Below are positions 1-64,000 of a stretch of 64,000 nt of DNA, one piece after another; the first letter of the stretch is position 1; each line of letters begins with the position of its first letter. The notes under the pieces were generated by a model. It was not told where the DNA came from, made no database searches, and saw only the letters and a list, made by a program, of their open reading frames with translations. The stretch lies in the IMG/VR virus record IMGVR_UViG_3300045988_183178; one strand, written 5' to 3'. This DNA comes from a virus. A program made the position numbers and the translations under genes.

Positions 1-110
1 ACATCTATCAGAGCATTCAATTTTTTCTAATGCCATGATCTCCTGTATAAGTTCTTCTTTTGATTTTTTGCTATAATCTGTTACTATTTTGTTGTAAATG
101 AACTTTTTCA
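1..110 (-). CDS. hypothetical protein, N-terminal part only (start at 110, runs off the window)
   Basis: ATG at 108-110 on the minus strand is preceded by AAAGGAG. The conserved promoter motif lies about 38 nt upstream. The ORF continues to the window edge. Confidence 0.5.
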
Positions 111-237
111 TATCTTTGTCTCCTTTAAATAAATTATTTAATGAAAATATGACAGAAAAATAAAATTAATAAATTAACATATATATCAAAAAAAGCTCCT
201 ATGAATTCACATAGAAGCTTTTTAATAATTTGTTTAC

Positions 238-807
238 CTATTCCTTAGTTTCTTTTACACTTAATGTTCCAGGTTCTATTGCATGGAAATATAATGCAGG
301 ACAATAATCATTATCAATTGATAATTCAAAGCACTTATCCTGTTCATTATATATAATCTGTCCTTCTAAAGTAGCTAATCCAGATTTTCGTATATTATCC
401 GGTTTAAATCTCCAATCTGCTGCATTTACATCAAATGTACAGAAATCTCCTTCATGTAATGGCTTTCCACAATCATCATAACCTATGATTATTTTAGATT
501 CTTTTATATCTTTACTACCATTAATCTTTTCAATTTCTTTTAAAGCATCCCATACAGAACTTATCATTACTGATTCATCTAAATCATCACCATCATGTTT
601 TAAATGCTTACATATTATTTTGCCCTGCTCTTTTCTTGTTAATTTCTTTACAGGTTCAGGAATAATTGAAAATTTTATTATCTCAATTGCATCATCTATG
701 GCTTCCTGATAATGTACTAAATCTTCATCATCTAAAGATATCTGATGTTTAGCATTTTCTAATTTATCTATAATGTCTGATTTTATTCTAACACTCTTAT
801 TCTCCAT
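238..807 (-). CDS. hypothetical protein (189 aa; start moved to MENKSV)
   Basis: Long minus-strand ORF. The internal ATG at 805-807 is preceded by AAAGGAG at 9 nt spacing. The upstream ATG of the track ORF lacks a Shine-Dalgarno site. Confidence 0.65.
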   Translation of the reverse strand: MENKSVRIKSDIIDKLENAKHQISLDDEDLVHYQEAIDDAIEIIKFSIIPEPVKKLTRKEQGKIICKHLKHDGDDLDESVMISSVWDALKEIEKINGSKDIKESKIIIGYDDCGKPLHEGDFCTFDVNAADWRFKPDNIRKSGLATLEGQIIYNEQDKCFELSIDNDYCPALYFHAIEPGTLSVKETKE

Positions 808-1074
808 AAAACTATATCTCCTTTTACCTTTCTTCATTCAAATCAATACTCTGATTATTTGAATTATCTGCATTTGATTTTATATATTCAGGCTCTTTAT
901 TTTCTCCTATTAAATCAAGACAATTATTTAAAATCTCAAGTGTATTAATATTTGTATCATAAAAATTCTGAATATTGACCTGTTTAATTTTTGAATAAAT
1001 ATGCCCTATAATTTCATTTTTATGGACTCTGTTATAATCTTCTTTATCAGGGATTCTTATGCTTTTGCTTCTGC

Positions 1075-1251
1075 TCTATATATCTCTGTTTCCCATCTGT
1101 CTGCCATATTTATCAAACTGATAGTCTGTATATATATCTAACTTTATTCTTCCGGTTGGAGTAATTTTTATTACTGTTCCTATTTTATCTTCTGTTGGAA
1201 GTCCATTAGTTATAAGTACTTTATCTCCTATTTTAAGTTTTAATTCATTCA
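1075..1251 (-). CDS. small hypothetical protein (58 aa, KOW-like N-terminus IGDKVLI), terminated by an in-frame TAG that is followed by about 77 more open codons
   Basis: ATG at 1249-1251 is preceded by GAAGGAATAAAAT. Protein reads MNELKLKIGDKVLITNG... The same frame stays open after the TAG down to a TAA that overlaps the next gene's ribosome-binding site. Confidence 0.45.
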
Positions 1252-1327
1252 TAATATTTTATTCCTTCTGTTTTGTTTTTTGTTTAGAAGGCTCTAACTG
1301 TTATTTTTTCCAGCTAAAGCCTTATTT

Positions 1328-3004
1328 TTAATCTAAATCTATAACAGGTTCATCTTCCTGTTTATTATCTTGTTTATTCTTATCTATTAAATCAGAAAAA
1401 TTATAGCAATGCTCTATGCAATGAACGCTATTTATATTATTAAAATTATGATTTGCTTTAAGCCTAACAGAAATTCTGTCAATATAGAAATATGGAAATC
1501 TTGAATTATAATGTATATAAACAGGTGCTTTTACATTATTTTGTAGCTGGGATAAAAGTATATCAAGTTCTTCCTGTGAATTTATCTTAATTGCGATATC
1601 ACCATTACAAAAGTTTTTAATATAGGAGTTTGTAATTAACTTATTTATATCCTCTGGTTTAAGATTTATCAAAGTATCAAGTTTAAATGCATCCCCATCA
1701 ACATCTGCTGTAAGATAAGCTTCTCCTGATGCCGGATTCAATTTCTTATATGGAAATATTATTTTTAAACCTACTTCCTTTGCAGCTTCAACAGTTTCTT
1801 TTTCATAAGCTTCTGTTATATAAGGGTTATCCTTTGGAAGTCTGAAATATAATATTGATGTCATGTCCTCATCACATTCTTCTCCAGCCTCAAGTTTATG
1901 CTCTATATCTTCTCTTCCAATATATTCAGCCTGTGATAACAGGGCTTTTGTATTATGTTTTTCATTATTTGAAGGTATATCCAATTCTATATTCTTTTCT
2001 CCTATTTTATAATATTCATTTGGAAGGTCTTTTATAATAAAACAACCGCCTCTTCTATCCTTGCCGTTGTCTTTCTTAAATTGTTGAATTTCTTCTATTA
2101 AGTTATTGAGACTTATTGCAGAATATTTAACTTCGTTTGTATATCCAGTTTCATATTTTTTTATAAAAAGGTTATCGTTATCTGTCTTATAAATTTCTGC
2201 TGTATCACTCCATATTTGGTCGCCATCATTAAACTCATAACCATATTCAGCTATTTTTTTATCCTTAAAACACATTGATTCATATTTACTTTGTTCAAGT
2301 ATTATTGAAAAATCTGTATAAAGCATAAACCGAAGCTCAAATGGAATTGCCATAAAATTGCCGCAAGCTATATCATTACTTTTAAACCAGTAAGGATTAT
2401 TTGAATTATATTCAGGAATAATCCCAGTATAAGGGAATCTAGCTATATTATAGGCTAATATATCTCTTTCTTTCTCATTATCTATTACAAAGACAGTTTT
2501 TCCATTCATATATTTTGACATAATATTATCTGGTATTCTTATTTCACCACTGTCATATTTCTTCTTTAAATCCTGATTGTTAAGTATATTCATATAAGGA
2601 GTCTCTTTATTATTGTTCCTCTCTACTGTTTCATAATTAACATCTTCATATTCTGTACTATATGTAAACTCTGCTCCCCTACTATGAAGCTTAAACATAT
2701 CTTCCCATATTGGCTCTCTTGGTGTACCTGCTTCATATGAATATATCTTTTCATTTATCGTAAATTCATAAGGTTTGGCTAATACTAAATCTCCATCTTT
2801 ATTTTCAACAAATAACACATCCTCAAGTGCATCATAAGCTTTTTCAACTTCGATATCAGTCTGTAGCTGCTTGAATACGCTCTCGTATTTGTTTGTGGTA
2901 AAATCCGGATAAGTTACCTTGTCTTCCAAGGTCTTCTCTTCATTTATTATGTGGCCGCTATGTGTTTTTAAAAAATCTTCAATTCTCTGAGTATCAATTA
3001 ACAT
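1328..3004 (-). CDS. hypothetical protein (558 aa); paralog of the next gene
   Basis: Long ORF with RBS AAGGAGAG. Its N-terminal about 120 aa align with ORF 3049..4005 (MLIDTQRIEDFLK.. versus MIIDTERLDNFIK..). Confidence 0.8.
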   Translation of the reverse strand: MLIDTQRIEDFLKTHSGHIINEEKTLEDKVTYPDFTTNKYESVFKQLQTDIEVEKAYDALEDVLFVENKDGDLVLAKPYEFTINEKIYSYEAGTPREPIWEDMFKLHSRGAEFTYSTEYEDVNYETVERNNNKETPYMNILNNQDLKKKYDSGEIRIPDNIMSKYMNGKTVFVIDNEKERDILAYNIARFPYTGIIPEYNSNNPYWFKSNDIACGNFMAIPFELRFMLYTDFSIILEQSKYESMCFKDKKIAEYGYEFNDGDQIWSDTAEIYKTDNDNLFIKKYETGYTNEVKYSAISLNNLIEEIQQFKKDNGKDRRGGCFIIKDLPNEYYKIGEKNIELDIPSNNEKHNTKALLSQAEYIGREDIEHKLEAGEECDEDMTSILYFRLPKDNPYITEAYEKETVEAAKEVGLKIIFPYKKLNPASGEAYLTADVDGDAFKLDTLINLKPEDINKLITNSYIKNFCNGDIAIKINSQEELDILLSQLQNNVKAPVYIHYNSRFPYFYIDRISVRLKANHNFNNINSVHCIEHCYNFSDLIDKNKQDNKQEDEPVIDLD

Positions 3005-3048
3005 AATTTTTCTCTCCTTATCATTTTTATGTATTGGCTTTTTATCTG

Positions 3049-4005
3049 TTATATATATTGTTTGTCTTCAGCTATTTTCCGAATATTATCCCAATCATTA
3101 AATTCTACAGACTGTTTTATGTTATCTATTTCAGCAATATCTTCCATATACTGTTTATCATCAACTTTATTCACCGTATTAATACAATAAAATGGATATT
3201 CTTTGTGATAAAAAGGATAATCTTTAAGAATGATTGTAAATTTACCTGAACCATATAATGTCAAAAATAACATATACTGTTCCAGTTTACTATTAACCTG
3301 AATAGCAATTTCTTTATTTATAAACATATCTATAATGGCATCCGGTATTTTTTTAATTTGAGAAATTTCGTATATTTCTTCTAAATTAAGTTCTAATTTA
3401 TCATCTAAATCAGGCTCCAATATTGCTGTTGAGTATCTTACAAGATTGTTACTACCATTGTCTGCTAGATAATAAGTATATTCAGGCTTATACGATAAAG
3501 ATATTAATTTTATATCGTTTTTAAAATTCTCCAAAAATATCTGATGCTCACGTTCATTATTTATCCTAATTATAATTTTAGAATCTAAAAATAAATCCTT
3601 TATGATATCTGGAATCTTAAGCTTTGACTTTTCACTATCGTCATATATAAGATGTTCAGCCAGCTTGCTTCCACCACTATATTTATCAAACATATCAGCC
3701 CATATTTCATACTGTGATGTTCCTGCTTTATACTCCTGCCAATCATTAGTAAGTATTAATTCGGTATCTCCAGAATGTTCTGTATCTTTAAAGTATTCAT
3801 ATGCCTTTAAAAAAGATGCATTACTCAATTCGTTCCATTTTTCTTCTAATTCCATATCTTTTTTTAACTGCTCATATACACTTTCCCATTTACCTGTTTT
3901 GTAATTAACATATATAAGTGCATCTTCAAAGTTTTTCGCTTTAGAATCTATCTGACATTTATGGGCTTTAATAAAATTATCCAGTCTTTCTGTATCAATT
4001 ATCAT
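3049..4005 (-). CDS. hypothetical protein (318 aa); tandem paralog of 1328..3004
   Basis: ORF with RBS AAAGGAGATAAAAC before the ATG. Shares the N-terminal domain with the upstream gene. Confidence 0.8.
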   Translation of the reverse strand: MIIDTERLDNFIKAHKCQIDSKAKNFEDALIYVNYKTGKWESVYEQLKKDMELEEKWNELSNASFLKAYEYFKDTEHSGDTELILTNDWQEYKAGTSQYEIWADMFDKYSGGSKLAEHLIYDDSEKSKLKIPDIIKDLFLDSKIIIRINNEREHQIFLENFKNDIKLISLSYKPEYTYYLADNGSNNLVRYSTAILEPDLDDKLELNLEEIYEISQIKKIPDAIIDMFINKEIAIQVNSKLEQYMLFLTLYGSGKFTIILKDYPFYHKEYPFYCINTVNKVDDKQYMEDIAEIDNIKQSVEFNDWDNIRKIAEDKQYI

Positions 4006-4717
4006 GTTTTATCTCCTTTTCATTATCCTTTTTAACTGATATACTTTTTTCTTTAGATAGCTTATTAAGATCTCTTATATCTATTTCTAAGCTTTTTAAA
4101 TTATCCAAAAATTCTGTTATATATCTTACTTCTACAGTATCACTGCTAAGAACAGTCTTAGGATCTTCCAGTGTTATGTTGCCGTAATTTCTTGCAAATT
4201 CAAATGCTGCATCTATATCTGAATATTTTAATTCCTTTAAATGTGCTATATATTTACAGATATTTGTGAAATTATCTCTTATGACCTTTTTATATTCATT
4301 GTTCGTAAGATTAAGTACTGGCTTTTTATATGTAACTTCTACATTTTTTACAAAGCTGTTCTTCTTTAAAATTTCAGTGATTTCTTCAATATCACTATCT
4401 TTCATATATCCTGTAAATTCTGCCGGATGCATATATACATTAAATAATGCTTCGGGATTAAGACATATATTATTTCTTAAACTGTCTTTACTTACAAGTC
4501 TTAATTCATCACAGACACCATAAGTTCTTGAAAAATCAACCAGATATCCGGCTATTGCAAGTTCTGGATATAACTCTCTTTCAAATGCAGTTTTATCAAT
4601 CAGATATCCTGTGCCATAAGCATATACACCTTCGATGCCTATTCTTACCTTTTTGTATTCACTGTATAAGCATTCTGGGTCAATGTTGCTAAAGTTCCAT
4701 GTAAATTTCTCTGCCAT
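3995..4717 (-). CDS. hypothetical protein (240 aa; start at MAEKF)
   Basis: The internal ATG at 4715-4717 is preceded by AAAGGAGAAAAT. The track ORF's 5' extension actually covers the promoter motif and terminator hairpin. Confidence 0.75.
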   Translation of the reverse strand: MAEKFTWNFSNIDPECLYSEYKKVRIGIEGVYAYGTGYLIDKTAFERELYPELAIAGYLVDFSRTYGVCDELRLVSKDSLRNNICLNPEALFNVYMHPAEFTGYMKDSDIEEITEILKKNSFVKNVEVTYKKPVLNLTNNEYKKVIRDNFTNICKYIAHLKELKYSDIDAAFEFARNYGNITLEDPKTVLSSDTVEVRYITEFLDNLKSLEIDIRDLNKLSKEKSISVKKDNEKEIKHDN

Positions 4718-4753
4718 ATATATTTTCTCCTTTATAAAATGATTTGAAATAAA

Positions 4754-4766
4754 TATGACAGAAAAA
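4754..4766 (-). promoter_or_regulatory. conserved promoter-like motif (gene strand TTTTTCTGTCATAT), 37 nt upstream of the ATG at 4717 and fused to a terminator T-run
   Basis: About 34 copies of TATGACAGAAAAA (plus-strand reading) in the window, each 36-39 nt upstream of a minus-strand start codon. Confidence 0.6.
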
Positions 4767-4770
4767 AAAA

Positions 4771-4796
4771 GCACCGGTTACATTTGTAACCGGTGC
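4771..4796 (-). terminator. intrinsic terminator hairpin (GCACCGGTTACA/TGTAACCGGTGC) plus T-run on the minus strand
   Basis: Perfect 12 bp stem followed by TTTTTTTTT on the gene strand. Confidence 0.7.
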
Positions 4797-4866
4797 CCAT
4801 TGAACATATTATAAATTTAAAACTTTATGATTTTATTTACATTATTATATTTTCAAGCATTAACCT

Positions 4867-5247
4867 TTAATATAAGTTATGTATATTTCTTGTTAAATCT
4901 AATGTCGTAATTGGAGCTATACAAGCCATTTTTTTAAAATCCTTTACTGGGCAATCTCTATCTGCTGCCAGCTTTTCCCATGCGTCATCTAAATCATTTG
5001 CAATTATTAATCCTCCATTACAACCGCCTGCAACATCAAACAAAAAGATGTTTTCAAGTTTTATAGACGGCTTATTATCTTTTATAAGTTCAGCGTATTC
5101 ACAATGAGTTAAAATATTTTCTTTATTGTATTCAAGATCTTCTGCTGTATCACAACATATTGTTCCGCCTAAACTTTGCTGTGCGTCCATATCTGCCACA
5201 CATTTATCACAATAGGCAAATTTGCTATTACATTTAATCATATGCAT
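4867..5247 (-). CDS. Cys-rich hypothetical protein
   Basis: ORF with RBS AGAAAGGA. Contains 11 cysteines (CDKC, CC, GGCNGG). Confidence 0.7.
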   Translation of the reverse strand: MHMIKCNSKFAYCDKCVADMDAQQSLGGTICCDTAEDLEYNKENILTHCEYAELIKDNKPSIKLENIFLFDVAGGCNGGLIIANDLDDAWEKLAADRDCPVKDFKKMACIAPITTLDLTRNIHNLY

Positions 5248-5570
5248 ATGTCCTTTCTCTTAAATTCCCCGGCTATATATAATTTAGCAAGATTATGTCC
5301 TTCTTTTAATAATCTTGCTGTAAATTCAGTTATGTTTTTAAATTCGCCTGATGAATCTCTTATATAGATTTCAGGTCTGTTAAGTTCATTATCCCAAGCA
5401 TATGTATTATCAAAGGCAAAAATTGAATTGGTATAAATAACTGAATCCGGTACTTTTTCTTTAATAGCATCCAGCCAATATATATTAGCCATTACTCCTT
5501 CAGCGGCATCTACATGATAATCACAAAATGGTGGGTTATCTAATCTTCCATCTTCAAAATATATTTTCAT
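5238..5570 (-). CDS. hypothetical protein
   Basis: ORF with RBS AAGGAG. Confidence 0.7.
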   Translation of the reverse strand: MKIYFEDGRLDNPPFCDYHVDAAEGVMANIYWLDAIKEKVPDSVIYTNSIFAFDNTYAWDNELNRPEIYIRDSSGEFKNITEFTARLLKEGHNLAKLYIAGEFKRKDICI

Positions 5571-5581
5571 AATCTATCTCC

Positions 5582-5791
5582 TTATGACATATAATAGCCA
5601 TTCTTCTTTACTTTCTCAAATTCACTCTTCCAGAACATCTTCTTTGTTCTTTCAGTAACACCATAACATACATAAGTTAAGTCTACTTCAAATAATGTCT
5701 CTTTAGGTTCATAGCCACAATGCTTCATAAAGTCTTCTGTAACATCTGTAACTGAATGTATTTTTTTTATATGGCTTTCTAACAAATTCAT
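5582..5791 (-). CDS. hypothetical protein
   Basis: ORF with RBS AAAGGAG. Confidence 0.65.
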   Translation of the reverse strand: MNLLESHIKKIHSVTDVTEDFMKHCGYEPKETLFEVDLTYVCYGVTERTKKMFWKSEFEKVKKNGYYMS

Positions 5792-5826
5792 GTTAATCTC
5801 CTTTCTTGTCTTGAAACTTAGATTTT

Positions 5827-6153
5827 TTAGCCATTAAATAAGTAATCTCTTGCATATTCATCACCAAATTTGTTATACATCCATTTTCTATAATCTGGTG
5901 TGCAATCACCTGAATGATGAAATTCTTTCACATTATAATCTGTAATTTCATAATCATCATCAATGATAAGAGTTGCATTTGCGTCTTCCTTTAATCTATC
6001 TTTTTCAAATTCAGGAATCTCTACATATCCCTCAAGCCCAATAGAATATTCATCTCTTGTAATATTTAGTTCATTGATTTTTCCATCTGAATCAATAAAT
6101 GAGCCATATACTTCTCTTAATTCTTCATCAGTTAATCTATTTGCATATTTCAT
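5827..6153 (-). CDS. hypothetical acidic protein
   Basis: ORF with RBS AAAAGGAG. Confidence 0.7.
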   Translation of the reverse strand: MKYANRLTDEELREVYGSFIDSDGKINELNITRDEYSIGLEGYVEIPEFEKDRLKEDANATLIIDDDYEITDYNVKEFHHSGDCTPDYRKWMYNKFGDEYARDYLFNG

Positions 6154-6235
6154 AAAATAACTCCTTTTAATTCCACAAGAAAACTTGATTTTTCAGATGA
6201 TGTACATATAGGATTTTTACCACACAATTCATTTT

Positions 6236-6427
6236 CTAACATATTTCAGGTTCATATTTACATTCTAGTTCTCTGCCCCCCGGAGTCAGATGCTTTATCC
6301 TGTTTATATCCTTATGTATACCTATAACAAAATAGCTGTTTATTACGCATAGATAATCAATGTCGTTATAGCTATTATTCCTTGGAATAGCTACACAATT
6401 TTTACAATTAGCACAGCATTTTACCAT
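6236..6427 (-). CDS. small Cys-rich zinc-finger-like protein (start at MVKCC)
   Basis: ATG at 6425-6427 after GGTGGA. CCANCKNC .. C .. C pattern. Confidence 0.55.
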   Translation of the reverse strand: MVKCCANCKNCVAIPRNNSYNDIDYLCVINSYFVIGIHKDINRIKHLTPGGRELECKYEPEIC

Positions 6428-6653
6428 TTCATCCACCTGCCTATAAGTCAAGATAGTTTTCTAACTTTTCCAATGTATCAAATCTGCCAATCCAGTCAAC
6501 GTCACATATACAATGCTTACCGTCTGAATCCTTAAAGTATGTTAAATCCATCTGCTCTGCCTTATGTTCTATTTTTATCAATCTATCATTAATGCTTGCA
6601 TTATCCATATTAACTCCTTTAATCAGGCTTTATAATTAAACCTTTGACAATTT

Positions 6654-6968
6654 TTATCTGTCATAATCACAATCATAATCATAGTTTTCTTTTGATGCAA
6701 CATCTTTGTCAACCACATATAAATAGTTTCCTTCATCTACGACAGTCAGGTATTCATTATCTCCTTCATCAAAGTTTCCATTCTCATCTAAATAAGCTTG
6801 GTCTGTTCCAAAATATCGTCTGCCGGTAGGATTGGTTTCAGTAGCGTATTCACTATCATCTTCTATTTCATTAATTACTAATTTATGGTAAGAAGTTCCC
6901 CCTGAATACTCATCTAAACATACAACTTTGTCTCCAACCTTTAAATCTAAAAATTTTTTAAATGCCAT
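6654..6968 (-). CDS. hypothetical acidic protein
   Basis: ORF with RBS AAAGGAG. Confidence 0.7.
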   Translation of the reverse strand: MAFKKFLDLKVGDKVVCLDEYSGGTSYHKLVINEIEDDSEYATETNPTGRRYFGTDQAYLDENGNFDEGDNEYLTVVDEGNYLYVVDKDVASKENYDYDCDYDR

Positions 6969-6992
6969 AATAAACTCCTTTATTTTTATATA

Positions 6993-7556
6993 TTATTCCT
7001 TAGCCAGATTCTTATAGAATCCAACTGTCATAAGTTCTTCTCTTAGCTCATCATACATTTTATGTAATCTGGGATTTACATAAGACATCCAGAGCTTCCT
7101 ATCATCTTTAGCCATAGCGGTTCTGACCATTGTAGCAGAGATAGGCATATCATAACGGTTCATAATAAGCTCTGCTGTATTAGCAAGGTCTTTCTTATCA
7201 AACCAATTGCTTCGGGATTCATCATTTCCATAAATCATTATTTCAGGATTCTTATGAATGTATCTGTCAGTATTATTAAGTAAGTATCTGCCCCATTCCG
7301 GGCGGATATCATTTTCATCTGTTAAATCAGCTAAACCATAAATCATCACTTCCGGTCTATCGCCATATATCTCTTTAAGAATCTTAGTTCTTGTATTAAT
7401 ATTAAAAGGATTTCGCTCTGTGCCACATTCCTGTGCAGAACCTATCAATATCAATAACCGGTCACACAACAATAATCCTGTATCTACAAGGCGTTCATGC
7501 CCTTTATGAAATGTCTGAAATCGTCCACATATTAAACCTGTATCATAAACTTTCAT
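6993..7556 (-). CDS. nadM: nicotinamide-nucleotide adenylyltransferase (NMNAT, NadM/NadR-type cytidylyltransferase fold)
   Basis: GRFQTFHKGH (HxGH nucleotidyltransferase motif) near the N-terminus and ISATMVRTAM (ISSTxxR motif) near the C-terminus. The ATG at 7554-7556 is preceded by AAAGGAG. Confidence 0.8.
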   Translation of the reverse strand: MKVYDTGLICGRFQTFHKGHERLVDTGLLLCDRLLILIGSAQECGTERNPFNINTRTKILKEIYGDRPEVMIYGLADLTDENDIRPEWGRYLLNNTDRYIHKNPEIMIYGNDESRSNWFDKKDLANTAELIMNRYDMPISATMVRTAMAKDDRKLWMSYVNPRLHKMYDELREELMTVGFYKNLAKE

Positions 7557-7570
7557 ATTCTTCTCCTTTT

Positions 7571-7753
7571 TTAATTTTCGTGTGTTATTTTTCTCCATGC
7601 TCGAATCTCTTTACTTGGAAAATGCTTCCATTCAAGACCGCCATGTTTGTTTTCAACAATCATATCTCTAAATATCATATCATCACTCGCAAGTATCTCT
7701 ACTTCTTCATTTACATTGGGAAGCTCATATTCGGGCTTTTTCCATTTATTCAT
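7571..7753 (-). CDS. small hypothetical protein (start at MNKWKK)
   Basis: ATG at 7753 after GAGGAGAAGCAT. Confidence 0.5.
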   Translation of the reverse strand: MNKWKKPEYELPNVNEEVEILASDDMIFRDMIVENKHGGLEWKHFPSKEIRAWRKITHEN

Positions 7754-7791
7754 ATGCTTCTCCTCACTTTTCCAGTAAATCATTACTTCAT

Positions 7792-7983
7792 TTACTCATC
7801 AAGAACACCTATCATAGATGGTATCTGACACACTTTTAGTTCACCATCAAATAATTCTCTATGTTCTCTTGATTCAAAATATCTTTTTGCTTTATTATAA
7901 GCATCTCTTTTTGAATCTGCTTTTACTTCAATCATTCTATCGTAGAATATTGCTATATAATTTCCATCTTTAATTCTTACCAT
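7792..7983 (-). CDS. small hypothetical protein
   Basis: RBS AAGGAGAG. Confidence 0.6.
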   Translation of the reverse strand: MVRIKDGNYIAIFYDRMIEVKADSKRDAYNKAKRYFESREHRELFDGELKVCQIPSMIGVLDE

Positions 7984-8022
7984 AATACATCTCTCCTTAT
8001 AACAAATCCTGAGTATTGTAAA

Positions 8023-8463
8023 TCATCGTTTCATTGTTTCATCAAATTCAACATTATATTTTTCAGAAATAGATTTTGTAAGTTTCATACTTGTAATAAT
8101 ATTTTCAAACCCATACTCCTCATACAATGCTGTTAATTCATCGAAAAGTAAAGTTCTATCGCTATATTTAAGTTTTCGGAAAGCTACCTCTTCAATTAAG
8201 TCTCCATTTTTATCTACTTTATCAAGATATATTTCTATATCAGTTGTAGAAGAAAAACAACCTTTGTATTTTTGTATTTTTATTATGTTTGTTGTTTTGA
8301 TTTTCTGCTTTTCGATTAATTCTGATTTATACACTTTTTTATTTTCATTGAGAACATTTAAGAATTCTTTAGTTTCCACAATTTTACGATTTACATCATC
8401 TAAAAGATTTTTTAATCCATTAATTGTTGCTCCTTGTAATTCTTCTCTTTTAACTGATTCCAT
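8023..8463 (-). CDS. hypothetical protein (start at MESVK)
   Basis: ATG at 8463 after GGAGGAAAATATT. Confidence 0.7.
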   Translation of the reverse strand: MESVKREELQGATINGLKNLLDDVNRKIVETKEFLNVLNENKKVYKSELIEKQKIKTTNIIKIQKYKGCFSSTTDIEIYLDKVDKNGDLIEEVAFRKLKYSDRTLLFDELTALYEEYGFENIITSMKLTKSISEKYNVEFDETMKR

Positions 8464-8519
8464 AATATTTTCCTCCAATTCTTATAAAACTCTTGTTTAC
8501 TCATACATACCCTTTCTTA

Positions 8520-8984
8520 TCAGCCTGCTGTTACTTTTATCTTGCATCCATCCTTAAGCTTATATGTGTAAGTGCGGTTGCCCTTTAAATCAATACCTGT
8601 ATACTCAAGCATATCTTCACATGCTTTAAAGAACTGAATAGGAAGAAACATATACCCATATTTAATAATCTCAACTTCCTTATCAAACAGGCTTTCATAA
8701 TGTTCGTCATCATTAACCAGACTATCGTAAATGTCTCCATTATCAAAAATACTCTGGCTGAAAAATTTTCCTCCGGCTTCCTTACGCTCTCGTCTTTTAG
8801 CTTCAATATTCATTGTAATCTTTTCAATGACTTCTAAGGCTTCCATAAAATCATCAAGTTCGCCCTCATATAAACCTTCATCACTGATTTTTATGCCTTT
8901 ACTTATAAGGTATTCGCCCCATTCATCATACCATTCGTTATTACCAAAAATCTGTGTACCATTTACATTTGTTCTGTAACTCAT
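8520..8984 (-). CDS. hypothetical protein (start at MSYRT)
   Basis: ORF; the internal ATG is preceded by AGAGAGGA. Confidence 0.65.
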   Translation of the reverse strand: MSYRTNVNGTQIFGNNEWYDEWGEYLISKGIKISDEGLYEGELDDFMEALEVIEKITMNIEAKRRERKEAGGKFFSQSIFDNGDIYDSLVNDDEHYESLFDKEVEIIKYGYMFLPIQFFKACEDMLEYTGIDLKGNRTYTYKLKDGCKIKVTAG

Positions 8985-9077
8985 ATAGTTTTGTCCTCTC
9001 TTTACTTTTAATATCATTTAGATGTTCCATCTGAAAATTCAACAAGAATTTTGGTTGGATATTTTATATGTATAAAA

Positions 9078-9167
9078 TTATTCTATTTCTAAAATTTCCT
9101 TTAATAAAGCCGCCTTTCTGAGTTTTTCTATTAATTCTTTTACATTATTATTTTTCTTTGTTCCCAT
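9078..9167 (-). CDS. very small protein (29 aa)
   Basis: AAAGGAGG then ATG at 9165-9167. The promoter motif lies 36 nt upstream. Confidence 0.45.
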   Translation of the reverse strand: MGTKKNNNVKELIEKLRKAALLKEILEIE

Positions 9168-9631
9168 TTAATGGCCTCCTTTAAAAAATTATTTAATTTA
9201 TATATGACAGAAAAAAATTTATTTTGTTATAATATCAAACAATATAGACAAAACTCTGAAGTTTTAAGTTACAAACTTATGGTTTGTTGGGATAACCCAA
9301 TTTTTTGTGTCAAAAAAAATATTATATTTCCTATCATACATATGGTGGATTATATTTCTCGTTTTTATGAAAGGCCGGGCTTTAATATGAACATATAATC
9401 AAGCTATGCAGTTGAAGTTATGTACTGAGTATAAAGTATAAGTAAATATCCTAGACCAAAGCTTCGGAGTGTATCCAAATAAAAAATAAGGGATTAAATT
9501 AATCAATCCCTTATTTATCCCTTATTATTTAATTATCTAAAATTTACTTCGCAATTTTTTAAATTTTTGTTATTCTATGCGATTATATTTCCAATTACCA
9601 GTTACATCTGTTTTTCTAAACCAATTACTTT

Positions 9632-9964
9632 CTAATTTCCTTTGATATCCTTCCTAATAATAAATTTCTGATTTCTATGCTTTCTTTCCAAATATTTGTT
9701 GAATGTTTCAACATCCTCTTCTGATAAAAGACCTTTTAATCCACTACGGCATTTTACAATATTATGAAGACAAAAATTATCTACGTGACCATATTGGCAT
9801 AAATCTCTTGCCATCATCATGTCACTATAAAGCTGCATGAAAATATCATTATATTTCTTCTCTCCTAATTGAGCGTACAAAGCATTACAAATAATTACTA
9901 AATCGTCCGCAGTTAATTCAACCATTACTTCTCTTTTTTCCTTTGAGATAGTTTGAATATTCAT
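9632..9964 (-). CDS. hypothetical protein
   Basis: RBS AAAGGAATG. Confidence 0.7.
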   Translation of the reverse strand: MNIQTISKEKREVMVELTADDLVIICNALYAQLGEKKYNDIFMQLYSDMMMARDLCQYGHVDNFCLHNIVKCRSGLKGLLSEEDVETFNKYLERKHRNQKFIIRKDIKGN

Positions 9965-10021
9965 ATTTATTACATTCCTTTCTAAAGTTATTTAATTCTA
10001 TTACCATTTCTCTTGTTATCT

Positions 10022-10192
10022 TTATAAGTATTCCTCCATATATCCTCTTTGTTGCAATTCTGCTTTTAAACTATCTTGTTCTTTGTATAATAAATCACGC
10101 TTATACGCAGATATATTAAAATCTTGCAGTTCACCGTCAATTTCATCTAATCTTTTAAAAAGGTCAGAACTATTAGCAGATTTTATTTTCAT
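10022..10192 (-). CDS. small coiled-coil protein (56 aa)
   Basis: GGAGGAAATATT then ATG. Not in the track because it is shorter than 60 aa. Confidence 0.45.
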   Translation of the reverse strand: MKIKSANSSDLFKRLDEIDGELQDFNISAYKRDLLYKEQDSLKAELQQRGYMEEYL

Positions 10193-10259
10193 AATATTTC
10201 CTCCAATCTTCTAAAGAAACTCTTGTCTACTCATGCATACCAGTAAATCGCCAATTCAT

Positions 10260-10457
10260 TTACTTTAATTCAATTAACTCTGCTTCTTCGACATATTTCT
10301 TTGCCGCATTATATCCATTTCTATTAAGTTCACCTTCAATGCTAAACCAAAGTGAATCTAAAAAATTGGGAATAGATGCAAAATCTTTATTTGGATATTT
10401 TTCTCTATATCGCTTATATGCAATTTTATACAATTCATCTACTAAATCACGCTTCAT
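10260..10457 (-). CDS. small hypothetical protein
   Basis: RBS AAAAGGAG. Confidence 0.6.
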   Translation of the reverse strand: MKRDLVDELYKIAYKRYREKYPNKDFASIPNFLDSLWFSIEGELNRNGYNAAKKYVEEAELIELK

Positions 10458-10490
10458 TATATTTTCTCCTTTTACATTAAGAAATTCGTT

Positions 10491-10820
10491 TCATTCGGTT
10501 TCGATTTTTAAAATCTGTCCAATAAGTTCCTCTAAGTTTTCACTATTCAGATATGGACGCTGTGGATTTCCATTCTTATCATATAATGTCGCAGAATATC
10601 TATCATTTTCATATTTGTATATGACATCAAATGACACGTTATCTGTTTCAACGAATGCATGTGGTTCACCATATGTATTTTTATTACCTTGTAAAAATTG
10701 CAACTCAATTTCTAAACAATGTTCTTCCACCTCGTTTTCATACAAGTCATTTTCAAGAATAGCTTCTATTTCTGTTATTCGCAGCTCTTTCTCCTGATTT
10801 TCATTATATTCTAGTCGCAT
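10491..10820 (-). CDS. hypothetical acidic protein
   Basis: RBS GGAGATGA. Confidence 0.65.
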   Translation of the reverse strand: MRLEYNENQEKELRITEIEAILENDLYENEVEEHCLEIELQFLQGNKNTYGEPHAFVETDNVSFDVIYKYENDRYSATLYDKNGNPQRPYLNSENLEELIGQILKIETE

Positions 10821-10871
10821 ATCATCATCTCCATTCTTCTATAAATCATCGTTTCATGTTATTTTTTTTCT

Positions 10872-11063
10872 TTACTCAATTGTGATATATATTCCGTCTC
10901 TTTTATCCCATGCAAAAATTTGAATATTTAATAACTCTTCCGGTAATTCAGATATATTACCTTTAAATAAGTCTTTATTTTTATTGGTAGAAACAATAAT
11001 TAAATTTGCATGATTTTCTTTTCGATTATTTAATAATTCTTTTAGTGTGGGAGCTTTTTCCAT
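10872..11063 (-). CDS. small hypothetical protein (start at MEKAP)
   Basis: GGAGGATTGATATTT then ATG. Confidence 0.55.
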   Translation of the reverse strand: MEKAPTLKELLNNRKENHANLIIVSTNKNKDLFKGNISELPEELLNIQIFAWDKRDGIYITIE

Positions 11064-11238
11064 AAATATCAATCCTCCATATTTTTATTATTATCCCGTT
11101 AAAACTCTTGATTACTTACCGTAATTTTCCATTCCTTGCATATTCTAAAGCTGCCTCTTTTCCATTATGTTTGATTACTTCCTTATCTCCATCTGTGTCC
11201 TATTTAATATTTATTGCTTTTAACATATAAATCACTCC

Positions 11239-11712
11239 TTACGCAATCTTCGTTATTTCTATATAACAGCCATCCATACACTTATCATACTGTCTGATAT
11301 CATATAGCCATTTGAAAGGTACTTTTACAGTTCTTTCATCCTTTAATTTTCCCATTATTTCGTCAATATCAAAATAACCTTGCATAAATCCATAACCTGA
11401 TAAATAATGTTGTCTGTCCAAATTACATAATCTGTCATGATATTTTATGGTATTTTTCTTTAGAAACTTAATATATCTGTCAGATAAGCCAAAATTTTCT
11501 TTTGGGTTGTCTTCACTCCATTCTGATGATAAAAATGAACAACCTTGGAACAATTTAAGTTGCCACATAACTTCACGCATATTATAAAGAGTCTTTGTGA
11601 TTCCATTTATTGCGATCATATAATCATTCAATGTTCCTGGCTCCCAATTCTTTTTGCTGCATCTTTTACATTTATATGTATCTGTATTAATTATCATTTT
11701 ATATCGTGCCAT
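11239..11712 (-). CDS. hypothetical Cys-containing protein
   Basis: ORF; CKRC motif near the N-terminus. Confidence 0.65.
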   Translation of the reverse strand: MARYKMIINTDTYKCKRCSKKNWEPGTLNDYMIAINGITKTLYNMREVMWQLKLFQGCSFLSSEWSEDNPKENFGLSDRYIKFLKKNTIKYHDRLCNLDRQHYLSGYGFMQGYFDIDEIMGKLKDERTVKVPFKWLYDIRQYDKCMDGCYIEITKIA

Positions 11713-11737
11713 ATATCATTTCTCCTATACTTATTAA

Positions 11738-12067
11738 TTAATTTTCTTCCCATAAAGCTTTGTATGCCTTTACAGCAGCTTCTTTTAATTTTTCTTTCCA
11801 GTTGTTATCAGTAAAATCAATTTCGTATGCATACCATTCCTGACAATTGTCATGCTGCCATACGCCATCCTTGTCCTTTGAAAGTCTATAGAAAGCACTT
11901 AAATATTCTGTCTTGTCTGTAGAATTATCTACGCAGATGTTATACTCTACTGCCTGTCTGCTATTTCCATACATTACATCTCCCCAGGAGTCATAACAGT
12001 CGTGATTTTTAATTGCTTCCAGAATTTTATGTTCATTTACATTACATTTAAAATTAAATTTTCCCAT
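11738..12067 (-). CDS. hypothetical protein
   Basis: ORF. The promoter motif at 12104 lies 37 nt upstream. Confidence 0.7.
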   Translation of the reverse strand: MGKFNFKCNVNEHKILEAIKNHDCYDSWGDVMYGNSRQAVEYNICVDNSTDKTEYLSAFYRLSKDKDGVWQHDNCQEWYAYEIDFTDNNWKEKLKEAAVKAYKALWEEN

Positions 12068-12167
12068 GTCTTATTTCTCCTTTATATTATTTACTATGAA
12101 AAATATGACAGAAAATAAAAAATATCCCACCCGGTTAATTCCGGATGAGATATTGCTGCTGCATCTT

Positions 12168-12410
12168 TTATAAATATTTTTCTACAGATACAATCTGGCT
12201 ACAGTTAATTAAAATTTCTTTATCCTGGTGTCCTCCTTCTCCATATATCTTTGCGGCAGTTATGATATAATCATTTGTGTTAATAAGCTTATATATATCC
12301 TTTAATGTCAATGAATCACTAACTGTAATAAATCCGTTTGTCAAACCTTCAATATAACCTTCACAATCAATTATTTGCTTTGCTCTTGTTGTTTTAATCT
12401 TTATACCCAT
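12168..12410 (-). CDS. small hypothetical protein (start at MGIKIK)
   Basis: AAAGGAG then ATG at 12410. Confidence 0.6.
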   Translation of the reverse strand: MGIKIKTTRAKQIIDCEGYIEGLTNGFITVSDSLTLKDIYKLINTNDYIITAAKIYGEGGHQDKEILINCSQIVSVEKYL

Positions 12411-12449
12411 ATTTTTACTCCTTTTATTTAACATTCTTACAATATTATG

Positions 12450-13715
12450 TTACTTAATCTTTTCCCCAGTATTCTTCTCATATTCCTCTACTGCCTTTGC
12501 AATGCTTTCATCAAGGCTTTCATATATACATATAGCTCTATCGATATGCGTTCTTACAACTTCCTCAGAGTCACTTATATCAGTCAGAAGTTTTGCTAAA
12601 ATATCTCCATGATTTTTAAGGAACATGCTTACTGTATGTATAAATGATACAAAATCAATTATGCCTTCTACATTAACTTTATTTGGAAAAAATCTAATAT
12701 TGTTATTAGAAAAAACAAGATTATCATTTACAATTGAATCTGCATATACAGAATCTATTAAAATCAATTTCTTTAAAAATGCTTGCTCTCCAGGATAATG
12801 CTTTGAGTCATATATATGAGATAATAAATTATCAGTATTATAACTGCTGCCATTATTATTTTTACTTGGAATATACATTGATTGTCTTCTCATGTCTTCA
12901 TATAAATGTTCGAAAAATCTTCCAGTAAATACTCTTTTATTAATTGAAGATGCAGTTAATATTGCTGCACCATATTTTTTCACCTGGACAAGAGTATTCT
13001 GCATTTTAAGCATTGCAGGGTTACTGACATATTTATCCATTTTTAATAATGTTTCAACATTCCTGCCATTGTTTTTACAAAAATCAATTATAGCTTGACT
13101 ATTAAGCAAATAGGTAGATACTTTTATTTTCCCTGATGTAAGAGCATGACTGATAATATTATATACAGCGTATTTTGATATTCCATATACTGATTCAGGA
13201 TACATGTTTACAAAAGTTTCAGAATATCCCGCTGTAATTATGTTAAGTATTGGGGAATACTTTTCTTTGTTTTGCAAACTCATAGCCCCCTGCAAAAATG
13301 ATGGCGTAGCTTTTTTCATATATGAAATATCGTGTATAATAGTCTCAAGTTCTTTTTCAGTTAATTTCTTATGTACAGAATCATTTTCTACTTTTGATGC
13401 AATTTCTTTAGAATTTGTTTCTGATATTTTTTCTAGCTTGTCCTTAAGCTCTGTAATTTCAGCTTTTAAAGCATCTTTTTCTTTTTCAATTTTTATCTGA
13501 TTATTATATAATTCTTTGAAATTTTCTTTTATATTGTCAAATGTACACTCAGACAATGCAACTATATCTCTTAAAAGCGCTAATTCTTCAAGTTTATGGC
13601 AATATTCTTTATATCCATTACTTTTAATTTTGTCATATGCAATTTCTGCGTACTTTTTATTATATTCCTCCTGTATGAACTGTTTAAAATCATTAATGTG
13701 TCTGTCAATATTCAT
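12450..13715 (-). CDS. hypothetical protein (421 aa) with an N-terminal coiled coil
   Basis: Long ORF; no motif recognised. Confidence 0.75.
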   Translation of the reverse strand: MNIDRHINDFKQFIQEEYNKKYAEIAYDKIKSNGYKEYCHKLEELALLRDIVALSECTFDNIKENFKELYNNQIKIEKEKDALKAEITELKDKLEKISETNSKEIASKVENDSVHKKLTEKELETIIHDISYMKKATPSFLQGAMSLQNKEKYSPILNIITAGYSETFVNMYPESVYGISKYAVYNIISHALTSGKIKVSTYLLNSQAIIDFCKNNGRNVETLLKMDKYVSNPAMLKMQNTLVQVKKYGAAILTASSINKRVFTGRFFEHLYEDMRRQSMYIPSKNNNGSSYNTDNLLSHIYDSKHYPGEQAFLKKLILIDSVYADSIVNDNLVFSNNNIRFFPNKVNVEGIIDFVSFIHTVSMFLKNHGDILAKLLTDISDSEEVVRTHIDRAICIYESLDESIAKAVEEYEKNTGEKIK

Positions 13716-13955
13716 GAATTTATTTCTCCTTTAAATTTATTTACTTTATACATGACAGAAAAAAAGGACCTCACACTAAGAAATTTCTTATTGTGACAGC
13801 CCTTAAATTAATATTAAGTATGTATTTTATAATTCTATTTCTATAATTTGCTGCGGTGATAGATAACCGTTCATATATACCTCATTGTATTTGATAGAAA
13901 GTGTATAAGCCGCTATCCCTGTATCTATGTTTTATAGAACTACAGGGATGTTTAA

Positions 13956-14213
13956 TTATTCTTCATCATTGTCATATATAATACTCTCAATAATATTAAC
14001 AGCCCTGTCTGCATATATAACTTCTTCTTCATCATCATTCGAGTATCCGTCATCATCATATGTACCTTCAGTCCACCAGCTGCAAAGAAGAGCTTTCTTA
14101 GAGGCTTCCTTAACTTCTCCTATTAAGGTATTTTTTACTGTATCTAATATACGTCTTTCATTTTCTGATTCTGCTTTTTCTATAAGTTCATTTATTGTAT
14201 TAAGTGTCTTCAT
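13956..14213 (-). CDS. small acidic protein
   Basis: RBS ATAAGGAGAAAT. Confidence 0.65.
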   Translation of the reverse strand: MKTLNTINELIEKAESENERRILDTVKNTLIGEVKEASKKALLCSWWTEGTYDDDGYSNDDEEEVIYADRAVNIIESIIYDNDEE

Positions 14214-14325
14214 AACTATTATTTCTCCTTATATTGACAGCTATTGCAGCCTGTTTTTTTAATGATTTACAGTTCCCACAATTATTTCTATTTTTACAGA
14301 ACCAACAATTGTCATTATCTATCAT
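14197..14325 (-). CDS. candidate 42 aa CxxC-x8-CxxC zinc-ribbon peptide; a 10-G variant of the adjacent G9 tract would extend it N-terminally to 60 aa
   Basis: ATGATAGATAATGACAATTGTTGGTTCTGTAAA..TGTGGGAACTGT encodes MIDNDNCWFCKNRNNCGNCK... The only Shine-Dalgarno candidate is a weak GGTGG. The G-run at 14336-14344 lies immediately upstream in the mRNA. Confidence 0.3.
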
Positions 14326-14335
14326 CCACCATTTA

Positions 14336-14344
14336 GGGGGGGGG
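14336..14344. repeat. G9/C9 homopolymer tract
   Basis: A run of nine G in a genome that is about 70% A+T. Confidence 0.9.
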
Positions 14345-14385
14345 CTGTGGCCGCATTTTTTCTTTTAACTTTTCCCATATATTAT

Positions 14386-15123
14386 TTAATTATCTTTTAT
14401 TATTTCTTTAAATCCATATTTAGACAGGTATTTAATAATCTCTTTCTGCTTCTGTTCAATTTTCCTAATCTGCTCAGGAGCTTTCTGTATATAAAGTTTC
14501 TGTTTTTCAACGTCTTCATCATAACTCTTTTTTAAACATTTATTTGCTTCTTCAGCTCTTTTATATTCATTATCAAATATCTTTTTTAAATACTGCTTAG
14601 ACACAAATAAGCTGAAAAAGAAATCAGATATCCTGACACTGCATGTCTTATCTTTGTTAAATAAACAATGTTGTGCATTAGCCAGTCTCTTTTTAAATGT
14701 ATAATTTTCGTATCTTTTAAAAATATCCTGTGTCTCATAAGGTTCATATTTAGGTTCATCATTCATTATTTTATTATAATATTTGATGCAATCGTCAATA
14801 ATCCTGTAAGTATGATTTATGAAATCTATGCACATAATATTTTGACTGTGAAATTCGTCAAATGAAGAAATCTTAACCGTTACATTATCAACATCTGAAT
14901 AAGGTGTTAAAAATATATCATCATTATTAAATATCTCAATCTGCTTTAAATATTCCATCATGGCAGCATAAAATGTTTTATTATTAACAGTTATATTCCT
15001 AAATAAAAAATCATAATCGCTTACTTTATATACTGATAAATCAGACATAATTAATTCAGGATTATTAATAAACTTTTCTAAAACATCCAGTTCATGTCTG
15101 GCATCCTTTAACTCAATGCTCAT
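14386..15123 (-). CDS. hypothetical protein (245 aa)
   Basis: ORF. Confidence 0.7.
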   Translation of the reverse strand: MSIELKDARHELDVLEKFINNPELIMSDLSVYKVSDYDFLFRNITVNNKTFYAAMMEYLKQIEIFNNDDIFLTPYSDVDNVTVKISSFDEFHSQNIMCIDFINHTYRIIDDCIKYYNKIMNDEPKYEPYETQDIFKRYENYTFKKRLANAQHCLFNKDKTCSVRISDFFFSLFVSKQYLKKIFDNEYKRAEEANKCLKKSYDEDVEKQKLYIQKAPEQIRKIEQKQKEIIKYLSKYGFKEIIKDN

Positions 15124-15161
15124 AAATTTTTCTCCTCATAAAAAATCGAAATTTTTTGGTA

Positions 15162-15545
15162 CTATTTTTGATTAATATTCAAGTAATAAGTTTTTCCTTT
15201 AATCTTGATATATCTTCCTTTTTTATTAAAGTAACAAATCTTATTACAAATCAGGTCATGATAATAATTATCCTTATATTTGATTCCAACGGTTAAACCA
15301 TTATCAAAAAATATCTCTTTGTTGTCTGTCAAATTATATGATACTTGTCGTACATACGGTTTAACACAATCATTACAGTACATAAGTGTTCGCAAATCGG
15401 TGCATATAATATCTTGTACGCCCATACTTTTACCGCATTTTTCACAAAATAACTCTGCACATCTATATGGCATGTATTCACTTTCTTTCCATTTTCGACC
15501 ACTTTTATTTAACTTATTTTCTACTTTTTCCCATAATTGTCCCAA
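15162..15545 (-). CDS. Cys-rich zinc-ribbon-like protein
   Basis: CEKCGK ... CNDC pairs. Confidence 0.65.
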   Translation of the reverse strand: MGQLWEKVENKLNKSGRKWKESEYMPYRCAELFCEKCGKSMGVQDIICTDLRTLMYCNDCVKPYVRQVSYNLTDNKEIFFDNGLTVGIKYKDNYYHDLICNKICYFNKKGRYIKIKGKTYYLNINQK

Positions 15546-15632
15546 ACCTTCACCTCCAAAGGAAACTAATAATTCTTACTTGTTTATTCTCCTTTTACAT
15601 CTACTTCGTAGCTGCTCATCTTATATGACTAA

Positions 15633-16106
15633 TTACTCAGGACAGTTTTTCTGAAGCTTTTGCTTATATAAGACTTCATCAACTATATCTGTAAAATTAT
15701 AACCGAAATAATTATCATTCAGATAAGGATACATATTACTATAACTGCATTCTATCTCTGTCTCAAATTCTAATTTATACAAAAAAGTATCAACAAATGA
15801 ATAATCATCCTGAAGCCAGATATCAAGGTAAAGACCATTTATCACATAAATTCTGATGTCTTTATCTTCGTATTCGCATGTCCAACACATAAAAGTATAT
15901 TTATCTTCTATGTATTTCTTTAACTCCAACAAATAAAAATATCTGTATACCCAAAAAGAATAATCTTCATCTGAAGTGGTATCTGAATGCAACTCTCGTT
16001 TACATACATCTATCTTTTTATTTATATCACTCAGTATCTTACTCTTTAATCTATTGACTTTTTCCTGTCTTTTTAGTTCATCTGAAATCTTTTCATAACC
16101 ATTCAT
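15633..16106 (-). CDS. hypothetical protein
   Basis: ORF. Confidence 0.65.
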   Translation of the reverse strand: MNGYEKISDELKRQEKVNRLKSKILSDINKKIDVCKRELHSDTTSDEDYSFWVYRYFYLLELKKYIEDKYTFMCWTCEYEDKDIRIYVINGLYLDIWLQDDYSFVDTFLYKLEFETEIECSYSNMYPYLNDNYFGYNFTDIVDEVLYKQKLQKNCPE

Positions 16107-16177
16107 AGTTTATTCTCCTTCATATGTTTTTTAAGCTTTGCTGTTTTTTTATCCCGTTCAGAAAAAACTCTATATCT

Positions 16178-16675
16178 TTATACAGGCGGTTTATTCATAA
16201 ATTCTTTATACTTTTTAGCATAATCAATCAGTGCATTATTATCATAATTGCTCTCGACTAATGCTCTGGTAAAATTACTATATTTTCTATTGCCTGGCAT
16301 TAACGCTTTACATTCTTTATTCCATTCAGATAATGTATCATAATCATAATCACATGCATCACAAAGAGCTGCAAGTTCTTCATTAGTTGTAGCATCTGTT
16401 AAATATGTAAGTTCAGTTATTACATCTAACAAAACTGCCTGCTTTTGATCAATAAATGGTTCGATAGTATTTCGGTCAACTTCTATAAACCCACAATTAT
16501 CAAATGAAATTCCAGGTGACTCATAACTATAACCACAATCATAATCGTAAGTGAATTCAGGGTTAACAACAAAACATCTGGCTCCAATGGTAATTATATT
16601 TCCTGTTACATACTGGTTCTCTTTATTATCTTTATAATCAATTCTTTTAGCCTTATATGTGTATGTATTATTCAT
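16178..16675 (-). CDS. hypothetical protein
   Basis: ORF. Confidence 0.65.
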   Translation of the reverse strand: MNNTYTYKAKRIDYKDNKENQYVTGNIITIGARCFVVNPEFTYDYDCGYSYESPGISFDNCGFIEVDRNTIEPFIDQKQAVLLDVITELTYLTDATTNEELAALCDACDYDYDTLSEWNKECKALMPGNRKYSNFTRALVESNYDNNALIDYAKKYKEFMNKPPV

Positions 16676-16733
16676 AACTTCAAATTCCTTTCTTATATAA
16701 TGTATTTACATTTGTCTCAAGAAATATTATTTC

Positions 16734-17201
16734 TTAATTATTATTTTTTTCATATTCTTCAGACAATCTGGATATTTCCTCAAGCTCAAGAAATTCACTA
16801 TATGTACACCCCTGCGCCTGTGCAATTTCCCATCTTTCCTGTTTCTTTTGCTCCTGATCTAACCTTACTTTGATATCCTGAATTTCTAATTCTAAATTAT
16901 TGATAGTATTATCAAGAATCTTACAAACTCTTTCACTTTCTGTCAGCATATTAATTTCTCCTGCTATTGCTTTCTTCTTATTTAATTTCTCAATTAGCTT
17001 ATCTGACTGTTTACAGGTAATATAATCACTAGCGTACCAATCGTTGATTTCTGATTCCGTATAACACTTTTCACCAAATACTAATACATATACATCATTG
17101 ATTTTCTCTCTTTCTTTAATAGCTTTCTTTCTGTATTTTTCTTTGATTTTTTGATATTCATTTAATACAGTCTGTAAAGCACTTAAATCTGAGTTATTCA
17201 T
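16734..17201 (-). CDS. coiled-coil hypothetical protein
   Basis: AAAAGGAGATTTAAAAT then ATG. The promoter motif contains TATATATAAT. Confidence 0.7.
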   Translation of the reverse strand: MNNSDLSALQTVLNEYQKIKEKYRKKAIKEREKINDVYVLVFGEKCYTESEINDWYASDYITCKQSDKLIEKLNKKKAIAGEINMLTESERVCKILDNTINNLELEIQDIKVRLDQEQKKQERWEIAQAQGCTYSEFLELEEISRLSEEYEKNNN

Positions 17202-17238
17202 ATATTTTAAATCTCCTTTTCAATTTATTTATTATATA

Positions 17239-17251
17239 TATGACAGAAAAA
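17239..17251 (-). promoter_or_regulatory. conserved promoter-like motif upstream of gene 16734..17201
   Basis: Gene-strand hairpin, then TTTTTTTT, then CTGTCATATATATAAT, then 25 nt, then AAAGGAG and ATG. Confidence 0.6.
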
Positions 17252-17254
17252 AAA

Positions 17255-17275
17255 GCAGGGGAATATTTCCCCTGC
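17255..17275 (-). terminator. intrinsic terminator (GCAGGGGAA/TTCCCCTGC) plus T8
   Basis: Seen directly in the sequence. Confidence 0.7.
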
Positions 17276-17303
17276 TTAAATATTTGTTAATGTTATAAAA
17301 TCT

Positions 17304-17582
17304 TCAATATCCTAATCTTTGCATTCTTTCTATATTAAATTTCCAATAGGTTACACTTGAAACACCATATCTTTTAATAGCATCTTGTTTTAATCCTTCA
17401 TTTGTAAAAACCAAGTCGAGCTTTTTCAAATCATTAAATAGTTTCTTACTCATTTTAGGGAAATATTCATTAAAGCCTTTTCCGATCTCTTTTGTGATAA
17501 TCTGATAGCAAGCTCCGTTGTCCAGGATCAAATCGTTGTTATCAATATCAATTATATCTCTACCTACTTTTAAACTTATCAA
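17304..17582 (-). CDS. small hypothetical protein (TTG start in the track; AAAGGAG upstream)
   Basis: ORF. Confidence 0.55.
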   Translation of the reverse strand: MISLKVGRDIIDIDNNDLILDNGACYQIITKEIGKGFNEYFPKMSKKLFNDLKKLDLVFTNEGLKQDAIKRYGVSSVTYWKFNIERMQRLGY

Positions 17583-17731
17583 TCTACTTACTCCTTTGTT
17601 ATTCTTTTACTATTTAAGTTGCTTTTTAATAATTCACGATTTATTTGGTCAATGTAATTCATTCTTTTATTTTCATCAACCGAAGTTTTTTTAATTCCAC
17701 AAATTGTACTGGTAATTCCATTTATATCACC

Positions 17732-17899
17732 TCATTTTATTACCGATACATCAATGACATTGAATCCTGCATCTTCCAAATCCTGTTCAACACAATATCT
17801 CAATGTTTCTTCTGACGATTCATTATCATAAAATTCTCCTTCAACTTCTACAATCAGTTTTGCCTTTATCTTATTTACCTTATTTTTTAATATTTTCAT
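17732..17899 (-). CDS. small protein of about 55 aa (coordinates +/- 2 nt)
   Basis: GGAGGGGAAACGG then ATG. Shorter than the track threshold. Confidence 0.4.
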   Translation of the reverse strand: MKILKNKVNKIKAKLIVEVEGEFYDNESSEETLRYCVEQDLEDAGFNVIDVSVIK

Positions 17900-17902
17900 C
17901 CG

Positions 17903-18075
17903 TTTCCCCTCCTATTTTATAGCTTTGCCTTTATAATTTACATAACATTCTTCTTGCAAAAATTCCTCCGTCTGAAGCTCCTGATAAGTATAACTAAGAC
18001 TTCTATATGCAAATCGCTGCATAAGATGTAATACTTCTTCATCTGTTCCAGTTCTTAATTTCTCTAAATTAGTCA
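17903..18075 (-). CDS. small protein of about 57 aa (coordinates approximate)
   Basis: AGAAGAGG then ATG. Protein starts MTNLEKLRTG... Confidence 0.4.
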
Positions 18076-18106
18076 TCTTATTACCTCTTCTAATCTTCTA
18101 AGTAAA

Positions 18107-18397
18107 TCATTCATTTATTGGCTTCTTAATTACAATTTTTCTTCCACAAATTGGGCAATAACCAATCTTTATCTTTTTGCTAAAAGCATCTTCTGCGAAA
18201 TCATATCCACAACAAAGTGTTATTCCATCAATCATTATTGTTCCATTCTGCCAAATTGCTAATGTTTTTTCTTTGTCATCTAAAATTTCTCTCGCCACAT
18301 CTTCATCGAAATTAGTAACTTTTAATACTTCTTCCACACAGTCTGTAGGATAAGAAGAATAACCTACTGCAAATTTTTCTATTTGACTTTTTGTCAT
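18107..18397 (-). CDS. small Cys-containing protein
   Basis: The C-terminus has a zinc ribbon (CPICGRK). Confidence 0.65.
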   Translation of the reverse strand: MTKSQIEKFAVGYSSYPTDCVEEVLKVTNFDEDVAREILDDKEKTLAIWQNGTIMIDGITLCCGYDFAEDAFSKKIKIGYCPICGRKIVIKKPINE

Positions 18398-18442
18398 ATC
18401 ATTACCTCCAAACTAAAGAAAGTTAAATTTCTTTTCATTTGT

Positions 18443-18820
18443 TTAAAAATCAACTTCTTTTTCTTCAAAACATCCTACTCCATTTCTAAACCATGATACT
18501 TTATTAGTTTTCTGTTTCGTTTGTAGTTTTGTAATCTCATCTTGTAGTTTTTCTATCTGCTTTGAATAATAAGTAGCGAAAATATCAGAAGCTTTTTTAT
18601 CATCTCTCCCGACCAAAATAATCGTATTGTCATATAACACTTTTCCTATATCACAACTATTCATGCGATTTTTAAATCCATAATAATTTTCATCTTTTAA
18701 GCCATAATAAATACTAGAGTTATTTTTCCCACCATAAGATCCTTCATATACATCGAAATATAATTCTGTATTCACTTTATTGTAAATATATAATTCAATT
18801 CTGTTATTTTTATTTTCCAT
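18443..18820 (-). CDS. hypothetical protein
   Basis: ORF. Confidence 0.65.
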   Translation of the reverse strand: MENKNNRIELYIYNKVNTELYFDVYEGSYGGKNNSSIYYGLKDENYYGFKNRMNSCDIGKVLYDNTIILVGRDDKKASDIFATYYSKQIEKLQDEITKLQTKQKTNKVSWFRNGVGCFEEKEVDF

Positions 18821-19051
18821 ATGTTCTATTCTCCATTCAAAATAAATTTAGATTTCTTAATGTTAAAACTGTGACCGAATTGTTATCTTTAATACACCAC
18901 CTGTAATGTCCCAACTCTTAACTGTGAAATATCCATAGGAAGAAATTGCTTCCTGTTTATGATTATATCTTTTTTATATTTAAGTAATGTCTGAGCGTTT
19001 TAAAATAATCACTCCTTTATTTTTTAATTAATTATTTTATTTGACTAATAT

Positions 19052-19249
19052 TTAATAGCAATAATAATCATAAGAATACTTTTCATATGATTTTGTGAAT
19101 ATCTTTTCAACCTTATACTTTTTTCCACATATATCACATTCTTTTATAATGTCAATCTGACATTCCTCATCATTCATATAATTAATTTCTTTCTCAACGA
19201 TTTCATCATCATTCCCATCAGTGTGACCGCAAAATGGACAACCTAACAT
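19052..19249 (-). CDS. zinc-ribbon protein (CPFCGH ... CDICGKK)
   Basis: Two CxxC pairs. Confidence 0.6.
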   Translation of the reverse strand: MLGCPFCGHTDGNDDEIVEKEINYMNDEECQIDIIKECDICGKKYKVEKIFTKSYEKYSYDYYCY

Positions 19250-19279
19250 ATCTAATACCTTCCTTTTCTTTTATTCATA

Positions 19280-19717
19280 TTATTTAATATATTCCTTTAC
19301 AACTTCTGATGCAATTTTATTGTCTAACAATGCTCCAAACTTGAGCTTAAGTGATTTCATACATATTTCCATATTCTTTTCAATATGAGAGTCTAATAAA
19401 TATTCAGCAATTTCCTGCTTTGATACAGACTTAGGTAAGAAATTATTTACAACTGCAATGCTTTCTGTAAGCTCTGAAAATCTCTTTGGATCACTCTCGT
19501 TTGTAATATATGAAAGAGTATCCTCAAGCTGCTTTAATTCCTTTCTTGCTGCTCTTATTATATATTCATCAGCAATTACATCACATTTATTTTCTTTTGC
19601 ATCTTTCTGAGCCTTGTCTAATATATTCTTGTATACAGAATAATTAATACTATTTCTTGTTTCAATCTTCTCCTTTAAAGAAATTTTAATATTGTTTCTT
19701 AAATCATCAATTAACAT
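19280..19717 (-). CDS. hypothetical protein
   Basis: ORF. The promoter motif at 19756 lies 39 nt upstream. Confidence 0.7.
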   Translation of the reverse strand: MLIDDLRNNIKISLKEKIETRNSINYSVYKNILDKAQKDAKENKCDVIADEYIIRAARKELKQLEDTLSYITNESDPKRFSELTESIAVVNNFLPKSVSKQEIAEYLLDSHIEKNMEICMKSLKLKFGALLDNKIASEVVKEYIK

Positions 19718-19942
19718 AGTGAATTCTCCTTTATATAATATATTTTCCTATACTATATGACAGAAAATTAAATAAATTATTTGACACAAAATATTTGTTT
19801 TCAATATCTTTTTTAATGGTTCTTGTATTTGTTTTTGTCATTTAATTATATACAATGCTAACAATTTTTATAGTATTAAATGATTTAAAAACGCATCAGA
19901 AAAGCCGGCTACAAAAGTAACCGGCTTAAAGATATTTATATT

Positions 19943-20206
19943 TTATTTTAATCCTGCATTATTAAATGCATCTGAATCACATTTTACACCATTAGCTTTT
20001 AAAGCACTGGATAAGCTACTTTTAGTTGTATATGTAGTTCCTTTATATATTACACTTGTTAAATTAGTACATTTATTAAATGCGTACATACTTATAGTTT
20101 TTACACTATCTGGTATTGTTATCTCTGTTAAACTTGTACAATTATTAATACCTACAATTTCTGTTAAATTTGTACAATTTTTGAAAGTATCAGATTTTTT
20201 TATCAT
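19943..20206 (-). CDS. BspA-type leucine-rich-repeat (LRR_5-like) fragment protein
   Basis: Repeats of the form FxxCTNLTxIxIPxSVxxI, as in cell-surface LRR_5 proteins. Confidence 0.6.
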   Translation of the reverse strand: MIKKSDTFKNCTNLTEIVGINNCTSLTEITIPDSVKTISMYAFNKCTNLTSVIYKGTTYTTKSSLSSALKANGVKCDSDAFNNAGLK

Positions 20207-20238
20207 TTTATGTTTCCTTTCTTATTTTTTGATTTTCA

Positions 20239-20472
20239 TTAATTAATCTGCTCTTTTATAGCTTGATATAATTTGCTGGGAATTACATAAAAACCCTCTT
20301 GGTTTTCCATAAAATTATAAAAACAATACTCATTATTGTTATTATCATTAAATATAAAACTGCTTCCTGAATTAAAAGAAGTTTCATTACTTGCTTGAAG
20401 TTTTGTTCCATCCGGTAATGTATATGTAGTTATTTTGATATTCCCACATGTCAAATTCAGCATTTTCTCCAT
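20239..20472 (-). CDS. 77 aa ORF overlapping the 3' end of the lipoprotein gene by 86 nt in another frame; a possible frameshifted continuation
   Basis: Open frame with only a weak Shine-Dalgarno site. Confidence 0.3.
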   Translation of the reverse strand: MEKMLNLTCGNIKITTYTLPDGTKLQASNETSFNSGSSFIFNDNNNNEYCFYNFMENQEGFYVIPSKLYQAIKEQIN

Positions 20473-20791
20473 ATTTTTCTTTTACTTCTTGATTAATAGT
20501 TTCAGGGTCTATAGGACCATCATAAGAAATTGATTCAGTATTGATTGTTACCGGTAATGTATTGGCATTTAATAAAGCTTCAGCTTCTTCTTCACTGTTT
20601 ATAACTATTTTGTCATATTCTTTGTTATCAATATAAGTCTGATTATTGTTTGAAACAGTACTTTCCTCTGTAACTATATTAATTGGTTGCACACTATTAT
20701 TAAATAATCCACATCCTGATAACAACAGGCAAATTGCCGGAAAACAATAAAACATTTTTTTGCTTCTTTTTAATAATTGTATTTTACTCAT
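20387..20791 (-). CDS. putative lipoprotein (signal peptide with LLSGC lipobox)
   Basis: MSKIQLLKRSKKMFYCFPAICLLLSGCGLF. RBS AAAGGAAAT. Confidence 0.7.
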   Translation of the reverse strand: MSKIQLLKRSKKMFYCFPAICLLLSGCGLFNNSVQPINIVTEESTVSNNNQTYIDNKEYDKIVINSEEEAEALLNANTLPVTINTESISYDGPIDPETINQEVKEKYGENAEFDMWEYQNNYIYITGWNKTSSK

Positions 20792-21088
20792 TTTTATTTC
20801 CTTTCTTATTTATATTTTTTATTTATTAATATGACAGAATAAATAATATTTAAATTTTTTATTCAGAAATTTAAATTGCTAAAGTTAATATGGCAGAATT
20901 TTAAATTAAATTTTTGACATAAAAAGCATATATCATTAAGTGTGCCGTTTATATTTTCAAGTAATATCAGTAATCCTGCCGAAGCTTTAAGTTACTAATT
21001 TATGGTTTGATGGGGAACCTATATGTAAAAATAAGCATATGATCTGATATCCAAACAGAAGTATCTGAATGTCAGAGAAAAACATAAA

Positions 21089-21146
21089 ATACCCTGTTAA
21101 CATTAAGAGCTATACATGTGTTTAGCAGTTTAATGTAACAGGGTAT
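21089..21146. repeat. long inverted repeat (17 bp arms ATACCCTGTTAACATTAA / TTAATGTAACAGGGTAT, 23 nt loop) in a 500 bp ORF-free region
   Basis: Seen directly; one indel between the arms. Confidence 0.7.
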
Positions 21147-21479
21147 GGATTCAATCATCTTCTATACAAAAATCAGATTATATTTAGTTTTAATGTGGTA
21201 TGTCAGGATATAAATTCTAAAGTGCAAATTTAATACTATATAGGATAGCTGATAAAATTATGCTGAGTACAAGGTATAAGTGGATTTTCAAAGGTTTAGC
21301 TTCTTAATACATTCAATACAAATATCTAAAATTTCATTTTTAATAACTTTCCATTCTTCTTCAGTTTCAATGTCATATTCTTCAAAGCCATTAGTTTCAA
21401 TATTTTCGATTGTTCTTTTCTTGCTTTCTTTGAGAATAAATTCGTTCCTGCTCCTATGGTAGATTTTATTTTACTGTAA

Positions 21480-21770
21480 TTAATAATCCTCATCGTAATC
21501 AAAAATTTCTTCCTGCTCATAAATATTTGGATTAGGATTTAATAATTGATATACAAGTGTTTTCTCTTGTAGGTCACATAATGCGTCAATAGGATCAACT
21601 CCTCTTAGAATATCTCGCTTAAATTCTAAATCAGCTATTGAATCTTCAAAACTATATCCATCAGAATCATCAGAATATCCTTTATGGAATTTTGCATTTG
21701 CCATTTCAACACTCATTTTTCCTATTTCTTTTTTATAATTATTCAAATCATGAAATTCTTTATCTGTCAT
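21480..21770 (-). CDS. hypothetical acidic protein (start at MTDKEF)
   Basis: AAAGGATGATCGTT then ATG. Confidence 0.65.
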   Translation of the reverse strand: MTDKEFHDLNNYKKEIGKMSVEMANAKFHKGYSDDSDGYSFEDSIADLEFKRDILRGVDPIDALCDLQEKTLVYQLLNPNPNIYEQEEIFDYDEDY

Positions 21771-21820
21771 AACGATCATCCTTTCTTTTAGAATTAAGAA
21801 TAAAATCATTTGTTGCTTTT

Positions 21821-22342
21821 TCAATACATGTATTTTATAGGAACATACAAAATTATATTTAATGTATTTTTGTCATAAGTTAAATCAAAGTTTTCTGATT
21901 CAGAATATTTTATTTCACTTAAAGGTAACTTATATTCAGAATATATGCTGCTATTTTTTTTAAAATAAAAAAGCTCTGTAAAATCTGATTGAAAATATAC
22001 TTCTTTATTTATGTCTATTTCTTGAATAACCTTTTTTAAAGCTATTATTTTATCCCAATATTCTGAATTTTTAATACCTATAACAGTGGAATCAATGTCT
22101 TTGCTAATACATATAAATAAACTTAAATATATAAAAACACTAAAACCTATTAATGCAATTATTGAAATAAATGTAAGTTTTATAATCAAGCTTATAATTC
22201 TTAAAATAAAACATATAAGAATACCTGCTAAAACAATTTTAGTTATTCGTTTTTTTGATAAAGATTTATTAATATTTTCATCAGTCGCATTATCAAAATT
22301 AATATTCAAATATTCGTTATGTGTTTTTAATTTTAAATTCAT
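21821..22342 (-). CDS. membrane protein (2 TM)
   Basis: Hydrophobic stretches ITKIVLAGILICFIL / ISIIALIGFSVFIYLSLFI. Confidence 0.65.
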   Translation of the reverse strand: MNLKLKTHNEYLNINFDNATDENINKSLSKKRITKIVLAGILICFILRIISLIIKLTFISIIALIGFSVFIYLSLFICISKDIDSTVIGIKNSEYWDKIIALKKVIQEIDINKEVYFQSDFTELFYFKKNSSIYSEYKLPLSEIKYSESENFDLTYDKNTLNIILYVPIKYMY

Positions 22343-22549
22343 ACCTTATTCTCCTATTATTAATGATTCTTTATTAATTTTGTCTTTTTGATTTTTTATA
22401 TCAGTATCATTAAATGTATCAAAATTTTTCCTTTTTCTTTATTTGATATTTTGAATTAAAGAACAACCATCAATATCAAAAACAACTGTTTTATTTTTTT
22501 TCTCAACTGGCAAAATAAATCGTCTCTGTTATCCCCAAATTTATCCCTA

Positions 22550-22963
22550 CTATAAATTAAGATTAATTTCCTTTTCTATTGTATTTTTAGGAACGTACAG
22601 CTTAATTTCTTTAATTCCTAATGAAGTCTTCTTTATCTCTGCATAAGCCTGTTCATCATTGTTTAATGTATCATAGATTGTTACTTTATCTCTGTTCATC
22701 TTGAAATACTTCTTACCACCGTCTTCTGTAATCTGGTAAGCAGTTATATATTCTTGTGAACCAATACTTCCTGAACCTAATACAAATGAGCCTTCATATT
22801 CCTTATCTGTACTGATACTGTAAAGCTGGGCTTCTTCTGTGGTTTCTTTTGAAAACTCCTTAATTTCATATCTAAGTCCAAGCTGCAATGCTGTTATAAT
22901 CAAAATAAGTGTAATACTAAATGTTAAACATATAACTAAATTAAAAATTTTATCTCTATTCAT
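22550..22963 (-). CDS. membrane-anchored protein (N-terminal TM)
   Basis: IFNLVICLTFSITLILIITAL. Confidence 0.65.
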   Translation of the reverse strand: MNRDKIFNLVICLTFSITLILIITALQLGLRYEIKEFSKETTEEAQLYSISTDKEYEGSFVLGSGSIGSQEYITAYQITEDGGKKYFKMNRDKVTIYDTLNNDEQAYAEIKKTSLGIKEIKLYVPKNTIEKEINLNL

Positions 22964-22978
22964 CTTATATGCTCCTTT

Positions 22979-23431
22979 TTATTTGATATCCTGAATCAAA
23001 GAACCTTCATCCATATCAAAAGTTACTGTTTTGCCTTTCTTTAACTGAAATAAATCATCTCTGTCATCCCTAAATCTAAATGGGAAATAATCATAACTTT
23101 CTATTTCATTCCTGATAAGATAATCTTTATTAAGCTTAAATGGCTTATCCCATATTTCCTTTACTGTTTTTATTATCATTTTCATATCATTTATTGAAAA
23201 GGTTATACTGCCATCAAAATACTTCATCTGTTTTGTAAGATAATCTATATAGCTTTCAGGAGTATCTTTAAATAATCCTGCATTTATAGCTTCTCTTACT
23301 TCATCTGCTGTAAGAGGCAAATATGTATATCGTTTTACGGCTGTTGTGTTATTCCGGTTATTATTGCTATTACAATTACGCCTATAATAGCAAAAGCAAT
23401 TAACAGCATGAAAATTACGCCAAATAAACAT
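22979..23431 (-). CDS. hypothetical protein (true start uncertain)
   Basis: ORF overlapping the next membrane ORF. Confidence 0.45.
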   Translation of the reverse strand: MFIWRNFHAVNCFCYYRRNCNSNNNRNNTTAVKRYTYLPLTADEVREAINAGLFKDTPESYIDYLTKQMKYFDGSITFSINDMKMIIKTVKEIWDKPFKLNKDYLIRNEIESYDYFPFRFRDDRDDLFQLKKGKTVTFDMDEGSLIQDIK

Positions 23432-23649
23432 ATACAGCTTATGAATGTTCTAATTACAAATAATGTAAATTTATTGCTTATATCTTCTACATATGGATTT
23501 ATCAACTTACCATTATTTATGTATGGCAATATCAGATTTCCTATAATGGCAGATAAGGCAATGTATATCATAATTGCCCCGGCTAATATTACTCCTGCAC
23601 ACTCATCTAAAAAAACTTTCCAAAATGATTTCTTTTTCTTAAATTTCAT
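23335..23649 (-). CDS. small membrane protein
   Basis: Multiple hydrophobic helices. Confidence 0.5.
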   Translation of the reverse strand: MKFKKKKSFWKVFLDECAGVILAGAIMIYIALSAIIGNLILPYINNGKLINPYVEDISNKFTLFVIRTFISCICLFGVIFMLLIAFAIIGVIVIAIITGITQQP

Positions 23650-23652
23650 AAC

Positions 23653-23961
23653 TTATCTCCTTTTTAGTATTGGTTTATATATTTTTAAATCTATCTCTTC
23701 TGTAATAAGAAATCCATTCTTATAAGACTCCTTATACTTAAGTGACTTTAAAAATGTTATCTGCTCTTCCCTTGATAACTGCTTCTTAAAGGTAATAATC
23801 TCATCATGGCTGCAATCAGTACATTGCTCAATAAGACTATATAGAAATGACTTCTCTTTTACTCTGTCAATTAAATCAATAGTTGATTTAAACAGCATTA
23901 TTACCATAAAAGTTACAATAAACGAAAGTATAATAATCTTCATAAATAGTGTAAAATCCAC
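23653..23961 (-). CDS. membrane-anchored small protein
   Basis: N-terminal TM. Confidence 0.55.
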   Translation of the reverse strand: MDFTLFMKIIILSFIVTFMVIMLFKSTIDLIDRVKEKSFLYSLIEQCTDCSHDEIITFKKQLSREEQITFLKSLKYKESYKNGFLITEEIDLKIYKPILKRR

Positions 23962-24042
23962 ACTATTTTATATTTAAGTAGTGTAAATGTATTAACTTAA
24001 ATTAAAGAAATCATTATATATTATAATTTTTTTATCATATTT

Positions 24043-24318
24043 TTAATAACCGCCATGCTGTTCAATATATTTCATTAATTCGGGCGAAAATAAACACAGT
24101 CCTCTTATCCCCTGCTTATCAAGCTTCTTTTTTATCTTCTCATATTTTTGCATGTTAAGGATCTTACCGGCCTTATTTACATAGAATGAATTATCAGAAG
24201 TAAAATTATTACAGTCTGATGTAAACCATTCCCCGGATTTATCTTTAAAAATATATCCCCAATATCCGGTTCGCTGTGCTATTTCTCTTGCCTCTTTCCT
24301 TGCTTCTTTAAATGTCAT
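24043..24318 (-). CDS. small hypothetical protein
   Basis: ORF. Confidence 0.6.
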   Translation of the reverse strand: MTFKEARKEAREIAQRTGYWGYIFKDKSGEWFTSDCNNFTSDNSFYVNKAGKILNMQKYEKIKKKLDKQGIRGLCLFSPELMKYIEQHGGY

Positions 24319-24709
24319 TATTTTTCTCCTAAAAAAGACATATCCAAATTCTTTATATCAGCTTCATACCCATTAGGAATATTCCTTAAGGTTATATTCG
24401 TAGATATTTCTTTTAATTTTGTCTGCTGTTTTTCATCCGGATGCCGCATTGACTCAAGAAACCCAACAGCATCATTTCCTGTAAGTTTCATATAAATTCT
24501 CCATACTCAGTTATCATATAAAATAGTCTTTATTGTCTTTTCTTAAAAATCTGCCTTTTACCTCATTAATATCAGCCATTTAGCCCATACTGGTATGTCA
24601 GAGCTACATATTATATAAACATAAAAAGATATAATAAGAGCTATAATAATGGTTATTCCTAATGCTGGTAATATACTTTTAATTTTCTTTATTCTGTAAT
24701 TTTTCTGTT

Positions 24710-25225
24710 TCATAGTTTTATCTCCTTTCTAAGGATTGGTTCATACTCTGCTAATTCTTCATCATTCTCAATTAAAGGTACTTTCTGTATTACTGTCTTG
24801 GTTGTAATAACCTTATTACCGTTCTCATCAGTGGACTCTTCCTTTTCCGTTGATTCTACAGTTGTAATAACAGACTTTAGAAAAGCAATCTGTTCATTAC
24901 GGCTCATATGTCTGAATTTCTTTAAATCATCCTGTGATATATCATCAAGCAAACAATCATAAAGAAGTTCTTTTTCATGTTCTTTCTCAAAAAATTTTGT
25001 AAAAGCTATCCATACAAGAGCCATTACACTGATTAATAAGGCTATCACAGTAGCTATAAAATTTTTAAAGCTTATATTAACAAGCGCTGGCAATGCTCCC
25101 ATAAGTAAAGACATAAATGCCTTATCTATAAGAGTCATATCGTATATGTTTGCAGTCACAAAATAAAAACTAAGCATAATCAATGAAACAACAAAGACTA
25201 CATTTACTAATATAGTTATAATCAT
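24710..25225 (-). CDS. membrane protein (3 TM) with an acidic C-terminus
   Basis: ORF. Confidence 0.65.
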   Translation of the reverse strand: MIITILVNVVFVVSLIMLSFYFVTANIYDMTLIDKAFMSLLMGALPALVNISFKNFIATVIALLISVMALVWIAFTKFFEKEHEKELLYDCLLDDISQDDLKKFRHMSRNEQIAFLKSVITTVESTEKEESTDENGNKVITTKTVIQKVPLIENDEELAEYEPILRKEIKL

Positions 25226-25328
25226 CTTTCTCTTTCCTTTCTGTTTTAATATATATTGTATTGTTTATTCTATTTTATAATGTTTTAGCCAGAAAACCCA
25301 TGGTCTTTAGACCGTGGAATGAATGGCG

Positions 25329-26588
25329 TTAAATTACCAAGGTCTGTATCATTTCAGTTGACCTTGCCATTATGCGTTTACAATTACTCAATTTAGGTGT
25401 CTTGTATCCTTTTGGCATTGCCGAAAAATCAACCTTGTTACCATCTATATCCATGAGAACTGCATATCCAGTGGACATTCTACCCTTGATAAAATATTTG
25501 TTTCCAAAGTATCGAACTTTGTCAAATTTTCTAAAGCCACAAATCTTATCAGTGATAATAGGCTGTTCTGAACGAATCCCTTTTGTTTTTTGAAAATCAC
25601 CATCTGAAATGCATTTCTTTTTGTAAAGGTTGGATTTTACAGTAAATATATTGCCTTGTGTTGCAATCGTACAGGCATCATAATAATGTTCTTTGTCAAT
25701 GCCAAGAAGCAAACGGTTAGCTTTTGTCACATATCCGAAGGTCTCAACTGCATCTGGATATAATTTAAAAAGCTGTTTACGAATAGAGTTCATCTGTGTG
25801 GCATATTTAAGATTACCTTTAACTTTACCACTCAATTTGGGGTTAATTTTTCCACTATGTAAATCTTTATGACAGGTATGACACAGAGTAATTAGATTAC
25901 TTTCTTCATCAGAACCCCCCTGACTACGAAATAAAATATGATGAACTTCTAACTTACTATCCTTATGTTTGCCTTTACAATATTGACAAGTATAATTATC
26001 TCGATTAAGAACCATCGCTTTGGTATTCTCAAACCCATAATTAATACCTTTCTGATAACCCCAATGTTTAATTTTAGGATTAGCAAGATTTGGATTTTTC
26101 ATAAGGTGAGTATCAAACTGACCTGTCTCAAATACCATTTCTGTAATCGGAAGAATAAATTTAATATATTTTATCTCTTTAACATGACTATGAAGCTTAC
26201 TCTGCATCGTAGGGCTAAATCTATCATTCTTAATAGAATTAGCACGATTTAACCATCTTGCTTTTCTATAACGAGCTTTACGATTTCGTCTGTTTCTACG
26301 ATACTTTGCTCTTTGTGTCATTTTGCCGGTAATGTCGTTTCTTATAACAACTTCCGACATATAGATAATATCTCCATTGTCTTTGCTTACAGAAGTGCCA
26401 ATAGTTCCGCTTCCGGTATCTACACCAAGAGTTAAGTCTTGAGTGTAATTTGTTGTTTCATAAGTCAATTTAATTGTAAATGGCTCACGTTTCTTAACTT
26501 TTGCTTTGCTTTGTTTAAGTAACAATCTTGCTATAGAGTTACTACAGGGCATTAGTGGTTTACCATCTTGTGAAATCACATAAACCAT
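25329..26588 (-). CDS. iscB: IscB RNA-guided endonuclease (PLMP domain, RuvC-I/II/III split by HNH, Arg-rich bridge helix)
   Basis: Motifs present: DGKPLMP; LGVDTGSGTIGTSV (RuvC-I); KYRRNRRNRKARYRKARW (bridge helix); CQYCKGKH..HHILFRSQGG..NLITLCHTCH (HNH with CxxC pairs); HYYDAC (RuvC-III). The 419 aa length is typical of IscB. RBS AAGGAGG. Confidence 0.8.
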   Translation of the reverse strand: MVYVISQDGKPLMPCSNSIARLLLKQSKAKVKKREPFTIKLTYETTNYTQDLTLGVDTGSGTIGTSVSKDNGDIIYMSEVVIRNDITGKMTQRAKYRRNRRNRKARYRKARWLNRANSIKNDRFSPTMQSKLHSHVKEIKYIKFILPITEMVFETGQFDTHLMKNPNLANPKIKHWGYQKGINYGFENTKAMVLNRDNYTCQYCKGKHKDSKLEVHHILFRSQGGSDEESNLITLCHTCHKDLHSGKINPKLSGKVKGNLKYATQMNSIRKQLFKLYPDAVETFGYVTKANRLLLGIDKEHYYDACTIATQGNIFTVKSNLYKKKCISDGDFQKTKGIRSEQPIITDKICGFRKFDKVRYFGNKYFIKGRMSTGYAVLMDIDGNKVDFSAMPKGYKTPKLSNCKRIMARSTEMIQTLVI

Positions 26589-26880
26589 AAATAAGTTCCT
26601 CCTTATAAATACTCTACTTAATAGTAGGTGATGCGTACTTTGTCGTACTGTTTACCATACGATTGTTCCGACTTCAACTCGACAATGATATAAAGGCTTT
26701 TATGTACATATCACAAGGCTGTTCTTACTCTGACCTAACTTAAATATGTACGATAGAGCAACGGTCTGTTGCGTCAACCGAAGGTATCATAACCTAAATA
26801 TCGTAGTATCCATTTCTGAATACTTAGTCTGGTGAACCATTTAACAGAAGCCCACTACCTTTAGGTGGTGGGCAGTTCAC
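26589..26880 (-). ncRNA. candidate omega RNA (IscB guide/scaffold RNA) immediately 5' of iscB
   Basis: No ORF on either strand and local G/C enrichment. Multiple potential stems, including the perfect hairpin GCCCACTACC/GGTGGTGGGC. Position and size match known IscB omega RNAs. Confidence 0.45.
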
Positions 26881-27802
26881 TTAATTCACCTGATTCTTTG
26901 TTAAATATAAATATATCTGAACTCAGATAATCTTCTTCTTCCTGAATACCAAATATCTTTAATGCCATTTGAATTTCTTCAGGAGTAAATTCATTGTATT
27001 TACATATCAACAGAATATGTGCTGTAACAGGAACAATGTATAAATTTGTTTTCAGTTTCTCTGAAATATTCTTAAGCAAATTATTATTCAGAATTGCACT
27101 TGTGTTATAAAAGTCAATTATATTTTGAATTGCATATATTCCTTTAATACATTTGCTCTCAAACCCATCAGAATTACTTAGAGAAAATAATTCTTTCTTT
27201 GTTTTTTCATAATTATCATCATCTGCCAGTTGCGTCAAAAAATAATCACCTAATACACTGATAAAATATTTGTTGGAATATATTGAATGAATTGCAAGAT
27301 TGTACAATTCGTTTTCATCAATTTTCAGTATGTCTCTCATATAGTTATTATCAATTACAAACATTGTACCTTCTGAATTTTCTTTAGGTATGATCACATT
27401 ATAAATTATTTCGAACTCATAAAATGGCCTATGAGGAATACCGCTTAAATCTTCCATATTGTCCGGCTTTTGTATTAATTGAGGTATAATATAGTGTTTT
27501 ATATCATTTAAATTAATTTCTGGAGCTAAATTATTAAGTTTATATTCACTACCATTAGAATTTTTGTTTCTATAAAATGCTTCAGATATTGACAATGCAA
27601 TTTCTTCTATTGACGAATTATTTAAATATTGTTTATATAATTGATTTAATTTAAATTCTAAGGGACACATAAACTGATTTTTAGAATGAAAAATAAGCTT
27701 ATCTGATGTGCAAACTATATCTGTTGGTGTAATATCTTCAATATTTTGAAGTAATTCGAATTTAAGATGTTTAAGAAAATCTTCGTAATTCATTTTTTGC
27801 AT
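26871..27802 (-). CDS. hypothetical protein (310 aa); stop codon lies in the loop of hairpin 26860-26883
   Basis: ORF. Confidence 0.7.
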
Positions 27803-27989
27803 ATAATTAATTCTCCTTTTATTTAGTTATATTTTTAATATGACAGAAAAAATGAATTATTATTTTACATAAAATAATTGATGTGTGTTAAAATAAGACA
27901 GCAACTAAATGTAAATGCCTTTTATTTATTAAAATATCCCGTTTTTGTGTTTTTCTAAGCACTTTATTGGGTATACTATGCCTTCACTT

Positions 27990-28400
27990 GTAAAAAATAA
28001 TAACAATATATTGTACGTTTATTGTTATATATTAGTTTAATATGTTAACTTTATTAACAATATATAGTTATTTAAGATTTATTAAAATATAGCTAAGATA
28101 CAAAAATAATAACAATATATAGATATAAAATATGATTTAATATACATTAAAAATAACAACATTATGTTATAGAATAGAAAAATTTGTGTAATAAAATTAA
28201 CAATATATAGCTAAATATTTGATACATAAATGTAATAATGATAACAATATATAGTAATGTATTATCCGTTGCATAGCCAATAAAATGCCTTATATGTGTC
28301 AGAATAATACCATGATGTAGTTATCATATGCTGATTTAAGAGATAAAAAATGTTAATTTGATAACATATAATTGGTAATATTAGCAATTATATATGGATT
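27990..28400. repeat. iteron array: six or more copies of (A)TAACAATATATAG at about 40-52 bp spacing, inside a 1.2 kb ORF-poor, AT-rich region (27803-29083)
   Basis: Copies at 27997-28013, 28055-28067, 28106-28122, 28196-28210 and 28241-28255, with degenerate copies near 28151 and 28358. Confidence 0.6.
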
Positions 28401-29083
28401 AATTGGGTACAATAGACTGTATGATCAGTGAGAAAAATAAATATAACTGATTAATGGGATATAATTATTATTTACTAAAGTTAATTAATGGAATTACTGG
28501 AAACATATATAGGAATGATAGAGTAAAGGAAATAGATCTAAGAGCAAATAAGAAAGAATTAGTGTATAAGAATGCAGCTATTGGAGATAGAAATGGGATT
28601 ATTGGGCTTACTAAGGCATTTGCAGGGCGAAGAATAGATTTACAGGAATCTAGTAATCATAATTTTTGTAATTATCATATATTATATATGAGGGAATTAT
28701 ATTATTTATTAGTGTATTAAAGGCATTAATTGGGATAAATGAAGTGCTTGCTAGAGACAGGTAAGGAATTACCAGGGAAATAAACACAAAATGTATTAAG
28801 CTGATAAATGATATTGTATAAGGATATGACAATAATAGTTATACGCTTTTAATCCTTAATAATATTCTGGCGGTTATTATATTAAGTCTTAAAACGCTAT
28901 TAAGGAATAATCAAATGTATTATATAAGGCTCTAATTTTTATATTTTAATAATAAAAAGCGTATCAATGGAAAAGAAAATAATAAAAAGGTTCTAAAAAA
29001 GGTGTATGACATATTACACTTAAAGGAAGTGTAATCATAAAAAAAATACAGCTACCTATTGATAACTGCATTTTATTTATATA

Positions 29084-30112
29084 TTACATAAAAGATTGTA
29101 TACTATATCCTTTCCGTCTGAAACGAACTCTAATCTTTTTTATTGCTTTTGATTCAATCTGTCTGATTCGTTCTCTGGATACATTCCATTCAGTACCTAT
29201 ATCTTGTAAAGTTTTAACTTTTGAGCCATATCCCATTCTACCCTTAATTACATATAATTCTCTAGGAGTGAGACAATCTTCAACTTCTTTCCAAAGCAGT
29301 TCTTTCATTTCTTTTTGAATAATCGTATCTTCAACTTTAGGTTCAGGAGCTTCTATATAATCAGCCAAACATGAATCGTCATGGCCTTCATCACTTTGAA
29401 TAGGTGCATCTAATGAAACCAATTCATTAAAACTCTGAATATGCACAAGCATTTCTTTAGTTAAAAGAGGATATCTTTGTTTTACTACATCATATAATTC
29501 ATCAATTGTAGGTTTTCTTTGAAGTTTATTAGTTAAATCCACAAATGTAGTCTTAACAAAAGAATCCTGTTCTCTTACATGTACAGGGAATCTAACTAAT
29601 AAATCATAATTGGCTAATTCTCTATATATACTCTGTCTAATCCAATGAGTTGCATAAGTTGAAAATGCATATCCTAATTTATAATCAAACATTTGTATAG
29701 CTCTGTATAACCCGAAAATACCGGCCTGACATAAATCATCCATTTCAAAACTTTGCGTTTTAGCTGTAACAGCTTTAGCAATACTGATGACTAAACGCAT
29801 ATTAGATAAAATCAATTTTTCGGTTATTTCTTTTTTCTTTTTAGGATGTTTTTTTATCTCTTCAAATAATTTAAGAGTTTCATCTTTGGATAAAACCGGA
29901 TAATCAGCGAATGATTTAATATAATAAGTTATATTATTTTCTAATAATAGTTTCTCTTTTTCATTTAAAATCTCTTTATCATTTAAAATATCGGTATAAT
30001 TATCCTCTGATAAAATATTTATGTTTTCTATTGGTTTATTTGTATCAAATAATTCATCAATATATTCATCTTTATTGTTTTTTTTATTTAATAATAAATT
30101 CTTATCTGCCAT
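29084..30112 (-). CDS. sigma-70 family RNA polymerase sigma factor
   Basis: Region 2 (..GIFGLYRAIQMFDYKLGYAFSTYATHWIRQSI..) and region 4 helix-turn-helix (..LQDIGTEWNVSRERIRQIESKAIKKIR..). RBS GAGGAG. Confidence 0.85.
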   Translation of the reverse strand: MADKNLLLNKKNNKDEYIDELFDTNKPIENINILSEDNYTDILNDKEILNEKEKLLLENNITYYIKSFADYPVLSKDETLKLFEEIKKHPKKKKEITEKLILSNMRLVISIAKAVTAKTQSFEMDDLCQAGIFGLYRAIQMFDYKLGYAFSTYATHWIRQSIYRELANYDLLVRFPVHVREQDSFVKTTFVDLTNKLQRKPTIDELYDVVKQRYPLLTKEMLVHIQSFNELVSLDAPIQSDEGHDDSCLADYIEAPEPKVEDTIIQKEMKELLWKEVEDCLTPRELYVIKGRMGYGSKVKTLQDIGTEWNVSRERIRQIESKAIKKIRVRFRRKGYSIQSFM

Positions 30113-30124
30113 AAAAATCTCCTC

Positions 30125-30520
30125 TTAACATTGATGTCCTAGCATTTTTAATTCATTATTTGCTTCTATTTTCATTGTACATATTCTACTAATTGCATTA
30201 TATGTAAATTTAGATTGCTCTTCAAAGGTTCCTAATATATCTCGTTTAATCATAAGCTCTTTACATTTATCTGAAGACTCTTTGTGTAATTTCATTTCTT
30301 TTACCATTGAATCTAAAATAGAATGCATTGAGGAAAAATAGGTAAAATAATTTCCTACTTCACTCAATAAATTTCCTATTTCCAATAAATCTATTTCATC
30401 TGATCTAGGAATTTCTTTCTTAAAATTAATTAAATACCATTCATATAAATCCGTTGAAGAAGCTTCAAGGATATCACTTATAGACTTATTTTTTAATTCA
30501 TTATTCATATTTGTTTCCAT
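30125..30520 (-). CDS. small hypothetical protein adjacent to the sigma gene (possible partner or regulator)
   Basis: ORF. Confidence 0.6.
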   Translation of the reverse strand: METNMNNELKNKSISDILEASSTDLYEWYLINFKKEIPRSDEIDLLEIGNLLSEVGNYFTYFSSMHSILDSMVKEMKLHKESSDKCKELMIKRDILGTFEEQSKFTYNAISRICTMKIEANNELKMLGHQC

Positions 30521-30523
30521 AAA

Positions 30524-31435
30524 TTATTGCTCCTTAATTTCTATATTGATATTTTCAAAACACTTAATTACAAAATAAATTAAACTCATTATGCAGACTA
30601 TTAAAATGCATACCTGTAAATATATATTTGTTATAAAAAACGTAAATGGTATTAATGCCACACAGTTTATTAGAATATGATATAAGCTGCTAAGTTTAAT
30701 ACCATATTTATCTCTTACAGCACCTAACAAATATCCGCCAAAAGCATATATAGGGAATAAAATAAAATTAAAATGAATTATTCCAAATAAAACTGCTTGG
30801 ATTATATTTGCACATAATTTATTGTTGCTTGCTTTATATGCATAGCCATAAATTATATATCTAAAAGTCAATTCCTCAATAATAGGTGCCACAAAAGTTG
30901 CTATTATTGTAGATATAATTGTTTTTATTCCTAAACTTCCATAATCAATATCTGATACATTTACAAAATGCATTTGAATTCCTGAAATAAGCTGCAATAT
31001 TACAGAAATTAATATGAAACAAAATGCAAAATTCCAATTTACTACTAATTTATTTTTCATAAACAAATCTTTTTTATAATTGTAAAATGAGCTTTTTATA
31101 CAAATAAGGCACATAACAAACATTAATGTATATGTTGATATTGTGTAAATTAATCGAAATCCTTCATAATCTATTTTAGTTGAAATTCCTCCTGCATCAT
31201 TCATATACATATTTAATAGACTGTCTATAAATGTTGCAATAAACATTGAAAATAAAATTATAAAAACAGAAATAATAAATGGAATAAAAATCTTTATATA
31301 CTGTTTTGATTTTGAAAAGAAAGAATTACTTTTCATTTTGTTTTTCACCATAAAATCCATATAAGAATTTAAATCATGCTTATTTTTTTTATTTCTTAAT
31401 TCCTTAATATTACTGTTATTGTTACTAAGTATCAT
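30524..31435 (-). CDS. CPBP-family intramembrane metalloprotease (CAAX protease / Abi fold)
   Basis: Multi-TM protein with EELTFR (EExxxR) and FGIIHFN (FxxxH) motifs. Confidence 0.75.
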   Translation of the reverse strand: MILSNNNSNIKELRNKKNKHDLNSYMDFMVKNKMKSNSFFSKSKQYIKIFIPFIISVFIILFSMFIATFIDSLLNMYMNDAGGISTKIDYEGFRLIYTISTYTLMFVMCLICIKSSFYNYKKDLFMKNKLVVNWNFAFCFILISVILQLISGIQMHFVNVSDIDYGSLGIKTIISTIIATFVAPIIEELTFRYIIYGYAYKASNNKLCANIIQAVLFGIIHFNFILFPIYAFGGYLLGAVRDKYGIKLSSLYHILINCVALIPFTFFITNIYLQVCILIVCIMSLIYFVIKCFENINIEIKEQ

Positions 31436-31547
31436 ATATTTTCCTCCAACCTTTCTAATATATATATGACAGATACAATTTTAAAAATCTTTACATAAAA
31501 AAATACCGCTGCAATAAACAGCGGTAAAACATAAAATAAATATTAAA

Positions 31548-33233
31548 TTAGCATTTGCGTACTATTGAAGGTGCTGACATATCAGGGTTAATGAATTTCT
31601 TGCATAAATGTTCAATTCCGGTTGTTGAATCAAGCCAATATAAATAATCCCCGTCATTATCTACCAGATATTCATTAATAGAATCAAGAACATCGTTTAC
31701 TTCGGAAACAGTACATATAAATCTGTATGAAGACTTATTTTTCTTTAAAGGTTTAACAGACTTAACAATAATCTGATATACAGTTTCGTCATCTGAAGAT
31801 CTAAAATCATCTACTTGAATTTTTCCTGATAAACATAATTTAGCATCATTAACAAGTAAGTCTCTAATATTTGCATAATCTTTAGAAAAACATACACCAT
31901 TAATAGAACCTGTTTTATCTTCTACCTCAAAAGTTACCCATTCGTATCCATTTCTATCCTTTCTTACAACAAGATTTTTAATTATACCAGATACATCGTT
32001 AACTTCTGTTGAAATATCAGAAATGGGATCTGTATAAATATTATACTCATCAATTGGATGCCCTGTAATATAAACACCTAACACTTCTTTTTCATCATTT
32101 AGAATCTGACCTAAATCATCTTCTACATAATCAATATCTATATTTTCAAGATCATCTTCTAAGCTTTCTATAACTGTCTTAGCTGAATTGATACGTTTAA
32201 TTATGGAATCCTTAGTTGGCATCTTTTTTGAAGTAACTTGAAAGGAAATATTTTCTTCTGAAATTCTTTCCTTAAACTCATCAAGATCAATATAATCTTC
32301 CACAAATTCAATAACTTTACTTGCGTTTTCAATAAACTTACTCTTCTCTCTGATTTTCTTAATTGTATCCTGAATTTCTTTCATACAAATCATATCTAAT
32401 GATATCATTGTTCTTGTATAACCAAGGCAATCGAAAGCACCTGCTTTAATTAAGGAACTTAATGCTTCTGCATTAATATTTGTTCGTTTGATAAAATCCT
32501 TAATATCAGAATATTCTCCATTAACATTTCTATCTTCAATAATTTTAGCTGCTTCTGATCCAACATTCTTAATATTACTCAGACCATACAAAATGTTCCC
32601 ATCTACAACATCACAATGTAAATTTGAAGCATTAATGTCCGGAGGCAATACCTTTACTCCAAAATCAAGGGCATCACTAATATCATCAGCGACTTCATCA
32701 ATCTTATCAGTATGATTTATTACATTTGTAAGATAATAAGCCGGATAATAATACTTAAGAAAAGCAGTCCAATATGATGTAACAGCATAAGCAGTAGCAT
32801 GTGACTTATTAAACGCATACTTAGCAAAGTCAACCATCGCATCCCAGATTTTATGAGCAATTTCTTCTGATATTCCATTTGCAATACAACCTGGTACTAA
32901 TGCTTCATTTTCTTTTTTAGTATCAGCATTACCATATACAAAAGTGTGTCTTTCAGCATCAATCTCATCCTGATGTTTTTTTGACATAGCTCTACGGACT
33001 AAATCAGAACGCCCCCATGTATATCCTGCTAAATCACGAACAATCTGCATTACCTGTTCCTGATAAACTATCTGTCCATAAGTAGTTGACAAAATTGGCT
33101 CTAATTGAGGACATAAATATTTAATCTTAGATGCATCCTTTTTACCTTCTATGAAATCAGGTATAAACTTTTCAGGACCAGGACGATATAAAGCATTCAT
33201 TGCTATTAAATCTTCAATACCTGTTTTATTCAT
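31548..33233 (-). CDS. dnaE: DNA polymerase III alpha (DnaE-type) C-terminal segment (fingers, beta-binding, OB fold), translated as a separate polypeptide
   Basis: ALYRPGP, YQEQVMQI, FNKSHATAYA and the OB region are present. It has its own promoter motif at 33271 and AAAGGAG followed by ATG. The N-terminus (MNKTGIEDLIAMNALYRPGP) continues exactly where ORF 38783..39538 stops (..FQFESAGMRNNLKKL). Confidence 0.85.
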   Translation of the reverse strand: MNKTGIEDLIAMNALYRPGPEKFIPDFIEGKKDASKIKYLCPQLEPILSTTYGQIVYQEQVMQIVRDLAGYTWGRSDLVRRAMSKKHQDEIDAERHTFVYGNADTKKENEALVPGCIANGISEEIAHKIWDAMVDFAKYAFNKSHATAYAVTSYWTAFLKYYYPAYYLTNVINHTDKIDEVADDISDALDFGVKVLPPDINASNLHCDVVDGNILYGLSNIKNVGSEAAKIIEDRNVNGEYSDIKDFIKRTNINAEALSSLIKAGAFDCLGYTRTMISLDMICMKEIQDTIKKIREKSKFIENASKVIEFVEDYIDLDEFKERISEENISFQVTSKKMPTKDSIIKRINSAKTVIESLEDDLENIDIDYVEDDLGQILNDEKEVLGVYITGHPIDEYNIYTDPISDISTEVNDVSGIIKNLVVRKDRNGYEWVTFEVEDKTGSINGVCFSKDYANIRDLLVNDAKLCLSGKIQVDDFRSSDDETVYQIIVKSVKPLKKNKSSYRFICTVSEVNDVLDSINEYLVDNDGDYLYWLDSTTGIEHLCKKFINPDMSAPSIVRKC

Positions 33234-33268
33234 TTTAAATTTCTCCTTTCAATTCATAACTATATAAT

Positions 33269-33281
33269 TTATGACAGAAAA
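33269..33281 (-). promoter_or_regulatory. conserved promoter-like motif upstream of the separate dnaE C-terminal ORF
   Basis: TTTATGACAGAAAA is followed on the plus strand by hairpin 33291-33308. Confidence 0.55.
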
Positions 33282-33319
33282 TTAAAAAAAGCGTCCAATT
33301 TTGGACGCTTGCATGAATA

Positions 33320-33625
33320 TTAAAAAGAATACTTGTTACATATATTTTCTTTTATATAAGTGATCAAATTTTTAGCATAATCTATTCTGTCTTTTAATTT
33401 ATCAATATCATTAATATCATATGAAACATTACCAGTAATACTAATATAAAAATCATCTTTTATGGTTTTAATTTCAATATCATAATATGGAATCTTTGGA
33501 GTAAAAAAGAATCTTATGACTTTACCTGTTCTTGAATCTCTTCTTAATAGAATTTTATATGTTTTATTATCGTATTCATCTATTATCCATGGACCGGATT
33601 CATATGTTCTAATAAAAGTTACCAT
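33320..33625 (-). CDS. hypothetical protein
   Basis: ORF. Confidence 0.65.
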   Translation of the reverse strand: MVTFIRTYESGPWIIDEYDNKTYKILLRRDSRTGKVIRFFFTPKIPYYDIEIKTIKDDFYISITGNVSYDINDIDKLKDRIDYAKNLITYIKENICNKYSF

Positions 33626-34206
33626 TATCTTACTTCTTCCTCTCTGTTATCTTTATTAATTTCAGTATGAATTACATCTGGCATAATTTTATCTTCATCA
33701 TCTTCTCCGCCTAAATCTAAATCAATATCTGATAGTTCATTTGTGTCAATATTGTTTGTTATATTACTAATATTAACACTTTTACAATTTTGAGTCATTG
33801 CCTTTATAACATCATCTATAGTTTTAGCATCTCTACCGATTCCGTCAAGATAAAAAGCAGCCGTTATCTGGGCGCAAAAATCTGCGATTATATGTCTATC
33901 AGTTGTTTCAGGGCAAAACTTAGGAACATTATAATATTCACAATCTCTATTGATTTGGGAACACGCAGCTATTGCAGCTTCATGTTTAATTCTCCGATTT
34001 TTATCCATAGACTGAATAGCTTCTCGTAATTCTTCTCCCTCAAGTGTAGCATATTTAATTGGAGTTGAATAGTTTTGATGATAAACAATCTGTACATATT
34101 CTCCAAATGCGGCCATATTGTAATTTAACATATCTAAATCATTCTCTCTATATTCATTATCTGGCGAATTTATTGCATTTACTAATTCCTTAAATTCTTT
34201 AATCAT
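33625..34206 (-). CDS. hypothetical protein
   Basis: ORF. Confidence 0.7.
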   Translation of the reverse strand: MIKEFKELVNAINSPDNEYRENDLDMLNYNMAAFGEYVQIVYHQNYSTPIKYATLEGEELREAIQSMDKNRRIKHEAAIAACSQINRDCEYYNVPKFCPETTDRHIIADFCAQITAAFYLDGIGRDAKTIDDVIKAMTQNCKSVNISNITNNIDTNELSDIDLDLGGEDDEDKIMPDVIHTEINKDNREEEVR

Positions 34207-34305
34207 ATTTTTTACTCTCCTTCCATTTATTGTTATAATAAATAAATGACAGAAAAATAAAATAACAAGTACCCATTAATAGGTACTTGTTATTAAGCAT
34301 TTGTT

Positions 34306-34722
34306 TTAATTTGAATCACTCTTATCATGTACAAAATATAATTTTTGTATTAATTCAGATTTTCTTTTTTCATACTGAAATAAATCATTACATTCACATG
34401 ATAAAAAACTTGCAGCAGAATCAATCTGTTTTACAATTTCCTTTACTATACAATCAATGATTTCCTTTGGTGATTCCAATAGTTTAATTAGGCCTAAATG
34501 CTCCCCTTCATGAATTATGAAAGCTGTATCTGGTGTCAAAACTAGCGTTGCTGTAGAGCCTTCAGAATCAAAATAACAGGATGCCGTATTATTGTTATAA
34601 TAATTAATGCACATATCTAATAAGTCATTTGGGACATCAGTTAAATATGAAGCGTTCACTCTACAATTTGTCTTTTCGAATTTAATATTACACCAACCAT
34701 TTGTTAAAATTTCAATTATCAT
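34306..34722 (-). CDS. hypothetical protein (start at MIIEIL)
   Basis: AAGGAGAAAATC then ATG. Confidence 0.65.
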   Translation of the reverse strand: MIIEILTNGWCNIKFEKTNCRVNASYLTDVPNDLLDMCINYYNNNTASCYFDSEGSTATLVLTPDTAFIIHEGEHLGLIKLLESPKEIIDCIVKEIVKQIDSAASFLSCECNDLFQYEKRKSELIQKLYFVHDKSDSN

Positions 34723-34742
34723 GATTTTCTCCTTAAATATAA

Positions 34743-35624
34743 TTATAAGCAAACAATGTTGCCATTTTTAAGTATACTTATAATACTGTTAAGTTCATAC
34801 AAACCTAATATCTGCTCACTAATTTCATTTAACATATTATCTGATACATTAGCGTTATAAGCATCAAGTTCTACATCTGTTTTTATTGTTGCTAAAATTT
34901 TTGACAACAAAATATTATCTTCACTATTTATTAAACAAGTTGAAATACTTTTTCCTTTAGACATATTAGATTCAATATCTGAAATATTCATATATATGTT
35001 AAACAAATTTCCATACTTATGTATTAGTTTACTTGCAGTTTTAGGACCAATACCTGCAGCTCCAGGAATATTATCCGATTTATCTCCCATTAATGTTTTT
35101 ACATCAATAAACTGTTTAGGAGTAACGAAATACTCATTCATAATTTCTACCGGAGTCCAAATATCTTCCGGGTTGTTTGGAACAACTAATGATACTAAAT
35201 CATTACATAATTGTAACAAATCATGATCTGCAGATATAATATTAACCTTATTTCCGGCTTTACTTTCAATAGTTGAAATTGTTCCTATAATATCATCTGC
35301 TTCATATCCTTCTTTTTCAATAACACATATATTCATTGTTTTAAGAATAGGAACAATAGCCTGTCTCTGAATCTTAAATTCTTCCGGTGCAGGATCTCTA
35401 GTTGCCTTATACCCGTTATACATTAAATGCCTGAAAGTTGGCTTTGCAGTATCAAACGCAACAATTAATTCATCAGGACTATACTTTTCTTTCATATATA
35501 GAATTGTATTTAAAGCTCCTTTAATTGCATTAGTCGGAAATCCCTTTGAGGTTTTTAATTCTGGAACACCATAAAAAGATCTTCTGAGAATGTAATTCCC
35601 ATCAAAAATCATAATATTTTTCAT
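34743..35624 (-). CDS. 5'-3' exonuclease / flap endonuclease (Pol I N-terminal-domain / T5 D15-like)
   Basis: N-terminal domain IFDGNYILRRSFYG; the catalytic region has EADDIIGT; H3TH-like GIGPKTASKLIHKYG. RBS AAAGGAG at the internal start MKNIMIF. Confidence 0.8.
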   Translation of the reverse strand: MKNIMIFDGNYILRRSFYGVPELKTSKGFPTNAIKGALNTILYMKEKYSPDELIVAFDTAKPTFRHLMYNGYKATRDPAPEEFKIQRQAIVPILKTMNICVIEKEGYEADDIIGTISTIESKAGNKVNIISADHDLLQLCNDLVSLVVPNNPEDIWTPVEIMNEYFVTPKQFIDVKTLMGDKSDNIPGAAGIGPKTASKLIHKYGNLFNIYMNISDIESNMSKGKSISTCLINSEDNILLSKILATIKTDVELDAYNANVSDNMLNEISEQILGLYELNSIISILKNGNIVCL

Positions 35625-35732
35625 TAATTTTTCTCCTTTATAATTTTTAATATATTTATGACAGAAAAAAAGCAGGAAACATAAGTCTCCCGCTTTCAAA
35701 AAATCTTATTTAGTTATGAAAAATCAAAATAT

Positions 35733-35990
35733 TCAATTTCTTTCACTTAAGAATTTTTCCACAGCATCTTCAACAGCTTCATATTCAGTAAGACCGTTAC
35801 CTTCTGCGTAAGTATCATAAGCTGCTTCACCAATATCAATATAATCATTCTCAGTAATATCAGAATGATATTGAGACTGAATAATCTCTTTAGCTGTATT
35901 AATCATCCATGTTGAAACAAATTCCTTATGAGCAGCATAAATTTCGTCATATGTTAATTTTATTTCCTTACCATTTCTTATTATTGTCAT
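35733..35990 (-). CDS. small hypothetical protein
   Basis: AAAGGAG then ATG. Promoter-motif variant at 36037. Confidence 0.65.
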   Translation of the reverse strand: MTIIRNGKEIKLTYDEIYAAHKEFVSTWMINTAKEIIQSQYHSDITENDYIDIGEAAYDTYAEGNGLTEYEAVEDAVEKFLSERN

Positions 35991-36072
35991 GTCTTATTCT
36001 CCTTTAGTTGTTATTATTTTCATCAGAATTATCATATATGACACTTTCAATTATATTAATTGCTGTATTTGC

Positions 36073-36129
36073 ATGAACTACTCACAACCGACTATTGTCG
36101 GATGGAGTTTTCTTACAATTCTTCGATAA
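36073..36129 (+). repeat. 57 bp dispersed repeat, copy 1 (ATGAACTACTCACAACCGACTATTGTCGGATGGAGTTTTCTTACAATTCTTCGATAA)
   Basis: Near-identical to copies 2-5. Contains the hairpin ACTC..CCGAC TATT GTCGG..GAGT followed by TTTTCTT on the plus strand. Confidence 0.8.
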
Positions 36130-36160
36130 TATTTAAAGTTTTCATAAAATTCCTTTCTTT

Positions 36161-36619
36161 TTACAATGTACTTTTTATAACCTTAACAGGTTCTAATCTG
36201 CCGTTTATAAATGAAGCAGTTCCTAATGTTTTATCAGTATTTTTAGAAGATTCAAAGAAATCATTTGCCATATCCTCATTTGAAAAATATGAATATTCTC
36301 CTGAATTGTCTCCGCAATCTGACTCATATCCTATCCAAACATAATAAAATGAAAATCTTTCAAGGTTATCACTGTCGTCAGGGATTGCTCCGTTCCAATC
36401 ATCATTTTCTTTTATATCTTCTTCTAATTCATATTTAAACTCGCTCATCATATTAGGATCGTCTAAATATACACATTTATGGTAATTATCAACTGCAATT
36501 GCGCATTTCTGTCCTAATGGATGCAGTAAATAATTCTTAGGCACTTCCAATAATGCTCCTATCATATCATTTACTGTTTCTAAGTTATTTTCCTTAATTT
36601 CAAATGCATTAGTTTTCAT
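36161..36619 (-). CDS. hypothetical acidic protein
   Basis: ORF. Confidence 0.65.
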   Translation of the reverse strand: MKTNAFEIKENNLETVNDMIGALLEVPKNYLLHPLGQKCAIAVDNYHKCVYLDDPNMMSEFKYELEEDIKENDDWNGAIPDDSDNLERFSFYYVWIGYESDCGDNSGEYSYFSNEDMANDFFESSKNTDKTLGTASFINGRLEPVKVIKSTL

Positions 36620-36703
36620 AATTTTATTCTCCTTTTTAAATTTTATAATAATACAATGACAGAAAAATAAAAAAACTGGCTACTAATAGTAACCAGTTTA
36701 ATT

Positions 36704-37693
36704 TTATAACTTTACAATTTTCTCATTAACTTCCATTCTAAATGTATTGATTTTGTCTATATCCGGCTCATCTGGCAATACAGAGTTTTTACATGCATTT
36801 TCAAACTTATTCTTGTATTCATCTACTATTTCAAAGAAATGTTTATTAGGGATTCCATTTTCATCAAGATATACACCATTTCTAATATCCATCAACAAAT
36901 CATGTTCTTTAATTCTTTTCGTTTGAATTTTCCCTTCAGAAACTAAATCAATTCCCATCATATACAATCTAAGTAAATGCATACTATGTTTTGCTATTTT
37001 ACCATGATTTAATGCATGTTCATTCCTTTTACTTGTTTTCCGGTAATCTCTTAAAGTGTTATTAAATTCTGAAAGCATTCCTGACAAATCTTCCATTGAA
37101 CACTGTGTTGCAATAATATTGCATTTGATTTTGCCGTCAACCAAATAAAAAGACACATTATTTTCATCTAAATTGTACTTATCGTTCATTTTCTTGGACA
37201 TATTATTAAGCACTCCAGAAATGTGTCTATTTAATTCTTCTTCCGTTAAAGCAGCGTTGGTCTTCTGCTGCATACGGTATAACTGTTGTAATGCATATTC
37301 ACTAAATGTATTAATACATCTATTCGATAAAAAAATATCTTTATTTTTTAATAAAAGCTCCCCAAATTCATTTTTATAAATATAATCATCTGTATCTAAT
37401 CCTAAAAGTTCAATAGTGTTTGGATTGCATTTAGCTAATAAATCAATAATTTTGTCAAAACTATAAATAGTTGTATCTGTATTAACATCTACAAAATTTT
37501 CAAAATCATTACCTAACAAGATATCTTCTTTTCTTCTAACAGCAACTCCTCTTATATCAATATCGCTTTCTGGAAGATTTGTCCCATATGCTCTGCTACC
37601 ACCTAATCCAAGTATACAAATATTCTTATCTAAATTTTGATTTTCCTTTAAAAATGAATACTCAGGCATATTTAATATATTTTTATTTATCAT
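36704..37693 (-). CDS. Pol-beta-superfamily nucleotidyltransferase (GS..DxD) with a C-terminal helical domain
   Basis: LGLGGSRAYGTNLPESDIDIRGV matches hG[GS]x9-13Dh[DE]h. Confidence 0.65.
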   Translation of the reverse strand: MINKNILNMPEYSFLKENQNLDKNICILGLGGSRAYGTNLPESDIDIRGVAVRRKEDILLGNDFENFVDVNTDTTIYSFDKIIDLLAKCNPNTIELLGLDTDDYIYKNEFGELLLKNKDIFLSNRCINTFSEYALQQLYRMQQKTNAALTEEELNRHISGVLNNMSKKMNDKYNLDENNVSFYLVDGKIKCNIIATQCSMEDLSGMLSEFNNTLRDYRKTSKRNEHALNHGKIAKHSMHLLRLYMMGIDLVSEGKIQTKRIKEHDLLMDIRNGVYLDENGIPNKHFFEIVDEYKNKFENACKNSVLPDEPDIDKINTFRMEVNEKIVKL

Positions 37694-37715
37694 ATTCTCT
37701 TCCCTATCCTTGTAA

Positions 37716-37771
37716 TTAAACTACCCACAACCGGCTATTGTCGGTTGGGGTTTTTTGCTTAATTGCGATAA
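37716..37771 (+). repeat. 57 bp dispersed repeat, copy 2 (diverged; ends 22 nt before the nucleotidyltransferase ATG)
   Basis: AAACTACCCACAACCGGCTATTGTCGGTTGGGGTTTTTTGCTTAATTGCGATAA. Confidence 0.75.
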
Positions 37772-37781
37772 TATCATTCTT

Positions 37782-38414
37782 TTATTTTCTAACAATAGCA
37801 GAAAAATCTACTGACTGTAAAATCTTAATGATATCTTCTACTTCAGGACTTCTCCATGCAGTCATAGCATAGGTATGAGCGTACTCATCGTAATGATAAT
37901 GATTTGCCTTTAGATGTTCAGCGGCTGCCTTTTCTGTTAAAAACATTGTGTTTTCATAAATTTTATCTCTATATGCATAACAGGTGAAAGTATATCTGCC
38001 ATAATTATGCTCATTCAACCAAGTCTTTAAATCATCAAGATCAGCTAAACATTCCTCATAATCATTATCTTCTTTTGATGTAACATAATATCCATCATAT
38101 TCTTTTGAAATAACCCAAGAATCACCGTTTTCTTCAAATTCCTTATTAAAAAATACAATTGCATCATCAATATTATCAGCAACTTCTTCGACTGCCTCAT
38201 TATCTATTAATGTTACACCGTCTTCATATCCTTCTGGAACAATACACTTTTCTTTCCCCATAATAACCCAAAATCGAGGATCAGCTTGTCCTACATGGTC
38301 CTGTGTATTTAATTCATGCTGCAAATCAGACAAAAATTTGATTTCTTTATCTGTAATTTTATGTTTCTCTACTGTGTCTGGATGGTATTGTAAATGTTCA
38401 TGAAATATTGCCAT
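37782..38414 (-). CDS. hypothetical protein
   Basis: ORF. Confidence 0.7.
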   Translation of the reverse strand: MAIFHEHLQYHPDTVEKHKITDKEIKFLSDLQHELNTQDHVGQADPRFWVIMGKEKCIVPEGYEDGVTLIDNEAVEEVADNIDDAIVFFNKEFEENGDSWVISKEYDGYYVTSKEDNDYEECLADLDDLKTWLNEHNYGRYTFTCYAYRDKIYENTMFLTEKAAAEHLKANHYHYDEYAHTYAMTAWRSPEVEDIIKILQSVDFSAIVRK

Positions 38415-38441
38415 ATTTTTCTCCTTAAACTTTATTTATTT

Positions 38442-38678
38442 TTATTCAGTATAGTATTGGAATGCACAATCATACATTTGTTTCCCAGTTATCTGATCTG
38501 TGAATATAGGGCAATGCCAATCCTTATTAAATCCTGTTTCCTTACACCATTCATTAATAACTCTAGTAGTAATTGGTGTGACAAATACATATAAATCTGA
38601 TTCATGGTGAAACATATCTTTTTCAGAATATCCAACCTCAATGAATCGTTGCATAAGAGTTTTATTATTTTTCTCCAT
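38442..38678 (-). CDS. small hypothetical protein
   Basis: AAGGAGAACAATATT then ATG. Confidence 0.6.
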   Translation of the reverse strand: MEKNNKTLMQRFIEVGYSEKDMFHHESDLYVFVTPITTRVINEWCKETGFNKDWHCPIFTDQITGKQMYDCAFQYYTE

Positions 38679-38716
38679 AATATTGTTCTCCTTTATTTAT
38701 TATAATTTAAAAGAAA

Positions 38717-38729
38717 TATGACAGAAAAA
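38717..38729 (-). promoter_or_regulatory. conserved promoter-like motif immediately after dnaE exon 2
   Basis: TATGACAGAAAAAA plus hairpin 38731-38752. Confidence 0.55.
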
Positions 38730-38782
38730 ACGCACATCATAATGACATGCGTTTTAATACAAAATATTCAATTAACTATTCA

Positions 38783-39538
38783 CTATGAGCATAACTTCTT
38801 AAGGTTATTTCTCATACCGGCTGACTCAAACTGGAAAACATTCTTAGTTCTTCCTTTTGCATATACTTCTTTGTATACCTTATCAGCTTTAGGACCCTCT
38901 AATGGAATATTCATTACATCAATTACTTCTCCTGTATCTCTCTGAATCATTCTGAGTGTGTCAGTAATAATTGTAAGAGTTTTTAATCCAAGAAAATCCA
39001 TTTTTAATAATCCATTAGCTTCGCACTGAATCATGTCCATTTCTGTAGTTTTAATTCCCTTTTTTCCATCTCTAATAGGAATATAATCAGTAACATCATT
39101 ACTATCATAAATAATAACACCTGCGGCATGTTGTGCGTATGTCGTAAGCATACCTTCACAATGAGCTGCAATATTAAGAATAGAAATAGCATCTGGATTA
39201 CTATTATATTCATCCTTTAAGAAATCTAACAAAGAAATGCTGTCCTGAATATTAATGCCTAATTCATCAACCTTATTAGTATCTTTCATGCCAACAATAT
39301 CTTCAAAATTAGTTGCTTTAGCAGGCACTTTCTTACGAATCTGATCTCCTAAAGATAAGAATTTCTTTTCATCATCATAAGCTTTCTTTCCATAATATCT
39401 TGCAGCATCTCTGATAGCACCTTTAGCCTGCTGTCTTGATTCTGTAATAATTCCAACAACAGCTTCACTACCATATTTAGCTCTTACATACTCAATTGTC
39501 TTTTCTCTTACTCCAAGAGCAAGATCACTATCGATATC
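38783..39538 (-). CDS. dnaE: DNA polymerase III alpha exon 2 (palm: DIDSD .. KMDFLGLKTL .. FQFES)
   Basis: Protein begins at the catalytic DxD and ends KKLCS followed by a stop. There is no start codon or RBS of its own; it is joined to exon 1 by the intron. Confidence 0.7.
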   Translation of the reverse strand, partial: DIDSDLALGVREKTIEYVRAKYGSEAVVGIITESRQQAKGAIRDAARYYGKKAYDDEKKFLSLGDQIRKKVPAKATNFEDIVGMKDTNKVDELGINIQDSISLLDFLKDEYNSNPDAISILNIAAHCEGMLTTYAQHAAGVIIYDSNDVTDYIPIRDGKKGIKTTEMDMIQCEANGLLKMDFLGLKTLTIITDTLRMIQRDTGEVIDVMNIPLEGPKADKVYKEVYAKGRTKNVFQFESAGMRNNLKKLCS

Positions 39539-40478
39539 CAAATATACCCCTACTTTCGTAGTACTTTAACACTTGTATAAGTGGGATTAGACTATATCTC
39601 AATATAATATTGTTAATATTATATTTCAACGCACTTCCAACTGTAACCATTCTCAGTTGTACTCCTTAAAAAGGATAGTCGTTACACTTTAAAATAAATA
39701 ATATTATATACGAACAATTTTTAAGTCATTCCATTTTAAATATTTATGCATTGAGGAATAACTTGCGTTATATTTTTCTTTAGCATATCGAGCTGCTGCT
39801 AATATGCTTTCAAATCTATCAATTAATATATCTCCTTTATATAATTTACAACACTTATAATTTCTTACAGGAGACATAGTTTTATAACTATCATATAAAT
39901 TGTCTTTTCTAGTACACCATTCTAAATTATTCACCTTACAATTTTGTTTATTTTTGTCTTTATGATTAACTTCTGGTAGATTATAAGGATTAGGAATAAA
40001 ATTCATCGCAACTAATCGATGCAATAAATATTTTTTATTATCTAATCTTATCATCCTGTAATTCTTTTTACTATCTAAAAAAGGTTTAAGTTGTCGAATT
40101 TTCCCTTGTTTTATACTAAAAATCTTTCCATATGAAGTTATGTAATATTCGTGGTGATTTTTAATTTCTACTATTTTTTCACCTTTTTCAAGGAATGATG
40201 TAAAATTGATATAATCTATCATAAATATACACCTCCTTATTTATATAATATTATTTATAATCTTAGCACGGTATCGCCTGCTATCCTTCAATATCTTTTA
40301 TATAAAAATATTAGGACCGTAGGTTCTCTTACGAAGCTGCTTCGTCTATGGGTTAAGCTATATATCCTGTTGTGACACTTTATATAGCAGTCTTATTCAA
40401 CTTCTACCGTTAGCACTTAATAATAAAATATTAAGCACACCTCTGAGTTAGAGTCCACGCTGAACGCCCAATATATTT
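39539..40478 (-). other. group I intron (about 940 nt) interrupting dnaE at the SMP|DID codons; carries an HNH homing-endonuclease ORF
   Basis: The 5' exon ends in U (..ATGCCT) and the intron ends in G (..GGGTATATTTG). The intron has G/C-rich structured flanks, including an S-like element GAGATATAGTCTAATCC and an ACTACGAAAGTAGGG hairpin. Confidence 0.65.
39704..40222 (-). CDS. HNH homing endonuclease (freestanding phage HNH_3-like)
   Basis: HRLVAMNFIPNP...EVNHKDKNKQNCKVNNLEW matches the HNH motif of phage intron endonucleases. AAGGAGG then ATG. Confidence 0.8.
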   Translation of the reverse strand: MIDYINFTSFLEKGEKIVEIKNHHEYYITSYGKIFSIKQGKIRQLKPFLDSKKNYRMIRLDNKKYLLHRLVAMNFIPNPYNLPEVNHKDKNKQNCKVNNLEWCTRKDNLYDSYKTMSPVRNYKCCKLYKGDILIDRFESILAAARYAKEKYNASYSSMHKYLKWNDLKIVRI

Positions 40479-42272
40479 AGGCATACTTACTCTTTCTGGA
40501 TTTAAGAATCGTTCAAAAATCAGATTATACTTAAATGGATCAATTCCGGTAATACCAAGTAAATATGTAACCAATGAACCGGCACCTGAACCTCTTCCAA
40601 TGCCTATTCCAATTCCGGTATTATAATTGTGAGCCTTAACATACTCTTTTGCACCTTCAATTGTTAAAGGTACTTCTGATAGTTTATCCATAGGTACTAA
40701 TCCACAAATTCTTCCATATTCCAGGAAGTCCTTTACAATTAAATGATAATCGGCAAAGCCCATCTGAATGATAATATTAAGTTCGTATTCCATTCGTTTC
40801 TGATGTTCTTCATCCCATCCTTTTCCGTTAGGATATCTCCAATTAATTCCCTTAATTGCTTCAGATCTTAATAATTCGTTTGAGTCCTTGTTCTTATCAA
40901 ATACTGGATAATGATTAGATTTTTCTGGAATATAAGCACATCTTTTTCCAATTACATTTAAGTTATTGAGTGCTTCTGCAACCTGATCATCTGTTAATAT
41001 AGCTGATAAGGCCTGAGCAAGTTCGTAAGGTGTTTTTACATATAACTCTTTATCTGATTCCGACTCACTTATCTTAATAAATCTTAAAAATTTAGCTACA
41101 TTACGCATATCAATACTTCTATCAGAATTATCTGCCATATGTGCATCATTAGCAGCAACTAATGGGATATTATGCTTCCTTGCTAACTGAGCTAACACAG
41201 GATATGTTCTGCTTTCCATTTCAAGCCCATGATTCTGAACTTCAATGTAATAATTACCTGCTCCAAAAATTTCCTGATAAAAAAGCATTGTCTTTTCTGC
41301 TTCAGACATTAATTCTATTGGGCTTTTCTTTAATGATTCATAATGCTGTATCTTATTTTCATGATTAATATATTCCTCTACTTTAAGACTTATATCCTTT
41401 AACTCGGCTTTCTTAGCATTAACTAATTTTCTGACATTAGGAATTTTATCTTTAGCTTCCAGAATTTTATTATTTATCTCCTCATATTCGTTAATCAGTT
41501 TAATAAGCTCTGGATCATCATCATTTAAACACTTTCTTGCATCTCTTAATTTTCTTGAAATCTGTGTTCTTTCTGATTTAAGTTCCTTGGAATCACGAAT
41601 ATTAATCAATTCATCTAAATCTGCCGATACCCTTTCAAATTCATCTTTAGCTGAAAGATATTCTTTATCATCAGGACTTATACAATCACGTATAACTAGC
41701 TCGTCTTTTTCAGTAGTATGCTGCTGTGCTTTTCTTTCTCTGTTAATCATTTTATCCAAAACATCATCTGATAATAATTGCAGAGCTGGTGCACCCGAAA
41801 CGCAAGCAGAAGTTGCTATTATATCACCGTTAAAGTTATATTTCTTTAAATCTGATATTGTAATAACAGGCTTTCCCATTCTTTTTTCAGAAGCCTTAGA
41901 ATTTAACTTATCAATAATATGCTTGCCTCTTTCTGAAGTGGCTAACATAATCATATGGCCAATCTGCTCATTTATCTTAAATGGTGGCACTTCAATATAA
42001 GCCTCTACGCCATAAATGATATTAAAAGGATGTTCCTCAGTACTTATTTTCTTAGCGTAATCAATACATGTTTGCATTGCTGAAAATGATGCATGGTCCG
42101 TAACAGCAAATTTAGTATATCCTGCATTAAATGCAGCATCTAAATAACTTTTAGGTTCATCTACGGCATCAAACAAAGAGCCTCCTGGATGGTTATGTTC
42201 ACACACTGTAACTCCTGACTCAATAACCTTTTTTGTTAATTCTCCAATTTTTACATGTTCAAACATTGACAT
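40479..42272 (-). CDS. dnaE: DNA polymerase III alpha exon 1 (PHP domain and start of palm; ends at ..[11 protein letters not shown])
   Basis: [12 protein letters not shown] / TDHASF PHP motifs, then [21 protein letters not shown]. Confidence 0.85.
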
Positions 42273-42306
42273 TAAATTTCCTCCTTTATAAATTTTATAA
42301 TTAATA

Positions 42307-42319
42307 CATGACAGAAAAA
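42307..42319 (-). promoter_or_regulatory. conserved promoter-like motif upstream of dnaE exon 1
   Basis: CATGACAGAAAAAA plus hairpin 42322-42349. Confidence 0.55.
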
Positions 42320-42321
42320 AT

Positions 42322-42349
42322 ACACCAGTTGACTAATCTCAACTGGTGT
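42322..42349 (-). terminator. intrinsic terminator (ACACCAGTTGA/TCAACTGGTGT)
   Basis: 11 bp stem plus T-run on the minus strand. Confidence 0.7.
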
Positions 42350-42383
42350 ATAAATACACATTATTTAATTGTTAATTATTTTA

Positions 42384-43535
42384 TTATTCTACCTTAACAA
42401 CGTCTCCTCTATCTGATGTTTCAGTAATAACAATATACTTGATTTCCATATTGTCGTTTGCAAGAGCAATTCTTGTTACATTATCTTCCTTACTTGTATC
42501 GACAATCCAATCATATCCTTCAACTGCAGACATTATCTTTGAATCAGTAATGATTTTATCAACATACTCTCCAATCATAATTCTGTCTTCAAGTCTGATA
42601 AAATCAGCACTATTCCAACCAATTGAAACAGATTTAATATGTGAAGGGATATTAATACTATTGAGCCTCATTAATGTACCACCATTAAGAGCAATCATTT
42701 CTGCTTTAATATGATCCATTTCGATTAATTCCTTAGTATTAGTAATTGTATCTAAATGATAATCACAATTATTGCATTCATCATAATCTCCACAATCATT
42801 TTCGCAGTCATAACCACAATCACAATCAGGATTATAATAATTATTATCACATACCTGCTCTGTATATTCAATGACCCATGTAGGTACATTCATTGAATTT
42901 CTTACAGTAATGACATTATTTATTGGTGCATCAAGCATTAAATAACTTGAAATATAATTCTTTGCACCATCATAAACGATAATTTCAGCATTATCAAAAT
43001 ATTCAGCGAAAATATCTTTTCCATTAAAATCCTTCTTTGTTTCAAAGTGTGTATAGGAAGTCTTTAGTATCACATATTTGTCACATACACCTATAACTTC
43101 CGGCATTGGAATTGAAACTGGAATAAGTTTCTTAAACTTATCCTCATCCGGCTTATAAGCAAATAAATCAATATAATCATCATGTTCTGTTGTGTTTTCT
43201 CTAGGTAATACAGATAATAAAAGCTTACCTGGAACAGATGTAACGATACTCTTAATTACCAGTGAACCCTGCTGTGTAGCAGCAACACCATCCTTAAGTA
43301 AAATTCCGTCTTCTACTGAATATCCATCTGGAATATCTGGAATATTAGGATTGCTGATAAGTCTAAAAGCAATTGCGTTAGATGATGATATCATAACAGA
43401 TATATCCTCGTTTACTTCACCATTTTCTAAAAGACAAGCCGTTCCTACGCCATCGGTAACAGATGTAATTAAATACTGTCTGTTGTCAACCTTGTTTAAT
43501 ACTGTTACATTTTCTAAAATTTTGTTTTCTCTCAT
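42384..43535 (-). CDS. hypothetical protein (383 aa) with Cys/Asp-rich insert; paralog of the next gene
   Basis: Shares N- and C-terminal regions with 43668..44717 (..TRIALANDNMEIKYIVITETSDRGDVV). Contains the insert CDNNYYNPDCDCGYDCENDCGDYDECNNCDY. Confidence 0.75.
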   Translation of the reverse strand: MRENKILENVTVLNKVDNRQYLITSVTDGVGTACLLENGEVNEDISVMISSSNAIAFRLISNPNIPDIPDGYSVEDGILLKDGVAATQQGSLVIKSIVTSVPGKLLLSVLPRENTTEHDDYIDLFAYKPDEDKFKKLIPVSIPMPEVIGVCDKYVILKTSYTHFETKKDFNGKDIFAEYFDNAEIIVYDGAKNYISSYLMLDAPINNVITVRNSMNVPTWVIEYTEQVCDNNYYNPDCDCGYDCENDCGDYDECNNCDYHLDTITNTKELIEMDHIKAEMIALNGGTLMRLNSINIPSHIKSVSIGWNSADFIRLEDRIMIGEYVDKIITDSKIMSAVEGYDWIVDTSKEDNVTRIALANDNMEIKYIVITETSDRGDVVKVE

Positions 43536-43667
43536 AATGAAAAATCTCCTTTTTTTATTTTATTCAAATAAAATATGACAGAAAAATTAAAACAAAATAG
43601 GATTAAAGCATATACATGCCTTAACCCTACTTTTTAAATTAATTATAGAGAATTCCGTTAATATCAA

Positions 43668-44717
43668 TTACTCTATGGTTATAATGTCTCCTCTATCTCT
43701 TGTTTCAGAAATAACAAGAGTCTTTATCTCCATAGTATTTGTATTAGCAAGAGAAATTCTTGTAACATGATCCTTAGATGTAATATCCACAATTACATTA
43801 TAACCTGCAAGCTCAGCAACTATCTTATCTGGGATCTTATATGTGATATCATTAATATACCACTTGCCTGAAGAAGCTTTAATCAGGCTTGCATTATATC
43901 CCTTTGAAATTGATTCTGGAACACTGTCAATTGCTGTTGTCTTATAAAGACTTAATGAATGACCTTCAGAAGCAACAAATCTTAATGTAATATAATCATC
44001 TTCCTTGATAACTCCGTCAGAATCGACTACTGTATCTGCTTCAATTGCGAAAATTGTTTCATTAGGTGCCTTAACAGAATCTACAGCCTTAATTGGCTCC
44101 GCAAAAGAAACATGATCAACAACTGCATCAGACATTACATCATATAACATGATTGCTGCAGCATCAAAGATATTATCTGTTTCAATAGTTCCATCTTCAA
44201 GCTTCTTATCCTTAGTATAAGTTCTTGAATATGTCATATATAACTGCATCTTATTCTCAGAAGAAGCAATGATTGTAACTTCTGGAATAGATCTTCTGAT
44301 AAGCTTATTAAACTTATCTGACTCAACTGTATATGACATAATATCGAAATAACCTTCTCTTGGTTCTCTTGGTTCGACAGATAAAATAAGTCTTCCTGCA
44401 ACACCTGCAATAATACTATTAATTACAAGTGAACCCTGTTCTGTAGCAGGGACTCCATTCTTAAGCAAAATTCCGTTTTTTACAGTATATCCAGTTGGAA
44501 CATCTGGAATATTAGGATCATCAATCAGCTTGTAAGCTATTGCATTATTAGCTGTAATTACTGCAGTAACCGAATCATCAAGTGAACCATCCTCCTTGAT
44601 TAACTTGGCTGTTCCTTTAATGGAATCACCTGAACCATCAACATTAATTACCTGGTAATTCTTACGGTCTACCTTGTTTAATACTGTTACATTAGTCTTA
44701 ATCTTGTTTATTCTCAT
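43668..44717 (-). CDS. hypothetical protein (349 aa); tandem paralog
   Basis: See the previous feature. Confidence 0.75.
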   Translation of the reverse strand: MRINKIKTNVTVLNKVDRKNYQVINVDGSGDSIKGTAKLIKEDGSLDDSVTAVITANNAIAYKLIDDPNIPDVPTGYTVKNGILLKNGVPATEQGSLVINSIIAGVAGRLILSVEPREPREGYFDIMSYTVESDKFNKLIRRSIPEVTIIASSENKMQLYMTYSRTYTKDKKLEDGTIETDNIFDAAAIMLYDVMSDAVVDHVSFAEPIKAVDSVKAPNETIFAIEADTVVDSDGVIKEDDYITLRFVASEGHSLSLYKTTAIDSVPESISKGYNASLIKASSGKWYINDITYKIPDKIVAELAGYNVIVDITSKDHVTRISLANTNTMEIKTLVISETRDRGDIITIE

Positions 44718-44828
44718 GATTAAGTCCTCCTTTTATTTTTTATTTAATACAAATTACATATGACAGAAAAATAAAAACAAATAAAAATATAGGACTTGTT
44801 TTTTTGTAAATCCTATTTTTATTAATTA

Positions 44829-45446
44829 TTAAAATTTATTTAAATTAATTGATTGCTGATATTTACTTCTTTTATCATTTATTTTATATGATTTTTGCTT
44901 TTCTGTATCATACTTTTTTGCCAAAGAATCTACATATTCATCAAAATCAGTTCTTAAATTCTGAGAATTATTATTAACATAATCAGCTTTTTCTAATTCT
45001 TCATTTACAAGATCTGATAGTGATGTCTTAAGAACATGCTCCATTTTTTCCTTTTCAGTTTTTCTTTTTTCATTATTCTTACGAATTATATTACCAATAA
45101 CTATTATCGCAATAACAACAGCTATAAAAATACCTAAACCAATTAATATACCCTTAATCGGAATATTAGTTAAAACATCTGATACGCTATTTCCAATATT
45201 TTCTGTAGCTTCTGTAGTACTTTCCGAATCTGTTTGTGAAGTATTATATTCGGTTCTTAAAATTGAAATTAAAATAGAAAATATAAATCTTGAAAAAATC
45301 AAGATTGTCCCCACTATACAATTACCAACTCCACTAGATACTCCTGACTCATCATCATTTAAAACCGATTTAAGTATATTAGAAAAACCTGTAGCAACAA
45401 TGATAACCCCTAAGCAGCCTAAACATGTGCTTATTACATTTAACAT
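44829..45446 (-). CDS. membrane protein (2 TM plus coiled coil)
   Basis: ORF. Confidence 0.65.
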   Translation of the reverse strand: MLNVISTCLGCLGVIIVATGFSNILKSVLNDDESGVSSGVGNCIVGTILIFSRFIFSILISILRTEYNTSQTDSESTTEATENIGNSVSDVLTNIPIKGILIGLGIFIAVVIAIIVIGNIIRKNNEKRKTEKEKMEHVLKTSLSDLVNEELEKADYVNNNSQNLRTDFDEYVDSLAKKYDTEKQKSYKINDKRSKYQQSINLNKF

Positions 45447-45711
45447 AAAAACTCCTTACATTTAAATATACTCTAAAACTATAATTTAAAAATTAACTTA
45501 GAGTTTTAAAATAGCATTTTTAATACTTCAATATCATCATATACAAATAAATATCGACTGAAATCCCATCTTCAGATATTTCACTGGCAACGGCATGTAT
45601 TCCATCGATGAGCGTCTTATTTACTTCATTTTATTACTCAAAATACCAGCTATAATATGCCTTTATTATCAATCAACACTATCCCAAACACATTACACAT
45701 CAATTATTATT

Positions 45712-45879
45712 CATTTGCATAGTTCTCTACTGCAACTTCTGTCTGCTGTGTTTCAACATTCGTATTCTTAGCTGTATTTATAACACTATAGCCTACCACA
45801 AACATTATTGTACTAATCCAAATAACAGCTATAATAACAATATAAATGCCATAATCATGCAAAAAATCTAACATAAACT
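45712..45879 (-). CDS. small membrane protein of about 55 aa (approximate coordinates)
   Basis: MLDFLHDYGIYIVIIAVIWISTIMFVVGY.. after AAGAGGGACAG. Confidence 0.35.
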
Positions 45880-46221
45880 GTCCCTCTTATTTTATTTCTT
45901 TTTCTCTAATCTTTATTATTAAAATCCTGCCTTTTACAGGTAAGCAATATGCTTAGGTTGAGTTTCACTATTTACTTTTATTGAAAAACAATAAAGGAAA
46001 ATGTTAAAGCTGAATAATAAATTATTCTGCCTTATTTTTTTTCTTCTTGTTTTCTTCCTTTTCCTTTAAAAGACTATTCTCCATCTTTACAAAAATTGAT
46101 TTCTTCTTGCCAAAAGGCTTTGCTGTAATTCCCATTTGTTAAATCCTTTCTTAATTAAAATATTTTTTAAAGACATTTAATATATGACAGATTTAATTAC
46201 TCATTTTTTTACATAAAAAAA

Positions 46222-46243
46222 AGAGGTGTTTTTTGCCACCTCT
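46222..46243 (-). terminator. intrinsic terminator (AGAGGTG/CACCTCT) flanked by runs of A and T on both sides
   Basis: Seen directly in the sequence. Confidence 0.6.
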
Positions 46244-46256
46244 TTTTTAAAATAAT

Positions 46257-46820
46257 TTAAAAATATTTCGAATAAAATAAATCAACCTGATGATACAAAT
46301 ATTGCAAATCCTTATCATTAGTTATTAAGAAATCATATTCCTTTGAATTTTTATATGCATCAAATTCCTCTCTTTCACTCTCCAAGCGTATTCGCAAAGT
46401 ATCAGGATTATCTCCTCTTAGAAGTCCTCTTTTAATTATTTTATCCTCAGCCAAATCAACATATACGCAAATTAAATTAAACAAATTATGCTTATTATGC
46501 TCTTTTAACCATTTAACGCCATCTGGATTTATAATGTATACACATGTATTTGATGGCAAAGCTTCTAATGCAGCACAATATTCTATTCCAGTTTTATCAT
46601 TTTTTGTATAAGCAATGATTGTTTTTTCTTTTAAAATATTGCTCATTTCTTCCTTTGAAATAAATATATGTTCTACACCATTTGTCTCATATTCTCTTTT
46701 TGGTCTGGTTGTCATTGAAACAACTGAAGGAATTCCATATTTTTCATTTAATACTTTTGCGACTGTATCTTTGCCACTTGATGTCTTTCCTATAACTGCA
46801 ATTATTGTCTTTTTATCCAT
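46257..46820 (-). CDS. guanylate-kinase-family nucleoside monophosphate kinase (dNMP kinase)
   Basis: P-loop IAVIGKTSSGKDT and the TTRPKREYE..G..Y.F motif. Confidence 0.75.
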   Translation of the reverse strand: MDKKTIIAVIGKTSSGKDTVAKVLNEKYGIPSVVSMTTRPKREYETNGVEHIFISKEEMSNILKEKTIIAYTKNDKTGIEYCAALEALPSNTCVYIINPDGVKWLKEHNKHNLFNLICVYVDLAEDKIIKRGLLRGDNPDTLRIRLESEREEFDAYKNSKEYDFLITNDKDLQYLYHQVDLFYSKYF

Positions 46821-46835
46821 ATTAAAAATCTCCTA

Positions 46836-46892
46836 ATGAACTACTCACAACCGACTATTGTCGGATGGAATTTTCTTACAATTCTTCGATAA
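46836..46892 (+). repeat. 57 bp dispersed repeat, copy 3 (abuts the RBS of the kinase gene)
   Basis: A single base differs from copy 1. Confidence 0.8.
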
Positions 46893-47044
46893 CTAATGCC
46901 ATAAGCAATTATATAATTCATCAATGCGATTCTGGCATCTGTCAGCTTCTAATTCATTACCGGATTCCGAATACTGGTCCCTTTTAATTTCCCAATTTTG
47001 AATTTCTTTTTTTATTCTTGTATATTTACCATTTTCTTTCATAT
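46893..47044 (-). CDS. small protein of about 50 aa (approximate)
   Basis: AAAAGGAG then ATGAAAGAAAATGG. Confidence 0.35.
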
Positions 47045-47077
47045 ATTAACTCCTTTTATCTTAAAATTTATTAAATA

Positions 47078-47090
47078 TATGACAGAAAAA
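47078..47090 (-). promoter_or_regulatory. conserved promoter-like motif
   Basis: TATGACAGAAAAAAA plus hairpin 47093-47114. Confidence 0.55.
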
Positions 47091-47139
47091 AAGTCCCATT
47101 TAATTAAATGGGACTAAAAATTATTTTTATGAATTAATG

Positions 47140-47394
47140 CTATTTATCATCCATATTTTCATTAATATTATCAATATTAATGACATCATTTTTATCAGCT
47201 ATTATTATATAAGATGATATTATTTTTGCAATAAATAAAGCATTAACTACAATTAAAATAACTCCTGGGATTATGTTATCAAAGTGCTTAATAACATCAA
47301 AAGCAATATCAGGAATGAACATAAAAGCTTCAATTATACAAGAAAATATTACACTATCTATTCCTTTTCTTATGCCTACTATATATTTATCCAT
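47140..47394 (-). CDS. small membrane protein (start at MDKYIV)
   Basis: AAAGGAGAACATC then ATG. Confidence 0.55.
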   Translation of the reverse strand: MDKYIVGIRKGIDSVIFSCIIEAFMFIPDIAFDVIKHFDNIIPGVILIVVNALFIAKIISSYIIIADKNDVINIDNINENMDDK

Positions 47395-47420
47395 GATGTT
47401 CTCCTTTTTTTCTTTCCATA

Positions 47421-48317
47421 CTAAATTACTGCACATTGCAAATTTAACCGGTTTATTATACTTACTACATGCTCCTTACATTTTTCAATTAAAATACATT
47501 TCCTTTTTTTATTAAGACATGCTTCTCCTGTAACGCCACTACCCGCAAATTGATCTAAAACTAATTCACCAGGTAAAGTAAAATATTCTAACAACTGTTC
47601 AAATAAAGCAACTGGTTTTTCTGTCTGAACATTCTTTAATTTATTAGGAATGGCCTGCACATTAAATTCAGTAGGCAGCATTCCATTAGCTCCACTCATA
47701 AATCTGGTAGGTACTCCATTTATAACGCCTCTTTGCTTATCTGGTCTTAATGCTCTTGGCTTACCTTTACTAAAAATCATTATGTCTTCTGTATTTTTAG
47801 CTTTTCTGCCTGTATTACTTACAAATGTACCTTTTTTCCATGCAACTTTTGCATAATACTTAAATCCTGCCTGTTCTGCCATCTTCTTAATCTCATACAA
47901 ATAATCAAAATTATTTTCATTTTCTGCAGGTAAAATTTCTACTAAGAAACTACCTTCCTTTAATACCCTAGCTTTTTCCATAAAATCTGATAAGGTATAC
48001 TTAAAACAATCATACTGGGCTAAATGTCTTGTACCACCATTATTAGATTTCTTATCATCCCATGGATGATCAGTAATTATGCAATCCATAGATTCACTTT
48101 CAAAAACAGATAAATCTCTTCCATCGCCTTCAATAAGAACTACATCATCTGTTACATATAGTCCTTTTGATAGTTTCTTAAATTCTTTACCTAAATTTTC
48201 ATAAATTCTTGCTCTGACTGACTCTTTTGGATATGAGGGATTAACAGCATATGCTTCTTTTAGTGTAAACTGCTTTCCTGGTTTAAAAGCCGCTAACAGA
48301 TTTGATAAAACACTCAT
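47421..48317 (-). CDS. DNA methyltransferase (N6A/N4C type; motif IV DHPW before motif I FAGSG)
   Basis: CIITDHPW ... DQFAGSGVTGEA. RBS AAAGGAG. Confidence 0.7.
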   Translation of the reverse strand: MSVLSNLLAAFKPGKQFTLKEAYAVNPSYPKESVRARIYENLGKEFKKLSKGLYVTDDVVLIEGDGRDLSVFESESMDCIITDHPWDDKKSNNGGTRHLAQYDCFKYTLSDFMEKARVLKEGSFLVEILPAENENNFDYLYEIKKMAEQAGFKYYAKVAWKKGTFVSNTGRKAKNTEDIMIFSKGKPRALRPDKQRGVINGVPTRFMSGANGMLPTEFNVQAIPNKLKNVQTEKPVALFEQLLEYFTLPGELVLDQFAGSGVTGEACLNKKRKCILIEKCKEHVVSIINRLNLQCAVI

Positions 48318-48330
48318 AATATATTCTCCT

Positions 48331-49215
48331 TTATTTTGTTTGATAAAGAAGATATGACAGAAAATTATTTACATTAGAATGTGAACTGTTATTTCTTATT
48401 ACTAAAATATTTCTGATAACAATTATGAAAAATATAATACTCATTACGATTAGACAAATATTTTGTAACATAACAGGCATAAAAGAGTACAATACACTAC
48501 TTGCATTAACTCCAATATGAATTAAAATAGAGGACAATAAATTATCTGTTTTTATATATACATAGGCTAATATAATACCGAAAATAAATGCATAAGTGCT
48601 TTGAATAATATTAAAATGTACTAATCCAAAAACGAAAGCTGATATATAAATTGAGCTTACATCTGGTTTCTTAAAGAATTTGTTTTGCTTTATTATTTTT
48701 GTAATACCGTATCTAAATATTAATTCTTCAACAACTGGCGTAATAACACCTGTTATTAAGAGTACTTGAAGCCAATTTCCGGTTACAGCAACATTCATCA
48801 AAGAATTATATGAATTAGAAACCAAATTATTAGGTAAGGAATCTATTACCACAGAAGCTAAAAAATTCATAATAATGCCTGTTAAAATAAATGTCTTGAC
48901 ATCTTTTAATGATAATTTTGAAATAAATATGATTGATTTATTAACTTTATATTCTTTAAGCATAACAAACCCAAGTATTATAATATCGGAAACAAATAAT
49001 GCAGGCATAATTAATTCACTGAGCATACTAAGATAACTATATGAAAGTAAATTACCTGTTTCTATACATACATATAAATTATCATACCATTGTGAATCAG
49101 AAAACAATTTAAAAATAAATACGCCCAATGTACATACAATTTGAGTAATAAGAAAGGCAAATACTATTCCAATAATCTTTGTAATTTGTTTAATCATTAT
49201 TTTGTTGACCTCCAA
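48331..49215 (-). CDS. CPBP-family intramembrane metalloprotease (second copy)
   Basis: EELIFR, FGLVHFN and HIGVNA motifs in a multi-TM protein. Confidence 0.75.
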   Translation of the reverse strand: MEVNKIMIKQITKIIGIVFAFLITQIVCTLGVFIFKLFSDSQWYDNLYVCIETGNLLSYSYLSMLSELIMPALFVSDIIILGFVMLKEYKVNKSIIFISKLSLKDVKTFILTGIIMNFLASVVIDSLPNNLVSNSYNSLMNVAVTGNWLQVLLITGVITPVVEELIFRYGITKIIKQNKFFKKPDVSSIYISAFVFGLVHFNIIQSTYAFIFGIILAYVYIKTDNLLSSILIHIGVNASSVLYSFMPVMLQNICLIVMSIIFFIIVIRNILVIRNNSSHSNVNNFLSYLLYQTK

Positions 49216-49380
49216 ATTGCTTTGTTTTTATTTTGATATGATTTTTTAATTTTTATTAAGTCCATTATTATAATTCTTTCCTAAAAAAGTTTATATGTAT
49301 TAATATGACAGAGTGAAACAAAAAAAATAGCAGGAATTAACCTGCTATTTTTTATTATATTCAATTGTATTAAATATTGA

Positions 49381-52302
49381 TTAAGATACTGACTTCTTAT
49401 TTTTAGGCTTAGTACTATATGCAGCAGCAATTTTTTTTGTATCAATTTTTGCAAGTGCTGATGAATTCTTCTTAGCTTTGGCAGGAGAAGATGTATGAGA
49501 ATTAGCTCTTACCTTTTTAATCTTAGCATCCTGTTCTCTTAACTTAGCTGCTTCCTTTAATGCCTTGTTTGGATCAATAGGAACATAATTAGTATTAGTT
49601 ACATCAAATACTTCCTTAAGGAATGTGTTATATATTTCTCCATGTTCCTTATCTGAATAACAAACATATTGACCTGTTATAAATAATTCATCCTTTGCTC
49701 TGGTTAAAGAAACAAACAATAATCTTCTCATTTCCTCAATTTCTTTTTCATGATTAACTTTATTACGGATGCTATGCAAATGCTTGCTATCATACTTTGT
49801 AACACTGTTAAATATAACCGGCCATTCAAGTCCTTTTGATGAGTGAGCTGTTGTAAGTACAACACCTTCGTAAGTCTGTTCCATTTTCTTGCAGCAATTA
49901 GTTCCAAATACTTTAAAATCCTGAATATACTCTAACTCAGACTGTAAATCCTCATTTGCATATACCAAATCTAAGAAATATTCATAGATTTCATCTCCTT
50001 CATCTCCCTTAAGTGCGTCAAGCATATTATGGAAAATTTGTCTCTGAGACGGAATCGCTATCATATCCATATTCATAAACTGCTGCTTTAGTTTAGAGAT
50101 TTCATCATTAATATCATTAAATGATAAAAGATTTAATATTTCTCCATTATATTTCGCAGCCAGATAATCTAAATAAAGCTTATCTGCTTCAGGCTGATAA
50201 AATGCATCAGCTAAAGATAATGCAGCTTTAACCTTTCCGTTTTCAGCTAATGGCATTGGATTCATCATAACCCAAGGAATATTTGCTTTTGATAATGCGG
50301 CCCCAATAGAAACAAGTTCAGCCTTTGTATATGTAAGCACTGCAATGTCTTCTGGAATATGTTCGTTTAAATCCAACATCTCTTTAATTGTATCTACAAT
50401 ATACTCAATTTCTTCATCTTTGCTATAAAAGCCCTTTACTGTTACAGGTGCACCATGATCCTTACATGGATTCATAGCTTTAATAAGTCTTTCCTTATTA
50501 AGTGCTTCTATATCAGTTGCAACCTTAAGTATTTCAGGAGTACTTCTTCTATTAACTGATAAATTAATATCTATACCTTTTATGCCTAACTTATCGAAGA
50601 AATGAATCATGTTTTCCGGAGATGTATGTCTGAACCCATAAATACTCTGAGAATCATCACCTACAACCATTAAAGACTCAAAACATTTACAATTACATAG
50701 CTCCTTTATTGTATCCATCTGAATATCATTAGAATCCTGAAACTCATCTACTATAATATGCTTAAAACCTAATCTTTCTAAATAACCCGGATGCGCATTG
50801 ATAATGTTAAACATCATTGGTTCCTGATCAGCAAATGTAATAAGTGAATCTTCAAGTAGCTGTTTCTGGTATTCAGAATATAAATCTATTAACTGTGTAA
50901 CAGCAATACCAGTGCCCATAAATCTTGAATAACCTTTATCTCTTAAAAGTTCTGTAAGCTGATTATTTGCATCTGGAAGTGTAATATCAACATGTTCAGT
51001 TTTAATCAACTCAAAGCATTTTTCAGCACAAGCTAATGCACCTCTTAAGTTCGGTGTATCTGTCATAAAGTTCAAGTAATCGATTCCGTTAATATGATTA
51101 TCAGTTAATAATTGAGTAATAATCTTACGATTTCTTACATCATCAATTACAACAGGAGGATTTGTAAATCCCAATTCCTTATACTCAAATTTAACAATAT
51201 TATAAGCAAAACTATTAAAAGTCATTGCCTGAATATCGTCAGGACTTACAGAAAGTCCATAAGTTAAACACTTACTTGCGATCCTTGTTTTCATTTCTGC
51301 TGCACCTGCGTCTGTAAATGTTATAAATAACATTTCTTCCGGCTTGACACCTTCAACAAACATTTGTGCTCCTCTTTCAGTAACACATTCTGTTTTACCT
51401 GCACCGGCTGTAGCAATTACCCTTGCAATTCCTTTTCTAAAATCAACTATCTGCTGCTGTTCGTCTGATAAAATAATTTTGTCTCTCTTCTTAAGCGTTT
51501 TCTTTTCGAAATGTGCAGGAGTTTTTGTATAATGGCAAAGCATATTATAAGAACATGTTTTACAATCATCTTCTGTACACTGAATATGCCCCTGCTCAGA
51601 TAAATTGATCTGCTTAATATAATCTAATTCTTCTCCACAAAGACTATCTTTACCCCATTCAACTTCTTTTTCAAATGAAACAACATTACCGCCGTAGCCT
51701 GAAAAGAAATCAGCATCAGTCATACTTTTAGAAGTATCTGTGCTTTTTCTTAAGTAATAATAAGATCCTTTAATAATCTTTTTTTCACCTGGTTTAAGTA
51801 ATGATTTTGCATATAAATATAATGCATATATTTCCGGACACTTTAAAACAGATAAATCCTGTTTCTTGCCTGAGACAGTTACCACGGGCTTTGAAGCAAA
51901 AAACTTGATTGCTTCAATTTCATTTTTATTAACAGAAACAGCATCAGGTCTAATATGAATTGCGTAATCCTGACTTACAGGAATATCCTTAGCATCAACT
52001 TCAACTTCAAGTTTTCTTTTTTCGCAAGACGCATATCTTGTAAGAATTTCTGTAAGACGCTTAATTCTTCCTTCATTAGTTTCCGCAGGTAAATTATTCT
52101 CTTCAACACCTTCAGACACTAAATCATGAAATTCATTAATCTGAAACTCACCTTTTAAATAACCCATAATAATCTGCTTAATAATAATAGCATTATCATA
52201 ATTGTCATTTTTCTTTGTAGTAACTTCAATTTCCTTTTTTAAGTTCTTCATAAGACGACAATGATATTTGCCTCTTAACTCTTCTGATTTTAATACTTTC
52301 AT
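49381..52302 (-). CDS. UvrD/PcrA-like SF1 helicase with a 270 aa N-terminal Cys4 (Cas4/RecB-like Fe-S?) nuclease-like domain and a Lys-rich tail
   Basis: Helicase motifs ATAGAGKT, VDEFQDSN, GDDSQSIYGFR, TAHSSKGLEWPV and VSLTRAKDEL. N-terminal cluster CTEDDCKTCSYNMLC. Confidence 0.8.
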   Translation of the reverse strand: MKVLKSEELRGKYHCRLMKNLKKEIEVTTKKNDNYDNAIIIKQIIMGYLKGEFQINEFHDLVSEGVEENNLPAETNEGRIKRLTEILTRYASCEKRKLEVEVDAKDIPVSQDYAIHIRPDAVSVNKNEIEAIKFFASKPVVTVSGKKQDLSVLKCPEIYALYLYAKSLLKPGEKKIIKGSYYYLRKSTDTSKSMTDADFFSGYGGNVVSFEKEVEWGKDSLCGEELDYIKQINLSEQGHIQCTEDDCKTCSYNMLCHYTKTPAHFEKKTLKKRDKIILSDEQQQIVDFRKGIARVIATAGAGKTECVTERGAQMFVEGVKPEEMLFITFTDAGAAEMKTRIASKCLTYGLSVSPDDIQAMTFNSFAYNIVKFEYKELGFTNPPVVIDDVRNRKIITQLLTDNHINGIDYLNFMTDTPNLRGALACAEKCFELIKTEHVDITLPDANNQLTELLRDKGYSRFMGTGIAVTQLIDLYSEYQKQLLEDSLITFADQEPMMFNIINAHPGYLERLGFKHIIVDEFQDSNDIQMDTIKELCNCKCFESLMVVGDDSQSIYGFRHTSPENMIHFFDKLGIKGIDINLSVNRRSTPEILKVATDIEALNKERLIKAMNPCKDHGAPVTVKGFYSKDEEIEYIVDTIKEMLDLNEHIPEDIAVLTYTKAELVSIGAALSKANIPWVMMNPMPLAENGKVKAALSLADAFYQPEADKLYLDYLAAKYNGEILNLLSFNDINDEISKLKQQFMNMDMIAIPSQRQIFHNMLDALKGDEGDEIYEYFLDLVYANEDLQSELEYIQDFKVFGTNCCKKMEQTYEGVVLTTAHSSKGLEWPVIFNSVTKYDSKHLHSIRNKVNHEKEIEEMRRLLFVSLTRAKDELFITGQYVCYSDKEHGEIYNTFLKEVFDVTNTNYVPIDPNKALKEAAKLREQDAKIKKVRANSHTSSPAKAKKNSSALAKIDTKKIAAAYSTKPKNKKSVS

Positions 52303-52527
52303 AAAATATCTCCTTTATTATTTTGATAAAGAAAATATGACAGAAAAAATATTCAAGAGTAACAATAATTCCATCTTGGAATTTAATATCAATATTCACA
52401 GCGCTTCTTATTTAATTAACTTAGCTTTAAATTAGTTTCTTTATGCGATATTGCTTTATTTTCAAGGCCTTTATTATAAAAAGGACAGGCTGATTATACT
52501 TCAACCTGTCCTTAAAATTATATATTT

Positions 52528-54102
52528 TTACTTAGTAGAATTCTTTTCTGACTTAGACACTTTCTCAGGAACATTCTTTACAGTTACCTTAATCTCCGGG
52601 TCAACATCTTCTGGAATGCCTGTAAAGTTCACATTCTTTGTTGTCTTGGCATCATATGTATTAGCCTTCATTACTTCTGTAAGGTCAAAACCAGTTGTTT
52701 CCTTAACAGATTCAATTGTCTTTGCAAGTACTGATGGTACATTACTGCTAAATGAACCTACTCCGGTTTCACCATTACCACTGTCAATAATAGTTACCTT
52801 ATCAATGGCTTCTAATGGCTTTGCAATAGCTCCTGCCATCTCTGGAAGTACTTTGATAATCATTTCAGTCATGGCAGCCTTACCATACTTAGCCATTGCA
52901 TCTGCTTTCTTCTCCATAGCTTCAGCTTCAGCTAATCCTTTTGCCTTAATACTTTCAGCATCAGCAACACCTTTTGCCTTAATACTCTCTGCTTCTGCAA
53001 AGCCCTGTGCCTTTACTGCTTCAGCTTCCTGTTCCTTAGCAAATCTGTCTGCTTCTGCCTGTGATTTCTTAGCTTCAGCCTGCTTCTGAATTTCAAACTG
53101 CTTTGCTTCTGCTTCCTTCTGTCTCTGATAAAGTTCTGCATCTGCCTTTTGCTGTGCTGCATACTTTTCAGCTTCGGCCTGCTTACGGATATCAGCATCA
53201 AGTGTTTTTTCCTTAACAGTGATTTCCTTTTCTCTTAATTCAATTTCCTTTTCCTGCTTTGCAATATTAGCATTGGCAGTAGTGATTTCAATTGTCTTTC
53301 TCTGTTCCTGCTGCTGGATTTCATATGCCGCATCAGCTTCAGCCTTCTTAACATCTGCTGCTCTCTTTAATTCCTGCTTCTTAATCTCAAGTTCATTATT
53401 TCTTTCTGCAATAGCTGTCTCAGCTTCAATTCTTGCATCATTAGCCTGCTTTTCAGCATTAGCCTTTGCAACTGCAATATCTCTTTCTGATTCTGCTCTT
53501 GATATCTGTGCTGACTTACTGATACTTACAACCCTGTCAATACCAAGGTTTTCAATAACATTACCTTCATCTGTAACATTCTGAACATTAAAGCTTACAA
53601 TTTCAAGACCCATTCTTTCCATATCAGGAGCAGCATTCTCCTGTACCTTTTCAGCAAATAACTTTCTGTCCTGTACAATATCCTCAAGCTTCATCTGTCC
53701 TATAATTTCACGGACATTACCTTCAAGTACATCTACAACTGATTCTCTGATATAATCTGAATTTTTATTAAGGAAGTTACTTGCAGCCTTTCCAAGCATT
53801 TCAGGTGATGAACCAATCTTAATCTTTACAGCAGAATCAATATTAACATTAATATACTCATTTGTTGGTACTGATTCCTTTGTCTTTACATCAACAGAAA
53901 TCATCTTTAAATCAAGCTTATCTACTCTCTGTAAAAATGGTATCTTAAGTGATGACCTTCCGATAACATACTTAGGTGTCTTTCTAAGTCCTGATACAAT
54001 AAGTGCCTTGTCTGTCGGAGCCTTAATATAACTTGCAAATAATAATGCAATTAATACTACAACCACCGCTACTACAATTCCAATCGTTACTTCAATTCCC
54101 AT
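52528..54102 (-). CDS. flotillin-like SPFH/band-7 protein (N-terminal TM, SPFH domain, long Ala/Glu-rich coiled coil)
   Basis: The TM (MGIEVTIGIVVAVVVVLIALLF) is followed by the SPFH region. Long EA-rich heptad repeats sit on intragenic tandem DNA repeats (52930-53050). The gene is GC-richer than its neighbours. Confidence 0.75.
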   Translation of the reverse strand: MGIEVTIGIVVAVVVVLIALLFASYIKAPTDKALIVSGLRKTPKYVIGRSSLKIPFLQRVDKLDLKMISVDVKTKESVPTNEYINVNIDSAVKIKIGSSPEMLGKAASNFLNKNSDYIRESVVDVLEGNVREIIGQMKLEDIVQDRKLFAEKVQENAAPDMERMGLEIVSFNVQNVTDEGNVIENLGIDRVVSISKSAQISRAESERDIAVAKANAEKQANDARIEAETAIAERNNELEIKKQELKRAADVKKAEADAAYEIQQQEQRKTIEITTANANIAKQEKEIELREKEITVKEKTLDADIRKQAEAEKYAAQQKADAELYQRQKEAEAKQFEIQKQAEAKKSQAEADRFAKEQEAEAVKAQGFAEAESIKAKGVADAESIKAKGLAEAEAMEKKADAMAKYGKAAMTEMIIKVLPEMAGAIAKPLEAIDKVTIIDSGNGETGVGSFSSNVPSVLAKTIESVKETTGFDLTEVMKANTYDAKTTKNVNFTGIPEDVDPEIKVTVKNVPEKVSKSEKNSTK

Positions 54103-54135
54103 AAATTTTATTCCTTTCTTTTAGTAAAAATAAGC

Positions 54136-54192
54136 ATGAACTACTCACAAACGACATTAGTCGGATGGAGCTTTCTTGCTTGATTGCGATAA
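54136..54192 (+). repeat. 57 bp dispersed repeat, copy 4 (in the 5' leader of the flotillin gene)
   Basis: ATGAACTACTCACAAACGACATTAGTCGGATGGAGCTTTCTTGCTTGATTGCGATAA. Confidence 0.75.
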
Positions 54193-54232
54193 ACATCTTT
54201 TAAATTATTTTGTTTACGCCAGTCATTAGTAA

Positions 54233-54245
54233 TATGACAGATATT
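54233..54245 (-). promoter_or_regulatory. conserved promoter-like motif upstream of the flotillin gene (the 57 bp repeat lies between motif and RBS)
   Basis: TATGACAGATATT plus hairpin 54271-54292. Confidence 0.5.
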
Positions 54246-54319
54246 TAATTTATTTTTTTTACATAAAAAATGGCTATGTTTTCACATAGCCATTCAGGAG
54301 GGAGGTTTAAAATTTATTG

Positions 54320-54745
54320 TCAAGCATACAGTGCAAACGTATGCTTATGAGTCAAACTTTTTGCTGCCGCAATATCTCTTTGAATAAATTCTTTGTTAAT
54401 TCTTTTTTCGTAAGACTTAACAATATTCTGGAAATTATGTAAACAGCTTTCAATTGATGACTGCAATTCTGAATATACGCAGTCATTTTTCATGTCAATA
54501 TTATCAGAATTAATAAAAATACTAACAACATTGCAATCTGGTTCAGGCATTCCGTCATCTGTATAATAGCAATCGCTACCCATAAAAAGCACATATTTAC
54601 CTTCACCAAACACTAATTTTTTATCCATATAAATGTAAGATTCATCTTCATCTATATAGACCTCTGTTTCTCCAATTGATTCATCAAACATATTATTTTC
54701 AAATATATCAATGTCTTCTTCTTTTATATCAAATAAATCTAACAT
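54320..54745 (-). CDS. hypothetical acidic protein (start at MLDLFD)
   Basis: AAAGGAGG then ATG. Confidence 0.65.
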   Translation of the reverse strand: MLDLFDIKEEDIDIFENNMFDESIGETEVYIDEDESYIYMDKKLVFGEGKYVLFMGSDCYYTDDGMPEPDCNVVSIFINSDNIDMKNDCVYSELQSSIESCLHNFQNIVKSYEKRINKEFIQRDIAAAKSLTHKHTFALYA

Positions 54746-54855
54746 ACTGTATGTCCTCCTTTTAAATTGATTTATCTTATATATGACTGAAAAATAAAAT
54801 AAGATAAACAAAAAATGCATTTCTATTTATTAATATAGAAATGCATTTAACACAA

Positions 54856-55794
54856 TTAAATATATTCAATTTTTAATTCTTCAGTTTTGAGCCATGCATT
54901 CATGATTTTGTTATATAATTCTTTAAGTCTCTTTATTTCTTTTTTCGTTAAATGAACAACATTAACTAACATTTTATTTGAAGAACCTGCTAATTTATTC
55001 AAGATAACCTGTTTATCTTTAATTAGATAAACAATTCGTGTACAAGCCAAATTTACTGCACAATCTGGATTTTCCTGAATCAAATCATTGAATGTAAATC
55101 TTGAGTTAATGCCATTTTTTTTAATTAACCAAACGGCTTCAAGAGTTTCATCAAATTTTACATTTAAAGCTTTCTTATCTGTACTATAAACATAATCCTT
55201 TTCTGCAACACAATTATCCGGTATATCAATTATAGACGGTTCATATTGCAAACAATCTATTATAGAACCATTTTTATCAAATATATTTAATGGATAATCC
55301 TGAATTCCTATTAATTTTAAGTCTTCAGATGTAAATATATTTTTGATAGGATTGTCAATGGCTTTAGATTTTTCTTCATTAGAATTATTATTTTTAACAG
55401 ATAACTTTCCTGAAGAATCTATAGAAACAATACCCCAAGATGATTTATTATCTGCTTCTTCTAATGCGTAGTTTGACTTATCTCCAGGACATAACTCAGC
55501 AAGCCAATTTAATGTCTGTCCATAATTTAGCCCTGTTTTTAATTGGACCAGTTTAATTACATTCCAACTTTCTCCACAAGCAAAGCAATGGATTCCCTTA
55601 AAATGCTTTTTTGAATCCACATATATACTTGCTGAACCAAAATGTTTATCATTATGAAACGGACATAAAATTTCTCGTTTATTCCCAGTAACTATATCCG
55701 TTCCTGCAGTAGCATTTGAAATTTTAATATTAAGCTTGTTTATAACATCTAGCATATTAATGCTATCTACAATAGCTTGTCTATCATATCTCAT
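54856..55794 (-). CDS. protein with a DnaG-type CHC2 zinc-finger domain (putative primase component)
   Basis: CPFHNDKHFGSASIY..HCFACGESWNVIKLV matches the primase zinc-binding domain. Confidence 0.65.
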   Translation of the reverse strand: MRYDRQAIVDSINMLDVINKLNIKISNATAGTDIVTGNKREILCPFHNDKHFGSASIYVDSKKHFKGIHCFACGESWNVIKLVQLKTGLNYGQTLNWLAELCPGDKSNYALEEADNKSSWGIVSIDSSGKLSVKNNNSNEEKSKAIDNPIKNIFTSEDLKLIGIQDYPLNIFDKNGSIIDCLQYEPSIIDIPDNCVAEKDYVYSTDKKALNVKFDETLEAVWLIKKNGINSRFTFNDLIQENPDCAVNLACTRIVYLIKDKQVILNKLAGSSNKMLVNVVHLTKKEIKRLKELYNKIMNAWLKTEELKIEYI

Positions 55795-56063
55795 GCAACT
55801 GCCTCCACAACAACTTCATTACCTTCAATATGCGCATTGCTGCAATATCCGCCAATTGCTTTAAGGGATTCGACAACCAGATCCTTTGTAGCATATAAAT
55901 GATCTCCAGGAGCTAAATAAAAAACATTTTCTTCACTGTTTATTAATTCAATGCCTTCTGATGAAGAAACATTTTTGCATACATATGGATAATTATCCTC
56001 CTTATTTTTGTTAACTTCTACTGCTAAAGCCTTTCTCCATGGCGTAAAATCGAATTTATTCAT
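55791..56063 (-). CDS. small hypothetical protein
   Basis: AAAGGAGGAATTTGTT then ATG. Confidence 0.6.
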   Translation of the reverse strand: MNKFDFTPWRKALAVEVNKNKEDNYPYVCKNVSSSEGIELINSEENVFYLAPGDHLYATKDLVVESLKAIGGYCSNAHIEGNEVVVEAVA

Positions 56064-56210
56064 AACAAATTCCTCCTTTAAATTTTTGATATAAAGGATA
56101 TGACAGAAAAAAAATCATTAATGAAAGGAGATTCTAAATTCATGATGATATAACAAAAGCAGGAGATGCTTGCTTATCTCCTGCTAAAATATTAATTTCT
56201 AAATTATTTT

Positions 56211-56267
56211 ATGAACTATTCACAATTGACTATTGTCGAATAGAGTTTTCCTGCTATTCTTCGATAA
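56211..56267 (+). repeat. 57 bp dispersed repeat, copy 5 (most diverged)
   Basis: ATGAACTATTCACAATTGACTATTGTCGAATAGAGTTTTCCTGCTATTCTTCGATAA. Confidence 0.7.
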
Positions 56268-56313
56268 TTGATTTTTCCTTTTTAATTGAATGTTTTATAT
56301 ATGACATAAAATA

Positions 56314-56736
56314 TCATTTAATCAAAATTCTAATCAAATTAGAATCTGCATCTGCTACAAAATTTTCTATTAAAACTATTTTTATAATGTTGCTTTTGTT
56401 ATCCACGAATGTATATGTTAATACTGGATTTTCTAATACTGATTTATCCAGATCATAATATTTAATTAGTAAATTTCTTAACTTATCATAATTCATTATG
56501 AATTTATCTTTGTGATCATTTTGAATAATATGAACCTTCTTATCTTTAGCATTAAATCTTATTCTGTCTTCCGAAATTGTAAATGCAGAAATTCCATTGT
56601 ATATATTAAAATTATAACTAAAAATATATTCGTAATTAATTTCTGAAATGAAATTATTGATTATCTGGTTTAATTCATATCTAATTTTTTGTCTTGACAC
56701 TTGTTTTTGTTTTGTTTTTCTCATAATTTTAAACAT
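56314..56736 (-). CDS. hypothetical protein (start at MFKIM)
   Basis: GGAGGACTTT then ATG. Confidence 0.6.
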   Translation of the reverse strand: MFKIMRKTKQKQVSRQKIRYELNQIINNFISEINYEYIFSYNFNIYNGISAFTISEDRIRFNAKDKKVHIIQNDHKDKFIMNYDKLRNLLIKYYDLDKSVLENPVLTYTFVDNKSNIIKIVLIENFVADADSNLIRILIK

Positions 56737-56796
56737 AAAGTCCTCCATAATTAAAAAATATATTATATTTTTAATATGACAGAGGAAATAAAAAAA

Positions 56797-56818
56797 CTGT
56801 CAGGAATCGTCCTGACAG
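56797..56818 (-). terminator. intrinsic terminator (CTGTCAGGA/TCCTGACAG)
   Basis: Downstream of the 844 aa gene. Confidence 0.65.
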
Positions 56819-56838
56819 TTTAATTATAAAATAATAAA

Positions 56839-59373
56839 CTATAATTCTAATTCGTCATCAAATATTCTATTTTCCTTATGTTCTACTTTAGATAAATTCT
56901 TTAAATCTAATTCATCTGCTGCCTTTACTGTTACTTTTTCTAATTCCTTATTTGCAACAGGATTATCTAATTTTTCAGATTTACCGCAAAATTCATTAGA
57001 AATATAATCAAGGTCATACGATGATACTACCTTTGCATTCTCTTTTAGACCTTCTTTTTGAACATCTAGTGGATATAATGAGAACACTGTATCAGCCTCT
57101 TTTATATCAGTTGTAAGCTCTCCGCAGCCTTCGGCATATAAATCAAATAATTGTTTCATATCTGGAATAGCGTTATTTAATATATATCCTAATTCAACTG
57201 ATGTCTGTTTATTTAAATCATTTGAAACAACATTCTGCCCTAAATTTAAACTGCCTACATGATCAATCCAATATGTCGCATCGTTTTCTACATCATAAAC
57301 ACATGGAGTTGCCATGGTTGATGCTGCATTTATTTTAATTGGATGCTCAATCTGTGATATTTCGAACTGTTTTCCAAGGAAAATAACAGATCGTTCATCT
57401 TTAGTAAAATCAATAACCTCATCATAATCATCATATTCAGCATCATGATCCCTATGACATGCTTTTCTTGTATCCATATACTCACCTAAAGAACCCTCTT
57501 TTTCCATTTCAATAAATTTAAGTCCTTCAGCTTTATTAAATGGCACTGAGAATCCATGAATTTCTACAACAGCATATTTAATACCGGCATCTTTCATAGC
57601 TTTTTTATCTAATAAAACCATTTCAGTAGCACCATTTGGGGCATCTGTGTAATCGCCACTATGTACACCAAATTTTCCGGATTTTAAATTATAATAATAC
57701 AGGGTATCAACTGTTATGTTTTTATCATTATAAAACTTAACACTTAAATCAATGTCCCCTCTTACTTCATGTCCATTATTATCCTTATAATTTTTCCAGT
57801 ATATTCCATAAGCTAATAAGTTTTTATTCTGATCACCTGATAATCTACTATATGGAGGAATAATATTACCTGCAGAACAATCTCTCATATCTCTTAAAGG
57901 AATTTTAATATCTTCTAATTTAGGGTCAATATATACTTTACCCAACTGTTTTGTATCTGAAATGTTATGAACAATAGTCTGTCTAATAATATTTCTTATA
58001 TTATTCATTTGAGCATCTGAAAGATGTAACGGTTTATTGTCTGAAACTAATAATTTTCCATTTTTATTCTTATAAATTCTATTCTCATGTTCTTTATTTC
58101 TTAATTCAAACGAATTATACATAGTAAGCATTGACTGCACAGGAACATTACAATACATAATTTTGTTTGCAATTGAAGTTAAAGCTAAACCATTGCCTTC
58201 TTTTGCTGCTTCATCAACATACTGAATATAATGCTGAACAAAATACCCAGGGAAATTATCCGCAAGCTTATTAAATTTTTGTACATTTTCAAATGATGAA
58301 ACTTTAATAAGATTATCTATCGCTTTTTCAAACTGTCTTGGGACTGGAATAATATCCTTACCATTTTCATCCTTTTTTATTTTATTAGCAAGATTATCAA
58401 ATGCCTTTACTACTCTTTCAGGACCAGTATGTGAATCAATTCTATTCATTAATCTCTTATATAATCCTTCATCCTTCCAGATATCATAGTAAAGATTTGG
58501 ACAGTTATTTAACATATCCTTTATTAACCTTTTGTCTGAATTGGTTAACTTATATTTAACTTTGCCGTTCTTATTTGAAACTGTTTTCTTAGTATTTAAT
58601 GATATATCATTAACTTTGTTTCCAAAATTCTGATTTGAAAGTTCTGCTGCAAATCTTAATACATCTTTAGAATCCTTTATCATATTAACTGCTGAATTTC
58701 TTGCACCCAGTTTATATAATAGACTAGCTGTTTTAACTAAATTTTCTTTACTCTGATAAGGTATCTCGGTTGAAACAATTTGGTCAATTTTAAATGGATA
58801 TTCACGAAAATATGTTTCAACATCTTTCAAGTTTTCTTCATTCATACCTTTTGGCGCATGAATTCTGTTTATCATTAATTCATCTAATTCTTTTATATTT
58901 GTATTATTAATTACCTTTAATTTGTCAGGGAAGTTTTCCAATAATGGGAGCCTGTCAACTTTTTCCTCAGTTACAGAATCTCTTATCATTTGTGCTATCG
59001 TTTTACATCTTTCATCATCTGTCTGGGAAAATGTATAATATAATAACGAATTAATATATAATGCTTCCTCAGATTTATCCATGACTTCTTCCGGGAAATT
59101 AGGATAGAATAACTCAACAGAATTAAATTCATCAATCCCTTTATATTCTTTAATAATATCTGTCAAATCATTATATACCTCACATATTTCCTGTGCAGGC
59201 AATTTAGCTAATGCAGATATAGCATCCGTGCTTAATGTATAACCATAACTTTCCAAATTTCTATTGACTGATAAAGCCATATTAATGTTTTCATATTCAA
59301 TATCAATGGGATTTTGTGGGATTGAAAACTTAGATAGATTGTTAAATAAAATAGAATTAATAGATTTGTTCAT
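56839..59373 (-). CDS. large hypothetical protein (844 aa)
   Basis: Long uninterrupted ORF; no motif recognised. Confidence 0.75.
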   Translation of the reverse strand: MNKSINSILFNNLSKFSIPQNPIDIEYENINMALSVNRNLESYGYTLSTDAISALAKLPAQEICEVYNDLTDIIKEYKGIDEFNSVELFYPNFPEEVMDKSEEALYINSLLYYTFSQTDDERCKTIAQMIRDSVTEEKVDRLPLLENFPDKLKVINNTNIKELDELMINRIHAPKGMNEENLKDVETYFREYPFKIDQIVSTEIPYQSKENLVKTASLLYKLGARNSAVNMIKDSKDVLRFAAELSNQNFGNKVNDISLNTKKTVSNKNGKVKYKLTNSDKRLIKDMLNNCPNLYYDIWKDEGLYKRLMNRIDSHTGPERVVKAFDNLANKIKKDENGKDIIPVPRQFEKAIDNLIKVSSFENVQKFNKLADNFPGYFVQHYIQYVDEAAKEGNGLALTSIANKIMYCNVPVQSMLTMYNSFELRNKEHENRIYKNKNGKLLVSDNKPLHLSDAQMNNIRNIIRQTIVHNISDTKQLGKVYIDPKLEDIKIPLRDMRDCSAGNIIPPYSRLSGDQNKNLLAYGIYWKNYKDNNGHEVRGDIDLSVKFYNDKNITVDTLYYYNLKSGKFGVHSGDYTDAPNGATEMVLLDKKAMKDAGIKYAVVEIHGFSVPFNKAEGLKFIEMEKEGSLGEYMDTRKACHRDHDAEYDDYDEVIDFTKDERSVIFLGKQFEISQIEHPIKINAASTMATPCVYDVENDATYWIDHVGSLNLGQNVVSNDLNKQTSVELGYILNNAIPDMKQLFDLYAEGCGELTTDIKEADTVFSLYPLDVQKEGLKENAKVVSSYDLDYISNEFCGKSEKLDNPVANKELEKVTVKAADELDLKNLSKVEHKENRIFDDELEL

Positions 59374-59513
59374 AATATAACCTCCAAAAAAATAAACACA
59401 ATAGTTCTTACAAAAAAAGTCTTAATATCATAGTTTATTTACTATGACATTAAGACTCAAATAATATAATAATCAGCGTTAAACAAAAAAAATAATTTTT
59501 CATAATTTAGAAT

Positions 59514-59779
59514 AAAAGTAGGATGTTTAGCATAAATATTATTATATATTTTTTTATATTTTAATACATCAGCATATAGCAAAAGGATTTATGATTATAA
59601 CAAGTTTATTCTTTATTTAATCCCGCAGGATATCTCAAAAGAAAACCTGATATAATCATACTTACTATTTGAGTATTAAAAAGTAGGATGCTATATATAT
59701 TATGCCTTAAAATATAAATCTGAGTCAGCTTACAACAAATATAATAACCAAATTGTTTTTTATTTTAAAAAGTAGGATG
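59514..59779. repeat. three direct copies of AAAAGTAGGATG(T/C)T (59514-59525, 59679-59690, 59767-59779) between the 844 aa gene and recA
   Basis: Exact 12-mer repeated at roughly 165 and 88 bp spacing. Confidence 0.7.
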
Positions 59780-59826
59780 TTGTAAATAATACTCAAAATA
59801 CTCCATTAATTTGAAAGCATATATAA

Positions 59827-59839
59827 TATGACAGAAATA
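59827..59839 (-). promoter_or_regulatory. conserved promoter-like motif upstream of recA
   Basis: TATGACAGAAATA. Confidence 0.5.
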
Positions 59840-59858
59840 AAAAATAATATGATGATTT

Positions 59859-60953
59859 TTACTCATCAATTACATTTTTTATATTTTTTTCAATAAAGGG
59901 TGAAATGTCGTCTTCTCCCTTAAGTCTTTTTCTGATTAAAGTTTCTAATTTATCTTTATATTCCGAGTGCTCTTCTATATATAATTTAGCATTTGCTCTG
60001 CCCTGCCATCTTAAACTAGAATCTTCTGCATCTGTAAACCAAGCTCCAGTTTTATTGATAAATCCATGTTCAACAGCTAAATCAATTATTTCACCATTCT
60101 TGTCTATACCTTTACCAAATGAAATTTCAAATGTTGCCTCCTTAAATGGAGGAGCTATTTTATTTTTAACTACCTTTGCTTTTGTTCTGTTAGCAACAAT
60201 AGCTCCGCCTTCCTTAATTGACTCAATTCTTCGTACATCAATTCTTACAGAAGAGTAAAACTTTAATGCTCGTCCCCCAGTTGTTGTTTCTGGGTTGCCA
60301 AACATAATTCCAACCTTTTCTCTTAACTGATTAATAAAAATAACTGAACAATTACTTTTACTTACAACGGGAGTCAGTTTCCTTAAAGCCTGCGACATAA
60401 GTCTTGCTTGTAATCCAACATGTGAATCCCCCATTTCTCCATCAATTTCTGCCTTAGGTACAAGAGCTGCTACAGAATCTATTACAACCAAATCTAAAGC
60501 TCCGGATCTTACCATTGTTTCTGCTATTTCTAAAGCCTGTTCTCCGCTGTCTGGCTGTGAAATATATAAATTATTTATATCCACACCTAAATTAGAAGCA
60601 TAAACAGGGTCTAATGCATGTTCAGCATCAATAAACCCGGCAATTCCACCATTTTTTTGTATTTCTGCAATCATATGCAAGGTTAAAGTTGTTTTACCAC
60701 TTGATTCCGGGCCAAATACTTCTATAATTCTTCCTTTTGGAATTCCTCCGCCTAAAGCCTGATCCAGTGCTAAGGAACCTGATGAAAATGTTTCAACATT
60801 TAATTTCTTTGTATCACCTAATTTAAAGACAGAACCTTTGCCATAGGTCTTTTCAATTTCTAACATTGCAGCATCAAGTGCTTTTAATTTGTCATTTGAA
60901 ATTGATTCGTTACCCTGTGTTTCGGTATTAATATTCTTTGGTGGTCTTCCCAT
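59859..60953 (-). CDS. recA: RecA recombinase
   Basis: GPESSGKTT Walker A; ALDPVYA; [10 protein letters not shown]; the full-length sequence aligns with bacterial RecA. Confidence 0.9.
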
Positions 60954-61029
60954 ATTTAATTCCTCCTAAAAAATAATTTATGACAGTTTTTGTTGAACAA
61001 TTTTTTACATAAATTAATTTAATTTATAT

Positions 61030-61521
61030 TTAAGAGACATTTTGTTTAAGCAACTCTTCTCTCTTTTTATCTAAATAGACTACACCAACAGCATATGAAG
61101 CCCAGATATCTTTTTTAAAGCCATAAAACCATCCCGGATTCTTTTTAGTTCCTACAATTCCAAATCTATCTATTAATGCTTGCCTTATATTCGCATCCTT
61201 TGCTCTTGAATCATGGCAAATAAATTGTTTTTCTTCTATTCTGTATATTTGCGTCCATTTAATATTTCTGCTTTCAGTTACTTGAATGAATCTGCCAATC
61301 CATACACATGTATCAAATACAGTTTTTCCTACTGCCATACCATATGAAGCTATCATTTCTATTGCTAAAATATCAAAATCAATTTTATTCATTAATTTTA
61401 ATAATTCATTATTATCTAATAATCCTTTGTCCAATATATGATAATTACTATCTAATAATGAATAAGCCGATTTAACATCTCCTGGATCTATTGCTAATAT
61501 AATCTGTCTATTATTTTCCAT
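61030..61521 (-). CDS. RuvC-like Holliday junction resolvase
   Basis: ILAIDPGDVKSAYSL N-terminal RNase-H-fold motif; size 163 aa. Confidence 0.7.
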   Translation of the reverse strand: MENNRQIILAIDPGDVKSAYSLLDSNYHILDKGLLDNNELLKLMNKIDFDILAIEMIASYGMAVGKTVFDTCVWIGRFIQVTESRNIKWTQIYRIEEKQFICHDSRAKDANIRQALIDRFGIVGTKKNPGWFYGFKKDIWASYAVGVVYLDKKREELLKQNVS

Positions 61522-61651
61522 ATTTTTCCTCCAATATATAAAACTTTATATTAAAAATATGACAGCTTAAAAAGAAAAATAAGACAATCTCAAATCAATG
61601 AAATTGCCTTATTTATTAAAATATTTAGTTGTTGTGTTGTGTATTCAGATA

Positions 61652-63403
61652 TTAATAATCAATATCATCGAAAATAATCTGTGGAGTTGTTACGCCATTC
61701 CATGTATTTTCACTTAATCTTCCATATAAAGTTAAAACAGTTGGTTCTCCAAGCTTTTCAAATTTTTCAACTAACCCGCCAAAATTAATTGCGTTAGCCT
61801 GATTATTAAAGAGTTTTAAAACCTTTTTTTCAGCACCCAAAAGCTGATAATATACACCTTTTCTTAGTTCTGTCATATAAGAAATTTTATATCTTGGCTC
61901 TTCAAATCCTTTGCCAAAGATATAATTATGAAAGGCTTCCTGCTCTTCCTTTACCTGCTCTACTGTAATATCGTAATCATAATACTTGTAATTGAACTCT
62001 TTTGGCTTTTCTCCTGCAGCTTCATGTATAGCTTCAATAAACTTATCCATATTTTCAGCTTTAACTTCTGAAATACCTGCTGCATACGGATGTCCTCCAT
62101 AATTACCCATATACTGCTTAACCTGATCTAATAATAACTTCATATTAACATTTGCCCCTTCAATTTCTGGTGCTCTTGCAGAACCTTTATAGGCGGTACC
62201 ATTATTTATTGGAGCAAATACAATAACAGAAGTATTGTATTCTTCCTGTAACTTACCGGCAATTAAGCCAATAACTCCCGGATGTATTTCTCCTTCCTTA
62301 CCACATATAACAATAGGATAGTCATTTTCCATATGAGCTTCCTCTATACGCTGTTTTAAAACAGGTAAAAGGTCATTAGTATATGCCTTTCTTCTTTCGT
62401 TTGCTTCTACTAGAACCTTTGCTTTTGCAATTGCTGTAACAAAGTCGTTGTCATTCTGAAGGAAAAGGTCTACTACCTGATTAGAACCAAAAGTTTCCAG
62501 TCTTGAAATAGCGTTAATGGTAGGACTTATTAAATAAGCTAAATCATCAGTTGTTACAACAGTTTCAAGATCAGGTTTAAGGCCTACAAGTAAGCAGAAC
62601 ATTCCGGTTGTACGTCCAGAATTCTGTGTTAATGTAAATAACCCGTTCTTGAGTATTAAATAATTATCATATCCATATACTCCATTAATATTTTCAATTA
62701 AATTAACACTATCACCAACAGTTGCGATAGCAGCAAGACCATTTATCTTATCTATTGTTTCATCTTTGATATACCATTCTGGCAAATTTAATTGCTTAAT
62801 ATGCTGAGCAAATTTATATACAAGCCCTGCACCACAATAATCTGAGAATTTTGCACCACAATCAACTGCATGAGGATCAATAATTACATCTGCAGGTGGC
62901 AATATTTTTTTATTGGTTTCGTCAGTAACTGGAAGGTGATGATCTAAAATAAGAACACTCCAACCTAATTCTTTTGCCTTTGTTATTGCGTCAAGAGCTG
63001 CGATACCATTATCTACAGTTATTAACAATCCTGTATCATAATTTTTTATAACTGGTAAACCATGAATTGATATTTCATTACATAAATATTCTACAATATT
63101 TGCAGAAGCTCCATATCCATCTAATTCTCTATCTGGTATATACCATTTTACATCTGAGAATTTAAGGTCTAACAACATAAGATTTAATTCAGATGTTGAA
63201 CATATTCCATCGGTATCATAATCTCCTATTATTCTAACTGGCTTATATTTAAATAAACTAAGTAAATTAAACGCCTTGTCAAAATCGGAAATTTTGTAAT
63301 ATTCAGATGTTTCTCTACCATTATTAAAATCAGCAAAATATTTATTTGCTTTTTCAATAAAATTTACCTCATCAGTATTTTTCTTCTTCCATGTTATACA
63401 CAT
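61652..63403 (-). CDS. recJ: RecJ-like single-strand DNA exonuclease (DHH/DHHA1)
   Basis: GDYDTDG, ILDHH and GGHPYAAG motifs. The start at MCITW is preceded by AAAGGAG. Confidence 0.8.
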   Translation of the reverse strand: MCITWKKKNTDEVNFIEKANKYFADFNNGRETSEYYKISDFDKAFNLLSLFKYKPVRIIGDYDTDGICSTSELNLMLLDLKFSDVKWYIPDRELDGYGASANIVEYLCNEISIHGLPVIKNYDTGLLITVDNGIAALDAITKAKELGWSVLILDHHLPVTDETNKKILPPADVIIDPHAVDCGAKFSDYCGAGLVYKFAQHIKQLNLPEWYIKDETIDKINGLAAIATVGDSVNLIENINGVYGYDNYLILKNGLFTLTQNSGRTTGMFCLLVGLKPDLETVVTTDDLAYLISPTINAISRLETFGSNQVVDLFLQNDNDFVTAIAKAKVLVEANERRKAYTNDLLPVLKQRIEEAHMENDYPIVICGKEGEIHPGVIGLIAGKLQEEYNTSVIVFAPINNGTAYKGSARAPEIEGANVNMKLLLDQVKQYMGNYGGHPYAAGISEVKAENMDKFIEAIHEAAGEKPKEFNYKYYDYDITVEQVKEEQEAFHNYIFGKGFEEPRYKISYMTELRKGVYYQLLGAEKKVLKLFNNQANAINFGGLVEKFEKLGEPTVLTLYGRLSENTWNGVTTPQIIFDDIDY

Positions 63404-63462
63404 ATAATTTGTTCTCCTTTTCAATATTATTTAACAAATTAATGACAGAAAAATAAAATAAA

Positions 63463-63503
63463 AAGCATACATTATATTGTTTTATGCAATACAATGTATG
63501 CTT
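63463..63503 (-). terminator. long hairpin (AAGCATACATT/AATGTATGCTT) after the recJ-like gene
   Basis: 11 bp stem. Confidence 0.55.
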
Positions 63504-63508
63504 CTGAA

Positions 63509-63895
63509 TCATAAATAGAAAAACAACCCTGAATAATAATACTTAGGAAGTTTATCTATCTCTTTACAAATTTGAATAATTCTTTCATCCACTAAGAAAG
63601 AATATTGTTTTACTCTTCTTACATCAGATTTAAAATAATGTACATCATTTATAAATCCTATAAGAATAGTAAAGAATATAACATAAGACAAAATACTTAT
63701 TATACTTAATATAATATGTATTAAACCTGTAGTTAATAAATTCAAATTTGTAAAAATAGAAATTAACAAAGTTACACATAACTTTGTCTGCTGCATAGCT
63801 GTATATTTTTCAATATCACGCCAATAAGTTGTATAACCTGCAGCAACAGAGTTATATTTCTTTAAGAAAAAATGATTTAATATATTTTTATTCAT
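63509..63895 (-). CDS. small membrane protein
   Basis: Hydrophobic helices. Confidence 0.55.
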   Translation of the reverse strand: MNKNILNHFFLKKYNSVAAGYTTYWRDIEKYTAMQQTKLCVTLLISIFTNLNLLTTGLIHIILSIISILSYVIFFTILIGFINDVHYFKSDVRRVKQYSFLVDERIIQICKEIDKLPKYYYSGLFFYL

Positions 63896-64000
63896 TATTT
63901 CTTCTCCTTTATTAATTATATTCTGATAGATATATGACAGAAAAATTAATAGGAGTATGTATATAATTTTTATTCCCTTATTACAATAAATGATAAAGTA

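Follow-up and report, generated by a model that had tools for sequence, protein, structure and literature searches.

General features of the dnaE locus

The window analysed here is a 64-kb stretch of a phage genome of ~95-103 kb from gut metagenomes, whose host is possibly a Lachnospiraceae bacterium. It encodes a DnaE-type (C-family) DNA polymerase in three DNA pieces separated by two breaks, and all genes from 31548 to 42272 lie on the minus strand. Exon 1 (40479..42272) carries the PHP domain and the first part of the palm, and its last base is U. Exon 2 (38783..39538) opens with the catalytic DIDSD, contains the rest of the palm, the thumb and the first ~60 residues of the fingers, and ends ..NNLKKLCS (FQFESAGMRNNLKKLCS), followed by TAG and then TGA. 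The C half (31548..33233; 561 aa) starts MNKTGIEDLIAMNALYRPGP behind its own AAAGGAG ribosome-binding site, with a terminator ahead of it, and supplies the rest of the fingers (motifs ALYRPGP, YQEQ and FNKSH), the HhH domain and the OB fold. The original prediction had placed the polymerase in these three segments, with exon 1 ending in U and the adjoining 940-nt insert ending in G; every coordinate and both terminal bases were confirmed.

An HMM or structural alignment of the three ORFs against DnaE had also been proposed, and it found them contiguous, with zero residues missing. The Pfam tiling is exact (DNA_pol3_alpha 55-102 / 103-260; finger domain 1-59 / 63-162), and solved structures give the same picture (E. 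coli alpha ..623 / 628..; M. tuberculosis DnaE1 ..651 / 651..; the pieces also align to T. aquaticus alpha). The domain set is complete and in order (PHP, palm with the DxD aspartates, thumb, fingers, HhH, OB), and the catalytic and finger motifs are all intact. This DnaE is the only polymerase recognised in the 64-kb window. Values of dN/dS are 0-0.17 in all three pieces, which indicates that each is under purifying selection. Four independent assemblies (L001, L002, L090 and L091) carry the same split, so it is not an assembly artefact. In the region of the internal clamp-binding motif of bacterial DnaE, the phage protein has a helical insert of ~95 residues instead, which is also found in a contiguous relative.

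The insert at the catalytic site

The 940-nt insert (39539..40478, minus strand; terminal G at 39539) lies between the SMP and DID codons and adjoins the catalytic aspartates. It is present in the window and in L001, and absent to the base from L002, L090 and L091, whose flanks are 98-99% identical. The intron-less alleles read ..ATGCCT|GATATC.. and join the exons in frame (..AGTATGCCT|GATATCGAT..), so that the boundary is fixed independently. In the protein database, the 849-aa protein that they encode is the usual form (P0241, 251 member sequences). The element is evidently optional in the population and mobile, as judged by comparing these alleles.

Both ends of the insert are homologous to introns of Firmicutes phages. 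Five such introns were aligned, four of them at the same DnaE codon boundary: those of a Staphylococcus phage SPbeta-like (KT429160), Enterococcus phage EF1 (MF001358), Clostridium phage CS266P1 (OP172775) and Mammaliicoccus phage phi116 (PV389079). These four share the ..P|DID.. insertion point with the window intron, are ~70-80% identical to it in nucleotide sequence at both ends and form its helices, with compensatory changes. The EF1 record annotates its endonuclease as 'Phage intron'. The SPbeta-like phage is the one same-site case whose downstream exon was read to the end; there DnaE is contiguous after the intron (dnaE_1, 829 aa), with no split in the fingers, and the intron has no endonuclease, unlike that of the window. 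Homologous introns also interrupt unrelated phage genes.

The insert has the expected pairings at both splice sites. In P1, the guide sequence GGGCGU (40464-40469) pairs with exon bases 40479-40484 (AUGCCU), giving six pairs, the last of them the U.G at the 5' splice site, and this U.G recurs in 6/6 aligned introns. Position 3 of P1 covaries with the exon, being G-C in three sequences and A-U in two. Directly 5' of the guide, AUAUU (40470-40474) forms P10 with GAUAU, the first five bases of exon 2. The core consists of P3 (40456-40463 with 39626-39633), P4 (40405-40410 with 40268-40273), P6 (40265-40267 with 39686-39688) and P7 (39676-39680 with 39590-39594), arranged as a P3/P7 pseudoknot around P4-P6 with extra, IA-like hairpins after P7. 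The long-range P3 forms 8/8 pairs in every sequence, five with compensatory changes; P4 and P6 show compensatory changes too, and P7 is invariant. In the alignment of six sequences (the window intron and the five homologous phage introns), 93.5% of cells form a pair, compared with 25-45% when the partners are slid, and 19 pairs are changed on both sides, compared with 1-6; both values were reached by 0/500 shuffles. Two further covarying hairpins sit between the 5' strand of P3 and P4, which is not known from the textbook group I layout, so that the helix names, which are our own assignment, may be off.

Neither of two generic indicators singles out the element. The folding energy of the intron ends is not unusual (z = -0.67 and -1.57), and the Rfam model Intron_gpI gave no match here at the gathering score or at E<=10. 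As a control, the homologous introns in L081-L083 also had no match at E<=1, which makes the Rfam negative uninformative here; one of them splits the lysin gene of a Streptococcus thermophilus phage in two. Covariance models of this kind are known to overlook phage introns (PMC11878797).

The insert contains an ORF of 172 aa (39704..40222, minus strand) with its own AAGGAGG ribosome-binding site, situated in a peripheral loop that is closed by an A-U stem (intron positions 220-229 / 776-785). Its product has the Pfam domains HNH_3 (5.9e-9) and NUMOD4 (4.6e-4), matches PHROG 59 at 2.6e-34 and matches the structure of I-HmuI (1U3E; E=1.2e-8; 172 aa against 174 aa). It is predicted to be an I-HmuI-like HNH homing endonuclease. 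The intron-less alleles, the same-site homologues and the covariation thus uphold the original prediction that a group I intron, bearing an HNH endonuclease, occupies the SMP|DID site, and they indicate that 39539-40478 is a mobile group I intron, phage IA-like and of an ordinary kind.

The break in the fingers domain

At the second break the N half stops at 38783 and the C half restarts at 33233. The N half contains the PHP, palm, thumb and first finger helices. The break maps to a four-residue loop between two fingers helices (E. coli alpha 624-627); the model of a contiguous relative places it in loop 269-272, flanked by helices 259-268 and 273-283. Only 2 residues of the N half and 5 of the C half extend beyond the DnaE alignment at this point.

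The same break recurs widely. Stand-alone C halves form ~30 protein clusters of 41-99% identity that start at the same point, all of them beginning 10-83 residues before ALYRPGP. N halves form ~20 clusters of 808-893 aa and end ..FQFESxGMRxxLKxL plus 1-4 residues in every C-terminus read (five loci plus P0248). The N half is always upstream of the C half on the same strand, and the identities of the two drop in parallel across relatives. All six lineages with enough contig to look have the N half on the same contig as the C half; P0020 (L093) and P0008 (L092), with too little upstream sequence, stand outside this count. As regards a single origin of the split, the contiguous P0259 and P0265 fall inside the smallest clade that contains every split sequence in 129-130/200 bootstraps, and in 90-91/200 with P0040, the deepest of the split sequences, omitted. 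The halves appear to be fused again in at least one lineage (P0247). On this comparative evidence, the second break is a real gene fission that is not private to this phage, and the split is evidently old and persists in a clade of phages and phage-plasmid-like elements.

Expression signals are separate for the two halves, each having a terminator, a promoter-like motif, a ribosome-binding site and a start codon of its own. Upstream of exon 1, within 42307..42351 on the minus strand, a terminator hairpin (42320-42351) is followed by the promoter-like motif TTCTGTCATG (42307-42316), 35 nt upstream of the N-half start codon. The unit ahead of the C half (33234..33310, minus strand) comprises a terminator (33289-33310), the TTCTGTCATA motif (33270-33279) and the ribosome-binding site; the two halves have the same promoter-like motif at an equal distance from the start codon. 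A further terminator follows the C half (31504-31526, minus strand). The claim that the C half is separately initiated, giving two polypeptides, agrees with these signals, and the split proved to be conserved across the clade.

The 5.5-kb gap between the halves (33234..38782, minus strand) holds nine ORFs, including a FEN and a nucleotidyltransferase, as originally described: 78 aa, phrog_3205, an RlaP-type nucleotidyltransferase, 152 aa, 85 aa, a 5'-3' exonuclease (FEN), 148 aa, DUF3232 and 101 aa. Most have their own unit of terminator, TTCTGTCATA and ribosome-binding site. A comparison of synteny in related phages, suggested with the original prediction, shows gaps of 93 nt (L088), 2.0 kb (L086), 2.3 kb (L095), 3.9 kb (L094), 5.5 kb (window) and 18.4 kb (scaffold_3127, read in part), with differing gene content. 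In L088 the same split has a spacer consisting of the 93-nt terminator/promoter alone. No homing endonuclease, recombinase, transposase or intein was found in the 33234-38782 cassette, and no homing endonuclease at the break in the window, L086, L088, L094 or L095. The suggestion that the arrangement reflects an old mobile-element insertion into the fingers is therefore not borne out: the cassette lacks such genes, and the fission is independent of it because the L088 spacer is 93 nt and gap contents vary. The cassette itself looks like a later addition.

Proposed working of the two-part polymerase

Taken together, it is likely that the two breaks in dnaE arose by two unrelated mechanisms, a mobile group I intron and a gene fission. 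Self-splicing of the mRNA would presumably remove the intron and leave an N half of 849 aa, the same length as the product of the intron-less alleles. The N half and the 561-aa C half are most likely made separately and would assemble non-covalently, held by the contacts that keep the fingers domain together in an ordinary DnaE; most likely, then, the enzyme consists of two subunits that are not covalently linked. After the fission, different lineages would have gained different genes between the halves. With just 2 and 5 extra residues, however, the halves offer almost nothing that could serve as a dedicated docking module. A more ambitious proposal, which we consider rather unlikely, is that the fission is a maintained two-subunit C-family design in which the timing of the C half is controlled, the gap is favoured for accessory genes such as the FEN, and the split is reversible (P0247).

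The C half might instead have acquired a role of its own beyond completing the N half, perhaps in DNA binding or processivity and together with further partners such as the host DnaE. The separation of the halves by up to 18 kb and the replacement of the clamp-binding-motif region by the helical insert would suit such a role. However, the N half alone should be inactive because most of the fingers, including FNKSH and YQEQ, is missing from it; moreover, the C half is accompanied by an N half in all six lineages with enough sequence, the halves diverge in parallel, and the insert also occurs in a contiguous relative. We regard this role as improbable.

It is also very improbable that the intron remains unspliced and that three polypeptides are made. 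Without splicing, the exon 1 ORF would continue for 16 unrelated codons past base 40479 to a TAA (40431..42272), and exon 2 would have to be translated on its own. The original prediction held that exon 2 has neither start codon nor ribosome-binding site, which is too strong because the last three intron bases (39539-39541) are a TTG in frame with exon 2, a possible start, preceded at 5 nt by GGGG. In homologous introns a GGAG-like run precedes a terminal AUG, gene callers list stand-alone 'MDIDSD..' proteins of ~250 aa in relatives, and the lineage already tolerates one non-covalent split. Against three polypeptides, this break abuts the two catalytic aspartates, the insert has all the group I sequence features and is homologous to introns in unrelated phage genes, its guide pairs with both exons and covaries with exon 1, and the intron-less alleles encode a contiguous protein.

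Breakage of an essential gene usually signals decay, and the phage could be using the host polymerase while its own gene degenerates into a pseudogene. This is highly improbable given that ~30 C-half and ~20 N-half clusters share the break at identities as low as 41%, with low dN/dS, intact catalytic and finger motifs, and separate expression signals on each half. Least credible of all is that the halves become covalently joined, whether through a split intein, trans-splicing of the RNA, a giant intron, bypass by the ribosome or loss of the cassette from the DNA by excision. In its favour, a split intein ligates the halves of cyanobacterial DnaE, metagenomes contain 'fractured genes' with split inteins (PMC2677866) and the N half ends in Cys-Ser, but the 2 and 5 extra residues leave no room for intein halves, Pfam detects no intein domain, the 64-kb window has neither a second copy of the intron family nor a group II intron, a terminator and promoter-like motif separate the halves even when they are adjacent (93-nt gap), and the gap reaches 18.4 kb in a relative and lacks a recombinase in the window.

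Comparison with known systems

Cyanobacterial DnaE is likewise a C-family polymerase encoded by two distant genes and broken within the fingers region. Its break adjoins the FNKSH motif, ~130 residues further on than the phage break. The cyanobacterial halves carry intein halves (~100 residues N-terminal and ~35 C-terminal) and are ligated, whereas the phage halves must stay separate because no intein residues exist.

By analogy, the best functional precedent for a split phage DnaE is gp43 of Aeromonas phages 25 and 44RR, a family-B polymerase split as 43A/43B with an untranslated spacer or an inserted gene between them, whose two polypeptides co-purify and are active (PMC2988022). At the level of the genes alone, the DnaE halves are alike in being separately translated, each with its own ribosome-binding site and start codon, in being individually conserved and in being complete together. 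They differ from gp43A/B in polymerase family and fold, in the gap (93 nt to 18 kb, with up to ten genes), in having no homing endonuclease at the break in the loci read, and in that the split is common to a large, diverse clade. In T4-like jumbo phages, two free-standing products of separate genes are predicted to reconstitute a minimal Pol III alpha; this catalytic core lacks PHP, HhH and OB, is split between the nucleotide-binding and metal/template-binding parts of the catalytic module, and accompanies a family-B replicase (Iyer et al. 2021, PMC7824862). Here, in contrast, the break falls in the fingers of a full-length DnaE, and no other polymerase was recognised in the window.

The intron resembles that of the SPO1 DNA polymerase gene, with I-HmuI, and those of the Bastillevirinae (PMC11878797) in its U.G, terminal G, P3/P7 core, IA-like hairpins after P7 and endonuclease ORF in a peripheral loop, as well as in lying at the catalytic site of a replication gene and being optional among close relatives. 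PHROG 59, matched by its endonuclease, is the commonest family of intron endonucleases in that study (PMC11878797). The dnaE intron differs in interrupting a C-family dnaE, where the SPO1 gene encodes an A-family polymerase, and in having the two covarying hairpins between P3 and P4 and going undetected by the Rfam model.

Significance

The intron alone is a new host-gene example in a familiar class, and the split is the more useful result; in our literature searches, no account came up of a full-length DnaE that is split but lacks an intein. These genes are currently annotated as 'OB-fold protein' or as partial polymerases, so the replicase of these phages will escape any pipeline that looks for a full-length polymerase. 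Evolution has tried out the break point in dozens of lineages, and it offers a ready site for engineering split C-family polymerases. The split DnaE also provides a system for asking how a fingers domain assembles from two chains, and a clear case of gene fission followed by the accumulation of genes between the halves, with apparent re-fusion.

Three DnaE segments tile one polymerase

All genes of the DnaE region are carried on the minus strand. The first ORF (40431..42272) encodes the PHP domain and the start of the palm up to base 40479, after which it runs through 16 unrelated codons to a TAA. The second (38783..39538) starts with DIDSD, the catalytic aspartates, contains KMDFLGLKTL and FQFES, and ends in ..GMRNNLKKLCS ahead of two stop codons, TAG then TGA; the third (31548..33233) starts with MNKTGIEDLIAMNALYRPGP and encodes the remaining fingers, the HhH domain and the OB fold. 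The DnaE parts of the first two (40479..42272 and 38783..39538) are exons 1 and 2 of an N half of 849 aa; the third is a separate C half of 561 aa. Pfam profile positions tile exactly across the pieces (DNA_pol3_alpha 55-102 then 103-260; finger 1-59 then 63-162). On solved structures, exon 2 stops at residue 623 of E. coli alpha and the C piece picks up at 628, and both broken ends fall on residue 651 of M. tuberculosis DnaE1. Together the pieces make up a DnaE with no part absent and no substantial addition. The coordinates of the original prediction were correct, as was its expectation that the three ORFs would align to a single DnaE without a missing segment.

Exon 1 residues ~172-320 (window ~41310-41760) form a coiled-coil-like insert of ~150 residues within the PHP domain, which is absent from most distant DnaE relatives, their alignments jumping query residues 172-320. 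C-half residues ~280-375 (window ~32110-32400) form a helical insert of ~95 residues in the place of the internal clamp-binding QxSLF motif of bacterial DnaE; TSKKxPTKxSI is conserved within the insert, QxSLF was not evident there, and the contiguous relative P0029 also has the insert (helices 534-624 of its model). The window encodes two Rce1-like (CPBP) membrane proteases (30524-31435 and 48331-49215), one of them directly downstream of the C half, a position kept in several relatives (L084, L086 and L092).

The insert at the catalytic site is optional

The 940 nt between exons 1 and 2 (39539-40478) are an optional insertion. Two phage contigs in IMG/VR are near-identical to the window: L001 (103 kb) carries the insert with 1 base different, and L002 (95 kb) is missing window 39539..40478 to the base, reading in frame ..AGTATGCCT/GATATCGATAGC.. 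(slashes mark junctions) with 1 synonymous difference from the window within 100 nt each side of the junction. The insert is also missing from two further near-identical assemblies, L090 and L091, where the N half is 849 aa, and the database cluster of the 849-aa N half has 251 member sequences. The spliced exon junction would read AAGAGTAAGTATGCCT/GATATCGATAGTGAT.

More distant phage DnaE genes have inserts of their own, some located at or near SMP/DID (~1.07 kb, 0.45 kb and 1.3 kb; L026, L027 and L040) and one of 2.3 kb inside exon 1, further upstream than SMP/DID (L004); none of the four gave an RNA family match in Rfam.

Elsewhere in the window, a 1602-nt element (25279-26880) combines a HEARO RNA (Rfam 107.7 bits, at 26667-26880) with an IscB-like ORF (25329-26588) that has RRXRR and HNH domains. 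It is exactly missing in L001 and L002 (empty site ..GGTGAATTAA/ATAAAATAG..), as if a mobile element with an RNA-guided nuclease had recently inserted into the phage genome.

Identification of a group I intron

The original prediction of a group I intron at this site is supported by the guide pairing, the terminal G, homologues at the same site, covariation and the intron-less alleles. In the AUGCCU/GGGCGU pairing the terminal U of exon 1 pairs with a G, the start of exon 2 pairs with the five bases immediately upstream of the guide sequence, and the last base of the insert is G. Both non-coding intron ends have DNA homologues in phages of Firmicutes, and four homologous introns occupy the same point of DnaE: a 464-nt ORF-less copy between dnaE_2 and dnaE_1 of an SPbeta-like Staphylococcus phage (..ERPELP/DIDID..), one in Enterococcus phage EF1 whose inner HNH gene is labelled 'Phage intron' in the record, one in Clostridium phage CS266P1 (..LP/DIDVD..) with an I-HmuI-like gene, and one in Mammaliicoccus phage phi116. 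The intron's 3' domain also matches an insert in Streptococcus thermophilus phage P7151, where it divides the lysin gene so that two CDSs are annotated. The lysin intron of S. thermophilus phages is a described self-splicing group I intron.

Since homologous introns were available, the helices could be tested instead of guessed; they were assigned with the homologues, and covariation was scored on a six-sequence alignment. Standard pairs fill 93.5% of the pair cells, compared with 25-45% after a shift of the 3' partners by 1-3 columns, and both-sided changes occur in 19 of 43 pairs, compared with 1-6 after the shift; none of 500 shuffles attained the observed pairing and covariation values. 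P3 lies in its expected place, with one strand just past the guide sequence and the other between the post-P7 hairpins and P8, and is paired at all 8 positions in all sequences, with compensatory changes at 5. P4 covaries (ACGGUA/UACCGU vs ACAGUA/UACUGU), as do P6 and the guide sequence with its exon (G-C vs A-U), and P7 (GACUA/UAGUC) is unchanged in all six sequences. The two hairpins after P7 are likewise found in IA-type phage introns. Two extra covarying hairpins between the P3 strand and P4 match no textbook group I layout that we recognised, and the helix names are therefore provisional. Folding energies of the intron ends did not differ significantly from those of shuffled sequences. 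Rfam scans of the window and of the intron gave no group I match; neither did the homologous introns, that of the S. thermophilus phage included, and Rfam-like models are known to overlook phage introns (PMC11878797), so we regard this negative as a limit of the model and uninformative. On these features the insert is a group I intron, a further example of a familiar class, one already annotated at this site in at least one deposited phage.

The HNH endonuclease ORF inside the intron encodes 172 aa behind its own AAGGAGG ribosome-binding site and matches HNH_3 and NUMOD4, PHROG 59 and the I-HmuI structure 1U3E; PHROG 59 is reported as the endonuclease that phage polymerase introns carry most often (PMC11878797). 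Exon 2 had been thought to lack any start signal, but the final three intron bases (39539-39541) are TTG, in frame with exon 2, with GGGG five bases upstream. Homologous introns (loci L081, L098 and L099) end in AUG, in frame, after a GGAG-like run, and gene callers consequently list stand-alone 'MDIDSD..' proteins of ~250 aa in relatives. Exon 2 could thus be translated from unspliced RNA; the product would begin at the catalytic aspartates, separated from the palm's first half.

A gene fission common to a clade

The second break, from the stop of exon 2 to the restart of the C half, is a gene fission common to a clade. The C piece as query retrieved ~30 clusters (41-99% identity, 558-658 aa), which have the finger, HhH and OB domains without the palm and all start 10-83 residues ahead of ALYRPGP. 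With the spliced N half as query, ~20 clusters came up (808-893 aa), and all N-half C-termini read (five loci and P0248) end in ..FQFESxGMRxxLKxL plus 1-4 residues. At the split point, contiguous relatives have a four-residue linker (EPSS, RPES, GPET or QPTS; QPDC in E. coli). Contiguous P0029 was modelled with AlphaFold at moderate confidence (mean pLDDT 71, ~75 near the site), the model representing a single relative instead of the N+C complex; in it the site is a loop (residues 269-272) that connects helices 259-268 and 273-283. Identity to the window falls in parallel for exon 1, exon 2 and the C half (65/76/65%, 52/58/47%, 49/57/46% and 44/47/41%), and dN/dS between the window and close relatives is 0-0.17 per piece.

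In the deposited-phage collection, megablast of the 12-kb region found no match, and protein searches found contiguous DnaE only, at ≤40% identity, with no member of the split clade. Species-representative genomes yielded, at ≤41% identity, host DnaE from Lachnospiraceae and other Clostridia, a scan that assigns no host, and also two contig-end fragments that turned out to be contiguous. The sole hint of a host comes from L090, whose MAG is labelled Lachnospira pectinoschiza.

The first tree, with one split clade, suggested a single irreversible fission, a reading that was dropped after the N-half search brought up three contiguous full-length relatives at 47-55% identity (P0247, P0259 and P0265). 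All trees were neighbour-joining only, with the bootstrapped tree built on the whole C region (200 replicates). P0247, a real ORF of 1403 aa encoding a contiguous DnaE (L183 4001-8212, on a 34.5-kb contig), falls within the split clade in 200/200 replicates and is sister to P0017, the lineage with adjacent halves, in 167/200; its linker has seven residues without the usual proline (..LKEL-LHDGKGS-IEDII..). The simplest reading is that P0247 represents a secondary re-fusion of the halves. P0259 and P0265 retain the xPxx linker and fall inside the smallest clade that contains every split sequence in 129-130/200 replicates, or 90-91/200 without P0040, the deepest split sequence. ParA/ParB-like genes lie upstream of P0247 on L183.

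The gap between the halves

At all loci of the gap comparison the N half lies upstream of the C half on the same strand. The gap is 93 nt in L088, with only a terminator, a TGTCATAT motif and a ribosome-binding site; 2.0 kb in L086 (FEN, DUF3232 and one small gene); 2.3 kb in L095 (four small genes); 3.9 kb in L094 (an AAA_5 ATPase and a CobT_C-like protein); 5.5 kb in the window (33234-38782), with nine ORFs, ten being called in L090; and 18.4 kb in scaffold_3127 (N half P0248 at 21363-23837, C half P0011 at 1257-2936). An old mobile-element insertion, proposed earlier as the origin of this break, finds no support: Pfam and PHROGs detected no homing endonuclease, recombinase, transposase or intein in the window's cassette, and its flanks, as read by eye, are only terminator/TTCTGTCATA units, as throughout the window, rather than private repeats. 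The cassette looks instead like ordinary gene units gathered in a pre-existing intergenic gap.

Its content varies even among ~98%-identical genomes, window 36078-36125 (48 nt) replacing 176 nt of L001/L002 (6981-7156), and an additional ORF of 68-89 aa is called at this spot in L090 and L091. In some relatives (L084, L085 and L093) the C half comes after Rep3-type initiator and ParA genes, with the N half 18.4 kb upstream; such elements may be phage-plasmids.

Probable assembly from two chains

Upstream of each half lies one and the same unit, made up of a terminator, TTCTGTCAT(A/G), ~25 nt, AAAGGAG and ATG; the promoter-like motif sits 35 nt from one start codon and 37 nt from the other. The halves are probably expressed in like manner. 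With at most 1 mismatch, TTCTGTCATA has 51 copies in the window vs 10 expected by chance, ~29 of them on the coding strand (e.g., 42307-42316, 38717-38726, 35657-35666 and 33270-33279), each after a T-run or terminator and ~25 nt ahead of an AAAGGAG ribosome-binding site, and L088 has the similar TGTCATAT between its DnaE halves. TTCTGTCATA probably serves as a promoter specific to the phage, and the sigma factor encoded at 29084-30112 possibly recognises it.

The broken ends carry only 2 and 5 extra residues, leaving no space for intein halves, and neither a second copy of the intron family nor a group II intron was found in the 64-kb window of the ~100-kb genome. With no room for an intein, no recombinase and no second intron, covalent rejoining of the halves is very unlikely. 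Cyanobacterial DnaE is also split, but an intein rejoins it. Among phage polymerases, split enzymes are known in family B (PMC2988022), and T4-like jumbo phages are predicted to have a minimal Pol III alpha core that is split (PMC7824862); in the open-access literature we found no account of an intein-free split in the fingers of a full-length DnaE, which is not proof of novelty. The enzyme is most likely a non-covalent heterodimer of the N and C halves. We liken it to the split family-B polymerase gp43A/B of Aeromonas phages 25 and 44RR, whose halves co-purify and are active (PMC2988022). Within this phage group the split is old and widespread.

Follow-up and report, generated by a model that had tools for sequence, protein, structure and literature searches.

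Dispersed hairpin repeats of a gut phage as probable terminal-only PATEs of an IS200/IS605-family TnpB transposon

Known relatives and look-alikes of the repeat

The closest described match to the repeat analyzed here is the group of terminal-only palindrome-associated transposable elements (PATEs) from Haloquadratum walsbyi (the HqIRS46 core deletion and a 52-bp ISHwa23 derivative; Dyall-Smith et al. 2011, PMC3119063), and the repeat is of this already known kind, now found in a gut phage. The haloarchaeal work also provides the precedent for its size, as repeat-mediated deletion shortened a 1.5-kb TnpB element to a terminal-only PATE of 52 bp (PMC3119063). Like those elements, the phage copies are non-coding, ~50–57 bp long, and appear to consist of the fused termini of a ~1.5-kb TnpB-only IS605-type element around a single near-terminal palindrome; in the parent, the palindromes at the left and right ends are near-identical direct repeats. 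The two groups also share a short 5′ targeting oligonucleotide, a conserved 3′ terminal oligonucleotide, strain-specific insertions, and the lack of terminal inverted repeats or target duplication. They differ in their hosts, which here are bacteria (Clostridia/Lachnospiraceae) and phage instead of haloarchaea, and have no sequence relationship; in addition, our copies belong to a viral genome, and every one of them points the same way as its genes.

IS608 and ISDra2, which move by "peel-and-paste" single-strand transposition, offer the mechanistic comparison. In IS608, TTAC lies 19 nt 5′ and TCAA 10 nt 3′ of the palindromes, and 4-nt guides are used (PMC3201880). The counterparts here are TTAT at 17–18 nt from the hairpin, TCAT ending at 8 nt, and, in the position of the IS608 guide, an A-rich stretch of 4 nt 5′ of the hairpin foot. 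Subterminal imperfect hairpins, the presence of a Y1 tnpA together with tnpB in autonomous relatives, and an orientation bias (for the orientation rule, see PMC5027513) are common to both, whereas the phage copies are gene-less with one hairpin, and their binding and cleavage by TnpA are predicted. The TnpB/omega-RNA transposons of Geobacillus stearothermophilus resemble our lineage in that autonomous, TnpB-only, and protein-less members share their ends, in having clade-specific TAM and TEM motifs, and in an omega-RNA that overlaps with the right end and whose guide is supplied by the immediately adjacent flank (Meers et al. 2023, PMC10055086). An omega-RNA is frequently still encoded by the PATEs of that study, whereas the 57-nt form has only its last stem left; closer counterparts are the relatives of ~245 nt (L101, L169).

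REP elements, which RAYT (TnpA_REP) transposases mobilize, are likewise short hairpins dispersed outside genes and related to the substrates of IS200-type Y1 transposases; as here, GTAG adjoins the palindrome. However, GTAG is 5′ of the palindrome in REPs and 3′ of it here (gene sense), the element is collinear with TnpB transposon ends, no RAYT gene was seen, and the Y1 genes of its relatives are located inside IS605-type units beside tnpB; we accordingly rejected a REP/RAYT assignment. The PeSL cassettes of T4-type phages are, like our repeat, repeated intergenic stem-loop motifs that can serve as portable homology for recombination. They are composed of the phage's own terminator and early promoter rather than transposon ends and, unlike the repeat, are not known to have TTAT/TCAT boundaries or TnpB-bearing parents.

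The repeat, its insertion sites, and its full-length relatives

The window, by which we mean the whole 64-kb stretch of viral DNA that was analyzed, contains five copies of the repeat, all in plus orientation (Table 1), as an earlier note on this DNA had described. They are 65–98% identical to copy 1, and the expected number of matches in dinucleotide shuffles is 0. All protein genes of the window are apparently on the minus strand, so that gene sense denotes the minus strand. The 57-bp unit proposed in the note holds for most copies, but copy 2 has 56, and the count includes a 5′ TTAT that most likely represents the target motif and does not belong to the element itself.

Table 1. Coordinates of the repeat copies, their flanks, and a full-length relative
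Feature	Position (strand)	Remarks
Copy 1	36073..36129 (-)	probable terminal-only PATE
Copy 1 TTAT	36129-36126 (gene sense)	likely target motif
Copy 1 left-end spacer	36125-36108	with A-rich putative DNA guide
Copy 1 hairpin	36107-36081	CTCCATCCGAC-AATA-GTCGGTTGTGAG
Copy 1 right-end tail	36080-36073	TAGTTCAT
Small ORF, 5′ remnant	36130..36145 (-)	ATGAAAACTTTAAATA; disrupted by copy 1, from alignments
Small ORF, 3′ remnant	36004..36072 (-)	…HANTAINIIESVIYDNSDENNNN, then stop
Copy 2	37716..37771 (-)	56 nt; tail mutated to TAGTTTAA
Copy 2 flanks	37782-38414; 36704-37693	stop codon of the former gene; RBS of the latter, RlaP-like nucleotidyltransferase gene
Copy 3	46836..46892 (-)	
Copy 3 direct flanks	46257-46820	stop codon of a ~49-codon ORF; RBS of this guanylate-kinase-like gene
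Copy 4	54136..54192 (-)	5′ leader of SPFH/flotillin-like gene 52528-54102
Copy 5	56211..56267 (-)	intergenic
Copy 5 flanks	56314-56748; about 56150-56185	gene; gene-sense terminator hairpin
L107 full-length element, left end	4461	TTATCG…GTGAG/ATGAATTGC
L107 full-length element, right end	6041	…CATAGAAAC-hairpin-TAGTTCAT/flank

In gene-sense order, the mini form comprises TTAT, a 17–18 nt left-end spacer that ends A-rich (AAAA in most copies), an imperfect hairpin, and an TAGTTCAT tail that includes the TCAT cleavage motif. The metagenome search that the earlier note had called for proved productive, yielding 20 distinct sites of the mini form as well as ~1.5-kb parents. At all 20 sites the 5′ neighbor is TTAT or a one-base variant (ATAT in L110, TTAC in L001), and the same applies to the left ends of the full-length elements. 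Positions of TAGTTCAT are identical in 52–56 of 56 sequences, the sequence beyond is random, and conservation stops exactly after TCAT on the right and left of TTAT on the other side. Nineteen of the 20 mini sites are co-oriented with the dominant coding strand. The flanks of these 20 sites have no target-site duplication, and the termini, TTATCG… and …GTTCAT, do not form terminal inverted repeats; for these two reasons we rejected the repeat as a strict MITE. At 57 nt, the unit has no room for a transposase gene.

The same hairpin and tail are present at both ends of the ~1.5-kb elements, which read TTAT, left end with hairpin, tnpB, a structured omega-RNA-like region, the same hairpin, TAGTTCAT, and flank, with the core …AAACTCCATCCGAC-NNNN-GTCGGTTGTGAG at each end. 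Their tnpB encodes a 462-aa product with OrfB_IS605 and Cas12f1-like TNB domains. When aligned, left-end, right-end, and mini types are collinear, L107 and L200 being full-length elements with TnpB. In genome assemblies of Lachnospiraceae, the element has a divergent tnpA (Y1 transposase) gene as well. The order in L200 is TTAT and left end, divergent tnpA (Y1_Tnp, E = 1.4e-33), tnpB, then TAGTTCAT; in L092 and L178, tnpB separates the right end from a Y1-like tnpA upstream (the tnpA is Pfam-confirmed in L200 and L092, and supported by tblastn only in L178). The host genomes are Lachnospiraceae/Clostridia MAGs, one of which has at least 6 copies, and the ~245-nt intermediates have both hairpins. 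In the full-length elements, a conserved multi-stem region of ~155 nt, in which 7 pairs covary, has the hairpin as its 3′-terminal stem; the mini form retains ~38 of these ~155 nt, i.e., this stem and the tail rather than a complete omega-RNA scaffold, and it has no match in Rfam.

We interpret the repeats, with a probability of about 0.9, as terminal-only PATEs in which the left and right ends of an IS200/IS605-family TnpB transposon are fused at their shared hairpin. Judged from the aligned sequences, the 57-nt unit is made up of the 5′ part of the left end, one common hairpin, and the right-end tail. The earlier note's suggestion of a MITE-like mobile mini-element was right in substance, as indicated by the fused ends, the TTAT target, and the presence or absence of copy 1; the appropriate class is PATE instead of MITE.

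Copy 1 supplied the empty site that the note had proposed to look for in relatives. It is missing from L005 and L006 (96–99% identical phages), in which a small ORF is intact, and the site is filled in the window, L139, and L105. Copy 1 thus lies inside the remnant of that ORF, and the statement that the repeats are always between genes does not extend to it. Similarly, GTCATATAT, previously taken as a promoter motif downstream of copy 1, is coding sequence of the disrupted ORF. Three alleles are found, namely empty, filled, and filled with an adjacent deletion: compared to L105, the window has lost a 173-nt stretch beside the right end of copy 1, and the junction TAGTTCAT/GCAAATACAG is common to the window and L139. 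Since filled and empty alleles also differ by 12 nt, in addition to the 173-nt deletion in the window, they are not separated by a clean indel, and we infer rather than observe that TTAT is outside the element.

Copies 2 to 5 are kept at the same sites in relatives: copy 2 is also in L005, L006, L081, and L139, and copy 3 in all relatives, while the left junction of copy 5 has 13 extra nt (ATTTCTATATTAT) in them. Copy 4 is placed between an CTGTCATAT motif and the RBS of its downstream gene, and the ~245-nt PATE of L169 has the identical left-end spacer, CGCAATCAAGCAAG. Copies 1 and 3 show gene conversion, and the copies are short homology patches. No tnpA or tnpB of this family is located within the window, and no close homologue was found in two near-complete relatives in IMG/VR; hence, there is no in-cis source of transposase.

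Hairpin pairing and competing readings

The hairpin core described in the earlier note is real, with most copies folding better than shuffles on either strand. Over 51 distinct variants of the 10-pair hairpin, 93.7% of helix positions pair in gene sense vs 92.4% in plus sense (slid controls, 46% or less), one-sided wobble cells number 25 and 18, respectively, and compensatory changes comprise 11 double-sided cells at 3 pairs. The covariation is strand-neutral, and the check that the note had suggested reveals no plus-strand signature. The plus-only wobbles that it pointed out are present, in that copies 2 and 5 each have one G·U pair in plus sense only; however, copy 5 contains, in addition, a T·G pair that exists in gene sense only, and with the 51-variant statistics they do not mark the plus strand.

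These data bear on the reading favored in the note, i.e., a plus-strand structural RNA, in which the hairpin and UUUUCUU act as an intrinsic terminator or define small RNAs antisense to the phage genes. There is indeed a T-rich run after the hairpin on the plus strand, and copies 1, 2, and 4 fold more stably than shuffles in the plus-strand sense. Nevertheless, a consensus terminator scan of the plus strand of copies 1–4 called copy 2 alone, and the T-run simply complements AGAAA(A), a conserved A-rich stretch that lies 5′ of the hairpin and is present at both ends of the full-length transposons. ATG and TAA likewise complement TCAT and TTAT, and all three motifs are conserved as transposon ends, in bacterial chromosomal elements too. 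Furthermore, in the full-length parents the hairpin is the 3′-terminal stem of a gene-sense RNA, and a promoter-like motif occurs 24 times in gene sense vs 4 on the plus strand. Given the single call, the apparent lack of plus-strand genes, and the absence of strand-specific pairing, we rejected a Rho-independent plus-strand terminator and consider the terminator or antisense reading very improbable. Even less credence can be given to a plus-strand micropeptide gene (MNYSQPTIVGWSFLTILR). The 17-codon, ATG-initiated ORF is, as reported, intact in copies 1 and 3 only, and a similar peptide of 15 residues is encoded by copy 4, some of the changes being synonymous or conservative. But the ORF is the reverse complement of TCAT…TTAT, so that its ATGA and ATAA are motifs conserved for transposition in non-phage copies; copy 2 has no start codon, copy 5 is cut to 10 codons, and no copy is preceded by an RBS, whereas the phage genes have strong AAAGGAG sites.

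An exapted gene-sense RNA, which would act as a processing, stability, or translation signal for the downstream gene, or as a decoy or handle for TnpB, is improbable, though less so. The hairpin corresponds to the last omega-RNA stem and is beside a would-be guide; all copies are in gene sense inside transcription units, copies 2 and 3 abut an RBS, copy 4 is in a 5′ leader, and PATEs often encode omega-RNAs that need a trans-encoded TnpB (Meers et al., PMC10055086). Against this, placement relative to promoter and RBS is inconsistent, copy 1 lying in a destroyed ORF and copy 5 immediately ahead of a terminator; the retention of copies 2 to 5 among genomes that are 96–99% identical is uninformative on selection; the window has no TnpB; and the small fraction of the omega-RNA-like region that is kept makes it unlikely that the mini form loads TnpB.

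Possible mobilization and wider context

By analogy with IS608 and ISDra2, the hairpin on the gene-sense ("top") strand of the PATEs would be bound by the Y1 HUH transposase TnpA, and the bases just 5′ of it would guide cleavage after TTAT and TCAT. The note's alternative of a protein-binding site was probably right, as the hairpin is of the kind bound by TnpA in this family. Mobilization is predicted to be strand-specific and to proceed via a single-stranded circle, as suggested by the cognate tnpA genes and the orientation of 19 of the 20 sites; insertion into the single-stranded lagging-strand template would explain why the copies point the same way as the genes. However, that co-orientation could equally stem from selection against a hairpin plus U-run in mRNA. 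TnpA would come in trans from cognate IS605 elements carried by a Clostridia/Lachnospiraceae host or by co-infecting phages. The copies arose either through mobilization of the 57-nt form itself or from longer insertions (1.5 kb or ~245 nt) that collapsed by deletion across the ~35-nt direct repeat common to both ends. Synapsis by IS608-type TnpA dimers normally involves two hairpins; an element with one may be non-transposable, and "mobile" may be a fitting description of the full-length or 245-nt parents alone.

The phage copies are probably passengers, either selfish or neutral; they have no gene-sense terminator, so operons are not interrupted. A more active role seems unlikely, albeit less so than any of the competing readings above: the 57-nt unit would be either the smallest substrate that Y1 TnpA can mobilize, one hairpin serving both cleavage sites during active spread in phage genomes, or a transcribed omega-RNA handle which, with its adjacent guide, is used by, or titrates, TnpB from the host or a co-infecting phage. 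The latter would amount to a dispersed, proto-CRISPR-like arrangement in a virus.

Under the terminal-only PATE interpretation, the oddities of the repeat need no new biology, since one known mechanism accounts for the fixed orientation, the variable position relative to promoter and RBS, the T-run, the mini ORF, and the compensatory changes; such repeats should not be labeled regulatory RNAs in annotation. The autonomous, TnpB-only, ~245-nt, and 57-nt forms constitute a natural series on how far a moving IS200/IS605 element can be trimmed, and the TnpB of the lineage is predicted to use TTAT as a candidate TAM with the ~155-nt omega-RNA-like scaffold. One IS605/TnpB lineage is common to Lachnospiraceae/Clostridia chromosomes and AT-rich gut phages, which demonstrates transposon traffic between hosts and phages; the phage group also shares an TCTGTCATA promoter-like motif.

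The repeat and the elements from which it derives

The 57-nt repeat is a miniature transposon derivative of a known kind in a gut phage, and is real and non-random. Pattern searches of the window with the 57-mer and with a degenerate core found five copies (Table), all on the plus strand, where shuffled sequence is expected to yield none. This bears out the earlier note, which had described five copies in a single orientation and had placed every protein gene on the minus strand, as also appears to be the case. In the gene sense, i.e., that of the minus strand, the element reads TTAT-CGAAGAATTGTAAGAAAA-CTCCATCCGAC-AATA-GTCGGTTGTGAG-TAGTTCAT. Genes neighboring the copies encode an RlaP-like nucleotidyltransferase, guanylate kinase, an SPFH/flotillin protein, and UvrD helicase.

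Table. Positions of the repeat copies and other features in the window and in comparison contigs
Feature	Position	Description
Copy 1	36073	Exact 57-mer; downstream of 10-codon stub
Copy 2	37716	Degenerate-core match, 56 nt; between stop codon and following RBS
Copy 3	46836	One mismatch to 57-mer; between stop codon and following RBS
Copy 4	54136	Degenerate-core match; within 5′ leader
Copy 5	56211	Degenerate-core match; between gene end and gene-sense terminator
12-nt indel, AAATAATTTTAT	36129 junction vs. L005 ~11585-11600	5′ of copy 1 left end; TTAT on both sides
13-nt indel, ATTTCTATATTAT	56268 junction vs. L069 6008-6020	5′ of copy 5 left end; TTAT on both sides
Second OMEGA-type element	25329-26880 (-)
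IscB-like ORF	25329-26588 (-)	419 aa; RRXRR + HNH; directly downstream of HEARO RNA
HEARO/omega-RNA	26667-26880	RF02033, 107.7 bits
Skew-deviant stretch	28000-30000	Few long minus-strand ORFs
Adjacent gene pair	42384-43535 and 43668-44717 (-)	383 and 349 aa; repeat families D9, D17
77%-identical stretches of the pair	43197-43380 and 44364-44547
TTTTTTCTGTCATAT(AT) motif	e.g., 47077-47092, 42307-42322, 17238-17253	At least 24 minus-strand sites
L200, left end	585-680	Preceded by TTAT
L200, Y1_Tnp gene	707-1141	Divergent
L200, tnpB	1268-2758	Unit ends in …TAGTTCAT
L180, second IS605-like unit	98-1754 (-)	Different family
L180, Y1 tnpA of that unit	1359-1754
L180, TnpB-like ORF of that unit	98-1159	26–32% identity

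Profile and fuzzy-pattern searches recovered 83 distinct instances in three classes. The mini class, TTATCG…hairpin…TAGTTCAT, comprises 36 different sequences from 20 separate sites; the left-end class reads TTATCG…AGCAAGAAAAC-hairpin and then ATGAATTGC…; and the right-end class has a variable covarying hairpin, CATAGAAAC, the shared hairpin, and TAGTTCAT, followed by unrelated flank. On seven contigs (L107, L126, L109, L141, L143, L179, and L180), co-oriented left- and right-end types are separated by ~1.5 kb, and the ORF between them encodes a 462-aa TnpB with OrfB_IS605 and Cas12f1-like TNB domains. Another contig, L200, holds a complete IS605-type unit, and two more (L101 and L169) carry ~245-nt derivatives that retain both hairpins, the last 23 tnpB codons, and the entire 3′ structured region. 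Alignment of the three collinear classes resolves the 57-nt unit into the 5′ part of the left end, the hairpin that both ends share, and the tail of the right end; the unit corresponds to a deletion between the ~35-nt direct repeats (AGAAAC-hairpin) present at either end.

The same phenomenon is known from Haloquadratum, where 1.5-kb TnpB-only IS605-type elements and palindrome-associated transposable elements (PATEs) collapse to 52-bp terminal-only PATEs through repeat-mediated loss of the sequence between two identical near-terminal palindromes; a hint in that paper is that the 52-bp product might remain mobile (Dyall-Smith et al., 2011; PMC3119063). Within TnpB/IscB transposon lineages, PATE-like members have also been described, along with the TAM (transposon-adjacent motif)/TEM concept (Meers et al., 2023; PMC10055086). 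At the sequence level, the 57-nt repeat has every feature that defines a terminal-only PATE. It lacks those that define a MITE, a REP/RAYT element, a complete omega-RNA, or an intrinsic terminator, and with the last of these the plus-strand terminator proposed in the earlier note falls away. An IStron (group I intron plus TnpB) was rejected because tnpB begins just ~60 nt from the left end, which leaves no space for an intron core. Kinship with the IscB/HEARO element of the window was likewise rejected, the ends of that element being without similarity to the repeat.

Two features bear on whether the 57-nt form itself transposes. The CGAAGAAT left-end variant occurs in mini copies only, at five or more sites, a hint that the form was amplified. 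The left-end spacer of copy 4 is identical to that of a 245-nt PATE, hinting at repeated independent collapse.

The metagenome search envisaged in the earlier note returned >100 loci with a degenerate core. Matching right ends also occur in Lachnospiraceae/Clostridia MAGs, one with at least six copies (GC-rich loci and bacterial genome scan). Among INPHARED public phage genomes the 57-mer had no match, and the 20-kb region only a trivial one; strict and loose pattern scans of IMG/VR found the element in just two contigs, both from a single phage species (that of the window), with the remaining matches due to chance; and it was not found in more distant phages with an RlaP-like gene (45–53% identity, 60+ loci). 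An Rfam scan of the window at gathering thresholds gave no match at the repeats, only the HEARO RNA elsewhere; a full-length element at a permissive E-value gave nothing relevant, and a tRNA/tmRNA scan found none. The chief value of the assignment is a correct annotation, together with the exposure of a host–phage IS605/TnpB lineage.

Ends, orientation, and the strand of the hairpin

Conservation ends exactly after TAGTTCAT on one side and left of TTAT on the other. The left motif, TTAT, is 17–18 nt 5′ of the hairpin (TTAC at 19 nt in IS608), and the right motif, TCAT, ends 8 nt 3′ of it (TCAA at 10 nt in IS608); 5′ of the foot of the hairpin, IS608 has a 4-nt guide, and in that position the repeat has an A-rich stretch (IS608 values from PMC3201880). 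By analogy with IS608, the gene-sense hairpin would be the binding site of TnpA, the Y1 HUH transposase, and AAAA/GAAA would serve as DNA guides. No tnpA or tnpB was found in the window or its close relatives; full-length elements and Y1 tnpA are present in related phages, e.g., on L180.

Insertion of IS200/IS605 elements targets the lagging-strand template (PMC5027513), so that they are co-directional with replication, and hence with most genes. Of the 20 mini sites, 19 have the element pointing along the dominant coding strand, and over the whole window G is enriched on the gene-sense strand, both of which fit lagging-strand insertion. The co-orientation could also be caused, wholly or in part, by selection against the orientation that places the hairpin and a U-run in mRNAs.

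The earlier note had read the compensatory changes as preserving pairing in the plus-strand RNA sense. Across 51 distinct hairpin variants, 93.7% of cells are paired in the gene sense and 92.4% in the plus sense, with 25 and 18 one-sided wobble cells, respectively, and at most 46% pairing in slid controls in either sense. True double changes occur at three pairs (11 cells). The folding and covariation analysis therefore upholds conserved pairing with compensatory changes, but these are strand-neutral and give no plus-strand signal; the hairpin structure is under selection. It can form on either strand, and most copies exceed shuffles in fold stability. The outer stem extension that copies 1 and 4 show when folded as single sequences is coincidental, since it pairs with flank bases already in the empty site. 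The plus-strand ATG…TAA ORF and T-run described in the earlier note correspond, in reverse complement, to TCAT, TTAT, and AGAAAA; a micropeptide was rejected, there being no RBS and no conservation.

In full-length elements a conserved multi-stem region of ~155 nt overlaps the tnpB 3′ end and is closed by this hairpin; it has seven covarying pairs in addition to a variable hairpin whose covariation is obvious. This region is expected to be an omega-RNA made in the gene sense. For the TnpB of this lineage, we predict a TTAT TAM and an omega-RNA ending …GTGAGTAGTTCAT, followed by the guide.

Empty and filled sites in close relatives

The window is 96–99% identical to two IMG/VR contigs, 95 and 103 kb long, which carry copies 2–5 at matching sites and a sixth copy just beyond the extent of the window. 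The check for empty sites suggested earlier succeeded at copy 1, which both lack, having instead an intact ~90-codon ORF. On the metagenome contig L105 the element is inserted there with the remainder of the ORF retained; on L139 the junctions are identical to those of the window, with the element and then a 173-nt deletion whose distal end directly follows TT(T/C)AT. The copy 1 site thus has three states: empty, filled, and filled with an adjacent deletion. This deletion and the TTAT-bounded indels (Table) could reflect aberrant TnpA cleavage at nearby target motifs, or simple slippage. Since the derived states TTGTAAG and loop AATA are shared by copies 1 and 3 of the window and absent from those of other genomes, they indicate gene conversion between the two copies. 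The metagenome contig L139 (OCHC01000010.1), on which copies 1, 2, and 3 have the junctions of the window, is 322 kb long, compared with ~95-103 kb for the IMG/VR genomes; it may represent a prophage or a concatemer, or be misassembled.

Other features of the window and contigs

The second IS605-like unit on L180 lies ~650 nt from the full-length copy of the parent element of the repeat. This contig shares the TTTTTTCTGTCATAT(AT) motif, which also marks metagenomic phages bearing full-length TnpB elements. In the window, the motif sits ~25-35 nt 5′ of an AAAGGAG RBS, is often fused with the T-run that ends the terminator hairpin before it, and probably represents a promoter class belonging to the phage itself. 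Beside the IscB element is the sole stretch with neutral or positive plus-strand GC and AT skew, possibly an insert of foreign origin or of different orientation. Finally, the adjacent gene pair, judged by its 77%-identical stretches, looks like tandem paralogues.
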